Assembly: GCA_964396865.1 (NCBI GenBank) | Contig: CAYNGE010000001.1 | Location: forward strand, 1-29,420 | DNA: 29,420 bases | From: an uncultured Planctomycetales bacterium | GTDB taxonomy: Bacteria; Omnitrophota; Gorgyraeia; Zapsychrales; Fredricksoniimonadaceae | Reading direction: 5' to 3' | Shown: in pieces, positions 1-29,420 of the stretch | Position numbering within the stretch: position 1 is the first letter of the stretch | How the letters are laid out: every line of letters begins with the position of its first letter | Made by a program: the position numbers and the translations under genes | Notes under the pieces: model-generated | The model's input: the letters and a program-made list of their open reading frames with translations, nothing else | Told to the model about the DNA's origin: nothing | Databases searched by the model: none

Positions 1-231
1 CCTTCCACGAAGACCCTCGTTCTGTCTTACAAAACTCCTCCACTCGGCGTTTACATCCCTTTTTTGAGAAAAATTTGGTTCATAAATAGTTACGTGCGCG
101 CCAAGCGAAGCGACGATCACCTCAACCTCAATAAGCTTATTGCGGAAATAACCGCCAAGACTAACTGTGCCCGGCCCAACGGAAACAGCCGACCGCCAAG
201 CCTCTCCTCCAAGCCGGTGAATGGTATCAAG
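1..231 (-). other. Start of class I SAM methyltransferase domain (3), truncated by the window edge
   Basis: SAVSVGPG...VIVASLGAHVTIYEPN (motif I and beta2 acidic residue). Confidence 0.65.
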
Positions 232-3200
232 AAACTCGGCATTCTCCATTGTCAATGGCGCATTGGGATGACGGATATTGTAATAAAGATGTGCGGCCGC
301 ATTTGATAAAAACGCGGCTGCAACAGATAAAATAACGACAATCAAATTCCCGATAAGCCCCGGAACCCCAATAAACCAAGGAAGAGTCAATAATGCTATC
401 TTCGCTGTAACCCCGCCGATCCCTAAACCCATCAGGGTTGCCAACTTCATATGACGCCAACCGGTCGTCATCTCGTCTCTTTTATTGGAATTCTCAGGAA
501 AATGCGAAGCTATATAATCACGCCGCAAGGATGCTTTTACCTCATACCACGGCGCAAAGTATAATTGGATCTGCCTGTTTGTCGCTTTCCACATTCCCAG
601 GCTTATCCAACTAAAGAATTTTCGTCCGGGTCCATAAGTCGTCCAAAGAGTCAGCCCCGCAACGGGTTGCGCGGCAAGCTGCATAGTTTCAATGACCTTG
701 CAGAAATAAAATGGTTTTTCAATGACCGCGCAGATGCCGCGCTTTTCATCGCGGATGTCGCCCTCCTCATTCAGGGCAAGTTCCGTAAGCTGTGGGAAAT
801 TCATAAACAAGGCAACTTCCTCAATGTCAACGCCGGCATCTCGCAAATTTTCCAATTCGCTGCGGACCAAAGCCATATGGCTAGGAAGGATCTTAGGATA
901 ATATTCATGAAAAAGCTCTTCAACGGCTTCCGGCAATAACAATCCTTCTGCGTCATAGCATTTCAACAAAGGATTTCCAAGGCCTTGTCTCTTTATGCCG
1001 GGGACATTTTCCAATAAAAAGAGCCTAAATTCCGCAATCGCCTGCTCCCAGTTTCCCTCCAGCGCATGCCTCCTGGCTCTGCCTAAGTTGCGAACGCTCC
1101 ATGGAAGACCGTTATTATCCGAGAATTTCCTAAAAATATTCATTTCAATGGCCGAGCTAAAATCATGTTCATCTCCTCCGCCGAAATCAGCTGCATTCTC
1201 TAGACAGAGACACCCCATCCATTTCTTGGCCTCGCAGGACATATGGTAGCAAGCACCGACATATTTCATAATTGCAGCGATCGCCTTCTGGTCGGTTCCG
1301 GCTTGAAGCGTTTCATGGACCCGCAGGAATGTTTCGTCAAGCATTTCATCTGACCGGCCAAAAAGAACAATCAGGCCATGAAGATCGCCCAAATCGTTCA
1401 CAGATAAACCGATTTTCTTCAACACCGCAGACTGCACGATCCTTTTTAATAGACCGCGAATCTGCTCATGTGGATTTATACTTTTAGAACTAAAGAGATC
1501 TGGACGTTCTTTAAGCAATTTATACCCACTCTCCTCCCACAATAAAATCCAAAGCTCATAGTACTCTGCCGGCCCCATGTTGACGCCCCATTGAGCGCTG
1601 TCAGGATTAAAAAGAAGGAACTTGGCTTTTTCACTAAGCGCAGGCCATCCTTCACTTTTCACTTTGCCCAAATGAGCAAGGGCCGTTTCATAGCCGGCCA
1701 AAAGTTCACGAGCGCGAGACATTCGGCCGGTTGCCGGTGAACGGAGCTTGGCCTCATCGCTTAAGATGATAAATTGTGCCCGCTTATTTTTCGCTTGGAC
1801 CGCCTTGATCGCCTCATCAACAATGTCCTTTTTAATGTCCTGATCAAAAGTAATAAGAAGTTTGGGCGTAATGCGATAAACATTCAAATACCGTTTAAGC
1901 GAAAACAAAGTCGTCATACACACAAAATTAAACCTGTCCCCTAACTCTCCTCTTATGCGCGCTGCTAAATCTTCGGCTTCGTCTATGGGCTGGGTGAGGA
2001 TAAAGACTGTCTCTTTTGCCGGATCAATTTCCGGATAATCATGATAAAGCTGACGTAACCGGGCAAGTTCAGCTTCTTTCTTAGAGGGTTGTTTGCTGGT
2101 CACCAGCCTATTGGCCGCATCAAATTCGGCAAGCTGCTTTTCGCGTAATTTCGTAATTTGCTCAAAAAATTCATAAAAACTATACGGCTTTTGTAGGATC
2201 GCGACCCTCTGGGCATCAGAACCAAACATTTCCTGCAACACATGTCTATACTCTGGCACCTCAAAACCGGTGCTGGCATACAAGATCGGGATCGTCTTTA
2301 ATCCATCTCTATACTCAAGAGTTTTGTCGCTAGAAGGAATGCCCAGATCAAAAATGGCAACATCAAACTTATTGCGCGCCATTACCGCCAAAGCCTCATC
2401 AGCATCAGCGACAATATCAAAATGGTATTGTGAAACAGAGCCGAAATGTATCCGTACGGATTGTTGCAAGCTATCACGTATGGAGTCGTTATCTTCGAGC
2501 CAAAGGATAGAAAGCCGGGCCGGCGGAGTCCGTGATACGCCGGATTGCAGGCGCGCCGTTTCGTGTGCCTTCACTGCTTCATCATATGCAGTAAGCTGTG
2601 CTTGGCGGGCCTCTTTAACCACTGAAGAAATTACATCTAACAAATCGCTTTTACAAAGCACCTCGATTTCTTCCAACGGAACTCCATAAAGCGCTTGAAG
2701 CTCAGCTCCCCCACCAAATGCAACAATGCCCTCCTTGTCCAACGCGGAAATAGTGATCATCCTACCAAGTTTATTGATATCCCATTCTTTACGTATAGTT
2801 GAATAAACCACCGAGCGGCTAACAATGACAGGACACGGCAATAGAAAATCAATAAACGACAAATCAAAAGTTTTTGTTTGAATTAGCCCTCTAACTTGCG
2901 CCCAACCTCGAGCGTATGTAAACTCATATTGTGAATCACTTGCAAAGGAGTCATCTAATTCATCTTTAATTGCTTTTGATATATCCTCTTCATCTTCGAC
3001 TATCAGCACTCTCAATTTTTCTGGTATTTGCGGCCCAGGAACAAGAACGGTCGCGCTACTGGACTGCCGGCGCGCCGCCTCGTATGCCTTTATCGCCTCA
3101 TCATAGGCCGCAAGCTGTGTTTGGCGAGCCTCACTCACTGAGGAAACAACTAAAGAAGCTGTATCTACGATGCCGGTTTCTATGGTCATGCGCCCTAACG

Positions 3201-6200
3201 TTTGACTGTCAATAAAATTCCCTAAATACCTTATGACTTCTTCCTCAGAGCTTGGGGCGCCGGTAACAGCAATAATATTACTAACATCGCTCAACTTCTT
3301 AGCGAATGCCTCTTTACCCTTCTCTCCTCCCATGCCGATAGTTACATCAAATACAACTAAATCAATGGCATTATCCGATAAAATCTTATTAGCCCCTGAA
3401 CAATTCGACGCGAAATGAAATTTGTATTCTGCGGAGGGGAATACGGCTTTTATCTTATTCTTACAGCAAGCTAATACTTGCCTTTGATCCTCCACGACCA
3501 GCACGCGCAGCTTAGCAGGATGAACTGGGGCTTGCACAACGCCGCTTGATGCGGTGGATGCCGGTTGCTGTACTGATTTTTGCGCTACCCTCTTATCCAG
3601 CCATCGCGCATGCCATTGCTCCACAATTGAAACAACGCGTTCGTTGGTAAAATCCTTTTGGCTGATGACGGTCTCACCAGGAATACAGAAACTCGCATCC
3701 TTCGAGGATCCCTCCGCCAAAAGCGAATGCATGATACATAATGCTTCAGGATTTGCTGAGAAGATATCCGTAGTTACGTCGCTCACTCTTGGGGCATTAG
3801 CTCCTCCACCGACATGAATTAACGCCAAATCAACATCACGGCGATATTGGGTAAGGAGAGCATCAAATTCCTCCCACGTCTCACGCCTCTCAACAACCCA
3901 TCCGGCATGGCGCTTAAGTTCTTCCTCAATTGTTTCATACCATCCGTGATAGTCAAAAATAACCACCCGAAATTCGTCCCTCCGTGCCGCAGGCGCAGGC
4001 TTATCTTTCTGTGCACGACTTTCTTTAAGCTTTTGGTCCATCCCTTTAAGCTCCAGAACTCCATGGAGCCGCTTCATCCATTCGGATTCCCAAGACGCCG
4101 GTACAAGCGGAAAGTTCAATGCTTCCTCCAAAAGTCCAATGAACGGCTGCACATCGGCCAAGTCATTTTCTGTAAATAGCCCTTTCTTCAATCCTCTCTG
4201 AACGGCAGACAAATCATTCAGTTTTCCGGCCAAGACTTTTTGGAAGATGGTCTTCTTGCTCTTGCCTCGCATGTGCTGCAAAACAGTCCACTCCAGCTTC
4301 CTATATAATTCTCCTAGATCTTTTCCTGAAGACTTCTTTGACAAAACGCATTCCTCAAGACGCTTGATCAACAAGGTTGATAACGGACTGCTCATCCATA
4401 TCGTAATCCTCTCATTAAAGGGGCTCTCATCAAGATATAATGACGCGTGCAGGCCGTCGCAAAAATAAGTTATCTCTTTTGTCGCCACCCACACTCCTTC
4501 GAATTCCTTATGACGGCGGAACTCCAGCGCGGAGGATAGCCCTTTGCGCAAAACCGGGCCATTGGCATAGGAAAATTCTTCCTGATTGATGCGGTCATGG
4601 ATCAAGGTGATGTTGTGCGCCGAACGCGAGCCCATATACGGGTCAACCAACACTCTGGCCATGGTTGTTTGATCAAGGACAGCTGAAGCCGCATCGTACT
4701 GGATGCGTATATACGGACGCCCAAATTCATTTTCAAACTTTTTAATCGTCTCTTTCGTCACATTTCTACCAAAGGCCACAACGCTTGCCTTAAATCCTTC
4801 GGGCTCCGTCGCGCCCAGGCCGATCGGCGTCTTGGCAATTTTCTTTTGGGATTGAAGAGTCTTCGACGCAACGACCAAGGGCTTACGGAAATCTCCGATC
4901 ATGGGACGCATCTGAATAATAGAAAAGACCGGGCCGGTAGACGAATGTTGGAGTCCCCACTCAACATCCATAGACACTCCAACCTCGTCTTCCAGCGCGT
5001 TAACAACCAAATTCAACACAGATGCATCTTGGGCGCTAAGCGGCGCAAAAGAGCCATTGATCTTGGAGTAACCGCCTAAAACCTTTTGAATCAAAGCGCG
5101 ATCGTCACGCGCACAATACTCTTTTCGTTTAAGACGAAATGCATAGGGCGTATCAAGGAATAAAGGTTGATACTCCATGGATGGCGCCTTTCCGCCCTCC
5201 GGCTTGGTGAACATATACTCTGCCGCATTCGCAAACATGGACTGCACAGCGTAATTCGTGTCACCAACAACCGCCTCAATTGAAGTATGGCCGGAGAAAT
5301 TTGACATCGCCACTCCTGAGACGTCAAAATCAAGAAATGGCTGGATTAAAATACCAAATCCTTCCTCTTCGCTTAAAATATCCGGCAGGCCCTCGATTTT
5401 CTTTTCTCCCTGGTATTGGCGAATCCAGATAATTTCAATGGCATCCTTAAAGATCGCTTTTACTGCCTGAGCAATGAGGTCCCTGTCGCACGCTCTCTTT
5501 GAGAGGAAAATTCCGGCGAGGTTACGGACAAACGAATCTTCCCAAGTGCCGCTTGAACGGGCAATGGCCCAGCCGGTCAATCCCGCCGCTTTATCTTTTA
5601 AAAAATTGTCCAGCTCATTAGAGAAATTAAAATTACTAATAAGGCGCTGCAATTCACGAAAATCCTGTTGTGTGAAACTACCTTTTGTCAGGGCCTTACG
5701 TATAGTCTCGTTGCCAGAGGTGACTAGTGCAGCATTGTCATGCAGAAAGATCGTCCAGGCCTCGCGGATAGCAACCGTCAACGAGGGCGTGATAGTCCGG
5801 ACATTGGCTCCGAGACGCTTGGCGATAATGGGTATAAGAATTTCCAGAATAATGGTCCACGCGATTTTCCCACCGTAAATCCCGGCAAGATACTCAAAAT
5901 AACGGCGCACGCCAACGGCCTTAAGGGCAAAATATTCGTTTTCGGCATCGGTACGTTGGGGGTAGGCCAAGAGGCTTGCCTCGTGCAGGCGGGCCATTAA
6001 ACATTCAACTTCATTTTCTTTGGATAAAAGCGGACGGTCGATATCGCAGCGTTCACCGCGGACAACGCTATGCAGGTTCGGCATCATCTTCCCGGCAGGC
6101 GGAGCCCGGGTTTCCATAGTGCCCATTTTCTCAAGGGCCGCGATAACCTTCTCATCGCCCGCGATCCTTTTGGCCTGGGCATCAACCTTGTGCAGATAAT

Positions 6201-9200
6201 CCCAATCTTCTGGACCAATGGAAATATTACCGGAAATTTCGTTTTGTATCGACGCTTCGCGTTGTTGAGGGTCCTTGGGCAATCGATCGTTCCTCTTGGC
6301 GCGGTGGGGATCGTTTGCAGCCGGCGGTATGGCGGAAATAGCAACAGAGGACGCTTGCAGAAGCCTGCGCAACTGGATGGGCTGCGGCTCGGCATTCTTT
6401 ACCACAATTTTAGGGCCCGACACAGGAAGAAGCGGTGTAAAGCTTTCCTGACCAGCCCTATTGAGAGCGTATTTAACAACGCCGCGCGCCTGCGTGAAGC
6501 GAAGAACGCCTCCATAATTCATATCCGACTCCAAACGACTGCGCCGTTCCATCGGAAGTGCAAGCGCCCTGCCGAGAAGAAAAGGCGTAAACGGTTTATA
6601 GCACCATCTCATTTTCTTTAGGCTCCGGCTCCCAGCGACAATCCTCTTGGCCAGCGTCTTATCCGGTGCCATGCCCGTGTAACCATGCGCAATCTTGACA
6701 TTCTTCTTACCAAACAGTCTTGTTGCCAACTCATAAGCGTACGCCAGATTTTTAATATACTCCCGACGTCCCAACAGCCTGTACCAGGCGCTCTCCGTTG
6801 TGATATGGAACCGTATGCTCAGTTTTAAATTGTGCTCCATTCTAATCCGGGCGATCATCGTCATCGCCTCCTCGCCGAAAGACCCCTTCAGAAATCCGGA
6901 CGTGCTAAACGAGTCCCCGAATAATACTTCCATCGTAAACCCACGGTCGCGCCAGGCCTCAACAATATGTCCGTAATGTTTGCTGAATAATGGATCATGG
7001 TAATCCTTAAGCGGGTCGGCACCGAACCAGTTAAATGCTAAGACAAAACGATTCTTAAAAGGCTCGCGGGGATCCTCACTGCAAAAGACTGTCATTTCGT
7101 CCATCAGTTCGACGATCCACGGCCACGGCATAGAGCTCGGGCGTATGGAGCATGGACGGCAGCAATAATCGCAATGGGTCGAACATCCTTCCGTTATGTC
7201 AACGTAAGCGTTATACATCGACCCTGCCAAAGACAACGCTTCTTTTGGATCCATGTGCTCGAAATACTTCTCAAACCATGCCGCCTGAGGGTTCTTAAGC
7301 GCGGCAACGAGCCGGGCAATCTCCTGTGCGTCCACCGGCGAGGACAAAGCCACATCGAGCGCCTTAACAAACTCGTGCCCCGCGGCGGATAACGGCGCCG
7401 GATACTTCGCAATAACTGTCCTCTGTTCTCTTAAAAATTCCAAGCCTTCTATCGAAAGCAGCTCCGCATGCTTGCGGCCAATTTTATTTTTATTATTAAT
7501 CTTTAAATATTGAAGAGGAGTCCCTGTCTTAGGTCGCTTGGGCAAATTAGACAATTCTCGTTTTTCTTTCAACACCTCGCGCGCCTCAAACAGTATCCTG
7601 CGAGTCGTTCCTTCGGGTTTTTTAATTATGCGACTAATTTCCAGTGCGGTAAGCCCTTCCAAACAATGCAGGACCAAAACTTGACCATGAAGACCGCCCA
7701 ATTCATCTATCCAATCTAATACCAAATTTAACTCTTCTCTTAACATTAGGTCGTTTGCCAGATCGACCGATTTATCTTGCAAGTCCTCTATTAGGCCTCC
7801 TCCCACAGCATAACGTACCCTATAACTTTTAATAAAATTAAGACTGCGATTTACGGCGATGGGATATATCCACGTATAAAAAGCTGATCCCCCTCGAAAA
7901 TATCTTAACTTTCTCCAAGCAGTAATAAAAGTCTCTTGGACGATGTCTTCGGCATCATGAAAATTCCTCACTATGGAAAAAACGATACTAAAAATCCTGC
8001 CCTTATATTGTTCCATCAGCATTTCAAAAGCCTGTATATCTCCACGTTTGGCGCGTTCGACTAATCCTGCATCTTTAAGACCCTTCCTATTGGTCATAGT
8101 GCGAATGGCAAAGGCTTCGGCAATTCTCGATTGATGATATTGATATTCACGGGTTTGATGGGCGGCGATACGGGCTTGGCGATTCTTTAAATCACTGTTG
8201 TTTGGATATTGCGCATGCAGGGCTGTAATAAACGCACGAACGGATGCCTGTTCACCCTGCGGATGGTCCTGAATAAACGCCTCAAGGAGAGCGGCGTATT
8301 GGTCCGGCCGTACGTTCCAAAAATCAGTCTCCTCATCTTCAGCCGCCTTCATAGCCACCGCAAGCGCGCGCTCATACTTGCCAGCCAGAAGCAACCTCTC
8401 ATACTTCTCCCTCGCCGTCTTGCGCATGGCGGGGGCTGAAGATCCTCCCGTTATCTTTTGCAGATCCTGATTCCTAATTTGTTGAGATTTAAAAGCAGAA
8501 TTTAATCGCCTGGTTGCATGCTTTATTGCCCCGTTTTTTAGTCCTTCCTCTACTGCAGATGTGCCCCAACACAATTCATAGCCGGCATGCCCATCCATCT
8601 GCCTATGAATTTTTGTATGCGCGATCAAACGATAAGCATGATAATAAAACCCAATCACCGTCGCCGTTATAGTTTTGCCCTTATACGTAAATTCAAGTTT
8701 CTCTCCAAAATCTACGTCCAAATATGACAATTTGCTTCGGGGCTCACTTAGGAAAGTCACTCGCCCCTTTAAGATATCCCCTAAATCAACTGTCTGCGGG
8801 GCTTCTTGTGAATCAGCAGGGCAAAGCGGACTATCAATAACCGGCAAAGCAATAGGGATGTATTTCAAAACACTTGACTTTAATGTCAACGCTTCCAATA
8901 TCATCACCCTTTTGATCTTCGGTGTTGGCGCATATTCCTGCCTAGAGACGCTTCCAGGCTCTGCAGATTTTTCGGTCAAACAAAGCCGGGGCTGCGTCTT
9001 GATATAAGCAATATCTCCCACCGATAGTAAAAGAGCTCTTTCTACACTTTGATCGATGCTTATTTTCTCCTTGCGAAGCCTTTCAACAGAATCAGCCATT
9101 ATCGGGATACTTTCTCCACAGCCCCAAAGATCAAGATGATCCATCCATTTTCTCAATAATTCATCAATATCTACCTCCTTGGCCTCAACTGGAACGATGT

Positions 9201-12200
9201 TTAATTCTTTCAGACGGCTCGGGAACAATTTGCTAATATCAATGAATGCCTCGTGGGACCCTTCTTTGTCCTTCGGGTTATGGTCCGGATGCACTTCCTG
9301 AACAAACATTCTGTAAATACTTTTTAATTCCTCTTCCGATTCAGCTGCGTCGATCAGTCTCTTGTATTTTGCTCTTACGCCTCCCCATTCGCCTCTTTCA
9401 TGGCTTTTAATTACCCCCTGTACAGGACATTTCGGATTATCCGCGTAATGCGCGACTGCCGTTGCCAAAATCCCCATCCTGCGGGCGCGACTGACAGGCG
9501 TTTCCATCAGATGGCTGCCCCTTACGGTTTGAATCATGCTAAAAATCTGCAGCCACCGCTTAAACTCCTGATCATAAATCCGGTCATATTTCTCCCCACG
9601 CAACAAAAGCAAAGTTTTATGGAGCTCCTGTACAGGTACCCAACCAAACGGTGTTAAAACCTCATCGTGCCAACCAACCCATTCCTTCGAATCACGACGG
9701 GAACCGTCAGGATTCGTCCTCGCCTCTTCCTCTCCGAGCACTCTGTTCCACATCGAATCTTCATTCAAATCCTGCGGAACAACGGCCAAAAGCTTCTTCA
9801 TCTCGGGAATCTTTTTTTCATTGATCAGGCTACGGAAAATCTTTAATTCAGCCTTATTACACGGTTGATATTTTCTGTACCAATCGCTTAATTCTGCCGC
9901 TTCGTCTACGGGCAAAACGAGAACCGTAACATGCCCACTCATGATATATTCCGGAACATAATGTGGAGAAAAAATATCGACGATAAAATCCTTATCCCCC
10001 ATTTTGACTAGAAGGTAATAATGTACCGCGCTGTCCTTCAACCGCTTGACAATGGCGACCTCCGCTTGCAGCCTCCTCTGAAGCGCCCAACCTAAAAGGA
10101 CATTCATCCAGCAAGAACCCTTTAACGCTTTTATTTTTTCAATACGCTGTGCGTCTTGATACGCCATCCGACAGAGCTGCTGATTTTCACTTGTCTTGCT
10201 ACCTACGGATGTTTTCTCCATCGCCATGGCGAAGAAGATGAAAGGAAGAAAACTGAAGATGTCATGGATAGACGGCAAATGACCAATGATAGACGTAAGA
10301 GGCCCCGCGCGGATGGCATGGGCGATGAAATTTCCAATCAGCAAAGACAACGCTACGGTTGTTATCCCCCATAACACCGGCATAATCGTATAGGCCATCG
10401 GCAAAAGAAAAAGCTGATTAGATAGTCGGGAGCCGCCCGTCTTGACCCTTTGGGCTCTTTTAACTTCCATGACCGCAAACGTCGTATTTTTATGGCGATC
10501 GGCTATATCAAAAATCTTCCAGGAATTCTGTTGATTATGCTGATGGATCCACTTCTGGACTCTTTGGTAATCTCTCTGAGCCTTGTAATAAATGGCCGCC
10601 TCCAGCGAAGAGCTTGTTTCTGATTGTTCAAGCGTTCTGTTTGTCATAAATGAAAAAACTTTTCCATCTTCTCTGCGGCCTGAGCGTCCGTTACGCTGCA
10701 CGGTATCCTTGTCAGATCCGGGGTCCGCATTAATAACCAATCTCACTTCATAATCTAACCCTACCTGACCAATGGAGCTTGAAACCAGCCAGATATATTG
10801 ACCCTCGTTAAACTCTTCCACCACTGTTTCCTGTTCCCTTTGCGTCTGCCGTATGCCGTCCTTCCCCCCTGATTGGCCCACAAGGATCGCCACTTTCTCT
10901 TTACCAACAATTTTTTGCAAAACCTGTTCAAGGTCCAAGATGAAACGCTTATTATTCGCAAATACAATGGCCTTAAAACCTTTTTTGCCCATGTTGTCTT
11001 GCGCAATTTTTGCCAATGCCTCCAATTTAGGATGAAAGACTTTATTTTCAAAGGCCCATTGCGCGATCCTCTCAACACCTGAATCTTTCAAAAATGGCAA
11101 AGTTTTTTTGCGCAATGTGACCAACTTGCCCATTGAAGCCGCCTGTTCTTTTTGCCGGAATTCTTCAATGGCATAATGGACATGCATTGGCCCGTATTTA
11201 ACGAATGTTGTAATGAGATGATTTAAATACACCAGATGGGTATACGCAATTGTGTGTTTCCCCCTGTCCTTAAGGCCCTTAACAAATGCGTCGTAACGGT
11301 CCCTATTCGGCAATAGGGCCGCGTCCTCGGTATCGGGGTATTGCCGTTTAAGGGCAAGCAAACCTCGAGCATACTCAAGCCGAAGTTTCAACTCTAACTT
11401 TTCCATGGAAACAAATCTTATAACTGCTTTGCGCAGATCTTCGGAAGTTTGTTTCTTTGTCTCCTCGCTATTAAGCCAGGCATGGACCTTGGCGGGATTA
11501 AGGATGGTAAGCTGTCCTTTTAAATAATCGATATATCGTCTAAGGTAATCTTGAACAGCCAAGGCATGCTCCCTGTCAGACTGAGACCCGCCTTTTTTTG
11601 GCTTTGTCGGTGCTTGTCGCTTGAGGGACCTTACCTGCTGTAGAATTTCAATCTCCGGGTCCACTTGCAGCAACTTTATTAATATATCAACCGCCGTTTG
11701 CCATTGGGCAGTATCTTCTGAATTGGCCTGATCTGTGATCTGTGCCCTTAAATTCTGATAAAATTCTTCGTCTAAACAACCCGCCCCTTTGGCTCGATCA
11801 TAAAGCTGATCAACAAACGCCAGTAAAAACTTTTCATGTTCTCTATATGAAGTATCTACTTTAATAATTTCGCGCTTATAAATATATGGTTGGATCAATG
11901 GATCATCATCAGCAATGGCCAAGACCCCCTCTTGGGAGATACGAAACAGCTTTATCCAGATCTGAATATCGCTTGGGGTGCCGTCATCAGGCCTATTAGG
12001 AGTATCGGGCGTTGCGGTCAATGCCAATAAATACGGCGGCAACTGCTGAACGGACATGCCCTGGTTAGACGCCTCTTGTTCTTTAAATTTGTGCACTTTT
12101 TCGACCAGTTTTGCCGAACTGCTTTTTTTACGCGCCATATGGGACTCATCAACGATCAAAAATGCTATCTGCTTTAAATAATCATCTTTCATTTGGACAA

Positions 12201-15200
12201 CCAAATCGCTGGTGGCAATGATGATCTTGCTTTCTTTCCAAATTTTTTCTCGCTCTTTACGCGAATGTTCCCTGGCCATAAGAGCAACAGGGACTCCTCC
12301 TGATGCCCCTTTTCTGCCCGGGCCGAGTAACCGGTTGAACAATTTATAATGTTGTCTGACCAATGGATTTGAGGGGGCCACAAACACGATCTTCTTATCA
12401 AAGCTGCTTTGAATATCTCCACGGGTCTGTAAAAGATACGCCGCCATAAGCACCGCAATCCCTGTCTTGCCTAAAGAAGTTTGTAAAAATACCGCTGAAT
12501 TTCTTAGCGTGCTTTGGGCTGCCGCCAACACTTGATACGCCCTAAATTCAAAATAAGCATTCAGCTGCCTGCCTTTTACGGAATCGATCATAAAATGATG
12601 GCCGAGTTCCGGATCCTCGAAATGTTTGATGGCTAACCCTAAATGCTTGATTACGGCTTGAACATTCGGATCGTTTTGCATCTCCGTTTCAAGCTGCCCG
12701 CGCGCTTGTATGACCTTTGCATCCAATGTTCCCTGTTTTATTTTTAATCGTTCCTTTTTAAGCTGATTTTGCATCTTCTTCATCCAGTAAGATTTTTTAG
12801 CTAAGGCCCACGGAAACATTTCTTCTTGGGGGGGCTTATTCTCTGATTGCTGCAATTCTGGTTTTCTCCCTCCCACTAAGTAATGTTCGGGAATATCTGT
12901 TGTATTAGTCAGAATAAAATCAGCTGGAATGGCATCTATATGTTGGGCATTAAAATGATCGGGTTCGTTGCCTTGAGGATAGGCAATGTGGATCAATTGA
13001 TCCTGGCCTAGTTTAAGGATATATTCATCGGCATCCCTTCTCTTATATAGCAGCATCTGCGTACCGAATTGAGCTAACTTGGGCTGTAGTCGTATTAAAG
13101 CCTGTTTTAAGACAAGCAATTTGCCCTGCGCCTTATCCCCATCAAGCCAGCCACAAACAGTTTCAATATCTACATTAACTAACGGGACCACCTCTCTAAT
13201 CAAGCAATTGTCCTTTTTGCCTACCTGGACACTTGGATTGCTTAAAAGGGCTAATCGCTCAAGGAATTTTTTCGGGTTATTATTGAACGGCTCCAATCTC
13301 TTTTTGGTCTCAAGAGATTCTTCCGTGTTCAAAAGATCAAGCCCACGCAAAACAGGATAGCTGGCCATCCCAAACTGATCCCAGCGGCTTAGTTTATTGA
13401 CCATCACCCTCTTCTCGTTAAAATATTTATTAACAGCAACGATAAACCCTTGTGTGTCGAATTTATGAGAATCCGGCAACCCCGCTTGAAATTGTTCTAT
13501 CTCTTTTTCTTTTCTGGCTTGCGTCACATAATATTCGGAAAGTCTTCCAACGGTCTGGTCAAATTCTGTTTGAACCCTTGTCTCAAAATTCGTTCGCTCT
13601 GCTTCAGTTAGCGCTAACTTTTGGGCGATGGCCTGTAACTCCTCAGTCAATTGCTTTGCAACCGAGACTCTCGCAACGACAGTAACATCCCCCGGCTCTT
13701 CTTCTTTCTCCTGAATAGCTTCAATTTCTTTCGCGATCCAATCATTGATTTTAGCTGCCACGTCCTTGAACTGTTGATCAATGGCCCCTTGTCTCGCTTT
13801 GCGCTCCTGCTCAAGAATTAATTGCTTTTCTCTATCGCCCAATCTCAACTGCAGATTCCGTTTCATCGCGTCAAAAACAGAATTTCCTTCACCGGCCGTA
13901 AAGCGCACCGTCTCGGTGGCGGCAACTCTCGACTCATGACATTGATATTCACGATCTTGATGGGCGGCGATACGGGCTTGGCGATTCTTTAAATCTCCGT
14001 TGTCGGGATATTGCGTATGCAGGGCTGTAATAAACGCACGGACGGTTCCCTGTTCGTTCTGGGGATGGTCCTGAATAAACGCCTCAAGAAGAGCAGCATA
14101 TTTCGCCGGGGATAAGTTCCAAAAAGCGTTCTCCTCATCTTCGGCCGCCTTCATAGCCACCGCAAGCGCGCGTTCAAACTTGCCAGCCAGAAGCAGCTTC
14201 TCATACTTTTTCCTCGCCGTCTTGCGCATAGCGGGCGCATCCCTTGATGCTTGCAGAAGCCTGCGCAAATCATCAGATTGCAACTCGCCGCCCTTCACCA
14301 CAATTTCAGACCCCGGCACAGGCAGAAACGGCGTAAAGCTTTCATGGCCAGCCCAATCGAGAGAGTGTTTAACAACGCAGCGCGCCTGCGTGAAACGAAG
14401 GACATCCCAAACTTCCTTCGTCGGTCCCAAACGATTGCGACTTTCCAACGAAAGAGCCAACGCCCTGCCGATAAGGCTGGGCTTGTACGGTTCGTAGCGG
14501 CACTGATCCATCGCCTCCAGATTATCACCGACAATTTCTTCTGCTAGCGCCTTATCCGGCGCCATGCCCGTGTATCCCTGCACGATATAGACATTCTCCT
14601 TACCAAATAGGCTTATCGCCAACTCACAGACATTCGCCAAATGTTTGACATACGTCAAACGGCCTAATTGTCTGTACCAGGCGCTCTCCGCTGTGATATG
14701 AATCCGTATGCTCCGTTTTAAATTGCGTTCCCTGCTAAGCCGGGCGGTCATCGTCATCGCCTCCTCACCGATAGATCCCTTCTCAAAGCCGGACGTGCTA
14801 AACACATCCCCTATTAATGTTTCCATCGCGAACCCATGATCGTGCCAAGCCTCGACGACATGTCCATAATGTTTGTTAAATAATGGATCATGGTAATCCT
14901 TAAGGGGGTCCCCTGCGAACCAACTAAACGCCATGGTAAAACTAGTCTCAACAGGCCCGCTAAGGTCCTCCTTTCTGTAAAAAGCCGCCATTTCGTCCAT
15001 TAGTTCGACGATCCACGGCCACGGCATGGAGCTCGTGCGCATGGAGCACGGGCGGCAGCAATAATCGCAATGGGTCGAACATCCTTCCGTTATGTCGACG
15101 AAGGCCTCATGCTTCATCCAGGCCAAAGATAACGCTTCTTTGGGATCCATGCGCTCGAAATACTTTTCAAACCATGCCGCCTGCGGGTTCTTGAGCGCAG

Positions 15201-18200
15201 TAACGAACGCGGCAATCTCCTGCGAGTCCACCGGTGAGGACAAAACCGCATCGAGCGCCTTGACGAACTCGCGCCCCGCGGCGGATAACGGCGCCGGATA
15301 CTTCGCAAGAATCATCCGCCGTTCCTTCAGGAATTCCAATGCTGCATCCAAACCCCGGGACGACCGATCCTGAAAAGATCTTACGCTTGATCCAATCCGG
15401 AGCGCATTTAATTTGTGAGCCCATGCTCTCCGACATTCTTGCGTATTTACTTGAGCTACCATGTCAAGGGGATTGAACGCAAATACAGGCCCCCCAAGAC
15501 ATTTATAATTGGACCATGATCTCATGGAAAAATACCCAAAAGTCTGCGGATCGTAATTAACGGCATAAAGCATTCTCACATCGTATAAATTAAATAAATA
15601 TAACATCAGCAATGTCCCAATCTGCCTTTTTTGGAAATTGCGATCCACATGGATCATAAATACCATTAAACTCCGCCGTCCCTTATAACGCACAACTTTA
15701 TAATCGATTTGAGCAATCACCGCCTTCGTTTTTTCCTCATTGATCACGATCCTATTCTTAAAAAATAACACCCTCTGACCATTTAAAGAAACCCGTGCTC
15801 CCACTCTATTTGAGATCAAATCCAAGAAGGCCTCTCTTAAATGTTCGGCTTGCCCGTCCTTCTTAATAGCGCACCTTGAGGGACGAATATGGTTCCATAG
15901 CCGATACATAAATATCTTCACATATTTAAAAACCTCGCCGGCAAAATCTACTATTAATCCGGCAAGAATACCACCAGCGTGACCAAAATTGCCTATCGGA
16001 ATAAACAATCCTAACAAAATCATCCAGACAAAATTAGTCCACAACAATTTTTGGCCTTTCAATTCTATATAAGGATAAGGGATGACCATAAATTTCTCAT
16101 AAGGAAAATATCGGGAAAAAGCTGCCATCAAGGCAAAGATCCCTGCTGAAGAGCCCACACAGCTCATATTACTGTATGTGAATAAAAGCCTGTTCCCTGC
16201 TTGGGAAGAAGCGGCTATCATGACCGGCAAAGTCCCTTCTGCTATACCTCCCAAAACAATGCCTAAAAAGAAAATCTTTAAGAATGCTCCCCGTCCTTTT
16301 TTCTTCTCAATGTCTTTACCAAAGACGTAAATGACCGCCCCGTTGACAAACAAATGAAATAACGACCCATGAAGAAATCCGTAAGTAAACAACGTCCAAA
16401 GATGTCCTCTTATTGAGTTATCCAGAGAAAGCCCAAACCAAGAAATCATGGGAGGGCCAATGATTAATTGTGCGAGATATACTCCTAAGATGGTAATCAT
16501 CACGGCATTGACACCAGGCCGCCATTGACCCGACGAACGCTTTTGCTCTTTGACTTCCTTCCAGAAGAAATAGCTAATAAGCATCGTAATCATTGCCCCT
16601 TGTGTATACGGCGCGACCGAATAAAACATATTATGATTGATAAAAAACAGAGCTAATTGAAACAGTAAAACTAGCGATACTCCCAAACAGACGGCCAGTC
16701 TCGGGATTGCGCCTTCAGGGATATCCTTGGATGAGCAAACCTCTTTGGTAATTGCTAAAATAGCATCAATCTTTCTTTTAATGAACTTTCCCCAACCTAG
16801 TTGATAGGCAATGGCGACACCAATAATGGCCAATCCCAACACAACGACAAAAGGCGACTGTGTCAATGATCCAAAGGACATCATGACCGTTCCAAAGGCC
16901 ATTTGAACTCCCGAATATCTTGCGCTTGAACCAATCGGCATGGCGGGAGCCGTATCTGAAAAATCTTTTATTTTTTGTAGTGGAATATGCGCCGCAATAA
17001 TGTGCCCGCCCAACGCTAATCCTTCCTCATATATATCATTACGCCAACCCAATTCTATAGACGGTTTGATGCGCCAATAATCAAGTTGTTCAAAAAGGTT
17101 ACTGATCCCGAAATTGTGCCCTCCGACATTGGTTGCTGATTTTGGAGCTTTAGGCCCTCTCCAAGGATGATGATCAGCATTAAACCATTTTCGTTTAGTT
17201 AGATGTTCTGGCAACGGGTGTTTTCCCTCTCCCCATATTTCAAAACGTAGGCCAGGGCAAGGCCTATCATGAACAAAAATTCGAATGACGGGCGAGTACC
17301 CGTCTCTGGCCTCATGCTGAATGATATTTTCCATAATAAGGCTCAACACTAATAACAAAGATTGGTCGGGATCTTTAACAATATCTTTGATATCAAACCC
17401 TTCTTTCGTTGCTGCAGAAATAATGATATTAAACAATTCCATATCCAAAAATCCCCTATTAGCATTAGCTCCTTCAACAAAGGTCTCCCCTCTTAAGGTG
17501 TACCTGCTAAGCACGATAAAAGGGACTTGGTTATTCCATACGGCTGATCGTTGTCTTAAAAATGCTTCATTAAAACTATACGGCTTCGGAAAGACCATCT
17601 TCCCGACAGCCATGCCGAGAACGAATAAAGGAAGGGCGCCAAAAATATCAACTAACATTTCCGGCCCTGTACGGATAAAGTTTGCGACGAGTTCATGAGC
17701 GCTGATAAGAAATGTCTGCACGCCGGGCCAATAATGGCCAAGCACCGTAATGGCAAACCCGCAGAACGCGACAGATGCCGCATCCTGAGAATCATTCCTG
17801 GCAGCTTTCGCAAGCGCCGGCATTTGCGTTGCATGATCTATGCTCGCTGCCGACGGATTGACCTCTGCGCGAAGCCGGGCATCAGGATGCTGTTTAAGAA
17901 AAGCCAGCGCTTGTTGCGCTGATCCCATCTCATCGTCATCCAGCGCCACTTTGCTAAAGATCCTCTCCCGCACGCACGCAAAAAAGAACCCAATAGAGAT
18001 CTCATCGGACCGGACTTCCCAAAGAATAGTACTTTTACGGGCCAGCCCAACCACCCGATGCATCAACGCCAAACCTATGCCGCTATGAGTATCGGCACCA
18101 CGATAGATACGTAACGCCACTTCCGCCTCTCTTTGATTCCCTTCCGCTACGCGGGGATTGAAATACATCTCCCCGATGGCCTGCTGTTGACGGGCAACAA

Positions 18201-21200
18201 TATAATGGTGCGGCTGGATCTCAAGTAAGCTCAAATCAGGTTTTAAAGGCACCGCCAGCACGCGCAACTCTTTTGATTCGCAAGTGCCTATTGAGACGGC
18301 GTATACCCAAAACATCTGCTTAAGCCTTTCAAGTGAACGTTCGGTCGGAGAGCGTTCAAACAAATGCTGGGTAAAATGAGGCACTTGATGATTAAAAAGA
18401 CAAAGACAAATGAGCTTAGCCATGATCTCCGAGACCCCGTTGAGTTGTTTCTCCGTAAGGGGCTCAACGCTCTCGAGAAATCCCCCTACCCCGTGGGCAA
18501 AGGGCACGATCAAAGCAGGCATCTGGGTACAGATATCGACGATCATATCGGTCAGTTTATGGTTGATCTCGCAAGGAGGATAATTCACATCATGGGCACG
18601 TAAAACAAGGACATCGACTAACCGTGCCAAGGCCGGCGCTTCGGCGCTCTCATCCATGCGAAGGATCCTATTTTTAATTTCATCATATTTATACGCATCA
18701 ATAAGCCCATTGAGTTCTTGATCTGTCATAGCCAGGGGCTTCTCTGGCAACTCCATTACTTTACGTGCCAATAGAACTGACTTGAGCGCATTTTCTTCTT
18801 GGCCCATGAGATTTACATTTTCAAAACGTAACACTTCATTTAAGTGAGGGTTGTTAAGAAGGTTTACGGGAATAATGACTTGTTTATCGAGGACGCAAGA
18901 AATAAGGAAGGAACCTTCTGACTCAAACCAAAGATACGGCGGGGCACGGTCAGATATGCTTACATTAGGAATAAAAATACGCACGGCCTCACTCTCAAGA
19001 AGAGGCTGATTAATAGGCAGAAGAGCTTGGACCATTCTATTTTTTATTTCCGGTGATATATCACGGAAACGCACCAATTCTCCGCCCTTTAAAACTTTAC
19101 GGGTATGTTGTTCTGCTTTTGGGCTCATTTTATTATTCTCAACCGTTCCCACACCACAGGACTTTGGCGCACTGCCTGCGGTCCCAGGATCTGAAATCTT
19201 CGCGATATCCACCCGGTACATCGGCTGATACATGGGAGGAGCCGGCCGCTTGTGAAGACGGCCAACCTCAATATAAGCGGCCAAAAGCTGGATCCTAAAC
19301 GGAACAAGAAACGGGAATGGATCTCGAGGATACCTGTTGACCATAATTAAAGACGAATTATTTCTGTCATACGTATATTGCTGCACCTGTGTCCTTGAAT
19401 TCAACGCGTCAAACAAAATCTTTGGACCATGGTCCCCAGATGCCGTGAGGTCCTTTAGCCAAACCCGATTAATACTGTGAATGAACGCCTGCCCATTTTT
19501 CCTGAGCGCCCTTTTGATCTCACGAACAAGCCCAAGCTGGTCTTGGATATATTCGCTCGTGGCTGCAGGAACCAATACCATATCAAAACTCTGATCCTTG
19601 TATAAACCAAGCCCTTGGTCTACATCGTGGATAGTCAATCCTTTCTCAAATGAATACTGAAATTTTTTGATTTCATTGATGGACGGCAGCCGGCCGCTCT
19701 TCCAAATCTTATAGCGTTCCTTCAAGGTCTCTCGATATTGACGGGCACCGACCCTGATCGTTTCCTTATTAATATAGGTAAGACGAATCCTCTGCCCGCC
19801 AAGGAGCTTGCGGATCGTGCGGACAATCTCGCCGGCACCAGCGCCAATGATCAAGATGTCCGCCCTGCCCTTCTGATCCAAAAGTGCTTTGATCGACCGG
19901 CTGATCTGACCATTAAAATGGTCGTCCTCCATTAGAAAATCCCGCATTACGTTGCCTTCAGCTTGATAAGGATTTTGACATGGCAGTGCCAGATCAACTG
20001 TTCTTGCGGCTTGATATAGAGAAAGGCCGGCATCACAAATAAGTTTCTTGAACGCCGCTCTCATGGCTCTGGCCCGCGGACAAGATTGGGGGTCCGGAAA
20101 ATAAGCCATATGAACATCCAGATTTTCCAGATGTCCATTGACTCTGACGAGTTTATTGAGCAATGCTCTGGCGCTGCGAGCCTCCTGCAGGCCATTGAGG
20201 AGGGCCAGAATTTCTCGAATAGCCACAAGGTTTGTTTTGATCCTATTCTTTTCAAACTCTACCCGCGAAATCGGTGCGTATGCCTTTATTCCCTCAACTA
20301 CTTGGGCTAAATTTTCCCGAACAGAATGAACATCGCCCTTGATCTTTATAAGAAGTTCTGCAATCTGCAAAGGAGCGCCCTCAATGCCCGCCATGGCTTT
20401 GATTTTTCCTATTACAGCCGGAATATCTTTTATAAGCAAATCTACCGGCAGATCCGTATGATAACGACCATTCCACTTATCCATGAGTGTTTCAATATCC
20501 TGCGAAGCATCAGCCGCTCTAAGATCGGCCAGAAGCTCTTCGGCAAGCACCTTGGCCTCGGTTATTTTCTTCTCTTGAATAAGGCGTCTTATCCCGTCTA
20601 TCGCCAGATGGATCGAGGTCGCACCCGCACCCGTATAGCTTGGTAATTGATTGGCTCTAAATTCTATTTCATTTTCAGCATAGGCGGATCTCAGCGGTTC
20701 CTGAGTTTGCAATAGCGAGGTCAAAACACCGCCATATTCGATGACTTGATCGATGAGCTCGCATGCGCCATCTATATGTTTCTGACCAAGCTGCAGGATA
20801 CGCGGATTCTCGCCATAAATCGACGCTGATGGCCTTCCTAGATTTATTGATACCGCTTCCGGGAATTCGACCAATAATCTACGGCCGTTGTGAAAACTAC
20901 CCGCGGAGTCCTCCAGGACCATCGCCTCCTGAATTTTAATTTCAGGGCAGGCGGCCAGCAAGCTGCGCACCGCACCGGCCTTGTCTGATTTAACGATCTT
21001 GACGCTTGACCTTCCGGCTTTATAAATAAAGTATGGCAATTTCTCTTCACTTAACTTACTTCGCAGGATGCGAACGAATTCATCCTGATCGGCGATATTC
21101 GTTAGATCAATCCGCGTAGAAGGAGAGATCCTCTCCGGCCTTGTATCGTTTTCAAATTGGCCTTCAAAGAGCCCATTGAGAATATCCGCGATACGGCCTC

Positions 21201-24200
21201 TTTCTTTTGCGGTGAAAGTATTATGTTCATTGTAATCGGTAAAATACCACTTGGCGCCATCAGGAAGAAAAGTATAGCCAAAGCTGCCACCGGCACAAAA
21301 GACAAAAATCCTGTTCAAATAAGACCTAACCTCCGGTTCGCTTAATAGTGGTTGTAAACGTTTGTCGAGAAATGGTTCAATTTCATCAGTCACTAATACG
21401 AGCGGCGTATCCAGCTTGAGTAATTTCACTAACCGTCCAACAATCTTGGGTTCAATATCAACCTGGCCCTTTGCCATTGCTAACACGCCATCCAAGTCGC
21501 TTACGAGTGCCTTGACTTTGCGCAAAGTCTCCAGTGAAATCGGCTGCCTGCGCTTGATCTCAGGTAAACCAAATTGTGCGCGGAATTCTATATACTTGTT
21601 TCGCACGGCCTGGATATAGGCATGATTAAGCCTTACGCCATGTATTGGGCTGTACGCGAGGAAAAAGCGTTTAAAGTTATTTTTATCATCATAATTTGCG
21701 GCATGATGTTGGCCATTAATAAACCCATTCCTTACATCATCCGGGATCGCGGCATCTTCTATCGCTGATTCAATAAAAATAACCGCCGGCCCTGTAAGCG
21801 AGGCGATATCTATCTTTTTAGCTTTGGAGATAGGGCCTTTCTGATCACGAAGCCACAATTGGTTATTACCCGGATACCAGAAGTGCAAGGAGTAACCCTG
21901 TCTTGGCCCCTGCATAGGCGACATAAGGTTTTTATATTGTTCGAACATTGTATTATATTCACCGTCATGCAGAAGTTCTTGCAAACGTTCATCGCTACAT
22001 TGAAATTGTGCGGCAGAAAGCCTGGTTTCGCCTATCAAAAGATGGCTTAAGAGGATCGCTGCGCCGTTTCGATAGCCTTGATATGCGTCTGGAATATGGG
22101 CTGAAGTACGGCCGGGATCATCAACCGATGTCGTACCGTCAACCACCACAATGAACGGCTGGACCTTCAATAGATATTTTATCTGGGATTCAGTAAATAA
22201 ATGCGGATTGATCACTAAAGGATTATTATGTGATTCGGTAGAGCCCACTTTAGTGCTCCAGACGGGTATCTTGGTGCCGATCATATAAGTTTCCCCGCCT
22301 TCTTCTTCAGTAATAGGCGCAAGCGCAACGCCTCCATAGCTTAAATTTTGAATAACTACCAATGGCCGACCGAGTGCTCCGGCCTTAACTTCAATCTCTA
22401 CGATCTTCTCCCGCACCAGATGCGCCTCGTATACTAAACCCGCAATTTCACAGAGTTCCTGTTGGTCAAGTCCCAACTGATCGTTCGGCAGCCCAAGTCT
22501 CGCCTTTGTGAAAAATTCAACAAAATCCTCATATTCATAGAACCTGGTGTGAACCAAAGAACGCTTTAGTTCATTACGCAATATTAGATAGTTAAGGTCC
22601 GTATATACGGGATTGCCCTCTTCAAAATATCCCTGCCTGACCTTTTCGAACTCCCTCTTTAATTCCGCAAGCGATAATGAAGATTTGACTAAGTTCGGTA
22701 ATGCGTCAAGGCCGTCTTCTCTGGCATTTAATAACATTTGATGGCGCGGCAAAAATTCCGTCCATCTTTGACCGTAGGTAATTTTGAGTTTATTAATAAA
22801 AGCGTCTATGGTCCTGAAGTTTTCCGGCGTAACTGTGCCTAATTCCAAACGTATGATATCCTGCAGGCATGAACTATATTGACCGGTCTCCGGGCCCGGG
22901 AAAGCCTCTGCCATATTTTCAAACAACACTAAGCTGGTAAAGACCTCCTTGACATTTCGATTGAAAAGTTTGGTTAAAAATACTATGATCGGCCACTTCT
23001 TGCGGAATTCCTGAGGCGTGAGGAACCGTTTAAGGTGTGCTATGTTGACCTGAACAAGCTCAACTGCATCCACTCCGTGAGTACTGCACAGATCGAATAT
23101 ATCATCCTGATAGATCTTTAATTCATCGGCTGAAAAAAGCCGCTGCAGCCCGCAGCAAAAGGCCTCATAGCGGGTCCTTGACATATGACTTTTAAGGCGG
23201 TGGAGTTTTCCATTATGAATAATGTCTTTAACGCTTTCCACGGGCGGCGTTCGGGACGCCAAAAGCATTTTGGATCTTTTGGCTTTGGATATTCTAAACC
23301 GTTTCCACATATGCCAAAGCTCAATGCCAAGCACAATAAGTGCTACAGTAAAGAGGTCGGCGCCAAAGGAATATAAGACCTGTTTTTGTCCATCTTGTCC
23401 CCCATTTAAATCTTTTCCTGGCCGCGTGATAGTGTTCTTGTTTTGCCAAGTGGCGCTGTCCCCTGTGTTTGTTTTTTCTAAGGTGCGCAAAATATGGATC
23501 GGATATAAGAATGACCCCACATGGCCGACATCAATGTGCTCAATGTTAAGATCCTTCCTTAATTCAACCATCATCCGCATCTCCTGCGGCATTTCATAGC
23601 CGTCAAAAAGAACAACGCCTCTCTTCTTCTTGACAACCCTCAGTACTTCTTTGGTAATCTCAAATACCTCGCCCTTCAGCATAGAAAACATGCCCAGACC
23701 TACAGACACTACCTTATCAACGCTGTTGTCCGGAAGCGCTATGCCTTGGTGTGAAAATCTGGCGTCCGCCATCATCAGTTTAATATTAGGAATCGGGGCC
23801 GTCTCTTTTTCAATAGCGGCAAGTGTTACTAAGGCCTCTCTCAAGTTAAACGGGTTTGCATCAAGCGCAAAAAACTTTGTACCAGGATGACGCCTAGCCA
23901 TAAATATAGCCTCACGCCCCAATCCAGCCAGTATATGTAAAACGGTCTCGTTTTCTTTATAATTCAGAAGGCGGTCGAATTCATCAGCGTGGCGAATAAA
24001 TGAATCCGCCACTGCAGGGTTATCCCAAAAATAACCCGGGTCATTCTGTTCACTTTCAATAAGCATTCTGTTCCTGCCGGCTCCGTCTCTTCCCATATTC
24101 TTGTCAAACATGTACACGTATTTGAAGAAGACTTTTTGGAGTCGATCTTCATTGACATCCAACAATATGAGAAAATTTACAACAGCCCTTACATCCGTAA

Positions 24201-27200
24201 GAGTAGCGTTATAGGGATTTTTTAAGACCTCCCGCGCCTTAAGTACCAGTGCTTCAATTTCTGCCGCAGTATAGGGGCCGTATGTTTTTATGAGCTCCAG
24301 CCTGCTCTGATAATTCTTTGTCTGATCTGGAAACTCTTCTTCCAAATACTCGGCCGCCGGGTCCCTCCGGGCTAACAGGGCCAATGCGTCAATGGCCGCT
24401 ATGCGCACCGCCGGAGTTTGATTCTCCAGTCCCCGTCCGGAATCCTCTGAGTTTCCAGTTTGATGCCTGTATTTGGCAATTGTCGCCGCCACGACAACCG
24501 AGCCCAAAAGTCCCACCACAGGCCCCACGGTGTAGATGTTCATTAAAGATATTGCTGCCAGCCCAATCCCCCACTCCCCTGCCAAGGCAATGGTAGGAAA
24601 CAATATAAGACCTAAACCTATCATTAAGGTGAGCATAATCCCTCTGCCCTTAGTAAAGATACGGCCTCTTTTGACTTGAGCCTGTCTCTCTATATCTTGG
24701 GCCCTTTGATTATTTATTTGGGCATGCTTATGCTCTCCTAATGCCTCATAAATTCGAGCACGCATACGGTATAATTGGACATTAACTGACTTTTTCTCAA
24801 CACGATCCAATTGTTCAATGTGATTTAAAAGTATTAAAGAATTCTTAAGAAGGCTTTCATAATTCTTTGACGCTTTGTAACCGATCGTGTGCTCAACTAA
24901 ATCTAGAATGATCTGCTCATAGCCAAACAAGTCTGGTTTGATTGCAAACATCTGTGCCATAGCTTCATTGGCTCTACCAGAATCAAAAAGAGCCAATATA
25001 TGTGCTTTGAGACATATGCCTTTGTAGGGCTTTATGCCTTTCCTATATATAAGGATCGTCATAATGACGCCAAATAACAGTGCCGCAAAAACGACAAATA
25101 AAACAACAACTTTACTGTTAATCCCCATCGTCAATATTGTCGGTGTGAATACGCCCCCGCCAATGCCCCGCTCTCCTGCCTGATCGAACAATGGGAAGCT
25201 GTCCCCTTTAACTTTCCCATGGACATTTAGATTGCCCAAAAGAGCTAACTGTTCAAGGAATTTTTTCGGGTTATTATTTAACGGCTCCAATCTCTTTTTG
25301 GCCTCAAGAGATTCTTTTGTCTTTAAAAGATCAAGCCCGCACAAAACAGGCCGGCTGACCATCCCAAACTGCCCCCAACGGCTTAGTTTATTGACCATCG
25401 TTCTCTGCTCATTAAAATATTTATTAACGGTGACGATAAACCCTTGTGTGTCAAATTTATGAAGATCCGGCAACCCTGCTTGGAATTGTTCTATCTCTTT
25501 TTCTTTTCTGGCGCGTGTCACATAATATTCGGAAAGTCTTCTAATGGTCTGGTCAAATTCTACTTGAACCATTGTCTCAAAATTCCTTCGCTCTGCCTCA
25601 GTTAGTGCTAACCTTTGAGCGGTGACCTCTAGCTCTTCAGCCAATCGCTTTGCAACCGGGACTCTTGCAACAACAGTGGCATCCCCCGGCTCTTCTTCTT
25701 TCTCCTGAATAATTTCAATTTCTTTCGCGAGCCAATCATTTATTTTAGCCGACACGACCTTAAATTGTTGATCAATGGACCCTTGTCTTGCTTTGCGCTC
25801 CTGTTCAAGATTTAATTGCTTTTTTCTATCATCCAATCTCAACTGCAGATTCCGTACCATCGCTCCCAAAAAAGGGTTTTCTTCATTGGCCGTCAACTCC
25901 TCCATCGCGGCGGCGGCAACTCTCGATTCATGATATTTACGATTGCGGTCTTGATGGGCGGTGATACGGGCTTGGAGATTCTTTAAATCTCCGTTGTTGG
26001 GATATCGCGCATGCAGGGTTGTGATAAATTCACGAACGGACTCCTGTTCGTCCTTCGGATGGTCCTGAATAAACGCCTCAAGAAGAGCGGCGTATTTCGT
26101 CGGAGATGCATTCCAAAAATCAGTCTCCTCATCCACGGCCGCCTTCAGAGCAACGGCGAGTGCACGATCATTCTCGCAAGCCAAAATCATCCTCTCATGC
26201 CTCTTCCTAGCCATCTTGAGCATTCCAGGAGGCGCCAAAGGCGTCTGATCTAGCCCGTTTGGCGCTGTTTGATACAATAGAATTTCTTGGCGCAATTTTT
26301 CTTCTAATTGCTCAATTGCCCTTTCATGGCCGGATAGGCCTACTAACCATTCGATAAGAATGTTATATTCATCTTTTGCCAAAGATATGTTCAAGAAAAT
26401 ATAGATCACGTACCACAAGTCATCTATATGGGCCATGTCCGTTGTGTACCGCTGTTGATCGAAATATTTATCAATGACATTGCTTGTCACGCACTGGAGG
26501 CATGTCTGAATTTTGGGGAGATCGAATGCCGGGACCTTCTTTAATCTTCCTAAAGCGCTTGGATTTTTGATCGATATCTTCACTGCATAAACGATCTGCT
26601 GGAAATTTCTAATGTGCCCGTAAAGACCTTGCACGCCTAACTCCTTGGTTAAGTCAATGGGAGATGAGGGTTCGCCTTTATAAATTGTAGCCCCCTGAGA
26701 CAGAGCATGGATCTCTTTAATAGATGCAAGGAGTCCCGCCAGTTCGAACTTGCGGACAGACGCCTGCGGATTTTCCCCAGTACTTGGCCTTTGTTCTTCA
26801 ATGTCAGGATAGAGGCTGCCCCATCTTCTATTTCCCGTCCATGGCTTGGAGAGTTTGACTACTATTAAGTTATACCTCCACCCGGATCTAAAATTCCTAG
26901 GATTTAAGGCCGTAGTAACCTTCTTCATGTCTCTGAAACAAACAATCACTGTGTCCTCGCATCGATGTTTTATCACATAACTTATTGCAGGTATTTTCAG
27001 TACGGCTTCGTTGATCTCCCGCATTTTCTCTACTACTCTCTTCGGGTCATTTATCCTGCTCTTAAGATACGCTCGAAAGGCCCATACAGCCGCGTACACA
27101 ACGGCAGCGAGTGCAAGGATGGCAATAACAGGCCCGACCGGCCCGCCCATAAACGCAAACGCTAAAGCGGATCCTCCCAAAAGATTACCCCCGCCATGGA

Positions 27201-29418
27201 TTTCCTCAGCGATACTAGGCAGGCTACTGATACCGATAAGATCTCTGTTGCTGACTTGTGTACTTGGCCAATCGCCTGGCAAGTACCGGCGGCCGTTGAC
27301 AGAAAAGATTGCTTTTATCTGTCCATTTTGGTCAACAAGGTAAGGCTTTAATCGAGGATGCTGTTCCAGAAGAGACAGCCATACATCGTTAAGCGTTCGT
27401 TTATTCACAGCCACACGAACATAATTTTGCTCATTTGTGTCTTGCCACAAAGGTATGAAAATGAAGACGTCCAGTAAAAATCCACCCTGTTTGTTTTCCA
27501 TCTTTCGCTCAAATTCTAAATAACGTTCTCCAAAAATTGCCCTTTGGAGCATTACCAGACACTGATTATCCAGCCCTTTTAGGTAGTAACGCGTTTCTTG
27601 GGCATCACCAATGTAAAAATATGCAGCGATCACATGTAGCCAGGCAAGGGGATCACAAATGAAGTCCTTATGCACCGCTACCCATTGGGAATGAGGGCCG
27701 CCATCCCAGGCAAATCCAAATAAATCAAAGATCTGTTCATAAAAGATAGCTATTTGCGGTCGACACTTTAGCGGAGATGTTTTGAACTCAATCATTTCTA
27801 AAAGAAGCTTTCTATGCCCACTTCGAAGGCCATTCATTTTCTCAAACTGTTTTTTAAACGCCCCAAGAAGGCGATCATAGAATTCCTCAGGCATCTGGCA
27901 CAACTGCAAGTCATGCGGGAGGCCCGTCTTGTCAAGCGCTATTGCTTTTGTCCCATCGATTCTCTCAATGTGTGCTTGCTTGCCGCCAAGCTGACCATAA
28001 ACAGTCCCCGAAGGGTTGTTGTTATTGGCCGCCACAACCTTAGCCCCTTCGATTTTCATACCTAGGAGACGGACCTCCTGCCTGCCGATGATGTTGATTT
28101 TTGAAGCCAATTTAATGGCTTTCCGATGCAAAACAGAAGCTTTTTTATTCCAGAACGGTTCGTAACGCGAATCCTTTCTTAAAAGGAATTCAGCAATTTC
28201 ATGTTTGAAGGTCTCATCGGGGCCGGCTTTCTCTATAACTACCATAAGGACCTCATTGTATTTAACGACAACTCCGCCATCAAATTCCTTTAACGTGCCT
28301 GGCGCTACATAGTAAACCTCTACTGCCCGTGCATACCCTTCTACTTTAACGATCTCTGATTTGGTTGGCCAAAAACTAATAATACTGTTAATGCCTTTAT
28401 TATTCTTGGCTCCAACCACATTCGAAGTGGCGGGGTTTGACTCTTCGGGTTTTATGTGAATTTCAAATCTGCCGGCTACTTCAACTATGAGAAACTTCTT
28501 ACCATTAAAATCAAGAAAATCTAATATGTATTGAGGCACTTCAAACCCAATCCCTTTTACCCTAGGCCCTCTAATAAATCTTGGAATATAAGCGATCTTT
28601 GATACAACTTCCCTTATACGATCCCTTAGTTCTGTATCTCCTATTGAAGCTCCGTAAAAATTCCGAATCTTATATTCAAACTCCCATGAAGGATAAATGA
28701 CTATAAACCGGTTGTCGGGGTTATGGATATTAGGTGAAAGATAAAAAGACTTAGGCAGTCTTCGAACTACCCGTTTGGGCAGGATAATGAGCCCTTTCGC
28801 ATCACGGGTCACCTCGCAGAGGACATTAACAGAAGTACCTATAGCCGGCGCAGTAGGTTGTGCGGCAGATTGCCTGACCATAGCCGGGGTGATCCTTTGA
28901 TATTGCCTAATCGGCCTGACCTGCGCTGCGACAGCTTCTGCTTCGGTGGGTTGGGATTCGTGGATATTACGACTGTAAATGACAAGATCGGCAAGGCGAT
29001 TATTAAAATTCAAAACGTCGCGGATTTCTTTATCGGTGAGATTATCATGGCGCTGGCCTCGCTCGTCGCGATAAGAGATAACGGCTTTCCTGTTGACCTT
29101 GCCGACCTCATGGACCTCGATCATTTCAGGAGGGCCGGTCACCTTGTTGCTGTCTTTCATCCATTGTTCAAGATAGTTCAATGCCCAGCCCAAGTTCGAA
29201 AACACTTGCCGCACTTTCAATGGAAGACGTTGGTCTTTAGCCACCGCAACCATCGACTCTGACCACATTGGGTGGGCTTCGCCAGCATCTGAACCAATGG
29301 TAACAAATCGCTTCCTTCCCACCTCTCCGCCGGCACGCAAACGTTGGACTTCTGCCCTCAGGCCATTAACAACATCCGCATATGCCGGCGCCTCGCTAGA
29401 CACGAGCCAGACTTTGGT
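1..29418 (-). CDS. Internal fragment (>=9,806 aa, open at both ends) of a giant multidomain membrane polyprotein
   Basis: Manual translation shows no in-frame TAA/TAG/TGA from 29418 to 1. It begins TKVWLVSSEAPAYADVV and ends ...RSFVRQNEGLRGR. The other two minus frames hit stops within about 65 nt of the window end. Well-formed domain motifs occur in this frame throughout, and the ORF track has no minus ORF in this frame. Confidence 0.97.
250..642 (-). other. CPBP/CAAX type II-like intramembrane glutamic protease module
   Basis: LYFAPWYE (541-555; motif 1 with one Glu), YIASH (His 502; FxxxH-like), hydrophobic helices, AAHLYYN (HxxxN 277-291) then APLT. Confidence 0.55.
670..1029 (-). other. 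Degenerate receiver-like domain REC6 (His near the phospho-Asp position)
   Basis: FRLFLLENVPGI...EAVEELFHEYYPKILPSH (His 877)...VALFMN...AVIEKPFYFCKVIE. Confidence 0.55.
1660..2016 (-). other. Degenerate receiver-like domain REC5
   Basis: TVFILTQP...PKLLITFDQD...AQFIILSDE keeps the beta/alpha spacing of a REC domain but lacks the acidic pocket and Lys. Confidence 0.45.
2140..2514 (-). other. Receiver domain REC4 (all canonical residues present)
   Basis: LSILWLEDNDSIR...DEALAVMARNKFDVAIFDLGIP (Asp 2347)...IPILYAST...ILQKPYS (Lys 2188). Confidence 0.92.
2611..3018 (-). other. Receiver domain REC3
   Basis: LRVLIVEDEEDI...FDLSFIDFLLP (Asp 2848)...MITISA...VLCKSD. Confidence 0.88.
3142..3513 (-). 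other. Receiver domain REC2
   Basis: LRVLVVEDQ...IDLVVFDVTIG (Asp 3346)...IIAVTG; conserved Lys not evident. Confidence 0.85.
3616..3972 (-). other. Receiver-like domain REC1 (His at the phospho-Asp position)
   Basis: RVVIFDYHG...DVDLALIHV (His 3814)...CIMHS...ISQKDFTNERVVSIVE. Confidence 0.55.
4480..4860 (-). other. PEP-utilising enzyme mobile (phospho-His swivel) domain
   Basis: PIGLG...VLVDPYMGSRSAHNITLI matches the G..SH.ai motif; candidate phospho-His at 4615-4617, directly after PPDK_N. Confidence 0.65.
4900..5910 (-). other. PEP-synthase/PPDK-type nucleotide-binding (ATP-grasp, PPDK_N) domain
   Basis: IYGGKI (5866-5874), AIARSSGTWEDSFVRNLAGIF (5536-5559), GILIQPFLDFDVSGVAMS, MDVEWGL (4957-4968), IIQMRP. 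Confidence 0.88.
6349..7443 (-). repeat. Repeat B copy 2: radical SAM domain
   Basis: VDITEGCSTHCDYCCRPC (7162-7185), FNWFGADPL. A 44-nt exact DNA match at 7157-7200 and 15053-15096. Confidence 0.92.
7558..8097 (-). other. ECF-type sigma-70 factor domain (regions 2 and 4) embedded in frame
   Basis: DAGLVERAKRGDIQAFEMLMEQYKGRIF...HDAEDIVQETFITAWRKLRYFRGGSAFYTWIYPIAVNRSLNFIK; VLVLHCLEGLTALEISRIIKKPEGTTRRILFEAREVLK. Confidence 0.95.
8119..8436 (-). repeat. Repeat A copy 3 (N-terminal about 105 aa only)
   Basis: APAMRKTAREKYERLLLAGKYERALAVAMKAAEDEETDFWN...YAALLEAFIQDHP...DLKNRQARIAAHQ, truncated just before the sigma factor. Confidence 0.93.
9172..9381 (-). other. J-domain (DnaJ-like) with HPD motif
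   Basis: AESEEELKSIYRMFVQEVHPDHNPKDKEGSHEAFIDISKLF (HPD at 9283-9291). Confidence 0.85.
9880..10152 (-). other. Transglutaminase-like (Cys-His-Asp) domain
   Basis: KGSCWMNVLLGWAL (Cys 10111), AVHYYLLVKMGDKDFIVDIFS (His 10021, Asp 9976), in the order and spacing typical of the papain-like transglutaminase core. Confidence 0.65.
10213..10422 (-). other. Cluster of two to three transmembrane helices
   Basis: LFLLPMAYTIMPVLWGITTVALSLLIGNFIAHAIRAGPLT and IFSFLPFIFFAMAM. Confidence 0.75.
10522..12561 (-). other. SF2 DExH helicase domain, Hef/FANCM/MPH1-like
   Basis: FRAYQ (Q motif), TSLGKT 12463-12480, IVFVAPSNPLVRQH, EREKIWKESKIIIATS, DESH 12139-12150, LALTATP, about 280-aa insertion, HPKLEAL, KAIVFANN, ILVGQSGGKDGIRQTQREQ, SSSIGQVGLD, QRNGRSGR 10675-10698. 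Confidence 0.95.
13237..14238 (-). repeat. Repeat A copy 2
   Basis: APAMRKTARKKYEKLLLAG...YAALLEAFIQDHP...IQEKEEEPGD...LEPFNNNPKKFLERLALL, colinear with copy 1. Confidence 0.95.
14245..15339 (-). repeat. Repeat B copy 1: radical SAM domain
   Basis: VDITEGCSTHCDYCCRPC (CxxxCxxC at 15058-15081), FSWFAGDPL (GGE-like). The 1095-nt unit is colinear with 6349-7443. Confidence 0.92.
15472..15762 (-). other. GNAT acetyltransferase domain (2)
   Basis: VIAQIDYKV...LMVFMIHVDRNFQKRQIGTLLMLYL (motif A, V.x.xQ.xGiG.xL). Confidence 0.78.
15904..16503 (-). other. Rhomboid-family intramembrane serine protease domain with catalytic dyad present
   Basis: HLWTLFTYGFLHGSLFHLFVNGAVIYVFGK, VGSSAGIFALMAA (GxS, Ser at 16147), GNFGHAGGILAG (His at 15979). 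Confidence 0.95.
16561..16914 (-). other. About four transmembrane helices preceding the rhomboid core
   Basis: QMAFGTVMMSFGSL, PFVVVLGLAIIGVAIAY, LAVCLGVSLVLLFQLALFFI, GAMITMLISYFFW. Confidence 0.75.
16990..17481 (-). other. Degenerate HATPase_c (RsbW/anti-sigma kinase-like) domain
   Basis: LLLVLSLIMENIIQHE (N-box, Asn at 17326), VIRIFVH...LRFEIWGEG (G1 box lacking Asp), VGGHNFGISNLFEQLD (G2-like). Confidence 0.5.
17593..17775 (-). other. Two transmembrane helices
   Basis: SVAFCGFAITVLGHYWPGVQTFLIS and MLVDIFGALPLFVLGMAVG. Confidence 0.6.
17950..18261 (-). other. GNAT-like acetyltransferase domain (1)
   Basis: AIGEMYFN...AEVALRIYRGADTHSGIGLALMHRVVGLAR...ISIGFF resembles GNAT motifs A and B. 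Confidence 0.55.
19390..19872 (-). other. Class I SAM-dependent methyltransferase domain (2)
   Basis: DILIIGAGAGEIVRTI, LYKDQSFDMVLV, LVREIKRALRKNGQAFIH. Confidence 0.9.
20722..21531 (-). other. HAD-superfamily (Cof/IIB-type) phosphatase domain
   Basis: KVKALVSDLDGVL (DxD at 21490-21498), PLVLVTD (motif II), IFVFCAGGSFGY, SDKAGAVRSLL (motif III Lys), AMVLEDS (motif IV). Confidence 0.85.
21991..22401 (-). other. Possible type I phosphoribosyltransferase-like fold
   Basis: RPLVVIQNLSYGGVALAPI...PFIVVVDGTTSV loosely matches the PRTase beta-loop and the hhhhDD..tG PRPP-binding loop, but is degenerate. Confidence 0.35.
23296..23376 (-). other. Transmembrane helix followed by basic cluster
   Basis: LFTVALIVLGIELWHMWKRFRISKAKRSK. 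Confidence 0.65.
23470..23991 (-). other. Class I SAM-dependent methyltransferase domain (1)
   Basis: ETVLHILAGLGREAIFMARRHPGTKFFALDAN (motif I and beta2 Asp), IKLMMADA, LPDNSVDKVVSV, EVLRVVKKKRGVVLFD. Confidence 0.88.
24460..24642 (-). other. Cluster of about three transmembrane helices
   Basis: GIMLTLMIGLGLILFPTIALAGEWGIGLAAISLMNIYTVGPVVGLLGSVVVAATIAK. Confidence 0.75.
24679..24966 (-). other. TPR-like helical segment
   Basis: AHILALFDSGRANEAMAQM and LYRMRARIYEALGEHKHA resemble TPR helix pairs. Confidence 0.45.
25033..25128 (-). other. Transmembrane helix followed by basic residues
   Basis: VVVLFVVFAALLFGVIMTILIYRKGIK. Confidence 0.85.
25231..26229 (-). repeat. Repeat A copy 1: about 330-aa charged, helical module of unknown function
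   Basis: Aligns in frame with 13237-14238 and partly with 8119-8436. YAALLEAFIQDHP is shared by all three copies; 31-nt exact match atcccccggctcttcttctttctcctgaata at 25681 and 13687. Confidence 0.95.
27067..27186 (-). other. Transmembrane hairpin
   Basis: LLGGSALAFAFMGGPVGPVIAILALAAVVYAAVWAFRAYLK. Confidence 0.8.
28090..28320 (-). other. Putative metal-binding/zincin-like HExxE motif segment
   Basis: DETFKHEIAEFLL (HEIAE at 28189-28203) with a distal His (VLHRKA, 28126). This is not the canonical HExxH. Confidence 0.35.
28441..28833 (-). other. MraZ-like (tandem SpoVT/AbrB) DNA-binding domain within the giant ORF
   Basis: CEVTRDAKGLIILPKRVVRRLPKSFYLS...DNRFIVIYPSWEF...LRDRIREVVSKIAY...GFEVPQYILDFLDFNGKKFLIVEVAGRFEI follows the MraZ pattern (D-x-KG-x-x-x-P, l.iyP..ew, second-repeat iP..l, EI). 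The second DxxGR is not conserved. Confidence 0.7.
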
Positions 29419-29420
29419 CT

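Follow-up and report, generated by a model that had tools for sequence, protein, structure and literature searches.

Giant genes in bacteria

The giant genes of Omnitrophota are among the longest known in any organism. The closest known systems to the gene described here are those of Candidatus Velamenicoccus archaeovorus LiM (39,678 aa, with 42 transmembrane (TM) segments), the “Archaeovorins” of West-Roberts et al. (2023) and the class-1 “multi-enzyme” proteins of Nielsen and Lui (2026). Divergent SecA_DEAD and SecA preprotein-binding domains occur in “most” full-length Omnitrophota giants, and the commonest domains of the Archaeovorins are HEAT/TPR repeats and glycosyltransferases. Giant ORFs of more than 20 kb were found in 77 of 116 Velamenicoccia genomes, where they were described as “poorly conserved” with few annotated domains (PMC10066038), and 80% of the clusters of proteins of at least 10,000 aa are singletons (10.64898/2026.06.07.730766). 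A catalogue of 916 proteins lists a signal-transduction module among the two largest domain communities in Omnitrophota giants (bioRxiv 10.64898/2026.06.07.730766). Published predictors conflict on the topology of these proteins (10.1101/2023.11.21.568195).

Very long bacterial ORFs are also known from the multi-domain NRPS/PKS megasynthases and from giant repetitive adhesins (RTX/Bap-like proteins, the giant ORFs of Chlorobium chlorochromatii) in bacteria that engage in cell-cell interactions.

A frame open across the window

The window, by which we mean the whole 29,420-nucleotide stretch of DNA analysed here, carries one frame without any stop:

1..29418, minus strand: 9,806 codons without a stop, the inner part of a longer gene whose start and stop lie outside the window (stop counts, uniform coding signature)

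In a six-frame stop count over the whole window, the minus-strand frame read from 29418 to 1 was open for 29,418 nt, and the remaining five frames held 345, 357, 520, 567 and 768 stops, with a longest open run of 197 codons. The original prediction of a single minus-strand frame open across 29.4 kb is borne out by these counts; it had named in-frame stops among the observations that would tell against it, and computed translation found 0 in 9,806 codons. Base composition gives a stop probability of 0.0575 per codon, and the chance of a stop-free run of this length is about 1e-252. Since the GC content of the window is merely 46%, composition does not explain the open frame.

Because the frame runs past both window ends, the gene must be longer than the window, and the frame is absent from the mechanical ORF list (14 ORFs of at least 100 aa, the longest 183 aa), just as had been foreseen for an ORF caller. 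The visible part also falls slightly below the 10,000-aa catalogue threshold, at 9,806 aa, because the window ends; with 29,418 nt open, it lies above the 20-kb ORF length used by Seymour et al.

Along the frame, 500-codon blocks gave GC1 values of 0.47–0.59, GC2 of 0.34–0.44 and GC3 of 0.40–0.56, while the off-frames held 16–56 stops each per block. Codon usage correlated between sixths of the gene at r=0.79–0.94, so that both composition and codon usage are homogeneous along the frame. Internal paralogous modules showed dN/dS values of 0.35–0.47 and no frameshifts. The giant frame is thus shown to be unbroken and coding, and purifying selection acts on it. Rfam and tRNA searches of the window returned no matches, promoter- and terminator-like motifs were not enriched over shuffles, and Tandem Repeats Finder detected no tandem repeats at the DNA level. 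Internal translation starts were considered and are unsupported, an SD-like motif being found upstream of 12 of the 217 in-frame ATG codons with no pattern at domain boundaries.

Domain content

Profile searches of the 9,806 aa (Pfam, NCBIfam and PDB profile evidence) recovered 13 domain instances from about 10 families. These cover 29% of residues, or 37% when three copies of an orphan module (module A, below) are added, and about 70% of the protein is without annotation. Enzyme and regulator Pfam families tile the slice with no single family dominating. The figure of about 25 recognisable domains proposed earlier was not reproduced, the statistics backing the 13 instances and the three orphan-module copies. 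All six proposed functional categories were found, namely signalling (receivers), transcription (an ECF sigma factor), DNA unwinding (DEAD/Helicase_C), group transfer (methyltransferases and PPDK_N), proteolysis (a rhomboid) and chaperone recruitment (DnaJ). The soluble features outside the sigma factor and the repeated modules are as follows:

27187..29418, minus strand: orphan soluble region, fold not recognised, aa 1–744 (searches of aa 1–1000 negative)
23626..23943, minus strand: SAM-methyltransferase-like domain 1, a weak match, aa 1826–1931 (PF13649, 21.9 bits and E=2.9e-4, short of the gathering score)
19480..19854, minus strand: SAM-methyltransferase-like domain 2, aa 3189–3313, with GAGAG at aa 3192 (PF08241, 21.5 bits, gathering score 21.2; PF08242, 17.9 bits)
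10531..12552, minus strand: SF2 helicase of Hef/ERCC4/RIG-I-like type, aa 5623–6296 (DEAD 60.9 bits, Helicase_C 52.6 bits)
9184..9375, minus strand: probable J-domain, aa 6682–6745, with HPD at aa 6710 (PF00226, 26 bits, E~1e-5)
4900..5808, minus strand: PPDK_N-type ATP-grasp domain (nucleotide-binding domain of PEP-utilising enzymes), aa 7871–8173 (PF01326, 37.8 bits, gathering score 27; E=1.8e-9)
1930..3558, minus strand: three tandem divergent CheY-like receiver domains, aa 8621–9163 (PF00072, 52.5 bits jointly)

The helicase keeps motifs I (LGKTG, 5649), II (DESH, 5757), III (TATP, 5801) and VI (QRNGRSGR, 6241) intact, matches the Hef nuclease model at 77.9 and 73.5 bits, and finds 1wp9 (Hef), FANCM, LGP2 and Dicer in the PDB. 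The receiver domains, the methyltransferases and the J-domain each score below or near the Pfam gathering threshold: singly, the receivers reach 25.1, 18.2 and 21.1 bits (PF00072), with 22–34% identity among these internal repeats, and the J-domain covers profile positions 10–48 of 63 at 26 bits against a gathering score of 27.8.

The first 1000 residues had no Pfam, NCBIfam or PDB match and no relative among 5.8 billion proteins or in GTDB genomes, and a PDB sequence search with aa 1–4200 found nothing at E<=1. Motif-level calls of a HAD domain, a first GNAT and a GHKL ATPase were withdrawn for want of Pfam, PDB or AlphaFold support; alignment-free structure prediction gave unusable models both for aa 2625–2900, with the HAD-like motif (mean pLDDT 36), and for aa 3700–4170, with the GNAT- and GHKL-like motifs (mean pLDDT 32). 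A reading as a defence system was likewise rejected, the PADLOC models being generic helicase and receiver cross-matches only.

Much of this content is shared with the giants of Omnitrophota. Soluble blocks alternate with TM segments in a mosaic of unrelated Pfam families, with no dominant repeat, and the protein is mostly unannotated and unique in sequence; methyltransferase, radical-SAM, receiver and PPDK-type domains are all listed as common in that literature. Unlike those proteins, the slice lacks SecA_DEAD, HEAT, TPR, glycosyltransferase, dockerin and C39 domains, and its helicase is Hef/ERCC4-like. No SecA_DEAD or SecA preprotein-binding domain was detected in the slice beyond a trace of SecA_PP_bind (E=0.15), and HEAT/TPR repeats and glycosyltransferases gave nothing at E<=1. 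The rhomboid, J-domain and ECF sigma factor go unmentioned in the main texts of the papers on the closest systems, and sigma, DnaJ and Rce1-like protease domains are present in the related ORFs described below. Unlike the NRPS/PKS enzymes, the slice is TM-rich, has no condensation, adenylation, thiolation, KS, AT or ACP domains and shows no assembly-line repetition; unlike the giant adhesins, it has neither tandem repeats in its DNA nor Ig-like, cadherin or RTX repeats, and it carries enzymes and regulators of cytoplasmic type.

Membrane segments and an embedded rhomboid protease

A Kyte-Doolittle scan found about 20 hydrophobic segments in about nine clusters, in agreement with the TM clusters that had been predicted between domains; all TM calls here rest on hydropathy only. 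By the same measure, TM helices are numerous along the protein, as they are in Omnitrophota giants. The clusters include:

27076..27186, minus strand: hydrophobic cluster 1, aa 745–781, a Gly-rich weak helix, a strong TM helix and a K/R-rich stretch (Kyte-Doolittle 2.37; K/R 0 upstream, 5 downstream)
24475..25167, minus strand: hydrophobic clusters 2 and 3, aa 1418–1648, with a TM at 1437–1455 and a pair at 1594–1612 and 1630–1648 (Kyte-Doolittle 3.07, 2.39, 1.98)
23323..23379, minus strand: hydrophobic cluster 4, aa 2014–2032 (Kyte-Doolittle 2.05)
17602..17658, minus strand: isolated TM helix, aa 3921–3939 (Kyte-Doolittle 2.05)
15928..16908, minus strand: membrane block including a rhomboid intramembrane serine protease, aa 4171–4497, Pfam part aa 4338–4492 (PF01694, 68 bits against 22.6)
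10222..10401, minus strand: hydrophobic pair, aa 6340–6399 (Kyte-Doolittle 1.90, 1.53)
319..444, minus strand: C-proximal TM pair, aa 9659–9700 (Kyte-Doolittle 1.72, 2.30)

Four strong TMs that stand alone (aa 763, 1437, 2014 and 4190) share a common pattern, in that a weak Gly-rich hydrophobic stretch precedes each and the C-terminal side is K/R-rich in all four (upstream/downstream K/R counts of 0/5, 1/4, 3/5 and 0/4, respectively).

Judged by its motifs, the rhomboid protease looks intact. Both the catalytic Ser, in GSSAG (4422–4426), and the His, in FGHAGG (4478–4483), are kept, as is HxxxxHxxxN in the form HGSLFHLFVN (aa 4350–4359); the residue after the catalytic Ser is Ala in place of Gly. 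GlpG models match the domain at 30.7 bits.

Repeated modules

The sole internal repeats of the protein are the three receiver domains and two modules present in two to three dispersed copies:

25219..26235, minus strand: module A copy 1, orphan and repeated, aa 1062–1400 (74% aa identity to copy 2)
13225..14235, minus strand: module A copy 2, aa 5062–5398 (internal repeat comparison)
8101..8490, minus strand: module A partial copy 3, aa 6977–7106, directly upstream of the sigma domain (66–71% identity to copies 1 and 2; dN/dS 0.47)
14236..15342, minus strand: module B copy 1, radical-SAM-like and divergent, aa 4693–5061, with CSTHCDYC at aa 4780–4787 (family alignment, profiles)
6340..7446, minus strand: module B copy 2, radical-SAM-like and divergent, aa 7325–7693, with CSTHCDYC at aa 7412–7419 (69% aa identity to copy 1)

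Segmental duplication inside the gene helped to build the protein, giving three copies of module A and two of module B, and the repeats retain 78–84% nucleotide identity. Between module A copies 1 and 2, BLAST segments show 65–82% identity and dN/dS is 0.41; for the two copies of module B, dN/dS is 0.35. No relative of module A was found among 1.84 billion representatives with copy 2 as the query.

The CxxxCxxC motif of module B is kept in 20 of 21 aligned family members, with cysteines 1 and 3 invariant and cysteine 2 conserved in at least 90%. Against PF04055, a module B copy from the window gives E=0.078, and 10 of the 21 family members match, the best at 9.4e-6. The best PDB match of the family profile is the radical-SAM epimerase YydG (E=1.3e-3), limited to the cluster loop. 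A zinc anti-sigma reading (HxxxCxxC) was rejected, as family members do not conserve the His and their spacing is that of CxxxCxxC.

Relatives and taxonomic placement

In the sequence searches, module B is apparently the only part of the protein with known family-specific relatives. About 35 relatives, with 24–39% identity, were found among 1.84 billion representatives, many of them inside long Omnitrophota proteins. Of 13 relatives with a phylum label, 10 are distinct Candidatus Omnitrophota records, including the three best-scoring matches; the others are one each from the Patescibacteria group (L004, identical to L012), Saganbacteria (L006) and Thermoproteota (P0029). In 7 of 15 distinct loci (L001, L002, L004, L007, L008, L013, L015), module B lies in a frame open over the entire fetched locus (13–21 kb, up to about 20.7 kb). 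It occurs in frames of 1,976 to >5,277 codons in L005, L009 and L010, and as a free-standing gene of 359–562 codons in L006, L014 and L016.

The related giant ORFs carry a familiar range of domains: an ECF sigma factor with HATPase_c (L015), receivers (L013 and L004), DnaJ with HATPase_c and GNAT (L002), an Rce1-like intramembrane protease with SEC-C (L008) and an HD domain (L009). Because such domains are embedded in the relatives, the regulatory flavour of the slice is typical of the class, and the domain set cannot be called unusually regulation-heavy, as the original prediction had it. The assignment to giant TM-rich enzyme mosaics of the Omnitrophota kind is supported, both by the 10 Omnitrophota relatives against three others and by the 7 of 15 whole-locus frames.

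Outside module B, the slice has no detectable similarity to the Omnitrophota giants compared here. When the whole protein was compared by local phmmer with every fetched giant ORF and long protein, the only shared parts were module B, the helicase and the sigma domain. Residues 4001–7000 had no close relatives in the 5.8-billion-protein index, nor did modules B and A in JGI metagenomes and IMG/VR; 25 kb of window DNA matched no plasmids or phages, and the giant protein is absent from a collection of 15 billion proteins. The gene is a real but precedented oddity, a new member, unique in sequence, of a class with described examples in Omnitrophota.

An embedded ECF sigma factor

Typical ECF sigma factors are free-standing proteins of about 160–350 aa, usually accompanied by a cognate anti-sigma factor. 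The slice contains a complete one within a much longer chain:

7555..8097, minus strand: complete ECF (group IV) sigma-70 factor with both region 2 and region 4, aa 7108–7288 (TIGR02937, 81.1 bits, cut-off 42.9)

Sigma70_r2 matches at 58.8 bits, RpoE models at 105–107 bits and the sigma-E structure 6jbq_F at 84 bits over residues 25–212 of 219. All 25 of the nearest relatives found are free-standing sigma factors of 160–346 aa, whereas this domain sits inside a chain of more than 9,806 aa, and no anti-sigma domain was recognised in the slice. These relatives offer no anchor for the taxonomy.

As a functional analogy only, the arrangement resembles membrane-tethered transcription regulators and regulated intramembrane proteolysis of the RseA/RseP-sigmaE type, where a membrane-anchored polypeptide keeps hold of an ECF sigma factor and an intramembrane protease is at hand. 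Unlike the RseA/RseP-sigmaE system, the sigma factor here lies covalently within the membrane protein instead of being bound to a separate anti-sigma factor, and the protease at hand is of rhomboid and not of site-2 metalloprotease type. With both sigma factor and intramembrane protease on one membrane-anchored chain, a release-by-cleavage logic is thus invited. In its most specific form, this would be a self-contained regulatory pro-protein, tethered to the membrane, that stores in cis the ECF sigma factor and perhaps further modules. The covalent tether, in place of an anti-sigma factor, would keep the sigma factor inactive until the protein's rhomboid, governed by its own receiver domains, freed it by cleaving the Gly-rich TM hairpins; we consider this scheme a long shot.

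Possible natures of the gene and its product

Taken together, the window is probably an internal 29.4-kb slice of one longer gene of the giant TM-rich multi-enzyme mosaic class, most likely from Candidatus Omnitrophota. The taxonomic part of this call is indirect, since one domain only, module B at 24–39% identity, carries it, and the absence from the slice of the Archaeovorin hallmarks (SecA_DEAD, HEAT repeats and glycosyltransferases) counts against the reading as a whole.

As to function, we tentatively picture a membrane-tethered scaffold or pro-protein that faces the cytoplasm, and not an extracellular adhesin. Helical hairpins would stitch the polypeptide into the cytoplasmic membrane, and the large soluble regions would therefore all be cytoplasmic. 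Every recognisable domain would be expected to need cytoplasmic partners or cofactors, among them SAM, ATP, an Fe-S cluster with reductant, DnaK, RNA polymerase and phosphodonors. The J-domain might recruit DnaK for the folding or insertion of so long a chain, the receiver domains could gate activity, and the in-cis rhomboid, or else another protease, may free modules, the sigma factor among them, by cleaving Gly-rich TM segments.

A possible if rather doubtful alternative is that the chain is a polyprotein precursor, functional only after cleavage into independent proteins (sigma factor, helicase, radical-SAM enzymes), so that the giant protein would be merely a delivery format. An intramembrane protease is embedded in the chain, a tethered sigma factor would join RNA polymerase poorly while its nearest relatives found are all free-standing, and module B also exists as a gene of its own; West-Roberts et al. 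raised proteolytic processing by C39/S8 domains as a possibility (10.1101/2023.11.21.568195). However, the slice contains no C39 or S8 peptidase, cleavage sites are not identifiable in its sequence, and rhomboids cut inside TM helices, not between soluble domains.

It is unlikely that the protein is an extracellular or cell-surface weapon for predation or attachment, with most of its soluble regions outside, as proposed for the Velamenicoccus-type Archaeovorins. The published reading of the class does predict an extracellular location for most domains, LiM giant-protein peptides were reported to be raised 3-fold in attached cells, and binding or lytic folds could hide in the 70% of sequence without annotation. 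A strict single-pass reading of the isolated TMs would also place some regions outside the cell; the distribution of K/R around these segments favours hairpins instead. Moreover, the 9,806 aa hold no adhesin, dockerin, CAZyme, HEAT or lytic domain, and the recognised domains all require cytoplasmic cofactors or partners.

An origin outside Omnitrophota, in another ultra-small or episymbiotic lineage with giant mosaic ORFs (Patescibacteria/CPR or a related candidate phylum), seems unlikely as well. Three module B relatives (L004, L006 and P0029) carry non-Omnitrophota labels, similar giant ORFs have been reported outside the phylum (10.1101/2023.11.21.568195; PMC10066038), and no marker genes lie within the window. 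Against this, 10 of the 13 labelled relatives, the top three matches included, are Omnitrophota, and the three exceptions come from MAG contigs made up mostly of the giant ORF, which are easily mis-binned and may indeed have been.

Finally, an assembly chimera, an artefactual fusion of ordinary genes, or a chance or decaying untranslated frame is strongly disfavoured: giant ORFs in short-read metagenome assemblies are suspicious, and internal repeats of 78–84% nucleotide identity could in principle mislead an assembler, but the 29.4 kb pass without a stop or frameshift (chance ~1e-252), codon usage and composition are homogeneous with no tandem repeats, purifying selection acts on the module repeats, which have diverged and stay in frame, and the phenomenon recurs around module B in many samples that were assembled independently.

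Implications

ORF callers and protein databases systematically lose giant genes of this kind. Module B, which seems to be largely restricted to these giant ORFs, could be used as a marker when searching for others. An embedded ECF sigma factor next to module B recurs in a second, unrelated giant ORF (L015), and if the sigma-storage reading is true, this pairing would be the mark of a conserved “sigma cassette”.

Published ideas on the Omnitrophota giants centre on extracellular attachment and the degradation of prey cell walls. In this slice, the recognisable domains (a sigma factor, receivers, a J-domain, a Hef-like helicase and radical-SAM modules) all belong to cytoplasmic, regulatory or nucleic-acid-handling types, with the addition of an intramembrane protease. 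Such content therefore offers a testable alternative for these proteins, namely that of a membrane-tethered scaffold or pro-protein which may process itself.

An open frame across the whole window

Six-frame translation of the window found no stop in any of the 9,806 codons of the minus-strand frame 29418->1 (the giant frame, along which amino acids are numbered here), and the original prediction of a frame open from end to end, for which computed translation had been proposed as the test, is thereby borne out. The other five frames contain 345–768 stops each, with a longest open run of 197 codons. At the window's GC content of 46%, composition gives a stop probability of 0.0575 per codon, and the probability of a stop-free run as long as the giant frame is ~1e-252. 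ORF callers do overlook it, as had also been anticipated: the mechanical ORF list holds 14 ORFs of at least 100 aa, the largest of 183 aa, and omits the giant frame because it runs off both window ends.

The frame looks coding over its full length. In 500-codon blocks its GC content by codon position is 0.47–0.59 (GC1), 0.34–0.44 (GC2) and 0.40–0.56 (GC3), and the two same-strand off-frames show an ordinary stop density of 16–56 per block. Comparing the gene's sixths with one another gives codon-usage correlations of r=0.79–0.94, and GC content and skew are homogeneous along the window. No Rfam families, tRNAs or tandem repeats were found in the window, where promoter-like and terminator-like motifs are no commoner than in shuffled sequence.

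Plus-strand GC skew is negative throughout positions 1–29420 (-0.06 to -0.20), so the minus (coding) strand is consistently richer in G than in C. AT skew flips several times between negative values (for instance about -0.15 near 12–14 kb) and positive ones (+0.12 near 15–17 kb), changes that seemingly track local amino-acid composition. None of the longest conventional ORFs (up to 183 aa) shares the giant frame: each is antisense to it or in another register, and is most likely a shadow ORF; besides others, the ORF list includes:

6070–6621, plus strand, ORF
2270–2689, plus strand, ORF
5474–5878, plus strand, ORF

Internal duplications

Self-comparison of the giant frame uncovered two kinds of repeated segment, indicating that segmental duplication occurred inside the giant gene:

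aa 1062–1400 (window 25219–26235, minus strand), module A (~340 aa), copy 1
aa 5062–5398 (window 13225–14235, minus strand), module A, copy 2
aa 6977–7106 (window 8101–8490, minus strand), module A, partial copy 3
aa 4693–5061 (window 14236–15342, minus strand), module B (~370 aa), copy 1
aa 7325–7693 (window 6340–7446, minus strand), module B, copy 2

Copies 1 and 2 of module A are 74% identical overall (65–82% by BLAST segment); across its two full copies and one partial copy, identity is 66–74% and dN/dS 0.41–0.47. The module B copies are 57–80% identical to each other. Module copies pair codon for codon, without frameshifts and with dN/dS of 0.35–0.47, direct evidence that selection at the protein level acts on the giant frame in particular. 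For module A, which looks helical by eye, neither Pfam, NCBIfam nor PDB gives a match, and no relative is detectable among 1.84 billion representative proteins. Its partial copy immediately precedes the ECF sigma domain.

Recognised domains

The giant frame was cut into overlapping 1,000-aa tiles and searched against Pfam, NCBIfam and PDB; besides module B, the following domains are supported, all on the minus strand:

aa 1826–1931, SAM-methyltransferase-like domain 1, weak match
aa 3189–3313, SAM-methyltransferase-like domain 2, weak match
aa 4338–4492, rhomboid protease, 68 bits against a gathering score of 22.6
aa 5623–6296, SF2 helicase, best models archaeal Hef, FANCM and RIG-I-like
around aa 6710, J-domain with HPD motif, 26 bits, slightly below gathering score
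aa 7108–7288, full-length ECF sigma factor, TIGR02937 at 81 bits against a cut-off of 42.9
aa 7871–8173, PPDK_N ATP-grasp domain, 37.8 bits
aa 8621–9163, three divergent tandem receiver domains, 52.5 bits jointly and 18–25 bits each

In all, 13 domain instances from about 10 families are supported, and the 25 or so domains first proposed were not reproduced; the 13 cover 29% of residues, or 37% with module A included. Motif-level calls of a HAD phosphatase, one GNAT and a GHKL ATPase were dropped, having support neither in Pfam or PDB nor in single-sequence AlphaFold models (pLDDT 32–36). Judged by their residues, the catalytic motifs of the rhomboid (Ser, His and HxxxxHxxxN), the helicase (I, II (DESH), III and VI), the radical-SAM modules and the J-domain are intact. 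The embedded sigma factor also matches the E. coli sigma-E structure at 84 bits.

Module B and the relatives of the giant gene

The sequence of the giant frame is remarkably isolated. Neither the window nor a close relative of it turned up in GTDB species representatives, JGI metagenome contigs, IMG/VR, PLSDB plasmids or GenBank phages, and aa 1–1000 and 4001–7000 have no match in a word-indexed collection of 5.8 billion proteins. An exhaustive HMMER search of aa 4500–5699 against 1.84 billion representatives yielded only ~35 relatives of module B, at 29–39% identity, many embedded in proteins of 2,200–6,528 aa. In 21 aligned family members a near-universal G-C-S-x-Q-C-D-x-C motif (CxxxCxxC) stands out, together with MPWPW, DPLRDYYDP and TSGFExGSxGERA. 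The cysteine motif, the match of 10 of the 21 members to Pfam Radical_SAM, and the top PDB match of the profile, the cluster-binding region of the radical-SAM epimerase YydG, mark module B as a predicted divergent radical-SAM domain.

The profile recovered 15 distinct loci. Seven of them have module B in a frame open over the entire fetched locus (4,472–6,951 codons), and five have it in a frame whose length ranges from 823 to >5,277 codons; in three (L006, L014 and L016) it is free-standing (359–562 codons). Ten distinct relatives are labelled as Candidatus Omnitrophota MAG records, and Thermoproteota, Patescibacteria and Saganbacteria account for one each. Module B seems for the most part limited to the giant ORFs of Omnitrophota MAGs, and could act as a marker for locating giant-gene fragments. 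Two loci counted as one sequence, L004 (DATJPV010000041.1, 'Patescibacteria group') and L012 (Ga0335071_10000483), share 99.99% identity across 20.7 kb, which is open from end to end; a protein labelled Thermoproteota archaeon (P0029, MFC1754598.1) is a 3,711-aa partial sequence filling an 11-kb contig. Where a contig is almost entirely giant ORF, as here, a label other than Omnitrophota may be a binning error.

Beyond module B, the window and the ORFs of these loci have no detectable similarity, in agreement with the published low conservation of Omnitrophota giant genes, which are mostly sequence-unique (PMC10066038; 10.64898/2026.06.07.730766).

Regulatory content

The domain set had been thought unusually regulation-heavy, a view that comparison does not sustain. 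Scanned with Pfam, the related giant ORFs show:

L015:10001–12761 (contig Ga0315294_10000007, 259 kb), module B, then within ~200 aa Sigma70_r2 (from ~nt 11267) and r4_2 (to ~nt 11726), then HATPase_c (~nt 12398–12761)
L013 and L004, receiver domains and methyltransferases
L002, DprA, GNAT, DnaJ and HATPase_c
L008:10001–20761, Rce1-like (CAAX) intramembrane protease, SEC-C motif, Radical_SAM and phosphoesterases
L009, HD domain
L010, PRK, methyltransferase and Radical_SAM

Among the 916 proteins of one catalogue, 105 have receiver domains and 90 radical SAM, and a signal-transduction/regulatory community ranks as one of the two largest domain modules (Nielsen & Lui, 10.64898/2026.06.07.730766); CheY-like receivers and frequent PPDK domains are likewise described in giant ORFs (West-Roberts et al., 10.1101/2023.11.21.568195). 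As related ORFs and published catalogues share this flavour, the regulatory content of the window is typical of its class. Sigma, rhomboid and DnaJ domains go unmentioned in the main texts of both papers; sigma and DnaJ recur in the related giant ORFs scanned here. Every one of the closest relatives that the indexed database holds for the embedded sigma factor is a free-standing ECF sigma (160–346 aa). An ECF sigma beside module B recurs in the unrelated L015 ORF, in the opposite order. L008 bears its CAAX protease where the window bears a rhomboid; that different giants embed different intramembrane proteases hints that giant genes may generally provide for membrane proteolysis in cis.

Membrane topology and a possible mechanism

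Topology predictors disagree on Omnitrophota giant proteins (10.1101/2023.11.21.568195), and hydropathy, the weak basis used here, places ~20 hydrophobic segments in ~9 clusters between soluble blocks. The isolated strong helices at aa 763, 1437, 2014 and 4190 always carry their Lys/Arg-rich flank C-terminally (upstream/downstream counts 0/5, 1/4, 3/5 and 0/4), and each is preceded by a weak Gly-rich hydrophobic stretch. The resulting element (Gly-rich stretch, strong helix, Lys/Arg cluster; minus strand) looks like a reused hairpin anchor:

aa 745–781, ~window 27076–27186
aa 1418–1458, ~window 25045–25167
aa 2005–2045, ~window 23284–23406
aa 4160–4215, ~window 16774–16941

Such a charge pattern would be impossible for successive single-pass helices and expected for hairpins with both ends cytoplasmic. 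All recognised domains, moreover, would have to find a partner or cofactor in the cytoplasm (SAM, ATP, a reduced Fe-S cluster, DnaK, RNA polymerase or phosphodonors). Together these considerations tentatively favour a membrane-tethered, cytoplasm-facing scaffold or pro-protein, a reading that is possible and still doubtful. Each hydrophobic cluster would then be a helical hairpin whose two ends are cytoplasmic, DnaK would be brought to the very long nascent chain by the J-domain, and the in-cis rhomboid may free modules such as the sigma factor. Rhomboids are known to cut segments such as small-residue-rich helices, the kind found in the putative hairpin element.

Placement and significance

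The window is neither a repetitive adhesin nor of NRPS/PKS type. The closest known systems are the Omnitrophota giant ORFs: the 39,678-aa protein of V. archaeovorus, the 'Archaeovorins' and the class-1 multi-enzyme giants. The proposed assignment to this type of giant, TM-rich mosaic holds, in that the window shares with them an ORF >20 kb, numerous TM segments, a mosaic that is not repetitive and a family-specific domain; unlike them, this slice has no SecA_DEAD, HEAT or glycosyltransferase domains. An Omnitrophota origin is probable and is indicated indirectly, by the relatives of module B. With thousands of proteins of at least 10,000 aa already catalogued, the class is well documented, and the gene is best filed as a sequence-unique addition to it. 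Its interest lies in the cytoplasmic and regulatory make-up, the embedded ECF sigma factor with an intramembrane protease, and the radical-SAM marker module, and this example yields testable predictions on how giant proteins work.

Follow-up and report, generated by a model that had tools for sequence, protein, structure and literature searches.

The window, i.e. the whole 29.4-kb stretch of DNA analysed here, is spanned on the minus strand by a single reading frame of 9806 codons, which contains no stop and is open at both ends. The module under study, encoded by nt 667-5913 (-), is one segment of the giant multi-domain protein and consists of a PPDK_N-type ATP-grasp domain followed by a small domain with a conserved histidine (together referred to as the core), a helical spacer and five receiver-fold domains. 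It lies in a segment bounded by hydrophobic helices, which also contains a CxxxCxxC module and domains resembling ECF sigma factors and DnaJ. Recent internal duplications are present in the giant reading frame, as are many divergent domains which score below the Pfam cut-offs. The module architecture described in the original prediction is largely real. Relatives were collected with the core as query and form a family of 46 clusters (E<1e-30); all named relatives of the module belong to Candidatus Omnitrophota.

The ATP-grasp domain

The nucleotide-binding domain (nt 4894-5901 (-), aa 7840-8175 of the window frame) matches the Pfam family PPDK_N (PF01326) with 41.3 bits and an E-value of 1.6e-10 (gathering cut-off 27). 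All four motifs that the original prediction had assigned to it could be located there on the minus strand, namely GGK (K7851, nt 5866-5868), RSS..ED (R7954-S-S, with R7954 at nt 5557-5559, and E7960/D7961), DVEW (D8151-x-E8153, with D8151 at nt 4966-4968 and E8153 at nt 4960-4962) and QMRP (Q8169-x-R8171-P, nt 4906-4914). Conservation of these key residues (K, R, D-x-E and Q-x-R) reaches 95% or more among 45 family members. The AF2 model of the domain has a pLDDT above 90, and its best Foldseek matches are HpeI, rifampin phosphotransferase (RPH) and PEP synthase (PEPS), with E-values of 7e-12 to 3e-10. RPH is also the best PDB match by sequence, and the alignment to RPH includes the DVEW/DIEW motif. 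Lys22 of RPH/PPDK and Arg117 and the Mg-binding Glu297 of RPH are ATP-site residues (PMC4844700), and their equivalents show the same level of conservation in the family (95% or more of the 45 members). Judged from its sequence, the PPDK_N-type ATP-grasp domain is intact.

The histidine domain and the missing third domain

The following domain of about 140 residues (nt 4429-4851 (-), aa 8190-8330) is a candidate, 'swivel-like' His-carrier domain. Its histidine, H8268, lies within GSRSAHN at nt 4615-4617, exactly where the histidine of SRSAH had been predicted. H8268 is invariant in all 45 family members and is retained in distant stand-alone cores as well; Y8284 is also invariant. AF2 models the domain as a beta/alpha fold (pLDDT >90) in which a strand and a Gly loop lead into a helix whose first turns carry the histidine. 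The proposal that this is a swivel domain finds no support from any sequence profile, as no link to PEP-utilizers could be found by Pfam, hhalign or PDB-sequence search; Pfam gave no PEP-utilizers match in any of 30 members even at an E-value of 5, and hhalign returned a probability of 0.3% against canonical swivel domains. Structural evidence from the predicted model is only suggestive of a swivel identity.

A Pfam profile search did not detect the PEP-utilizers_C TIM barrel anywhere in the window, in agreement with the earlier claim that no pyruvate-binding barrel follows the dikinase core, and none is listed in a Pfam scan of 27 members. The module can be compared only in part with RPH (RPH-Lm; PDB 5HV1, 5FBS), PEPS and PPDK. 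It shares with them a PPDK_N ATP-grasp domain with the same phosphate-binding residues and, with PEPS and PPDK, a small His-bearing domain directly after it. However, it is devoid of a third substrate-binding domain (no TIM barrel, no RIF-binding domain) and carries receivers instead, and its His domain is unmatched by PF00391 or canonical swivel profiles. HpeI, the best Foldseek match of the ATP-grasp domain (PDB 9GOJ, E 7e-12), belongs to the HpeHI dikinase of Rhodococcus. HpeHI is described as a two-component enzyme for a non-pyruvate substrate, in which the ATP-grasp and the His-carrier part are units of their own (PMC12167813); it differs from the module in phosphorylating an aromatic small molecule and having no receivers.

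The helical spacer and R0

The region between the His domain and the receivers (nt 3985-4428 (-), aa 8331-8478) is modelled as all-helical by AF2 with a pLDDT of 61-94. It matches no Pfam family and contains the motif EAL-x-FPL-x-P-x-x-WES, which is invariant in the three closest sequences. An HPt-like domain was considered for this region and ruled out because the conserved histidine is missing. The spacer differs in length among members; P0020, P0022 and P0042 have little or none of it, and their first receiver begins 105-122 residues past the His. Since the spacer is so variable, this comparison of sequences makes it unlikely that the region (nt 4480-3972) is a required small-molecule acceptor domain.

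The spacer is followed by R0 (nt 3583-3975 (-), aa 8482-8612), an aspartate-less receiver-fold domain with (beta-alpha)5 topology in the AF2 model. Pfam Response_reg is not detected in R0 and a PDB profile search yields weak CheY matches (E 0.1-0.8), while Foldseek aligns it to receiver domains with TM-scores of 0.65-0.77 and an rmsd of 3.1-3.8 Å. His8535 (nt 3814-3816), invariant in the three closest sequences, is located near the end of strand beta3 at the usual place of the acceptor Asp, and the motif D8489-Y-H8491 follows beta1. Absence of the canonical acceptor set is reminiscent of the aspartate-less receiver (ALR) domains (Maule et al. 2015, PMC4395418), from which R0 differs in that a His occupies the acceptor position; all of the closest relatives possessing R0 have this His. 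No description of an ALR class with His at this position was found in the literature searched.

It is very improbable, in our estimate, that the spacer and R0 represent a cobalamin-binding-like sensor (cap plus Rossmann) rather than a linker and a pseudo-receiver, a reading which concerns these two parts only. For the second model, Foldseek ranks two-domain B12-binding proteins highest (CarH-like, MttC, AerR, MetH; E 2e-4), but these superpose with TM-scores of 0.33-0.39 and an rmsd of about 18 Å, as against 0.65-0.77 and 3-4 Å for receivers on R0. The B12-binding signature is DxHxxG..SxL..GG. A [DE]-x-H does occur behind beta1 of R0, both in the present protein and in numerous relatives; however, the remainder of the signature is missing and [DE]xH is absent from the closest relatives, P0001-P0004. 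Weak Pfam B12-binding matches occur in 2/30 members, with E-values of 0.08 or worse.

The receivers and the terminal domain

Three receivers with an acceptor Asp follow R0. Response_reg reaches 47.9-48.8 bits over the receiver segment (cut-off 30.2), and matches R1 (nt 3145-3510 (-), aa 8637-8758) at E 1.4e-5 (25.6 bits), R2 (nt 2644-3018 (-), aa 8801-8925) at E 0.0024 (18.5 bits) and R3 (nt 2143-2517 (-), aa 8968-9092) at E 2.4e-4 (21.7 bits). NCBIfam response-regulator models also match all three with E-values from 1e-7 (R1) to 1e-3, at residues 170-234 (R2) and 339-420 (R3) of the query segment. R1 contains E8643-D8644, the acceptor D8691 and T8719, the conserved Lys being not evident when read from the sequence. 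R2, a tandem repeat of R1 with 28% identity, contains E8808-D8809, the acceptor D8857, S8891 and K8923. The full canonical set is present in R3 (E8975-D8976, acceptor D9024, T9050 and K9077-P), which is the nearest match to the sole receiver of the relative P0001.

The last domain is split. Its N-terminal part (beta1 to beta4; nt 1735-2013 (-), aa 9136-9228) has no Pfam match and was matched by visual alignment to the terminal domain found in 19 relatives (TIFV..PDIVITD..NPxAxFIxTSEEAA); it lacks an acidic pair, has ITFD9192QD in place of the ITD of relatives, and contains S9220. An insert of 331 residues (nt 742-1734 (-), aa 9229-9559), also without a Pfam match, has an equally placed homologue in P0015 and P0025; the remaining relatives lack it. 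The C-terminal part (nt 667-741 (-), aa 9560-9584) consists of beta5 (GICAVIEK9568PFYF) and a helix, and the motif EKPF[YH]F closes the terminal domain in 20 family members. From its sequence, this terminal receiver-like domain, like the ALR domains, probably lacks the canonical phospho-acceptor set. Six receivers had originally been counted after the His. Receivers do follow it, and R1-R3 keep their Asp, but the first, R0, has His8535 in place of the acceptor Asp, and the supposed fifth and sixth receivers were rejected as separate domains, being halves of one terminal domain around the insert shared with P0015 and P0025. The count is therefore five receiver-fold domains.

Conservation of the module among relatives

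The dikinase core and the receiver array are linked in 36/45 members, as seen from the core, the only direction in which linkage was tested; 1-12 receivers are present in each, always C-terminal to the His domain and never N-terminal to it. Counted over the 145 receivers of the family, the acceptor Asp persists in 141, a Ser/Thr in 139 and the Asp of beta1 in 118, which implies that the receivers are under selection for phosphorylation chemistry. A Pfam scan of 27 members identified PPDK_N in 27, Response_reg in 23 and HATPase_c in two. In P0002 and P0015 the module opens stand-alone genes, and therefore is a unit. Two-domain cores without receivers also exist as stand-alone genes in archaeal-looking contexts, P0063 and P0066 having no receiver gene nearby, and in a distant subfamily (P0047, P0051, P0052) the protein ends after the His domain. 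The existence of such cores implies that the core has some receiver-independent activity.

Catalytic residues are invariant across relatives sharing only 20-40% identity. This, together with the confident AF2 models and 29.4 kb without a stop codon, stands against the view that the module is a non-functional relic, i.e. eroded domains riding in a fast-evolving giant gene. Such a view could draw on the internal duplications and sub-cut-off domains of the giant reading frame and on R0 and the terminal domain, both without canonical receiver residues, but we consider it highly unlikely.

Many stand-alone relatives end with a conserved C-terminal domain of no known kind and -AA. A signal-peptide-like N-terminal segment (positively charged, hydrophobic, AxA-type) is present in 17/23 stand-alone relatives, a call based solely on a hydropathy heuristic. 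PPDK_N and CheY-like receivers are among the common domains of the giant 'Archaeovorin'-type proteins of Omnitrophota (West-Roberts et al. 2023, bioRxiv 10.1101/2023.11.21.568195), which the present protein resembles in its very long ORF, its several hydrophobic helices, its mosaic of divergent enzymatic domains and the Omnitrophota affiliation of all named relatives; that paper gives domain counts, and the core-plus-receiver module and phosphotransfer are absent from it. A role in predation has been proposed for these giants, and predictions place them largely outside the cell, although the authors themselves call the topology predictions unreliable (bioRxiv 10.1101/2023.11.21.568195). Along with the N-terminal segments, the shared C-terminal domain ending in -AA and the long tandem arrays, this raises the possibility of an exported effector acting outside the producer's cytoplasm, e.g. 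in a prey cell. It might use up ATP in a futile cycle, with phosphate moving from ATP to the His, on to the many receivers as labile acyl-phosphate and finally off as Pi, or its array might be a decoy, a sink for the histidine kinases of the prey. We regard export as unlikely, as the signal peptides rest on the heuristic and the helix-bounded segment of the module is shared with ECF sigma-like, DnaJ-like and CxxxCxxC parts, which are normally cytoplasmic.

A possible phosphotransfer in cis

Our tentative reading, held at somewhat under even confidence, is that the segment is a self-contained module for phosphotransfer from ATP to His to Asp in cis, membrane-tethered within a giant Omnitrophota-type protein. 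The ATP-grasp domain would bind ATP and phosphorylate His8268 of the adjoining small domain; by analogy with PEPS and RPH, the beta-phosphate would be used and AMP and Pi released. With no pyruvate- or drug-binding partner, the phospho-His domain would pass the phosphoryl group to D8691, D8857 and D9024 in cis, R3 being the most canonical acceptor, and R0 may relay or gate the transfer. The dikinase core would thereby take the place of the DHp/CA core of a hybrid histidine kinase, with the receiver array as phosphorylated output or relay. The His-to-receiver gap, as short as 105 residues and therefore without space for a further acceptor domain, appears to favour transfer in cis. Export of stand-alone relatives, if real, counts against it, since the use of ATP would then be puzzling.

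REC+PPDK fusions have been catalogued as 'Bacteroides-like' response regulators with enzymatic output (Galperin et al. 2018, PMC5847659). They share with the module REC and PPDK-family domains in one protein, but there the dikinase is taken as the output of an upstream receiver and the direction of control is opposite to transfer in cis; compared by their catalogue description, they also differ from the module, whose dikinase has no catalytic TIM barrel and is followed by 1-12 receivers. They nevertheless lend weight to a receiver-regulated dikinase, in which the core phosphorylates a small molecule or protein in trans and the array, phosphorylated by other, conventional histidine kinases, is a regulatory input by which the enzyme is switched or scaffolded. 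In addition, PPDK is one of the effector domains that show enrichment alongside aspartate-less receivers (PMC4395418), the receiver-less cores imply an activity of the core with no fused acceptor domain, and the characterised relatives other than PPS/PPDK that were reviewed (RPH, HpeHI, HapC) use small molecules. On the other side, receivers always C-terminal to the core and up to 12 in number are unlike the usual response-regulator designs, there is no conserved substrate-binding domain and the spacer is variable, and the window contains no histidine-kinase domain, HATPase_c being found in only 2/27 members. We find this dikinase acting in trans doubtful, yet a serious rival; transfer in cis remains the best reading. 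The original idea of a repurposed dikinase core acting as an unconventional histidine kinase gains from the linkage, the conserved residues and the rarity of HATPase_c. Two of the observations that had been named as refuting it, a core never joined to the array and a small-molecule acceptor domain as spacer, were looked for in the family and did not refute it. The idea loses from the unsupported swivel identity, the receiver-less cores and the catalogued fusions with the opposite control, and for these reasons remains an inference.

Like hybrid histidine kinases and multistep His-Asp phosphorelays, the module places in-cis receivers, which keep the Asp/Asp/Ser-Thr/Lys set, after a core that uses ATP and bears a His. 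However, a profile search of the window found no histidine-kinase core (HisKA/DHp, HATPase_c) and no HPt domain, the arrays reach up to 12 copies, and hybrid kinases transfer the gamma-phosphate, where the module would be expected, by analogy, to convert ATP to AMP and Pi and use the beta-phosphate. No description of the core-plus-receiver module was found in the literature searched, and the transfer, if real, may be a new route to receiver phosphorylation. A precedent for a protein rather than a small molecule as phosphate acceptor is PTS enzyme I, where a His-carrier of the same enzyme superfamily hands phosphate to a residue of HPr (PMC4844700). Enzyme I takes its phosphate from PEP at a TIM barrel and not from an ATP-grasp domain, and HPr, EIIA and EIIB folds were not found. 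By analogy, R0 with its active-site His could play an HPr-like intermediate role.

A dikinase-type ATP-grasp domain without a pyruvate barrel

The module (nt 667-5913; the nt 670-5910 of the original prediction correspond to aa 7837-9583 of a giant protein encoded on the minus strand) opens with an ATP-grasp domain, whose motifs lie where they had been claimed: K7851 (GGK), R7954-S-S...E7960-D7961, D8151-V-E8153-W and Q8169-M-R8171-P. The Pfam profile PPDK_N (PF01326) scores 41.3 bits here (E 1.6e-10), above its cut-off of 27, and is found in all 27 family members scanned with Pfam. K7851, R7954, D8151, E8153, Q8169 and R8171 are each at least 95% conserved across 45 members, and the D-x-E and Q-x-R elements presumably have phosphate- and Mg-binding roles as in PPDK.

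An AF2 model of aa 7836-8625 (model 1, 41-row alignment) reached pLDDT values above 90 for the ATP-grasp and His domains and 64-92 for the helical spacer that follows, while R0, the first receiver after the spacer, was poorly modelled (<50). The top Foldseek matches of this model are HpeI (7e-12), rifampin phosphotransferase (RPH, 2e-11) and PEP synthase (PEPS, 3e-11); the ATP domain of RPH on its own aligns with a TM-score of 0.67. For residue roles (Lys22, Arg117 and Glu297) and the dikinase mechanism we follow the work on RPH (PMC4844700). As judged from the model, the ATP-grasp domain is a member of the dikinase-type fold. A PDB search with the single sequence of the core, that is the ATP-grasp and His domains, gave no match. 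A hydrophobic stretch at aa 7844-7870 was considered as a transmembrane helix and rejected, since model 1 confidently places it in helices of the N-terminal subdomain of the ATP-grasp.

Complete PEP synthase and PPDK end in a C-terminal TIM barrel, whereas the module lacks one. As predicted, the PEP/pyruvate barrel (PF02896, PEP-utilizers_C) was undetected across the whole 9806-aa frame, and the list of families for the 27 scanned relatives contains neither it nor PEP-utilizers (PF00391).

An invariant histidine beside the ATP-grasp domain

The histidine proposed as the phospho-carrier, H8268, is indeed encoded at nt 4615-4617, and all 45 members have it. It is located on a small domain (aa 8190-8330) directly C-terminal to the ATP-grasp domain, an arrangement shared with PEPS and PPDK, and is modelled in the first turns of a helix that follows a strand and a Gly loop.

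The original prediction had called this domain a swivel. What stands is the invariant His on a small beta/alpha domain beside the ATP-grasp domain; identity with PF00391 is supported by no sequence profile. Pfam found no PF00391 match after the ATP-grasp domain in the window up to E 10, none in the 27 full-length members and none, up to E 5, in 30 segments spanning the His domain, spacer and R0, in which Response_reg was not matched either. Comparison by hhalign of the family His-domain profile with nine canonical swivels, drawn from ordinary PPS/RPH-like matches, gave a probability of 0.3% in both local and forced global mode, and a PDB profile search returned no dikinase or EI match. A further search with the His-domain alignment (A6) was uninformative, since it had no match even at E 10 and missed the known relatives too. 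The PF00391 signature around its His is G-[GA]-x-[TN]-x-H-[STA]-[STAV], with which the window (G-S-R-S-A-H-N-I-T-L-I-H) and the family consensus (GSRQAHNINLI) agree at the Gly and the His only.

The structural evidence is suggestive. The Foldseek alignment with PEPS (2OLS) spans 540 columns against 350-390 for ATP-grasp-only matches; this difference in alignment length suggests, short of proof, that the modelled His domain superposes on the swivel domain. PPDK (5JVJ) ranks sixth among the matches of a second model (model 2). We therefore regard the His domain as a candidate His carrier by its position next to the ATP-grasp domain, its invariant His and its secondary-structure order, and not as a demonstrated PF00391 member.

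The spacer and an array of receivers and receiver-like domains

Because the whole-protein alignment was poor over R0 in model 1, this region was re-modelled with a trimmed alignment (model 2, aa 8187-8612), giving a mean pLDDT of 87, with blocks of R0 between 57 and 96. In model 2 the His domain is beta/alpha, the spacer is helical and R0 adopts a (beta-alpha)5 fold, which Foldseek matches to receivers with TM-scores of 0.65-0.77 and rmsd of 3.1-3.8 Å. His8535 is located near the end of beta3, at the position of the acceptor Asp, and R0 is thus an aspartate-less receiver. Receivers of the R0 type carry two recurrent histidines, one in a [DE]xH motif after beta1 (D8489-Y-H8491, nt 3946-3954) and one at the end of beta3 (H8535, nt 3814-3816), a pair suggestive of either a metal-binding or a phospho-His site. 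Additional R0-type copies are present within the receiver arrays of several relatives (P0005, P0010, P0013 and P0014).

The possibility that the spacer and R0 form a cobalamin-binding module was also considered. Two-domain cobalamin-binding proteins match model 2 with a Foldseek E of 2e-4, similar to that of receivers, but with TM-scores of only 0.33-0.39, and the Pfam B12-binding profile matches two members out of 30, with E-values no better than 0.08. The cobalamin-binding signature reads DxHxxG..SxL..GG; of this the family has D-x-H only, and not in all relatives, and we regard the assignment as very unlikely. An HPt-like spacer was rejected, as the spacer has no conserved His. A role of the spacer as an obligatory acceptor domain was rejected too, since some members have only a short spacer or none: across the family, 105 to 397 aa separate the His from the first receiver, and at the lower end of this range no separate acceptor domain would fit.

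Receivers do follow the core, as had been predicted: Response_reg (PF00072) scores 47.9-48.8 bits for the segment against a cut-off of 30.2. Taken singly, R1, R2 and R3 score 25.6, 18.5 and 21.7 bits, below that cut-off, and NCBIfam response-regulator models match all three. R1 has E8643-D8644, the acceptor D8691 and T8719 with no evident Lys; R2 has E8808-D8809, the acceptor D8857, S8891 and K8923; and R3 is fully canonical, with E8975-D8976, the acceptor D9024, T9050 and K9077. The three are tandem duplicates with 28-34% identity.

The count of six REC-like domains had to be corrected to five, the presumed fifth and sixth being parts of a single terminal domain (aa 9136-9228 and 9560-9584). 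In relatives this domain has the pattern TIFV..PDIVITD..NPxAxFIxTSEEAA..EKPF[YH]F, which fits beta1, beta3, beta4 and beta5 of a receiver. In the window it has neither an acidic pair nor a Pfam match, and its beta4 and beta5 are separated by a 331-aa insert, also present in P0015 and P0025. The order of the array is thus R0 with His in place of Asp, R1-R3 with the Asp kept, and a terminal non-canonical receiver-like domain.

A conserved family in Omnitrophota

A word-index search found two homologues with 38-42% identity, both from Candidatus Omnitrophota MAGs. Invariant in the three-way alignment are GSxxAHN, EAL.FPL.P..WES in the spacer and the His of R0, together with a receiver with D..VFD. 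When 1.84 billion representatives were searched exhaustively with HMMER, using a profile of the module minus its canonical receivers, 376 matches had E<1e-3 and 46 had E<1e-30. The strong matches are mostly proteins of 900-3700 aa, a few reaching ~5000 aa, with the module close to their N-terminus, extended tandem arrays of receivers and the terminal receiver-like domain; the weaker ones are ordinary PPS/PPDK/RPH-like proteins aligned over the ATP-grasp domain only. All named members and two genome loci are from Omnitrophota, and a profile scan of genome contigs found the module on two short Omnitrophota contigs only.

Linkage of core and receivers had been set beforehand as a test. In 36 of 45 members receivers lie C-terminal to the His domain, and in none do they come before it; the other nine are either truncated at the end of a contig or fall into a distant subgroup. 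Response_reg was found in 23 of the 27 Pfam-scanned members (best E 4e-58) and HATPase_c in two. An iteratively built receiver HMM located 145 receivers in the family, of which 141 keep the acceptor Asp, 139 the Ser/Thr and 118 the beta1 Asp. The family was gathered with the core as query, and the linkage holds in that direction; a reciprocal query with the R1-R3 array, aimed at arrays lacking the core, gave no match of any kind at E<=0.001. The module is real and conserved, and apparently undescribed.

The module can open a stand-alone gene, as the locus of P0002 shows, where a signal-like segment is followed by the module and the neighbours are ordinary housekeeping genes. Among 23 stand-alone members, 17 (including P0002, P0005, P0006, P0010, P0015, P0016, P0031 and P0034) begin with a positively charged hydrophobic segment ending in an AxA-like motif, resembling a Sec signal peptide, which is odd for an ATP-using, receiver-rich protein. 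A conserved C-terminal domain of ~200 aa (ERFKIEE..WxGYA..TILPY..LN..ME) with no Pfam match is common in strong matches (P0003, P0005-P0010, P0013, P0020, P0023, P0025 and P0027). An -AA ending, which may be a sorting or degradation tag, is carried by 17 of the 62 proteins of the family and by 2 of 88 ordinary PPS-like matches. At the locus of P0001 (L002), an upstream ORF (1-440) ends in ..YGGKAARL followed by a stop. Its GGK is that of the ATP-grasp domain, so that P0001 appears to be interrupted by a stop, a frameshift or an assembly error.

Two relatives, P0063 and P0066 (L006, 8001-9644; L008, 8001-9824), are stand-alone proteins of 547-607 aa with the ATP-grasp and His domains, carrying GS[RK]TAHG and ending in -AA. 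Their neighbours are A-type ATP synthase, PriL primase and form III RuBisCO genes, which suggests an archaeal gene context, and there is no receiver gene near either at these loci.

A possible phosphorelay or receiver-regulated dikinase

The original prediction held that the dikinase core may act as an unconventional histidine kinase for in-cis receivers. The ATP-grasp domain would phosphorylate H8268 of the adjacent His domain, from which the phosphoryl group would pass to the Asp of an in-cis receiver. This proposal is plausible and came through its own tests; given support from architecture and residue conservation, we put such an ATP-His-Asp relay within the module a little short of an even chance. 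In its favour, the ATP-grasp domain is intact, a single invariant His lies on the adjacent domain and every known acceptor domain is absent. Moreover, the core-then-receivers order, which is that of a hybrid kinase, is conserved, the phosphorylation residues of the receivers are strongly conserved and in-cis histidine-kinase domains are rare; the window has no HisKA (DHp), HATPase_c or HPt domain.

Against the relay stand the receiver-less two-domain cores (P0063 and P0066), the unproven swivel identity, and the signal-peptide-like N-termini of the stand-alone relatives, which pose a problem of location. The receivers might instead regulate a dikinase. Fusions of REC and PPDK have been listed as response regulators whose output is enzymatic (PMC5847659), which also counts against the relay, and the two-domain cores without receivers speak for this reading as well; weighed against the missing acceptor domain and the conserved order, we consider it a serious but somewhat less likely rival. 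Even if the receivers prove to be regulators, the module would define an undescribed dikinase subfamily without a known acceptor domain.

Both PPDK_N and CheY-like receivers are named as common domains of Omnitrophota giant proteins by West-Roberts et al. (bioRxiv 10.1101/2023.11.21.568195), who draw no connection between the two, and a 2026 Omnitrophota preprint leaves the dikinase-receiver module unmentioned. A full-text literature search combining receiver, phosphohistidine, dikinase and ATP-grasp found no such relay described. To our knowledge, receivers are charged in cells by the phospho-His of histidine kinases or HPt domains, or by small acyl phosphates. A family in which a PPDK-type ATP-grasp domain and an invariant-His domain are conserved at the position of the kinase core would depart from this. 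Returning to the phosphorelay, it is tempting, if quite tentative, to propose a histidine-kinase-independent charging of receivers in Omnitrophota, in which a dikinase ATP-grasp domain and a novel His-carrier domain would replace DHp/CA and feed tandem arrays from the beta-phosphate (ATP to AMP + Pi), possibly via R0. If the transfer occurs, it would represent a second, evolutionarily independent kinase class in His-Asp signalling, with AMP-forming energetics, and would make one recurrent module of the enigmatic Omnitrophota giant proteins accessible in mechanistic terms for the first time.

The module within a giant reading frame

A single stop-free minus-strand frame of 9806 codons spans the window and runs off both of its ends, and the longest open stretch in any other frame is at most 197 codons. 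A frame of at least 9806 aa, hydrophobic segments (~15), a domain mosaic and the Omnitrophota origin of all named module relatives invite comparison with the Archaeovorin type; no SecA_DEAD domain was seen in the 9806-aa frame. The window is probably a fragment of an Omnitrophota-type giant gene.

Outside the module, the Pfam mosaic comprises a rhomboid protease domain (~15943-16407, aa 4338-4492, E 5e-18), a DEAD and Helicase_C pair (~10672-12507, aa 5638-6249), a DnaJ-like stretch below cut-off (~9229-9348, aa 6691-6730), an ECF-type sigma factor (Sigma70_r2 and r4, ~7564-8016, aa 7134-7285, Sigma70_r2 E 4e-16) and two weak methyltransferase matches, all on the minus strand. The module is flanked by hydrophobic helices at ~aa 6344-6400 and ~aa 9659-9700, and shares this inter-helix segment with the DnaJ-like stretch, the sigma-like domain (~550 aa upstream of it) and a CxxxCxxC module. 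The latter, of ~370 aa (CSTHCDYCC), is radical-SAM-like with no Pfam match and occurs twice on the minus strand, at 14236-15339 (aa 4693-5061) and 6340-7443 (aa 7325-7693), the second copy ~140 aa upstream of the dikinase module; the copies are 57-80% identical. Downstream of the module in the window, hydrophobic helices take the place of the ~200-aa C-terminal domain of its relatives.

Three minus-strand copies of a helical repeat, which starts with ..MRKTARKKYE..ALAVAMKAAEDEE.., lie at aa 1062-1400 (nt ~25219-26235), aa 5062-5398 (nt ~13225-14235) and aa 6977-7106 (nt ~8101-8490), the third partial. The copies are 67-82% identical and indicate recent internal duplication inside the giant gene.

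Follow-up and report, generated by a model that had tools for sequence, protein, structure and literature searches.

A rhomboid protease embedded in a giant multi-enzyme reading frame and its possible role in cleavage at membrane hairpins

Introduction

The DNA analyzed here, a stretch of 29,420 nucleotides from an uncultured Planctomycetales bacterium (GCA_964396865.1 CAYNGE010000001.1:1-29420; hereafter, the window), encodes a chain in which a membrane-embedded protease sits among hydrophobic segments, regulators, and enzymes. This raises the question of whether a giant bacterial protein might be cut by its own protease, as the initial annotation had suggested, and what such cuts could release.

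A giant reading frame without interruption

The minus-strand frame that begins at nt 29418 runs through 9,806 codons with 0 stops, whereas each of the other five frames contains 345 to 768 stops. The frame is an internal segment of a larger ORF, open at both ends and lacking a start or a stop within the window:

nt 1..29418, minus strand: giant ORF, internal segment; amino acid i corresponds to nt 29418-3(i-1), counted downwards

The chain comprises approximately 20 enzyme or regulator modules and approximately 10 hydrophobic clusters, with at least 10 distinct Pfam families in the window. Among the paralogous modules inside the chain, dN/dS ranged from 0.35 to 0.47, indicating that the giant frame is under purifying selection at the protein level. 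GC skew and composition are even over the whole window, and a search of it for structured RNAs, tRNAs, and tandem repeats returned none. The frame could alternatively be something other than one real protein, either an assembly chimera or a decaying gene fusion. All the observations above argue against this reading, namely, the lack of stops over 29.4 kb, the purifying selection on the internal paralogs, and the uniform window clear of such elements, as does the fact that a class of such giant genes is already known; no positive support for a chimera or a decaying fusion was found, and we consider it extremely improbable.

Ten large proteins that share modules with the chain were looked up; six are named as Candidatus Omnitrophota and one is labelled Deltaproteobacteria. 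Most are partial giant proteins, and the overlap is confined to single modules at 27 to 41% identity. With more than 9,806 codons, the ORF displays the features that define the giant class, that is, a reading frame on the scale of at least 10 kaa, many domain families, and multiple transmembrane (TM) helices. The class-1 "multi-enzyme" giants of Gorgyraeia, 80% of which are sequence singletons, carry methyltransferase, receiver, and radical-SAM domains together with many TM helices, gather dozens of unrelated enzyme families, and in one case include a signal peptidase II (Nielsen & Lui 2026, bioRxiv 10.64898/2026.06.07.730766). The chain resembles them in its many tiled Pfam families, its methyltransferase, receiver, and radical-SAM content, its inner-membrane-anchored architecture, its singleton sequence, and its internal domain repeats without nucleotide tandem repeats; the rhomboid, the ECF sigma factor, and the Hef-like helicase described below have no mention in the text or supplement of that work. 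Taking its anatomy as a whole, the window is almost certainly an internal piece of one Omnitrophota-type "multi-enzyme" giant gene, a likeness drawn through the module-sharing relatives.

Soluble modules of the chain

The following soluble modules were placed along the chain:

nt 16939..17439 (aa 3994-4160), minus strand: module X, a conserved domain of unknown function, immediately upstream of the rhomboid cluster
nt 14236..15342 (aa 4693-5061), minus strand: module B copy 1, divergent radical-SAM-like, with the motif CSTHCDYCC (self-BLAST)
nt 10672..12552 (aa 5623-6249), minus strand: Hef/FANCM/RIG-I-type superfamily-2 helicase (DEAD, ResIII, Helicase_C)
nt 7561..8097 (aa 7108-7286), minus strand: complete ECF-type sigma-70 factor, regions 2 and 4 (PF04542, PF04545)
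nt 6340-7446, minus strand: module B copy 2, radical-SAM-like (self-BLAST)
nt 2209..3504 (aa ~8639-9070), minus strand: three diverged response-regulator receiver domains (PF00072, self-BLAST)

The sigma factor and the helicase named in the initial annotation were both recovered. The former is matched by NCBIfam RpoE-type models and by PDB sigma-E 1or7 (residues 8-187, E=5e-23), and the latter, of Hef/FANCM type, is matched by NF010337 (Hef, E=2e-41) and by PDB entry 1wp9. The two copies of module B align with 57 to 80% identity in self-BLAST; PF04055 is weak in their free-standing homologs, and there is a weak MiaB/RimO match. Module X, which has no Pfam match and no PDB profile match, is common to large, mainly Omnitrophota proteins and to free-standing proteins of 170 to 480 aa. 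Two SAM methyltransferases, a J-domain, and a PPDK_N/ATP-grasp domain are also part of the chain. A MraZ domain had been listed as well; zero Pfam families were found in aa 1-981 at E<=1, and a PDB sequence search with aa 151-420 (E<=1) gave no match, to MraZ/SpoVT-AbrB or otherwise, which leaves MraZ unsupported.

An intact rhomboid in the middle of the chain

The rhomboid and its catalytic positions were placed as follows:

nt 15928..16515 (aa 4302-4497), minus strand: rhomboid protease core, six TM helices (PF01694, alignment, AlphaFold2, Foldseek)
nt 16342..16356, minus strand: TM2 motif H4355xxxN4359, aligned with GlpG "MHILFN" (H66 invariant, N70 at least 90%)
nt 16147..16149, minus strand: catalytic Ser4424 in TM4, motif G4422-S-S4424-A-G (invariant G and S alignment columns)
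nt 15979..15981, minus strand: catalytic His4480 in TM6, followed by G4483xxxG4487 (H191 and G194 invariant, G198 at least 90%)

Pfam PF01694 matches the core with 65.2 to 72.2 bits, against a gathering score of 22.6, and with E values from 1e-17 to 7e-20. In an alignment of 26 rhomboid sequences, on which conservation was judged, all invariant columns are retained (H4350, H4355, G4367, G4375, G4422, S4424, P4449, H4480, and G4483), as are N4359 and G4487, which belong to columns conserved in at least 90% of the sequences. The TM6 signature reads H4480-AG-G4483-ILA-G4487, and in TM2, H4355-LFV-N4359 lines up with GlpG "H-ILF-N"; we take H4355 and N4359 to be the counterparts of GlpG His150 and Asn154, the oxyanion-hole residues. 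The AlphaFold2 model of the rhomboid reached a pLDDT of 88.3 and a pTM of 0.86. When it was searched with Foldseek, the 34 best PDB matches were all GlpG structures (probability 1.0), with TM-scores against Escherichia coli GlpG of approximately 0.55 to 0.65 when normalized by the query and of 0.62 to 0.77 when normalized by the target; weaker matches include iRhom and derlin structures. The flanks on both sides of the core are rich in Lys and Arg, suggesting an N-in/C-in orientation. The claim of a rhomboid with intact Ser and His, at the very codons given for them, is thus borne out, and the conserved residues together with the predicted fold suggest that the enzyme is probably catalytically competent.

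Like GlpG and the free-standing bacterial rhomboids (PF01694, MEROPS S54), the protein has a six-TM core, a Ser/His dyad, and a GlpG-like predicted fold, and it shares with GlpG the GxS of TM4, the H plus GxxxG of TM6, and the HxxxN of TM2. Unlike GlpG, it sits at least ~4,300 residues into a chain of more than 9,806 aa, with extra hairpins alongside, and it carries approximately 13 additional amino acids between TM3 and TM4; the GlpG "WR" motif is "WT" here and "WQ" in the closest subfamily.

Hydrophobic clusters and the claimed second protease

Numerous hydrophobic segments were identified by hydrophobicity, in line with the many extra TM helices of the initial annotation:

nt 27076..27183 (aa 746-781), minus strand: putative membrane hairpin; weak helix with 26% glycine, PVGP turn, strong helix, then K/R
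nt 25048..25167 (aa 1418-1457), minus strand: putative membrane hairpin; helix 1 with 31% glycine
nt 24478..24639 (aa 1594-1647), minus strand: putative membrane hairpin or cluster (hydrophobicity)
nt 23311..23379 (aa 2014-2036), minus strand: single hydrophobic segment, then KRFRISKAKRSK (hydrophobicity)
nt 17605..17655 (aa 3922-3938), minus strand: single weak hydrophobic segment (hydrophobicity)
nt 16561..16914 (aa 4169-4207 and 4242-4286), minus strand: two putative membrane hairpins just upstream of the rhomboid (hydrophobicity, charge)
nt 10219..10413 (aa 6336-6400), minus strand: hydrophobic cluster (hydrophobicity)
nt 307..444 (aa 9659-9704), minus strand: putative Gly-rich membrane hairpin inside the claimed CPBP module; two hydrophobic helices, turn PWFIGVPG

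Judged by hydrophobicity and the positive-inside rule, most of these clusters look like helical hairpins. The usual pattern is a weak helix of 16 to 31% glycine and a strong helix, joined by a short Pro/Gly/Asn turn and followed by Lys or Arg. The single segments at aa 2014-2036 and aa 3922-3938 depart from this hairpin pattern.

The last hairpin of the list lies within a stretch (nt 250-642, aa 9593-9723) that had been described as a CPBP-like module. PF02517 was absent from nt 250-642 and from nt 1-801 at E<=10, as was any other meaningful Pfam match. One of the three CPBP motifs, HxxxN, is present (HLYYN, aa 9710); FxxxH is absent from the module, and the sole EExxxR (EEGDIR, aa 9551) lies outside it in a soluble stretch. 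No homologs of the module were found among 5.8 billion proteins, and its single-sequence AlphaFold2 model was unusable (pLDDT 43). With no profile match and with motifs missing, a CPBP/Abi intramembrane metalloprotease at this position is not supported, and the module resembles a further Gly-rich membrane hairpin. The window also lacks HExxH and S2P motifs, any GxGD within a membrane segment, and further protease matches in Pfam. The rhomboid, of which there is a single copy in 9,806 aa, is the sole recognizable protease in the window; of the two different intramembrane proteases claimed, one remains, and the proposed setting of proteases beside TM segments and cytoplasmic-type proteins in one chain holds for the rhomboid and fails for CPBP.

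What the rhomboid might cut

The hairpins would staple the giant chain to the inner membrane, both of their flanks staying in the cytoplasm, and an active rhomboid would be held covalently in one membrane patch with the Gly-rich hairpins of its own chain. Since the periplasmic turns of the hairpins would face the outward-opening active site, and since their second helices would run N-out/C-in, as classical rhomboid substrates do, these hairpins, in the same chain or in neighboring copies, would be the likeliest substrates. Rhomboids cleave TM helices carrying helix-destabilizing residues, close to the outer end of the helix, and polytopic proteins are also cut, as in the case of Bacillus subtilis YqgP acting on MgtE. 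Reading the arrangement of these segments in this way, we tentatively propose self-cleavage at the hairpins, to which we give somewhat less than an even chance. No ortholog was found that would show whether the rhomboid or the hairpins are conserved.

The segments between hydrophobic clusters measure from 136 to 3,258 aa, and cleavage at the hairpins would yield large multidomain pieces of these sizes that are still anchored in the membrane. The TM-free stretches of 1,838 to 3,258 aa contain several unrelated domains. The sigma factor lies within the 3,258-aa stretch, together with the J-domain, a radical-SAM-like module, the ATP-grasp domain, and the three receivers; its nearest membrane segments are 707 aa upstream (ending at aa 6400) and 2,372 aa downstream (starting at aa 9659). 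Cleavage of membrane segments therefore cannot free individual effectors as regulated intramembrane proteolysis frees a transcription factor, which limits the triggered release of effectors put forward in the initial annotation. Acting by itself, the rhomboid could not resolve the chain into free proteins: the sigma factor, the helicase, and the other individual proteins would stay in their pieces, and finer maturation would need other proteases.

Several features count against self-cleavage at the hairpins, among them the lack of a repeated cleavage motif and the two single segments that depart from the hairpin pattern. A hairpin with two cytoplasmic ends differs from the classical single-pass substrate, and giants seem to accumulate ordinary host genes of all kinds, so that the rhomboid may be a captured enzyme. 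Such an enzyme could act in trans, on other proteins, from an intact membrane-tethered scaffold, taking part, for instance, in the quality control of membrane proteins or the processing of secreted or pilus components. Its nearest relatives are ordinary free-standing rhomboids: at 80 metagenomic rhomboid loci the longest ORF does not exceed 671 aa, and among the best 150 matches of an exhaustive search, all matches to the rhomboid region are 118 to 451 aa long. The dozens of unrelated enzyme families accumulated in the giant class make the chance capture of a rhomboid expected, and the presence of only one in the chain fits as well. Against action in trans, a tethered rhomboid would have restricted diffusion and its own TM segments all around it, and it is missing the PF20216-type cytoplasmic domain conserved at the C-terminus of its nearest free-standing relatives, a loss on capture that may have changed its substrate handling. 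We regard action in trans as possible, if on balance somewhat unlikely. The rhomboid might also be a nonproteolytic module that helps marginal Gly-rich helices by membrane thinning or insertion, as derlins and iRhoms do. Noncatalytic proteins with roles of this kind are known in the rhomboid superfamily, the weaker fold matches include iRhom and derlin structures, and the chain is rich in weakly hydrophobic helices whose insertion may be poor; nevertheless, every catalytic and oxyanion residue is kept, which is unexpected for a pseudoprotease, and active GlpG structures are the best fold matches, making this role very unlikely.

A polyprotein matured mainly by others is a further alternative, in which the cuts between soluble modules would be made by host cytoplasmic proteases or by a C39, S8, or signal peptidase encoded beyond the window, leaving the rhomboid little or no share. 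Self-cleavage by C39 or S8 domains near the N-termini has been proposed for giant Omnitrophota proteins, where it is an open question (bioRxiv 10.1101/2023.11.21.568195), the ORF extends past both ends of the window, and the several unrelated domains within the long TM-free stretches could not be parted by a rhomboid. However, no such protease occurs within the 9,806 aa, and double-glycine sites of the C39 type (ELxxIxGG) are not enriched, with 1 observed against 1.3 expected; we consider maturation mainly by other proteases unlikely.

Comparison with known processing systems

A protease in the same chain, as a polyprotein would have, was found in the form of the rhomboid; no cleavage motif repeated at hairpins or module junctions was found. 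In flavivirus-type polyproteins, soluble modules and TM segments alternate, with proteases acting on both the membrane and the cytosolic side; viral polyproteins are cut at defined, conserved junctions, those in the cytosol by a soluble protease of the virus. The chain shows the same alternation of modules and TM segments, but neither a junction motif nor a soluble protease was found in it. The chain also combines a sigma factor with an intramembrane protease, as does the regulated intramembrane proteolysis that activates sigma factors (pro-sigma-K with SpoIVFB, RseA with RseP). In those cases, however, the protease belongs to the site-2 metalloproteases and the segment that is cut lies next to the sigma or anti-sigma domain, whereas here the protease is a rhomboid and the sigma factor lies far from the TM clusters, with no anti-sigma domain adjoining it and no cut TM segment tethering it directly.

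The closest published idea comes from the Omnitrophota giants of West-Roberts et al. 2023 (bioRxiv 10.1101/2023.11.21.568195), which resemble the chain in their giant ORF, their numerous TM helices, and their patchwork of divergent domains, as well as in the notion of a precursor cut by an in-chain protease. The window differs from them in having no C39, S8, SecA-DEAD, dockerin, or carbohydrate-active domains and in a content that is regulatory and enzymatic rather than adhesive; its protease is an intramembrane serine protease, a kind absent from the text of that paper. The cutting of Omnitrophota giants by an in-chain protease is thus a published idea, and a rhomboid in that role is absent from that literature. 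An M48 membrane protease occurs in one of the module-sharing giants and an ECF sigma factor in the one labelled Deltaproteobacteria.

A single giant reading frame under purifying selection

A six-frame stop count showed one minus-strand frame, from nt 29418, without a stop in any of its 9,806 codons, and 345 to 768 stops in each of the five remaining frames. No complete gene was found inside the 29,420-nt window, where no complete ORF exceeds 183 aa (ORFs running off the ends are not counted). Since the frame is open at both ends and no gene is complete, the window represents the internal part of a gene of more than 29.4 kb, whose product we call the giant chain. GC content (0.42 to 0.52) and GC skew (negative on the plus strand) are both even along the window, and no RNA-level subdivision was seen in it, Rfam families, tRNAs, and tandem repeats all being absent. 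The domains and duplicated modules of the giant chain were located by profile searches and self-comparison.

Domains and modules of the giant chain
aa 1062-1400, 5062-5398, and 6977-7106 (nt 25219-26235, 13225-14235, and 8101-8490), minus strand: module A, from self-comparison
aa 1826-1931 and 3189-3313, minus strand: SAM methyltransferases, from profile matches
aa ~3994-4160 (nt 16939-17439), minus strand: module X, a conserved domain just upstream of the rhomboid cluster
aa 4338-4492, minus strand: rhomboid, Pfam match to PF01694
aa 4693-5061 and 7325-7693 (nt 14236-15342 and 6340-7446), minus strand: module B, from self-comparison
aa 5623-6249 (nt 10672-12552), minus strand: Hef/FANCM/RIG-I-type superfamily-2 helicase, NF010337 and PDB 1wp9
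aa ~6691-6730, minus strand: J-domain, slightly under the Pfam cut-off
aa 7108-7286 (nt 7561-8097), minus strand: complete ECF sigma factor (regions 2 and 4), profile and PDB matches
aa 7871-8173, minus strand: PPDK_N/ATP-grasp domain, from profile matches
aa ~8639-9070 (nt 2209-3504), minus strand: three diverged receiver domains, from profile matches

The copies of modules A and B, with unit sizes of approximately 340 and 370 aa, are dispersed within the gene, share 57 to 82% identity, and are not accompanied by nucleotide tandem repeats. Between copies, dN/dS was 0.35 to 0.47 and dS 0.34 to 0.54, so purifying selection acts on the frame, which is translated as protein. Judged from this divergence, the gene has been enlarged by fairly recent internal duplication, and selection retains both copies. 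Module B is assigned as a divergent radical-SAM-like domain on the basis of the motif CSTHCDYCC, a weak PF04055 match in its free-standing homologs, and a weak NCBIfam MiaB/RimO match. Module X shows an invariant residue pattern, with the consensus ENLxQHE...RVY...GxRIEFWGPG...LPxxLTxKxWF...DRPW...GWRED..EG..GGHIIAxHIP. No Pfam family was matched by module X of the giant chain or by five free-standing homologs, nor was a PDB profile match obtained, and its reading as a histidine-kinase-like ATPase was dropped on these Pfam and PDB profile results. A HAD-like reading by eye of aa ~2640-2880 was without Pfam support and is not claimed.

The ECF sigma factor matches residues 8 to 187 of Escherichia coli sigma-E (PDB 1or7; E = 5e-23). 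It lies thousands of residues from either chain end, and no anti-sigma domain adjoins it. Profile and PDB matches bear out the initial annotation in placing a sigma factor and a helicase in the same chain as a rhomboid, and the MraZ domain also listed there was dropped, as neither Pfam nor PDB matches support it. The helicase is of the Hef/FANCM/RIG-I type, whereas giant Omnitrophota proteins are reportedly typified by the SecA-DEAD type. The receivers are approximately 22 to 34% identical to each other, and a similar helical linker follows each, for example EARQTQLAAYDEAIKAYEAAR and EARQAQLTAYDEAVKAHETAR (aa 8621-9163); the receiver-plus-linker unit looks like an old triplication.

The rhomboid retains its catalytic residues

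The rhomboid scored 65 to 72 bits against PF01694 (cut-off, 22.6), and its serine and histidine are exactly where they had been annotated (Ser4424, nt 16147-16149; His4480, nt 15979-15981). In an alignment of the giant-chain copy with 25 free-standing relatives, all invariant columns are retained (H4350, H4355, G4367, G4375, G4422, S4424, P4449, H4480, and G4483), as are the near-invariant N4359 and G4487 (at least 90% conserved), and the TM1-TM3 stretch aligns to GlpG, HxxxN motif included. An AlphaFold2 model built on the 26-sequence alignment reached a pLDDT of 88.3 and a pTM of 0.86; GlpG structures fill the first 34 places among its PDB matches, with a probability of 1.0 and TM-scores of approximately 0.55 to 0.65 (query-normalized) and 0.62 to 0.77 (target-normalized). 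The flanks before TM1 and after TM6 are rich in Lys and Arg, which fits the canonical N-in/C-in orientation of rhomboids. By its residues, the rhomboid is real and catalytically intact, and it is probably active as a protease.

The closest free-standing rhomboids possess a conserved C-terminal cytoplasmic motif, FISxEVDPILxKISxxGIxSLTxxERxILExAR (PF20216 in P0001; also in P0015). The giant-chain rhomboid is without this PF20216-type motif, which means that the capture took in the six-TM core only.

One protease rather than two

The initial annotation had placed a second intramembrane protease, of the CPBP type, at nt 250-642 (aa 9593-9723). No match to PF02517 was obtained there, even at an E value of ≤10, and only one of the three CPBP motifs is present (HLYYN), FxxxH being missing and EExxxR not being found inside the module. 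Homologs of the segment numbered zero among 5.8 billion proteins, and its single-sequence AlphaFold2 model (pLDDT, 43) was unusable; the CPBP identity was abandoned. What the segment holds is two hydrophobic helices with the turn PWFIGVPG between them (aa 9659-9704), which, as read from the sequence, are the same hairpin design found elsewhere in the chain. When all 9,806 residues were scanned for motifs, HExxH and S2P-type LDG did not occur and GxGD was not present in any membrane segment, and by these searches the rhomboid is the sole recognizable protease within the window. The record is thus corrected to one protease: of the pair, the intact rhomboid stands and the CPBP protease does not.

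C39-type double-glycine sites (ELxxIxGG) are not enriched at hairpins or junctions (1 observed versus 1.3 expected). A good match, DLQKITGG, lies near the start of the third copy of module A (aa 6985-6992; nt 8464-8487, minus strand), and is probably due to chance, the number of sites being at expectation.

Glycine-rich hairpins that would staple the chain to the membrane

Membrane segments were sought by hydrophobicity scans and a ΔG-type scale whose values are approximate. Approximately 10 hydrophobic clusters were computed in the giant chain, in agreement with the many extra membrane segments noticed initially. Five of them share one design (aa 746-781, 1418-1457, 1594-1647, 4169-4207, and 9659-9704), in which a weakly hydrophobic first helix with 16 to 31% glycine (versus 6.2% chain-wide) is followed by a short Pro/Gly/Asn turn and then by a second, strongly hydrophobic helix with several Lys/Arg residues after it. 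Further clusters lie at aa 4242-4286 and 6336-6400. If the five are taken to be helical hairpins, both flanks would be cytoplasmic, as they must be for SAM-, ATP-, and DNA-dependent modules, and the rhomboid would have its normal orientation. The inter-cluster segments measure 745, 636, 136, 366, 1,885, 230, 1,838, and 3,258 aa.

The hairpin model does not fit a pair of single segments at aa 2014-2036 and 3922-3938 (nt 17605-23379, minus strand). Between them lie 1,885 aa including a SAM methyltransferase, and if both segments were membrane-spanning, all of these residues would be placed in the periplasm, an implausible location for an enzyme that depends on SAM. The pair may thus not be genuine TM helices; otherwise, the topology would have to be unusual. 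A similar topological ambiguity has been reported for giant Omnitrophota proteins (bioRxiv 10.1101/2023.11.21.568195). Overall, the window encodes a membrane-stapled chain of cytoplasmic modules, with one intact rhomboid and no second protease.

Possible cleavage of the chain by its own rhomboid

The claim that two proteases process their own chain was half wrong, and its mechanism, unproven, would be constrained by the anatomy of the chain. The rhomboid would be covalently confined among the Gly-rich hairpins, whose periplasmic turns would face its outward-opening active site and whose second helices would run N-out/C-in, as in classical substrates. Together, these features would make the chain's own hairpins the likeliest substrates, a tentative reading to which we give somewhat less than even weight. 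The sigma factor lies 707 aa from the nearest cluster, within the 3,258-aa segment that also holds the J-domain, a radical-SAM-like module, the ATP-grasp domain, and the three receivers. Given these segment lengths and this placement, cuts by the rhomboid would leave large, still membrane-anchored fragments and no free effectors. The proposed triggered release of effectors, in the manner of a transcription factor freed by regulated intramembrane proteolysis, does not agree with this arrangement; the rhomboid by itself, as predicted from the layout, cannot free the sigma factor. Maturation in the style of viral polyproteins would need further proteases, and none is visible in the window. The full proposal, that the rhomboid cleaves the Gly-rich hairpins of its own chain, in cis or between neighboring copies, and converts a precursor of more than 10,000 aa into membrane-anchored multi-enzyme fragments, seems to us unlikely as a whole.

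The main rival is that the rhomboid represents one more captured host enzyme, working in trans. Giant genes gather enzymes of all kinds, and in the 80 closest metagenomic loci the rhomboid never sits within a long ORF, the longest open frame being 671 aa; we rate this explanation slightly below cleavage of the chain's own hairpins. Proteases encoded beyond the window might process the chain, an improbable scenario that is compatible with the other readings. The rhomboid might also serve as a non-catalytic membrane-thinning element, but its active site is intact, which makes such a role very unlikely, and an artefact is scarcely credible.

Whether giant bacterial proteins, with tens of thousands of residues, act as whole chains or as pieces is stated to be open in the literature. 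An intact rhomboid with neighboring candidate TM substrates offers a cheap and tractable experimental route into whether giant proteins are cut. If the hairpins are cut, the chain would be the first cellular (nonviral) polyprotein in bacteria whose maturation is due to an intramembrane protease, and it would give a concrete answer as to whether giant Omnitrophota proteins work whole or in pieces. Cleavage would add intramembrane proteolysis to the routes of maturation and broaden the biology of rhomboids to include polytopic substrates cut in cis; its absence would favor giant genes as accretions of host enzymes that function while fused. Giant multi-domain Omnitrophota genes are already known, and self-processing through C39/S8 domains has been proposed for their products as an open question (bioRxiv 10.1101/2023.11.21.568195). 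The new element is a rhomboid inside such a chain, of which we found no mention in the papers on these proteins that we consulted.

Relatives of the giant chain

No ortholog of the giant gene was found in 5.8 billion clustered proteins (searched with three segments), GTDB genomes, JGI metagenomes, or IMG/VR. When aa 3850-5049 were searched exhaustively with HMMER against 1.84 billion representatives, the query fell into three independent modules. Among the best 150 matches, those to the rhomboid part were all ordinary rhomboids, 118 to 451 aa long. Modules X and B had matches in free-standing proteins as well as in large partial ones of 2 to 6.5 kaa; module X occurs free-standing (170 to 480 aa) and as a part of large partial proteins, most of which come from Omnitrophota MAGs. 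TM segments also come after module X in at least one relative, and a partial 1,195-aa MAG protein (P0006) likewise pairs module X with an ECF sigma factor. Ten large module-sharing proteins were looked up, of which six are recorded as Candidatus Omnitrophota and one, which bears an ECF sigma factor, as Deltaproteobacteria in their source records. The large relatives have only single modules in common with the giant chain, at 27 to 41% identity.

From its relatives, the window would itself be of Omnitrophota origin. In architecture it agrees with the giant Omnitrophota proteins of the "multi-enzyme" class, which are anchored in the inner membrane, carry methyltransferase, receiver, radical-SAM, and other enzyme domains, contain repeated domains without nucleotide tandem repeats, and are approximately 80% sequence singletons (bioRxiv 10.64898/2026.06.07.730766). 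One multi-enzyme giant includes signal peptidase II (bioRxiv 10.64898/2026.06.07.730766). Membrane-protease modules may be recurrent in the giant-protein class. A partial 3,301-aa Candidatus Omnitrophota protein that shares a module with the giant chain (P0013; MBI4708181.1) contains the Peptidase_M48 domain of an HtpX/Ste24-type membrane metalloprotease.

Follow-up and report, generated by a model that had tools for sequence, protein, structure and literature searches.

A complete RpoE-type ECF sigma factor in frame within a giant multidomain open reading frame of an uncultured bacterium

The window (the whole stretch of DNA that was analyzed, 29,420 nucleotides) is filled by a single stop-free open reading frame (ORF) on the minus strand, which runs over 1–29418 with codon 1 at 29418–29416. 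It is open at both ends of the window and its 9,806 codons are hence a minimum length. No stop is present in its frame, against 345–768 in each of the other five frames. A giant multidomain ORF is indicated by this stop count, by Pfam domains and by matching DNA in independent metagenome runs. All features given below lie on the same minus strand. The ORF carries a mosaic of a rhomboid, two methyltransferase regions, a DExH helicase, a J-domain, an ECF sigma factor, two radical-SAM-like modules, PPDK_N and three receivers, and about 15 hydrophobic segments (Kyte-Doolittle) are scattered along it.

Several of these modules were inspected for their functional motifs. The rhomboid intramembrane protease module (aa 4338–4492; 15943–16407; PF01694, 68.1 bits) has an intact catalytic signature (Ser/His) with the motifs FLHGSLFHLFVNG, GSSAG and GHAGG. 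The J-domain (aa 6691–6730; 9229–9348) matches PF00226 with 26 bits, slightly below the cutoff of 27.8, and has its HPD at aa 6710. The helicase shows GKT, DESH, TAT and QRNGRSGR and matches PF00270, PF04851 and PF00271 (DExH type), not SecA_DEAD. Three receiver-like modules (aa 8596–9163) lie downstream of the sigma module in the same chain, about 1,350 residues from it, and the phospho-acceptor Asp is kept. As functional motifs are retained in the rhomboid, J-domain, helicase and receiver modules, the modules of the chain generally do not appear to be decayed.

The predicted membrane helices nearest to the sigma module are located about 740 residues upstream (aa 6344–6369; 10312–10389; Kyte-Doolittle 19-residue mean 1.9) and about 560 residues downstream (aa 7844–7870; 5809–5889), the latter being weak and borderline with a mean of 1.6–1.7. 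The stretch between them, of about 1,470 residues, is shared by the sigma module with other modules of cytoplasm type, namely the J-domain and a radical-SAM-like module. The sigma module is probably cytoplasmic, since it sits in such a long stretch having no predicted membrane helix.

Two repeat families, named A and B, surround the sigma module. Repeat A has two full-length copies, A1 (aa 1062–1400; 25219–26235) and A2 (aa 5042–5398; 13225–14295), and a truncated third copy, A3, of which only the head is present (aa 6977–7102; 8113–8490; 67–70% identity to A1 and A2). Homology of A3 to the other copies stops at "...HQSRIAEA" (aa ~7102), five codons before Met7108, and at the place where A3 is followed by the sigma module A1 and A2 run on into an unrelated charged tail of about 230 aa, which is not sigma-like. 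Repeat B is present as B1 (aa 4693–5071; 14206–15342), with A2 directly after it, and as the radical-SAM-like B2 (aa 7331–7708; 6295–7428; 60–77% identity to B1), whose homology begins at aa ~7331 and which holds the radical-SAM motif CSTHCDYC (CxxxCxxC) at aa 7412 (7162–7185). An earlier note, made by reading the sequence, had placed an ECF sigma factor in frame between A3 and B2, and this arrangement is the one found.

The interval between the two breakpoints is a cassette of 228 codons (aa 7103–7330; 7429–8112), as defined from the breakpoints and from composition. It is made up of a 5-codon lead (FAIRT), a full ECF ORF and an AT-rich linker of about 43 codons (aa 7288–7330; 7429–7557), which is predicted to be disordered (pLDDT < 50). 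The cassette is AT-richer than its flanks. With a GC3 of 0.377 it ranks at the 1.5th percentile of the ORF, and at the 0.24th percentile when the contrast to its flanks is considered. This contrast could also stem from gene conversion among repeat copies and not from foreign origin. Within the linker, the 45 nt at 7478–7522 have a GC content of 0.20, tied for the lowest in the ORF. The origin of this linker is ambiguous, because it aligns weakly to the lead-in of an Omnitrophota B module.

The sigma module is a complete RpoE-type ECF sigma factor, from Met to C-terminus, of about 183 codons, joined in frame to the giant chain on both sides. It was identified by an ECF profile, TIGR02937, alignment to 1OR7, a structure model and a fold search. 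The ECF profile, which was made for this analysis from 143 free ECFs, matches aa 7109–7287 (7558–8094) over profile positions 6–186 with 183 bits (domain E 2.4e-58). The NCBIfam model TIGR02937 (sigma70-ECF) gives 83.9 bits against a cutoff of 42.9 and covers profile positions 2–164 of 165, and residues 8–187 of the 194 of E. coli sigma-E (1OR7) align with 92 bits (E 3e-25) at about 38% identity. A complete ECF had been claimed at 7558–8097 in the earlier note, and these full-length matches agree exactly with its coordinates.

Sigma region 2 (aa 7134–7199; 7822–8019) matches Sigma70_r2 (PF04542) with 61.9 bits against a cutoff of 24. Its predicted structure has a pLDDT of 88–97 and superposes on region 2 of E. 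coli sigma-E (4LUP, 2MAP, 5OR5) with a TM score of 0.85–0.93 and an rmsd of 1.0–1.7 A. Region 4 (aa 7236–7285; 7564–7713) matches Sigma70_r4 (PF04545) only marginally, with 24.9 bits against a cutoff of 24.1; it is also covered by the full-length family models and is predicted with a pLDDT of 80–95. The linker between the two regions, of about 25–36 residues, has low pLDDT and appears floppy as in free ECFs. No indels occur within either region, both of which had been called intact in the earlier note. Regions 2 and 4 are the only Pfam hits in the module, which thus has no region 1.1 and no region 3, and the top structural matches of the sigma model in the fold search are all ECF sigmas.

The best NCBIfam matches of the module are models of the RpoE/SigW type. 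The equivalog cutoffs for RpoE were missed (TIGR02939, 108.4 bits against 236.15; PRK11922, 110.2 against 204), and by its sequence the module is to be called RpoE-like, below every equivalog cutoff and hence no RpoE equivalog. It is the single ECF module within the window. Among the matches listed from 1.84 billion representative proteins, its closest relatives are free ECFs of about 150–290 aa with 30–48% identity, and no mid-chain sigma in a giant protein occurs among these same matches. No ortholog or diverged allele of the module was found in the metagenome and protein collections searched. The nearest free relative (P0156) has a small ORF downstream.

Repeats A and B are branch points in assembly graphs near both junctions, and a free ECF gene could in principle have been mis-joined in such a repeat-rich contig, or a sequencing error could hide a stop. 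However, both junctions are crossed without mismatch by single Logan unitigs from two runs (X1 and X2), which are independent soil and peat metagenomes from different studies. The A3/sigma junction is crossed over 7943–8171 in X1 and 8087–8401 in X2, and the sigma/linker/B2 junction over 7383–7913 in X1 and 7508–7978 in X2. Read-length contigs identical to the sigma region are also present in two further studies (X5 and X7), and the "variant" contigs seen among the reads prove to be copies B1 and A1 of the window itself, with the same 30 and the same 15 differences, respectively. An artefact of assembly or sequencing can therefore be given next to no weight.

An in-frame ATG (Met7108; 8095–8097) is located where a stand-alone ECF would be expected to start, as had been claimed earlier. 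By extrapolation of the 1OR7 alignment it corresponds to residue 2 of sigma-E, one residue off sigma-E's own start. The chance of a Met within three residues on either side of a random ORF position is 14%, and one as close as this would be met by chance in 6–14% of cases. Among six embedded modules checked, only the sigma module has a Met at its predicted start. From the sequence, Met7108 is suggestive of a retained start codon, which is not proof. The absence of a Shine-Dalgarno just upstream, also reported before, holds as well: no AGGAGG-like element is visible by eye in the 25 nt upstream of the ATG. No promoter-like site was found on the minus strand within 7300–8700, and from the ATG onward no stop occurs for at least 2,699 codons, up to the window edge. 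With no Shine-Dalgarno, promoter-like site or stop of its own, the sigma module can be produced only as an internal part of the giant protein.

The position of Met7108, exactly where an ECF start is expected and not matched at the other modules checked, would also suit a gene within a gene, in which translation from the ATG at 8097 gives a separate sigma-containing product. Such a product would have at least 2,699 residues and would yield no free sigma; this, together with the missing signals and the frequency with which a Met so placed arises by chance, makes separate translation highly improbable.

Regarding origin, we infer a lineage-specific capture of a whole gene. This is drawn from the sharp breakpoints of repeats A and B, from the alignment with free ECFs from N- to C-terminus between them, from the other A copies with their unrelated tail, from the composition contrast of the cassette and from the absence of sigma at related loci, as none of the seven related giant-gene loci that were retrieved has an ECF module within 10 kb of its repeat B. 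The breakpoints, the full-length ECF alignment, the GC3 contrast and these seven loci lend good support to the suggestion in the earlier note that a gene was captured and kept whole. Capture of the gene and its translation as an internal module is considered highly probable.

The host ORF is probably a giant multidomain gene of the kind described in Omnitrophota. According to West-Roberts et al. 2023 (bioRxiv 10.1101/2023.11.21.568195), Omnitrophota have giant proteins of "Archaeovorin-type" encoded by genes of more than 90 kb (>30,000 aa), with a SecA-like DEAD domain in most of them, not all. A "multi-enzyme metabolic cluster" class of Omnitrophota giant proteins is named in a 2026 preprint (10.64898/2026.06.07.730766). 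The present ORF resembles such giants in its very long stop-free frame, its scattered membrane helices and its mosaic of methyltransferase, PPDK_N, radical-SAM-like, helicase and receiver modules. Its helicase matches DEAD/ResIII/Helicase_C (DExH type) and not SecA_DEAD. Repeat B is 33–38% identical to three Candidatus Omnitrophota MAG proteins, each of which fills its contig, and also occurs at loci L002 and L003. Long relatives of repeat B were found only in MAGs labelled Candidatus Omnitrophota, as wall-to-wall giant ORFs with whole enzymes embedded, and one repeat B relative (L004) is labelled Patescibacteria group. Repeat B is the only module common to the host ORF and the Omnitrophota giant proteins. 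In the searchable text of the two preprints (10.1101/2023.11.21.568195 and 10.64898/2026.06.07.730766), no sigma factor or rhomboid is named among the embedded domains.

The conservation of sigma residues was compared with that of free ECFs. Of the 30 ECF columns that are most strongly conserved, 87% are retained in the module, as against 89 ± 8% in free ECFs, and at variable columns it scores 19% as compared with 18%, being as diverged as any ECF. At 39 conserved columns it carries seven rare residues; free ECFs average 1.7, and 2.1% of them reach seven or more, which puts the module at the 98th percentile. Among them are R7186P (region 2) and R7245G (region 4.1). Three others, V7272T, S7274R and R7275I, lie in the recognition helix of region 4, whose sequence is GTTRRIL as against a family consensus of GTVRSRL. 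As judged from the sequence, such a pattern is consistent with relaxed constraint or with an altered function. The intact frame of the module is uninformative in this respect, because selection on the downstream chain would in any case hold the frame open.

The captured ECF may accordingly no longer be a sigma factor but a passenger, kept by the need for an open frame, which is decaying or serves as a spacer or a protein-binding module. Three conserved arginines are lost and the recognition helix is altered, and the TIGR02937 score of 83.9 is barely above the lowest one obtained with the free ECFs tested (83.8–124.5). The capture also bears signs of being fairly recent (the retained Met, the unmatched composition, the absence from relatives), which would have left little time for visible decay. 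The conserved columns that are kept, the regions 2 and 4 free of indels and the confident predicted fold speak against such a loss of function, as do the catalytic motifs kept in other modules of the chain. Moreover, the rare residues may have been present in the donor lineage before the capture, since about 2% of genuine free ECFs deviate to the same degree. This repurposed or passenger state is a serious possibility, which stands nearly level with the reading preferred below.

Sigma factors are normally small free proteins under the control of separate anti-sigma partners. E. coli sigma-E (RpoE), AlgU and SigW are free ECF (group 4) sigmas held by the membrane anti-sigmas RseA, MucA and RsiW. 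The embedded module is like them in its full-length colinear alignment to the 191-aa sigma-E, in its order of region 2, linker and region 4, and in its predicted structure, which is closest to theirs. It is unlike them in being embedded, where they are free proteins of about 190 aa, in having no start signals or stop of its own and no adjacent anti-sigma found, and in its seven rare residues.

A partner within the chain had been proposed in the earlier note, namely an RsbW-like HATPase_c domain at 16990–17481. This segment has no Pfam match even at E<=1 and no sequence match in PDB. By eye it shows GHKL-like motifs with the Asp of the G1 box replaced, and its single-sequence model is unusable (pLDDT 33). 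It is about 3,000 residues upstream of the sigma module, with several predicted membrane helices in between. Kinases of the RsbW/SpoIIAB type have group-3 sigmas (sigma-B / sigma-F type) as their partners and are not known to pair with ECFs. Neither the domain call nor the partnership is supported, as no HATPase_c was detected, as the sigma module is an ECF having no region 3 and not a group-3 sigma, and on account of the distance and the intervening helices.

Sigma factors that are activated by proteolysis offer a closer comparison. B. subtilis pro-sigma-E and pro-sigma-K are activated in this way. Among ECFs, IutY (ECF243) is cut by Prc and RseP, BldN (ECF121) has an N-terminal pro-sequence removed, SCO4117 (ECF52) is likewise proteolytically activated, and the regulatory extensions described for ECF48, ECF52 and ECF53 reach a length of up to 400 residues (PMC8999054, PMC7826278). 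The module analyzed here resembles IutY, BldN and ECF52 in that the sigma lies within a longer chain, and the logic proposed for it would be the same, inactive when fused or tethered and active once cut. Those proteins have a one-sided extension of at most hundreds of residues and an anti-sigma-like or membrane segment beside the sigma. Here the sigma is internal, flanked by repeat A3 on one side and a radical-SAM-like module on the other, and two cuts would be needed.

In our analysis the preferred reading, to which a probability of roughly 0.35–0.4 is given, is that the module may be a built-in pro-sigma which is freed by cleavage. The sigma would be held away from RNA polymerase as long as it remains within the membrane-anchored giant chain. 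If the chain were cut before and after the module, e.g. within the disordered linker that follows region 4, a sigma of about 20 kDa would be set free and would bind core RNA polymerase. Transcription of a dedicated gene set would thereby become linked to the way in which the giant protein is processed or deployed. The candidate protease could be the chain's own rhomboid, which looks catalytically intact from its motifs, or a cytoplasmic protease.

The other suggestion of the earlier note, that cleavage activates a tethered sigma, may be called plausible in view of the precedents of IutY and BldN (PMC8999054, PMC7826278), and it is weakened by the seven rare substitutions at conserved ECF positions. 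The confident folds of regions 2 and 4, the 87% of conserved columns and the neighbour modules that keep their motifs speak for a pro-sigma. On the other side, release would need two cuts, for which there is no precedent, and no anti-sigma-like domain or membrane helix adjoins the sigma. No anti-sigma Pfam family and no zinc-binding HxxxCxxC motif is present anywhere in the chain.

It may even be that the ORF encodes a true bacterial polyprotein, whose in-chain proteases (e.g. the rhomboid) would cut the giant product into working modules, one of which would be a private ECF sigma that switches on dedicated genes and possibly the giant gene itself. This is considered unlikely. If it were true, one gene would carry enzymes together with their own transcription factor, and release of the sigma would signal that synthesis and processing of the giant protein have taken place.

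The sigma could also work uncleaved, the embedded module binding core RNA polymerase or DNA and tethering transcription at the membrane, like membrane-bound one-component regulators. ECFs with long C-terminal and some with N-terminal extensions do function with the extension attached (PMC8999054, PMC7826278), and the probably cytoplasmic, helix-free surroundings and the flexible linker after region 4 would allow it. However, the chain runs for more than 7,100 residues before the sigma and for at least 2,500 after it, far longer than any known extension, and the passage from A3 into the sigma start is modelled as a continuous helix (pLDDT 71–78) having no flexible hinge. We regard an uncleaved working sigma as unlikely.

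PhyR combines an ECF sigma-like domain with a receiver and acts as an anti-anti-sigma by sigma mimicry in the ECF15 system (PMC7826278). By analogy the module could be a decoy which does not bind DNA and titrates an anti-sigma, possibly under the control of the receivers. As in PhyR, a sigma fold occurs in a larger signalling protein with receivers, here three in the same chain, and some conserved DNA-facing residues are changed, with conserved arginines lost in the recognition helix. Unlike in PhyR, the receivers are not directly fused to the sigma but far from it along the chain, the best family matches are genuine sigmas of the RpoE/SigW type, and no NepR-like or other anti-sigma was identified. 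Mimicry of this kind is thus very improbable.

In known fused sigmas, the sigma is at one end with a modest extension, whereas here it is preceded by more than 7,100 residues in a chain that numbers at least 9,806. If the sigma is active, its excision by two cuts, or transcription from a membrane-tethered giant, would be a new mode of sigma control, and it would provide testable evidence on whether Omnitrophota-type giants get processed or function as a single chain. As the free form of the sigma is of known size and its activity is easy to assay, the module may be a convenient reporter of giant-protein processing. Irrespective of function, the breakpoints, the retained Met and the composition contrast provide a snapshot of the growth of a giant gene by in-frame uptake of a whole gene.

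The minus-strand frame of the window is open over all 29,420 bases (9,806 codons, no stop), whereas the other five frames carry 345-768 stops, and since this giant ORF runs off both ends of the window the true gene is longer than 9,806 codons. About 15 hydrophobic segments are spread over the chain and Pfam matches are absent from most of it. Our main reading, with a probability of about 0.9, is that this ORF acquired a complete ECF sigma factor gene by in-frame capture at a breakpoint of repeat segments and that the gene is translated as an internal module of the giant protein.

The identity of the module was established by profile searches. Pfam models Sigma70_r2 and Sigma70_r4 score 61.9 bits (cutoff 24) and 24.9 bits (cutoff 24.1) in the giant ORF, the full-length ECF model TIGR02937 of NCBIfam scores 83.9 bits (cutoff 42.9) over positions 2-164 of 165, and the RpoE-type NCBIfam models reach 108-110 bits, which is under their equivalog cutoffs. 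Residues 8-187 of the 194 of E. coli sigma-E (1OR7) align with the segment at 92 bits (E 3e-25). An ECF profile built here from 143 free ECFs has a single match in the 9,806-residue chain, at aa 7109-7287 (window 7558-8094, minus strand; 183 bits), and the limits read from the sequence alone in the earlier note are therefore exact. In the AlphaFold model sigma2 (pLDDT 88-97) and sigma4 (80-95) are connected, as they are in free ECFs, by a linker of low confidence; the best structural matches are all ECF sigmas, and sigma2 superposes on region 2 of E. coli sigma-E with TM 0.85-0.93 and rmsd 1.0-1.7 A.

The DNA of the window was tracked in Logan contigs from soil, peat and wetland metagenomes of several studies. 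The upstream junction, between repeat A3 and sigma, is crossed by single unitigs with 0 mismatches in two metagenome runs, X1 (7943-8171) and X2 (8087-8401), the downstream junction is crossed in the same manner (X1, 7383-7913; X2, 7508-7978), and read-length contigs from two further studies match the sigma region without difference. A sigma fusion produced by faulty assembly is very unlikely, and the in-frame fusion between repeats A3 and B2 that had been claimed is upheld by the stop-free frame, the repeat breakpoints and these junction-spanning unitigs. The 87-88% "variant" contigs at 7171-7412 and 8155-8280 were rejected as strain alleles: their 30 and 15 differences are, position by position, those of B1 and A1, so that they are repeat copies of the chain itself; a diverged strain in the lower-share runs was also ruled out, the same sequence being present there at low depth. 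Elsewhere, contigs of X1 and X2 link 5993 straight to 6110, dropping 116 nt (not a multiple of three), and part from the window sequence beyond 6150, and coverage drops over 6206-6800 in X2 and a third run, X3. A local direct repeat explaining this joint was looked for and none was found; the joint may be an ORF-breaking strain variant or another paralogous path. The sole complete ORF of at least 150 aa in the window (6070-6621, plus strand, 183 aa) begins with ATG, runs antisense to the giant ORF where the latter is richest in GC, and is probably a by-product of base composition.

The repeat families were found by chunked self-comparison of the giant protein, which gave A1 (aa 1062-1400), A2 (aa 5042-5398), A3 (aa 6977 to about 7102-7106), B1 (aa 4693-5071; window 14206-15342, minus strand) and B2 (aa about 7325/7331-7708; window 6295-7428, minus strand), repeat B carrying the radical-SAM motif CSTHCDYC. 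A3 stays close to A1 and A2 until "...HQSRIAEA" (aa ~7102), sigma takes over five codons before Met7108, and homology to repeat B returns at aa ~7331; beyond the position of the A3 breakpoint A1 and A2 go on with an unrelated charged stretch. That these A1 and A2 tails are decayed sigma was rejected, the ECF profile having no match even with filters off and the alignment giving z = -0.4, and a likeness of the repeat A tail to the repeat B head in one MAFFT alignment was not significant (z -0.4 to 1.0). The cassette ends were searched for a target-site duplication and have no common word of at least 6 nt. In the 228-codon cassette GC3 is 0.377 (1.5th percentile of the ORF), while the two flanks have 0.51 and 0.59; the contrast between cassette and flanks lies at the 0.24th percentile. 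Sigma4 is directly followed by 45 nt that rank among the most AT-rich of the ORF and encode a linker predicted to be disordered; this linker may be the former 3′ flank of the captured gene, although a weak alignment joins it as well to what precedes a B module of Omnitrophota as its lead-in.

The segment that bears the sigma has neither an ortholog nor a close relative in the word-indexed protein search, in scans of genomes, metagenomes and viral contigs, or among the matches listed by an exhaustive HMMER search over 1.84 billion representative proteins. Of these listed matches, those that score best against the sigma part are free ECFs (~150-290 aa, 30-48% identity); none reaches E < 1e-30, and the only longer ones (714 and 880 aa) both have an N-terminal sigma. 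Three long matches are restricted to repeat B; all are Candidatus Omnitrophota MAG proteins filling whole contigs, and one embeds a complete three-domain acyl-CoA dehydrogenase. Alignment of repeat B led to eight loci, seven of them giant ORFs open for 2,206-6,920 codons, and none of these seven has an ECF or repeat-A module within 10 kb of repeat B; the B1+A2 repeat unit had no match in the word-indexed search. The breakpoints, the composition, the free-ECF relatives and the lack of sigma at the relatives' loci, taken together, suggest that the capture was confined to this lineage, and the full length of the ECF between sharp A/B breakpoints gives good support to the captured gene kept whole that the earlier note had offered as one possibility.

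In the word-indexed search the closest free ECF is P0156 (37% identity). Behind it, where an anti-sigma gene usually lies, stands an ORF of 156 aa without a Pfam match (locus L001, 754-1224), and nothing like this ORF follows the embedded sigma. The relatives of repeat B (28-38% identity) lie in giant ORFs of Omnitrophota-labelled MAGs, in one "Patescibacteria group" MAG (L004, whose sequence seems to be identical with that of L008) and, in a gene context of normal size, in a Deltaproteobacteria MAG (L005). With conserved motifs TEGCSxxCDYC, MPWPW and DPLxDYxDPL and barely seen by Pfam (10.5 bits), repeat B may be an undescribed domain family.

The ATG at 8095-8097 is codon 7108 of the giant ORF and corresponds, when the 1OR7 alignment is extrapolated, to residue 2 of sigma-E, so it does lie where a stand-alone ECF would start. 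A Met falls within ±3 residues of any ORF position with a chance of 14%, and among six modules checked only sigma has one at its start. Such a position would also suit an internal start giving a separate sigma product, which is highly improbable: no Shine-Dalgarno-like sequence stands ahead of the ATG, as had been remarked earlier, no promoter-like site was found on the coding strand over 7300-8700, where matches are fewer than in shuffled sequence, and, as no stop follows sigma, translation from Met7108 would yield a product of 2,699 residues or more. Met7108 is best read as a fossil start codon of the captured gene.

Whether the sigma still works was judged from its residues, and the evidence is mixed. 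On the side of function, 87% of the 30 columns most conserved among ECFs are retained (89 ± 8% in free ECFs), the module diverges at variable columns as far as free ECFs do (19% vs 18%), and sigma2 and sigma4 are without internal indels; motifs are likewise kept in the rhomboid (HxxxN/Ser/His), J-domain (HPD), helicase (GKT, DESH, TAT, QRNGRSGR) and receiver (Asp) modules of the chain. Against function, rare residues occupy 7 of 39 conserved columns, against a mean of 1.7 in free ECFs, only 2.1% of which have 7 or more; they include R7186P, R7245G and, in the sigma4 recognition helix, V7272T/S7274R/R7275I. The TIGR02937 score is at the bottom of the range of the tested free ECFs (83.8-124.5), and the intact frame is no proof of function, since selection on the downstream chain would hold it open. 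A passenger or repurposed module is a serious possibility, and a PhyR-like decoy is quite improbable.

Around the sigma, ~1,470 residues are free of predicted membrane helices; this stretch is bounded by such helices at aa 6344-6369 and 7844-7870 and shared with the J-domain and the radical-SAM-like module, all cytoplasm-type parts. A built-in pro-sigma is the tentatively preferred mechanism, nearly tied with the passenger or repurposed module. The sigma would be sequestered as long as it is part of the membrane-anchored giant chain, and cuts on both sides would free it, for which the disordered linker behind sigma4 offers an obvious site and the chain's own rhomboid is a candidate protease; fused sigmas such as IutY, BldN and ECF52 serve as precedents (PMC8999054, PMC7826278). 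Such a cleavage-activated sigma is plausible; that the sigma acts within the chain without cleavage is unlikely.

An RsbW-like HATPase_c domain at 16990-17481 had been put forward as partner. This is unsupported, as the segment has no Pfam match at E<=1 and no PDB sequence match, its single-sequence AlphaFold model is unusable (pLDDT 33), and its GHKL-like motifs are seen by eye alone, with the G1-box Asp replaced. Kinases of RsbW type are known as partners of group-3 sigmas and are not known to pair with ECFs. The whole chain is devoid of zinc-binding anti-sigma motifs and of Pfam anti-sigma families.

Several other modules were recognized. The rhomboid intramembrane protease (window 15943-16407, aa 4338-4492) has an intact catalytic signature (FLHGSLFHLFVNG, GSSAG, GHAGG) and could cut the chain's own membrane helices. 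The J-domain (9229-9348, aa 6691-6730; HPD intact) lies ~400 residues upstream of sigma and hints that DnaK may be recruited to this part of the chain. Three tandem diverged receiver-like modules (1930-3633, aa 8596-9163), each with a phospho-acceptor Asp, lie downstream of a PPDK_N of ATP-grasp type (4900-5808, aa 7871-8173), so that the chain that contains sigma also has a segment of signalling type. The helicase (10669-12507, aa ~5638-6250) is a DExH-type superfamily-2 module with motifs I, II, III and VI intact (LGKT, DESH, TAT, QRNGRSGR).

Methyltransferases, PPDK_N, radical-SAM-like modules, a helicase, receivers and scattered membrane helices are shared with Omnitrophota giant proteins as described in the searched text of two reports (10.1101/2023.11.21.568195; 10.64898/2026.06.07.730766); the helicase here fits DEAD/ResIII/Helicase_C, whereas SecA_DEAD is reported for most of those proteins. 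The searched text of West-Roberts et al. and of the 2026 preprint mentions neither a sigma factor nor a rhomboid. The embedded sigma combines two known kinds, sigmas with fused extensions and giant mosaic proteins of Omnitrophota type. Its value lies mainly in showing the capture of a whole gene cleanly and in offering a way to test whether giant proteins get processed.

Follow-up and report, generated by a model that had tools for sequence, protein, structure and literature searches.

Old, dispersed in-frame module duplications and a fused sigma module as the probable record of growth in a giant Omnitrophota-type gene

The window analysed here, a stretch of 29,420 nucleotides, reads in a six-frame scan as a single stop-free minus-strand frame of 9,806 codons (nt 29418 to 1), open at both ends, along which two modules, A (about 336 aa) and B (about 368 aa), recur in the N-to-C arrangement A1 ... 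B1|A2 ... A3-sigma-B2, with 0-2 codons between B1 and A2. A giant gene carrying old, dispersed in-frame module duplications and a sigma fusion best explains the whole, with a probability of roughly three in four. The repeats are old and intact, a record of past growth and not of ongoing shuffling, and nothing in the results shows an active mechanism of variation. The 2023 study of giant genes (10.1101/2023.11.21.568195) explicitly deferred the question of how a bacterial gene grows to tens of thousands of codons, and the present locus is a clean, datable example, with two kilobase modules apparently copied to distant in-frame sites, sharp and coincident breakpoints, and an adjoining sigma fusion. 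The locus further brings to light a radical-SAM-like family that is very rare and has many members within giant proteins. Repeated domains arising by older duplication have already been reported as the rule in long proteins of Omnitrophota, and the value of the case is illustrative, not conceptual.

The frame is probably an internal piece of a membrane-anchored giant multi-enzyme gene (at least 9,806 aa) of the Omnitrophota type (Table 1). At least ten different Pfam families match along it, in a tiling of Rhomboid, two methyltransferase regions, DEAD/ResIII, Helicase_C, DnaJ, Sigma70 r2/r4, PPDK_N and Response_reg of which none dominates, and a crude predictor (19-mers with a Kyte-Doolittle mean of at least 1.8) finds 13 hydrophobic, TM-like segments. 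Only the PPDK_N/REC segment has a long homologue outside the window, the protein P0001 (32% over 1,360 aa), and none of the six loci found in a PPDK_N-based metagenome scan has A, sigma or B upstream. No ortholog of the giant gene was detected in any collection searched, the recurring short linker peptides of P0001 and P0002 have no counterpart in the window protein, and no Rfam family matched in the window. An Omnitrophota origin is probable from the hosts of module B; the window itself contains no marker gene, and GTDB species representatives gave no hit.

Table 1. Features of the window, in N-to-C order after the enclosing frame; all coordinates are nucleotide positions in the window and residues of the frame.
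Feature	Nucleotides	Residues (aa)	Strand	Basis and remarks
Giant ORF	1..29418		-	uninterrupted, fragment of a giant multi-enzyme gene; six-frame scan, Pfam, TM-like segments
A1 (module A, copy 1)	25222..26229	1064-1399	-	self-comparison; TM segment follows at aa 1437-1455
Rhomboid intramembrane protease domain	15943..16407	4338-4492	-	Pfam PF01694, E 9.6e-18; upstream of B1
B1 (module B, copy 1)	14239..15342	4693-5060	-	self-comparison; GCSTHCDYC ... MPWPW
A2 (module A, copy 2)	13228..14235	5062-5397	-	self-comparison; directly abuts B1
DEAD/ResIII + Helicase_C (Hef-like) helicase	10672..12507	5638-6249	-	between A2 and A3
A3 (module A, copy 3)	8116..8436	6995-7101	-	N-terminal ~107 codons of A only; closest to A2
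Complete ECF-type sigma-70 module, regions 2 + 4	7561..8097	7108-7286	-	Pfam Sigma70_r2/r4, TIGR02937
B2 (module B, copy 2)	6349..7446	7325-7690	-	self-comparison; 32/33 family-conserved positions kept
PPDK_N, then diverged receiver (REC) array	1930..5808	7871-8173 (PPDK_N), 8621-9163 (REC)	-	Pfam, profile matches

Self-comparison places the copies within about 11 nt of the positions given by the first-pass annotation and confirms the order reported there, in which A and B swap places. The matches between copies have E-values of 1e-44 to 1e-164, and the copies are therefore not due to chance. All start-to-start spacings (11994, 5802 and 7896 nt) are multiples of 3 and the internal indels comprise whole codons, so that the frame is indeed preserved throughout, as had been claimed. 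The similarity of A3 stops at aa ~7101, six residues before the start of the ECF-sigma match, in agreement with the earlier observation that A3 is cut where sigma begins, and a further 38 residues separate sigma from B2. One sharp inter-module boundary recurs: codon 5058-5060 is the limit of B similarity, and codon 5061 is where each of the three A copies begins. Since the breakpoints all fall at this boundary, the modules behave as self-contained units. Profile searches of the window, P0001 and P0002 turned up no further diverged copy of either module, and mapping at 80% stringency found none outside the window.

Pairwise comparison puts the copies at 79-87% nucleotide identity (13-21% of bases differ), with dS of 0.30-0.54 and dN/dS of 0.35-0.47. 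A1 and A2 share 75% of their amino acids and 84% of their nucleotides (dS 0.34, bootstrap interval 0.25-0.45), A2 and A3 87% of their nucleotides (dS 0.30, 0.16-0.47), and B1 and B2 69% of their amino acids and 79% of their nucleotides (dS 0.54, 0.42-0.67; omega 0.35); values of 0.16 and below lie outside these intervals. As dS is larger for the B pair than for the A pairs (bootstrap P~0.01), the B duplication is older than the A duplications. Every confidence interval of omega (0.35-0.47) lies below 1, and the copies diverged under purifying selection after duplication. A relative-rate test on B1 and B2 showed no consistent asymmetry, and the parent copy of the two is for this reason not nameable. 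The longest exact shared runs, put at 31-44 nt in the first-pass annotation, measure 32/32 nt (A1-A2), 39 nt (A2-A3) and 44/36 nt (B1-B2) and lie within codon-shuffled expectation (P 0.02-0.73, six tests); the sole nominal exception, the 44-nt run (P=0.019 among the six), is lost on correction and falls in the N-terminal, more conserved half of B. With no excess of long identical tracts over the codon-shuffled controls, there is thus no sign of gene conversion.

Environmental support comes from Logan contigs of soil and peat metagenome runs from different studies, three of which (X1, X2 and X3) were mapped at depth and two (X4 and X5) at very low coverage. Each copy and its unique flanks are covered without a single difference, and soil and peat samples likewise show 0 differences from one another at the locus. 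Contigs of X1, X2 and X3 cross the B1|A2 joint (contigs 14063-15082), X1 contigs 23500-26088 and 26059-27368 cover the A1 flanks, and error-free contigs of the same three runs cover the long unique stretches between copies; depth is even across the copies. A check for RNA runs found none. The X1-X3 contigs, in which rare variants would be missed, contain no deletion or rearrangement joints between copies, the only apparent joints being cross-mapped B2 contigs with codon-sized indels. The graph has one branch, at 5993/6110, for which no local repeat accounts.

These observations support growth by dispersed duplication within the gene, in which two discrete modules were placed in frame elsewhere through two or more, probably three, distinct segmental duplications, B first (dS ~0.54) and A later (dS ~0.30-0.34). 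The copying may have proceeded by illegitimate recombination or through short homologies, with selection retaining only products whose frame stayed open, and A3 would have been truncated where a complete, compositionally distinct ECF sigma gene fused in frame. The module in question is a complete ECF sigma, scoring 77 bits against TIGR02937 (cutoff 42.9) over positions 2-164 of 165, with Pfam E-values of 8.9e-16 for region 2 and 3.4e-4 for region 4. All 47 of its relatives are free-standing sigmas of 158-346 aa, its GC3 is 0.38 vs 0.54-0.59 in the flanks, and it resembles an entire gene that was captured. The B1|A2 joint may be a derived juxtaposition of two modules and not the ancestral state. 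With no outgroup for A and no ortholog detected for the gene, neither how many duplications took place nor their direction can be rooted.

A different route to the same arrangement would be a single permutation, with one duplication of a B-A unit and its circular permutation giving A'-B in one step, by tandem duplication and then trimming or through a circle that was opened again at the B|A boundary, and with the sigma gene taken up where the new joint formed. On the B1|A2 unit, B2 at its C-terminal end and A3 at its N-terminal end do map to the same point, within 1-3 codons, and A3, sigma and B2 are contiguous, with just the short spacers given above between them. Yet the dS of A2-A3 and that of B1-B2 indicate different ages, an inter-domain linker or independent copies juxtaposed at B1|A2 would explain the coincident edges just as well, and A1 has the same N-terminal edge without an adjacent B. 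We therefore consider the permutation unlikely, and hold the same doubt about the wider proposal that joins to it the in-frame sigma capture and the prospect that the copies could yield rare in-frame deletion variants. Were the permutation true, giant Omnitrophota genes would grow in two ways, by taking in entire genes from their neighbourhood and by reshuffling the modules they already have, which would be a concrete and testable mechanism by which genes of 10-100 kaa are built.

Unlikely too is the view that the repeats are active substrates, at which homologous recombination maintains a population of in-frame deletion and duplication variants. All copies run in one direction, in register and in a common frame, and with spacings that are multiples of 3 any crossover would keep the ORF open; their exact shared runs of 32-44 nt come near the minimal length that RecA-type recombination generally needs; and Logan contigs drop rare variants, so that low-frequency ones could escape. 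Against this, the copies are just 79-87% identical, conversion tracts do not exceed the shuffled expectation, and the contigs of X1-X3, which come from independent studies, contain no inter-copy joints and are identical in sequence across them. The first-pass annotation had taken the gene to be growing by module recombination, and part of that stands, namely dispersed in-frame duplication in permuted order; its word "ongoing" finds no support where copies 13-21% diverged are set against a locus invariant between soil and peat samples, and its suggestion that the repeats now generate variant proteins fares no better, given neither an excess of conversion nor, in the X1-X3 contigs, any joint between copies. 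That the repeats or their order stem from the wrong joining of paralogues of separate loci or strains, conceivable for a metagenomic sequence in which short-read graphs break at shared 31-mers (contigs end at repeat edges) and in which the graph branches once, is very improbable, as error-free contigs of three runs cross the B1|A2 joint, the A1 flanks and the unique stretches between copies, depth is even, and random mis-joins would not keep a frame open for 29.4 kb through every junction: the copies are not an assembly artefact.

The two modules differ in what is known of their kin. Module A is predicted to be all-helical from a low-confidence model (the structure models are poor, with pLDDT 44 and 54), and no relatives of it were detectable in the collections searched; nor were relatives of the B1-A2 unit found in the word-indexed protein database, GTDB genomes, IMG/VR, JGI metagenomes, or phage or plasmid records. 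For the family of module B, a search of 1.84 billion proteins yields 42 representative clusters. About a dozen of these clusters sit in proteins of 2-6.5 kaa with a single B each, and among the eight named hosts of B seven are Omnitrophota MAGs and one is labelled a Thermoproteota archaeon. B1 and B2 are mutual closest relatives (69% aa identity, vs at most 35% to any outside B), and B was therefore duplicated within the present gene lineage. A CxxxCxxC...PWPW signature is conserved across the family, whose cysteine motif is present in 38 of the 42 representatives, some of the others being fragments; both copies carry it as GCSTHCDYC, and each keeps 32 of 33 family-conserved columns. Both B copies are probably functional domains, since the Fe-S cluster cysteines and other family-conserved residues are kept.

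From its sequence, B appears to be a rare, divergent radical-SAM-like domain. As in the radical SAM superfamily (PF04055; YydG epimerase, RimO methylthiotransferase), its CxxxCxxC follows a beta-strand, where those enzymes bind the [4Fe-4S] cluster, beta and alpha elements alternate, and the weak profile matches align exactly over the motif. These matches comprise Radical_SAM in 10 of 14 B members (best E 2e-5) and, as the best PDB profiles, YydG (E 0.008) and RimO, while B1 scores 13.6 bits against PF04055, under the cutoff of 29.5. The structure model has six beta/alpha units at a poor pLDDT of 44, and Foldseek returned for it weak TIM-barrel matches only (E >=2.5e-3, TM <=0.42). Unlike the superfamily, B scores below the Pfam gathering score, has GDPL where the GGE SAM-binding motif would be expected and an invariant PWPW after the cluster motif, and forms a tiny family with many members in very large proteins.

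The gene as a whole most resembles the "Archaeovorins" (West-Roberts et al. 2023, 10.1101/2023.11.21.568195) and the "multi-enzyme metabolic cluster" class of a 2026 complete-genome survey (10.64898/2026.06.07.730766). Giant proteins of Omnitrophota commonly contain methyltransferase, PPDK_N, radical SAM, REC and TM regions (10.1101/2023.11.21.568195); 80% are sequence singletons and 65% contain a Pfam domain more than once, a feature ascribed to duplication and divergence of older date (10.64898/2026.06.07.730766). Likewise, the window ORF, of at least 9,806 codons with both ends open, combines many unrelated domains with none dominant, among them methyltransferases, PPDK_N, a radical-SAM-like domain, receivers, a DEAD-type helicase and several TM segments, is a singleton with intra-polypeptide repeats from older duplication, and comes from soil and peat. 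It departs from the class in lacking SecA_DEAD, HEAT, glycosyl-transferase and NUDIX domains within the window, although a SecA_DEAD domain may lie outside; a divergent SecA_DEAD is reported in most full-length giants, and the helicase here matches DEAD/ResIII/Helicase_C and Hef instead. A further difference is the presence of a complete ECF sigma, a rhomboid protease and DnaJ, and the word "sigma" is absent from the text of both studies (10.1101/2023.11.21.568195; 10.64898/2026.06.07.730766). Dispersed, kilobase-sized and permuted, the repeats retain 79-87% DNA identity and are younger than the "dissolved" repeats of the two surveys. Titin and the bacterial giants of the RCC1 and dockerin/TSP3 types similarly gained length as whole domains were duplicated in frame and then diverged, but theirs are for the most part tandem repeats of a single small fold, whereas here two different modules of ~340-370 aa recur 1,934-3,998 codons away with their relative order inverted.

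A single stop-free frame on the minus strand fills the entire 29,420-nt window in a six-frame scan, its codons running from nt 29418 to 1 (9,806 aa) with both ends open; the automatic ORF list, which holds only one small plus-strand ORF, misses it because end-crossing ORFs go unlisted. Window GC is about 46% and even along its length. Unrelated Pfam domains are strung along the frame (see table), the helicase being Hef-like (NCBIfam), together with 13 transmembrane-like segments in a simple hydropathy scan. This content agrees with published descriptions of Omnitrophota giant proteins, in which multi-enzyme tiling, methyltransferase, PPDK_N, radical SAM and receiver domains, and many transmembrane helices are reported (10.1101/2023.11.21.568195).

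Repeat copies and domains of the giant reading frame
Feature	Residues (aa)	Position (nt)	Strand	Source
A1	1064-1399	25222-26229	minus	
Methyltransferase region 1	~1826-1931		minus	Pfam
Methyltransferase region 2	3189-3313		minus	Pfam
Rhomboid protease	4338-4492	15943-16407	minus	Pfam
B1	4693-5060	14239-15342	minus	
A2	5062-5397	13228-14235	minus	
DEAD/ResIII	5638-5805		minus	Pfam
Helicase_C	6131-6249		minus	Pfam
DnaJ	6691-6730		minus	Pfam
A3 (just the N-terminal ~107 codons of A)	6995-7101	8116-8436	minus	
Complete ECF sigma, regions 2 and 4	7108-7286	7561-8097	minus	TIGR02937
Sigma-70 region 2	7134-7199		minus	Pfam
Sigma-70 region 4	7236-7285		minus	Pfam
B2	7325-7690	6349-7446	minus	
PPDK_N	7871-8173		minus	Pfam
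Receiver domain (inside diverged tandem array aa 8621-9163)	8639-8731		minus	Pfam

Three copies of module A, a putatively helical unit, and two of module B, a radical-SAM-like one, emerge alike from DNA repeat finding, protein self-comparison and profile searches, with no extra copy of either in the window by profile search. These kilobase-scale, in-frame copies lie where the first-pass annotation had placed them and in the N-to-C order it had claimed, A1 … B1|A2 … A3-sigma-B2; the frame is likewise kept, with copy spacings (11994, 5802 and 7896 nt) all divisible by three and indels few and of whole codons, and exact shared runs are present (longest 32, 32, 39, 44 and 36 nt between copies). 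Similarity between B2 and B1 ends at codon 5058-5060 ('…LLQAS'), codon 5061 is the start of all three A copies ('AP·AM[RL]K[TM]AR'), and A3 similarity stops at aa ~7101, shortly before the sigma match begins at aa 7108. Such codon-level breakpoints mark A and B as separate units that meet at one sharp boundary. That boundary is possibly an inter-domain linker whose repeated use selection tolerated; alternatively, the B1|A2 joint may itself be two copied modules juxtaposed. On a third reading A3-sigma-B2 would be a permuted copy of B-A, but the differing dS of A2-A3 and B1-B2 makes its origin in a single event less likely.

Divergence between copies (codon alignments, Nei-Gojobori, 1,000 bootstraps; 95% confidence intervals in brackets)
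Pair	Identity, nt	Identity, aa	dS	dN/dS
A1-A2	84%	75%	0.34 (0.25-0.45)	0.40
A2-A3	87%	80%	0.30 (0.16-0.47)	0.37
A1-A3	81%	68%	0.39	0.47
B1-B2	79%	69%	0.54 (0.42-0.67)	0.35

The copies are of moderate age and have diverged with purifying selection acting on them: nucleotide identities span 79-87% and dN/dS 0.35-0.47, with every dN/dS confidence interval below 1, and the B duplication predates those of A (P~0.01). The longest identical runs match the prediction from overall identity (codon-column shuffling; P 0.02-0.73 in six comparisons), and the sole nominal outlier, the 44-nt run in the more conserved N-terminal half of B, is lost on six-test correction, so that there is no sign of gene conversion. 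The locus is present in soil and peat metagenomes of several studies, and Logan contigs of three such runs from different studies (X1-X3) show zero differences over the repeat regions; with copies so diverged and the locus identical across samples, the duplications must be far older than the spread of the present population. An assembly artefact is ruled against by these zero-difference contigs, which bridge the B1|A2 joint (14063-15082) and both A1 flanks (23500-26088 and 26059-27368).

The evidence supports growth of the gene through module duplication and re-ordering that kept the frame, but gives no support to the earlier contention that shuffling is ongoing, the copies having the age and selective history described. 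Recombination between in-register copies is mechanistically possible, because the frame would stay intact; the proposal that the copies generate variant giant proteins nevertheless found no backing, neither conversion nor structural variants appearing in the available data (contigs of X1-X3). No copy-to-copy joints occur in those contigs, which end at shared 31-mer edges, as expected of a de Bruijn graph, and two apparent skips are cross-mapped B2 contigs, each off by exactly one codon. Metagenomes holding the locus contain no copies elsewhere at 80% identity or more, cross-mapping contigs all being A1, A2, A3 or B2. Separately, a contig in X1 and X3 links window positions 5964-5993 (a 30-mer) directly to 6110-6150, leaving out 116 nt, a length not divisible by three, and then runs on for ~255 nt that do not resemble the window, with a depth near that of the main path; no local repeat accounts for this branch, which may be a paralogous stretch beyond the window or a strain variant.

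Duplication was probably accompanied by acquisition. The sigma module scores 77 bits against TIGR02937 (cutoff 42.9), covering positions 2-164 of 165, and its 47 relatives (158-346 aa, best 41% identity) are without exception free-standing ECF sigmas; its third-position GC (GC3) is 0.38 vs 0.54 in A3 and 0.59 in B2 alongside. The module has the look of an entire gene taken up in frame. Along the frame, GC3 per 150 codons has an SD of 0.060 vs 0.041 from binomial sampling; against a gene-wide 0.47, the B copies are the richest stretches (0.59-0.62) and sigma is one of the poorest, a pattern that suggests a mosaic in composition and, tentatively, more than one source for the modules. The word 'sigma' is absent from the text of both Omnitrophota giant-protein papers (10.1101/2023.11.21.568195; 10.64898/2026.06.07.730766).

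Module A, predicted with low confidence to be all-helical, has no relatives in the protein database, GTDB genomes, IMG/VR, JGI metagenomes, or phage and plasmid records. Module B, which carries GCSTHCDYC and then MPWPW, belongs to a family of which an exhaustive profile search recovered only 42 clusters among 1.84 billion representative proteins. CxxxCxxC occurs in 38 of these, mostly followed by PWPW-like residues; the family pattern is an invariant GC…C..C with a conserved PWPW ~12 residues on and, in a departure from radical-SAM enzymes, 'DPL.DY.DP' at the place of the GGE motif. Pfam Radical_SAM matches 10 of 14 members weakly (best E 2e-5), the family profile matches YydG (E 0.008) and RimO, both radical-SAM enzymes, over the cysteine motif, and a poor AlphaFold model (pLDDT 44) has six beta/alpha units and finds weak TIM-barrel matches, and nothing else, in Foldseek. 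The most fitting description of module B is a divergent, rarely occurring domain of radical-SAM-like type. Both copies look intact, each retaining 32 of 33 family-conserved positions (the exception is common to both) with no consistent rate excess in either.

About a dozen B-family proteins are 2,000-6,500 aa long, with one B each and nothing else in common with the window protein. Seven of the eight named bearers come from Candidatus Omnitrophota MAGs; the eighth, P0002 (3,711 aa), is labelled a Thermoproteota archaeon, which suggests mis-binning or cross-domain transfer, and its ORF occupies its entire 11-kb contig (GCA_042576685.1, JBHPEX010000133.1). P0002 also has ~15 recurring 'SSSPL/GSSPV' linker motifs between domains. 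From these hosts and the domain content we infer an Omnitrophota origin of the gene; the window itself holds no marker gene and has no match among GTDB representatives.

The sole other long homologue is P0001 (6,748 aa), over the PPDK_N and receiver segment (32% identity); relatives of this segment sit in host proteins of quite another make-up, none with A, sigma or B upstream of it. The gene is a singleton, as are 80% of Omnitrophota proteins that reach 10 kaa or more; a Pfam domain is repeated in 65% of proteins in this size class, ascribed to older duplication and divergence, not recent tandem expansion (10.64898/2026.06.07.730766). The locus illustrates, clearly and in datable form, a process that published work describes as common for genes of this class. 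Dispersed intragenic duplication is not peculiar to it, since P0001 also contains a dispersed repeat in frame (aa 2243-2353 vs aa 3651-3759, 76% identity), along with several MutS_V-like segments and a 'TDTDLSGQGPSQPAAKAAE' linker that recurs. The rhomboid domain, an intramembrane serine protease, lies ~200 residues upstream of B1 within the giant polypeptide, and motifs of M48-type metalloproteases are present in P0001 and P0002; conceivably, such giant polypeptides could be processed by membrane proteases embedded in them.
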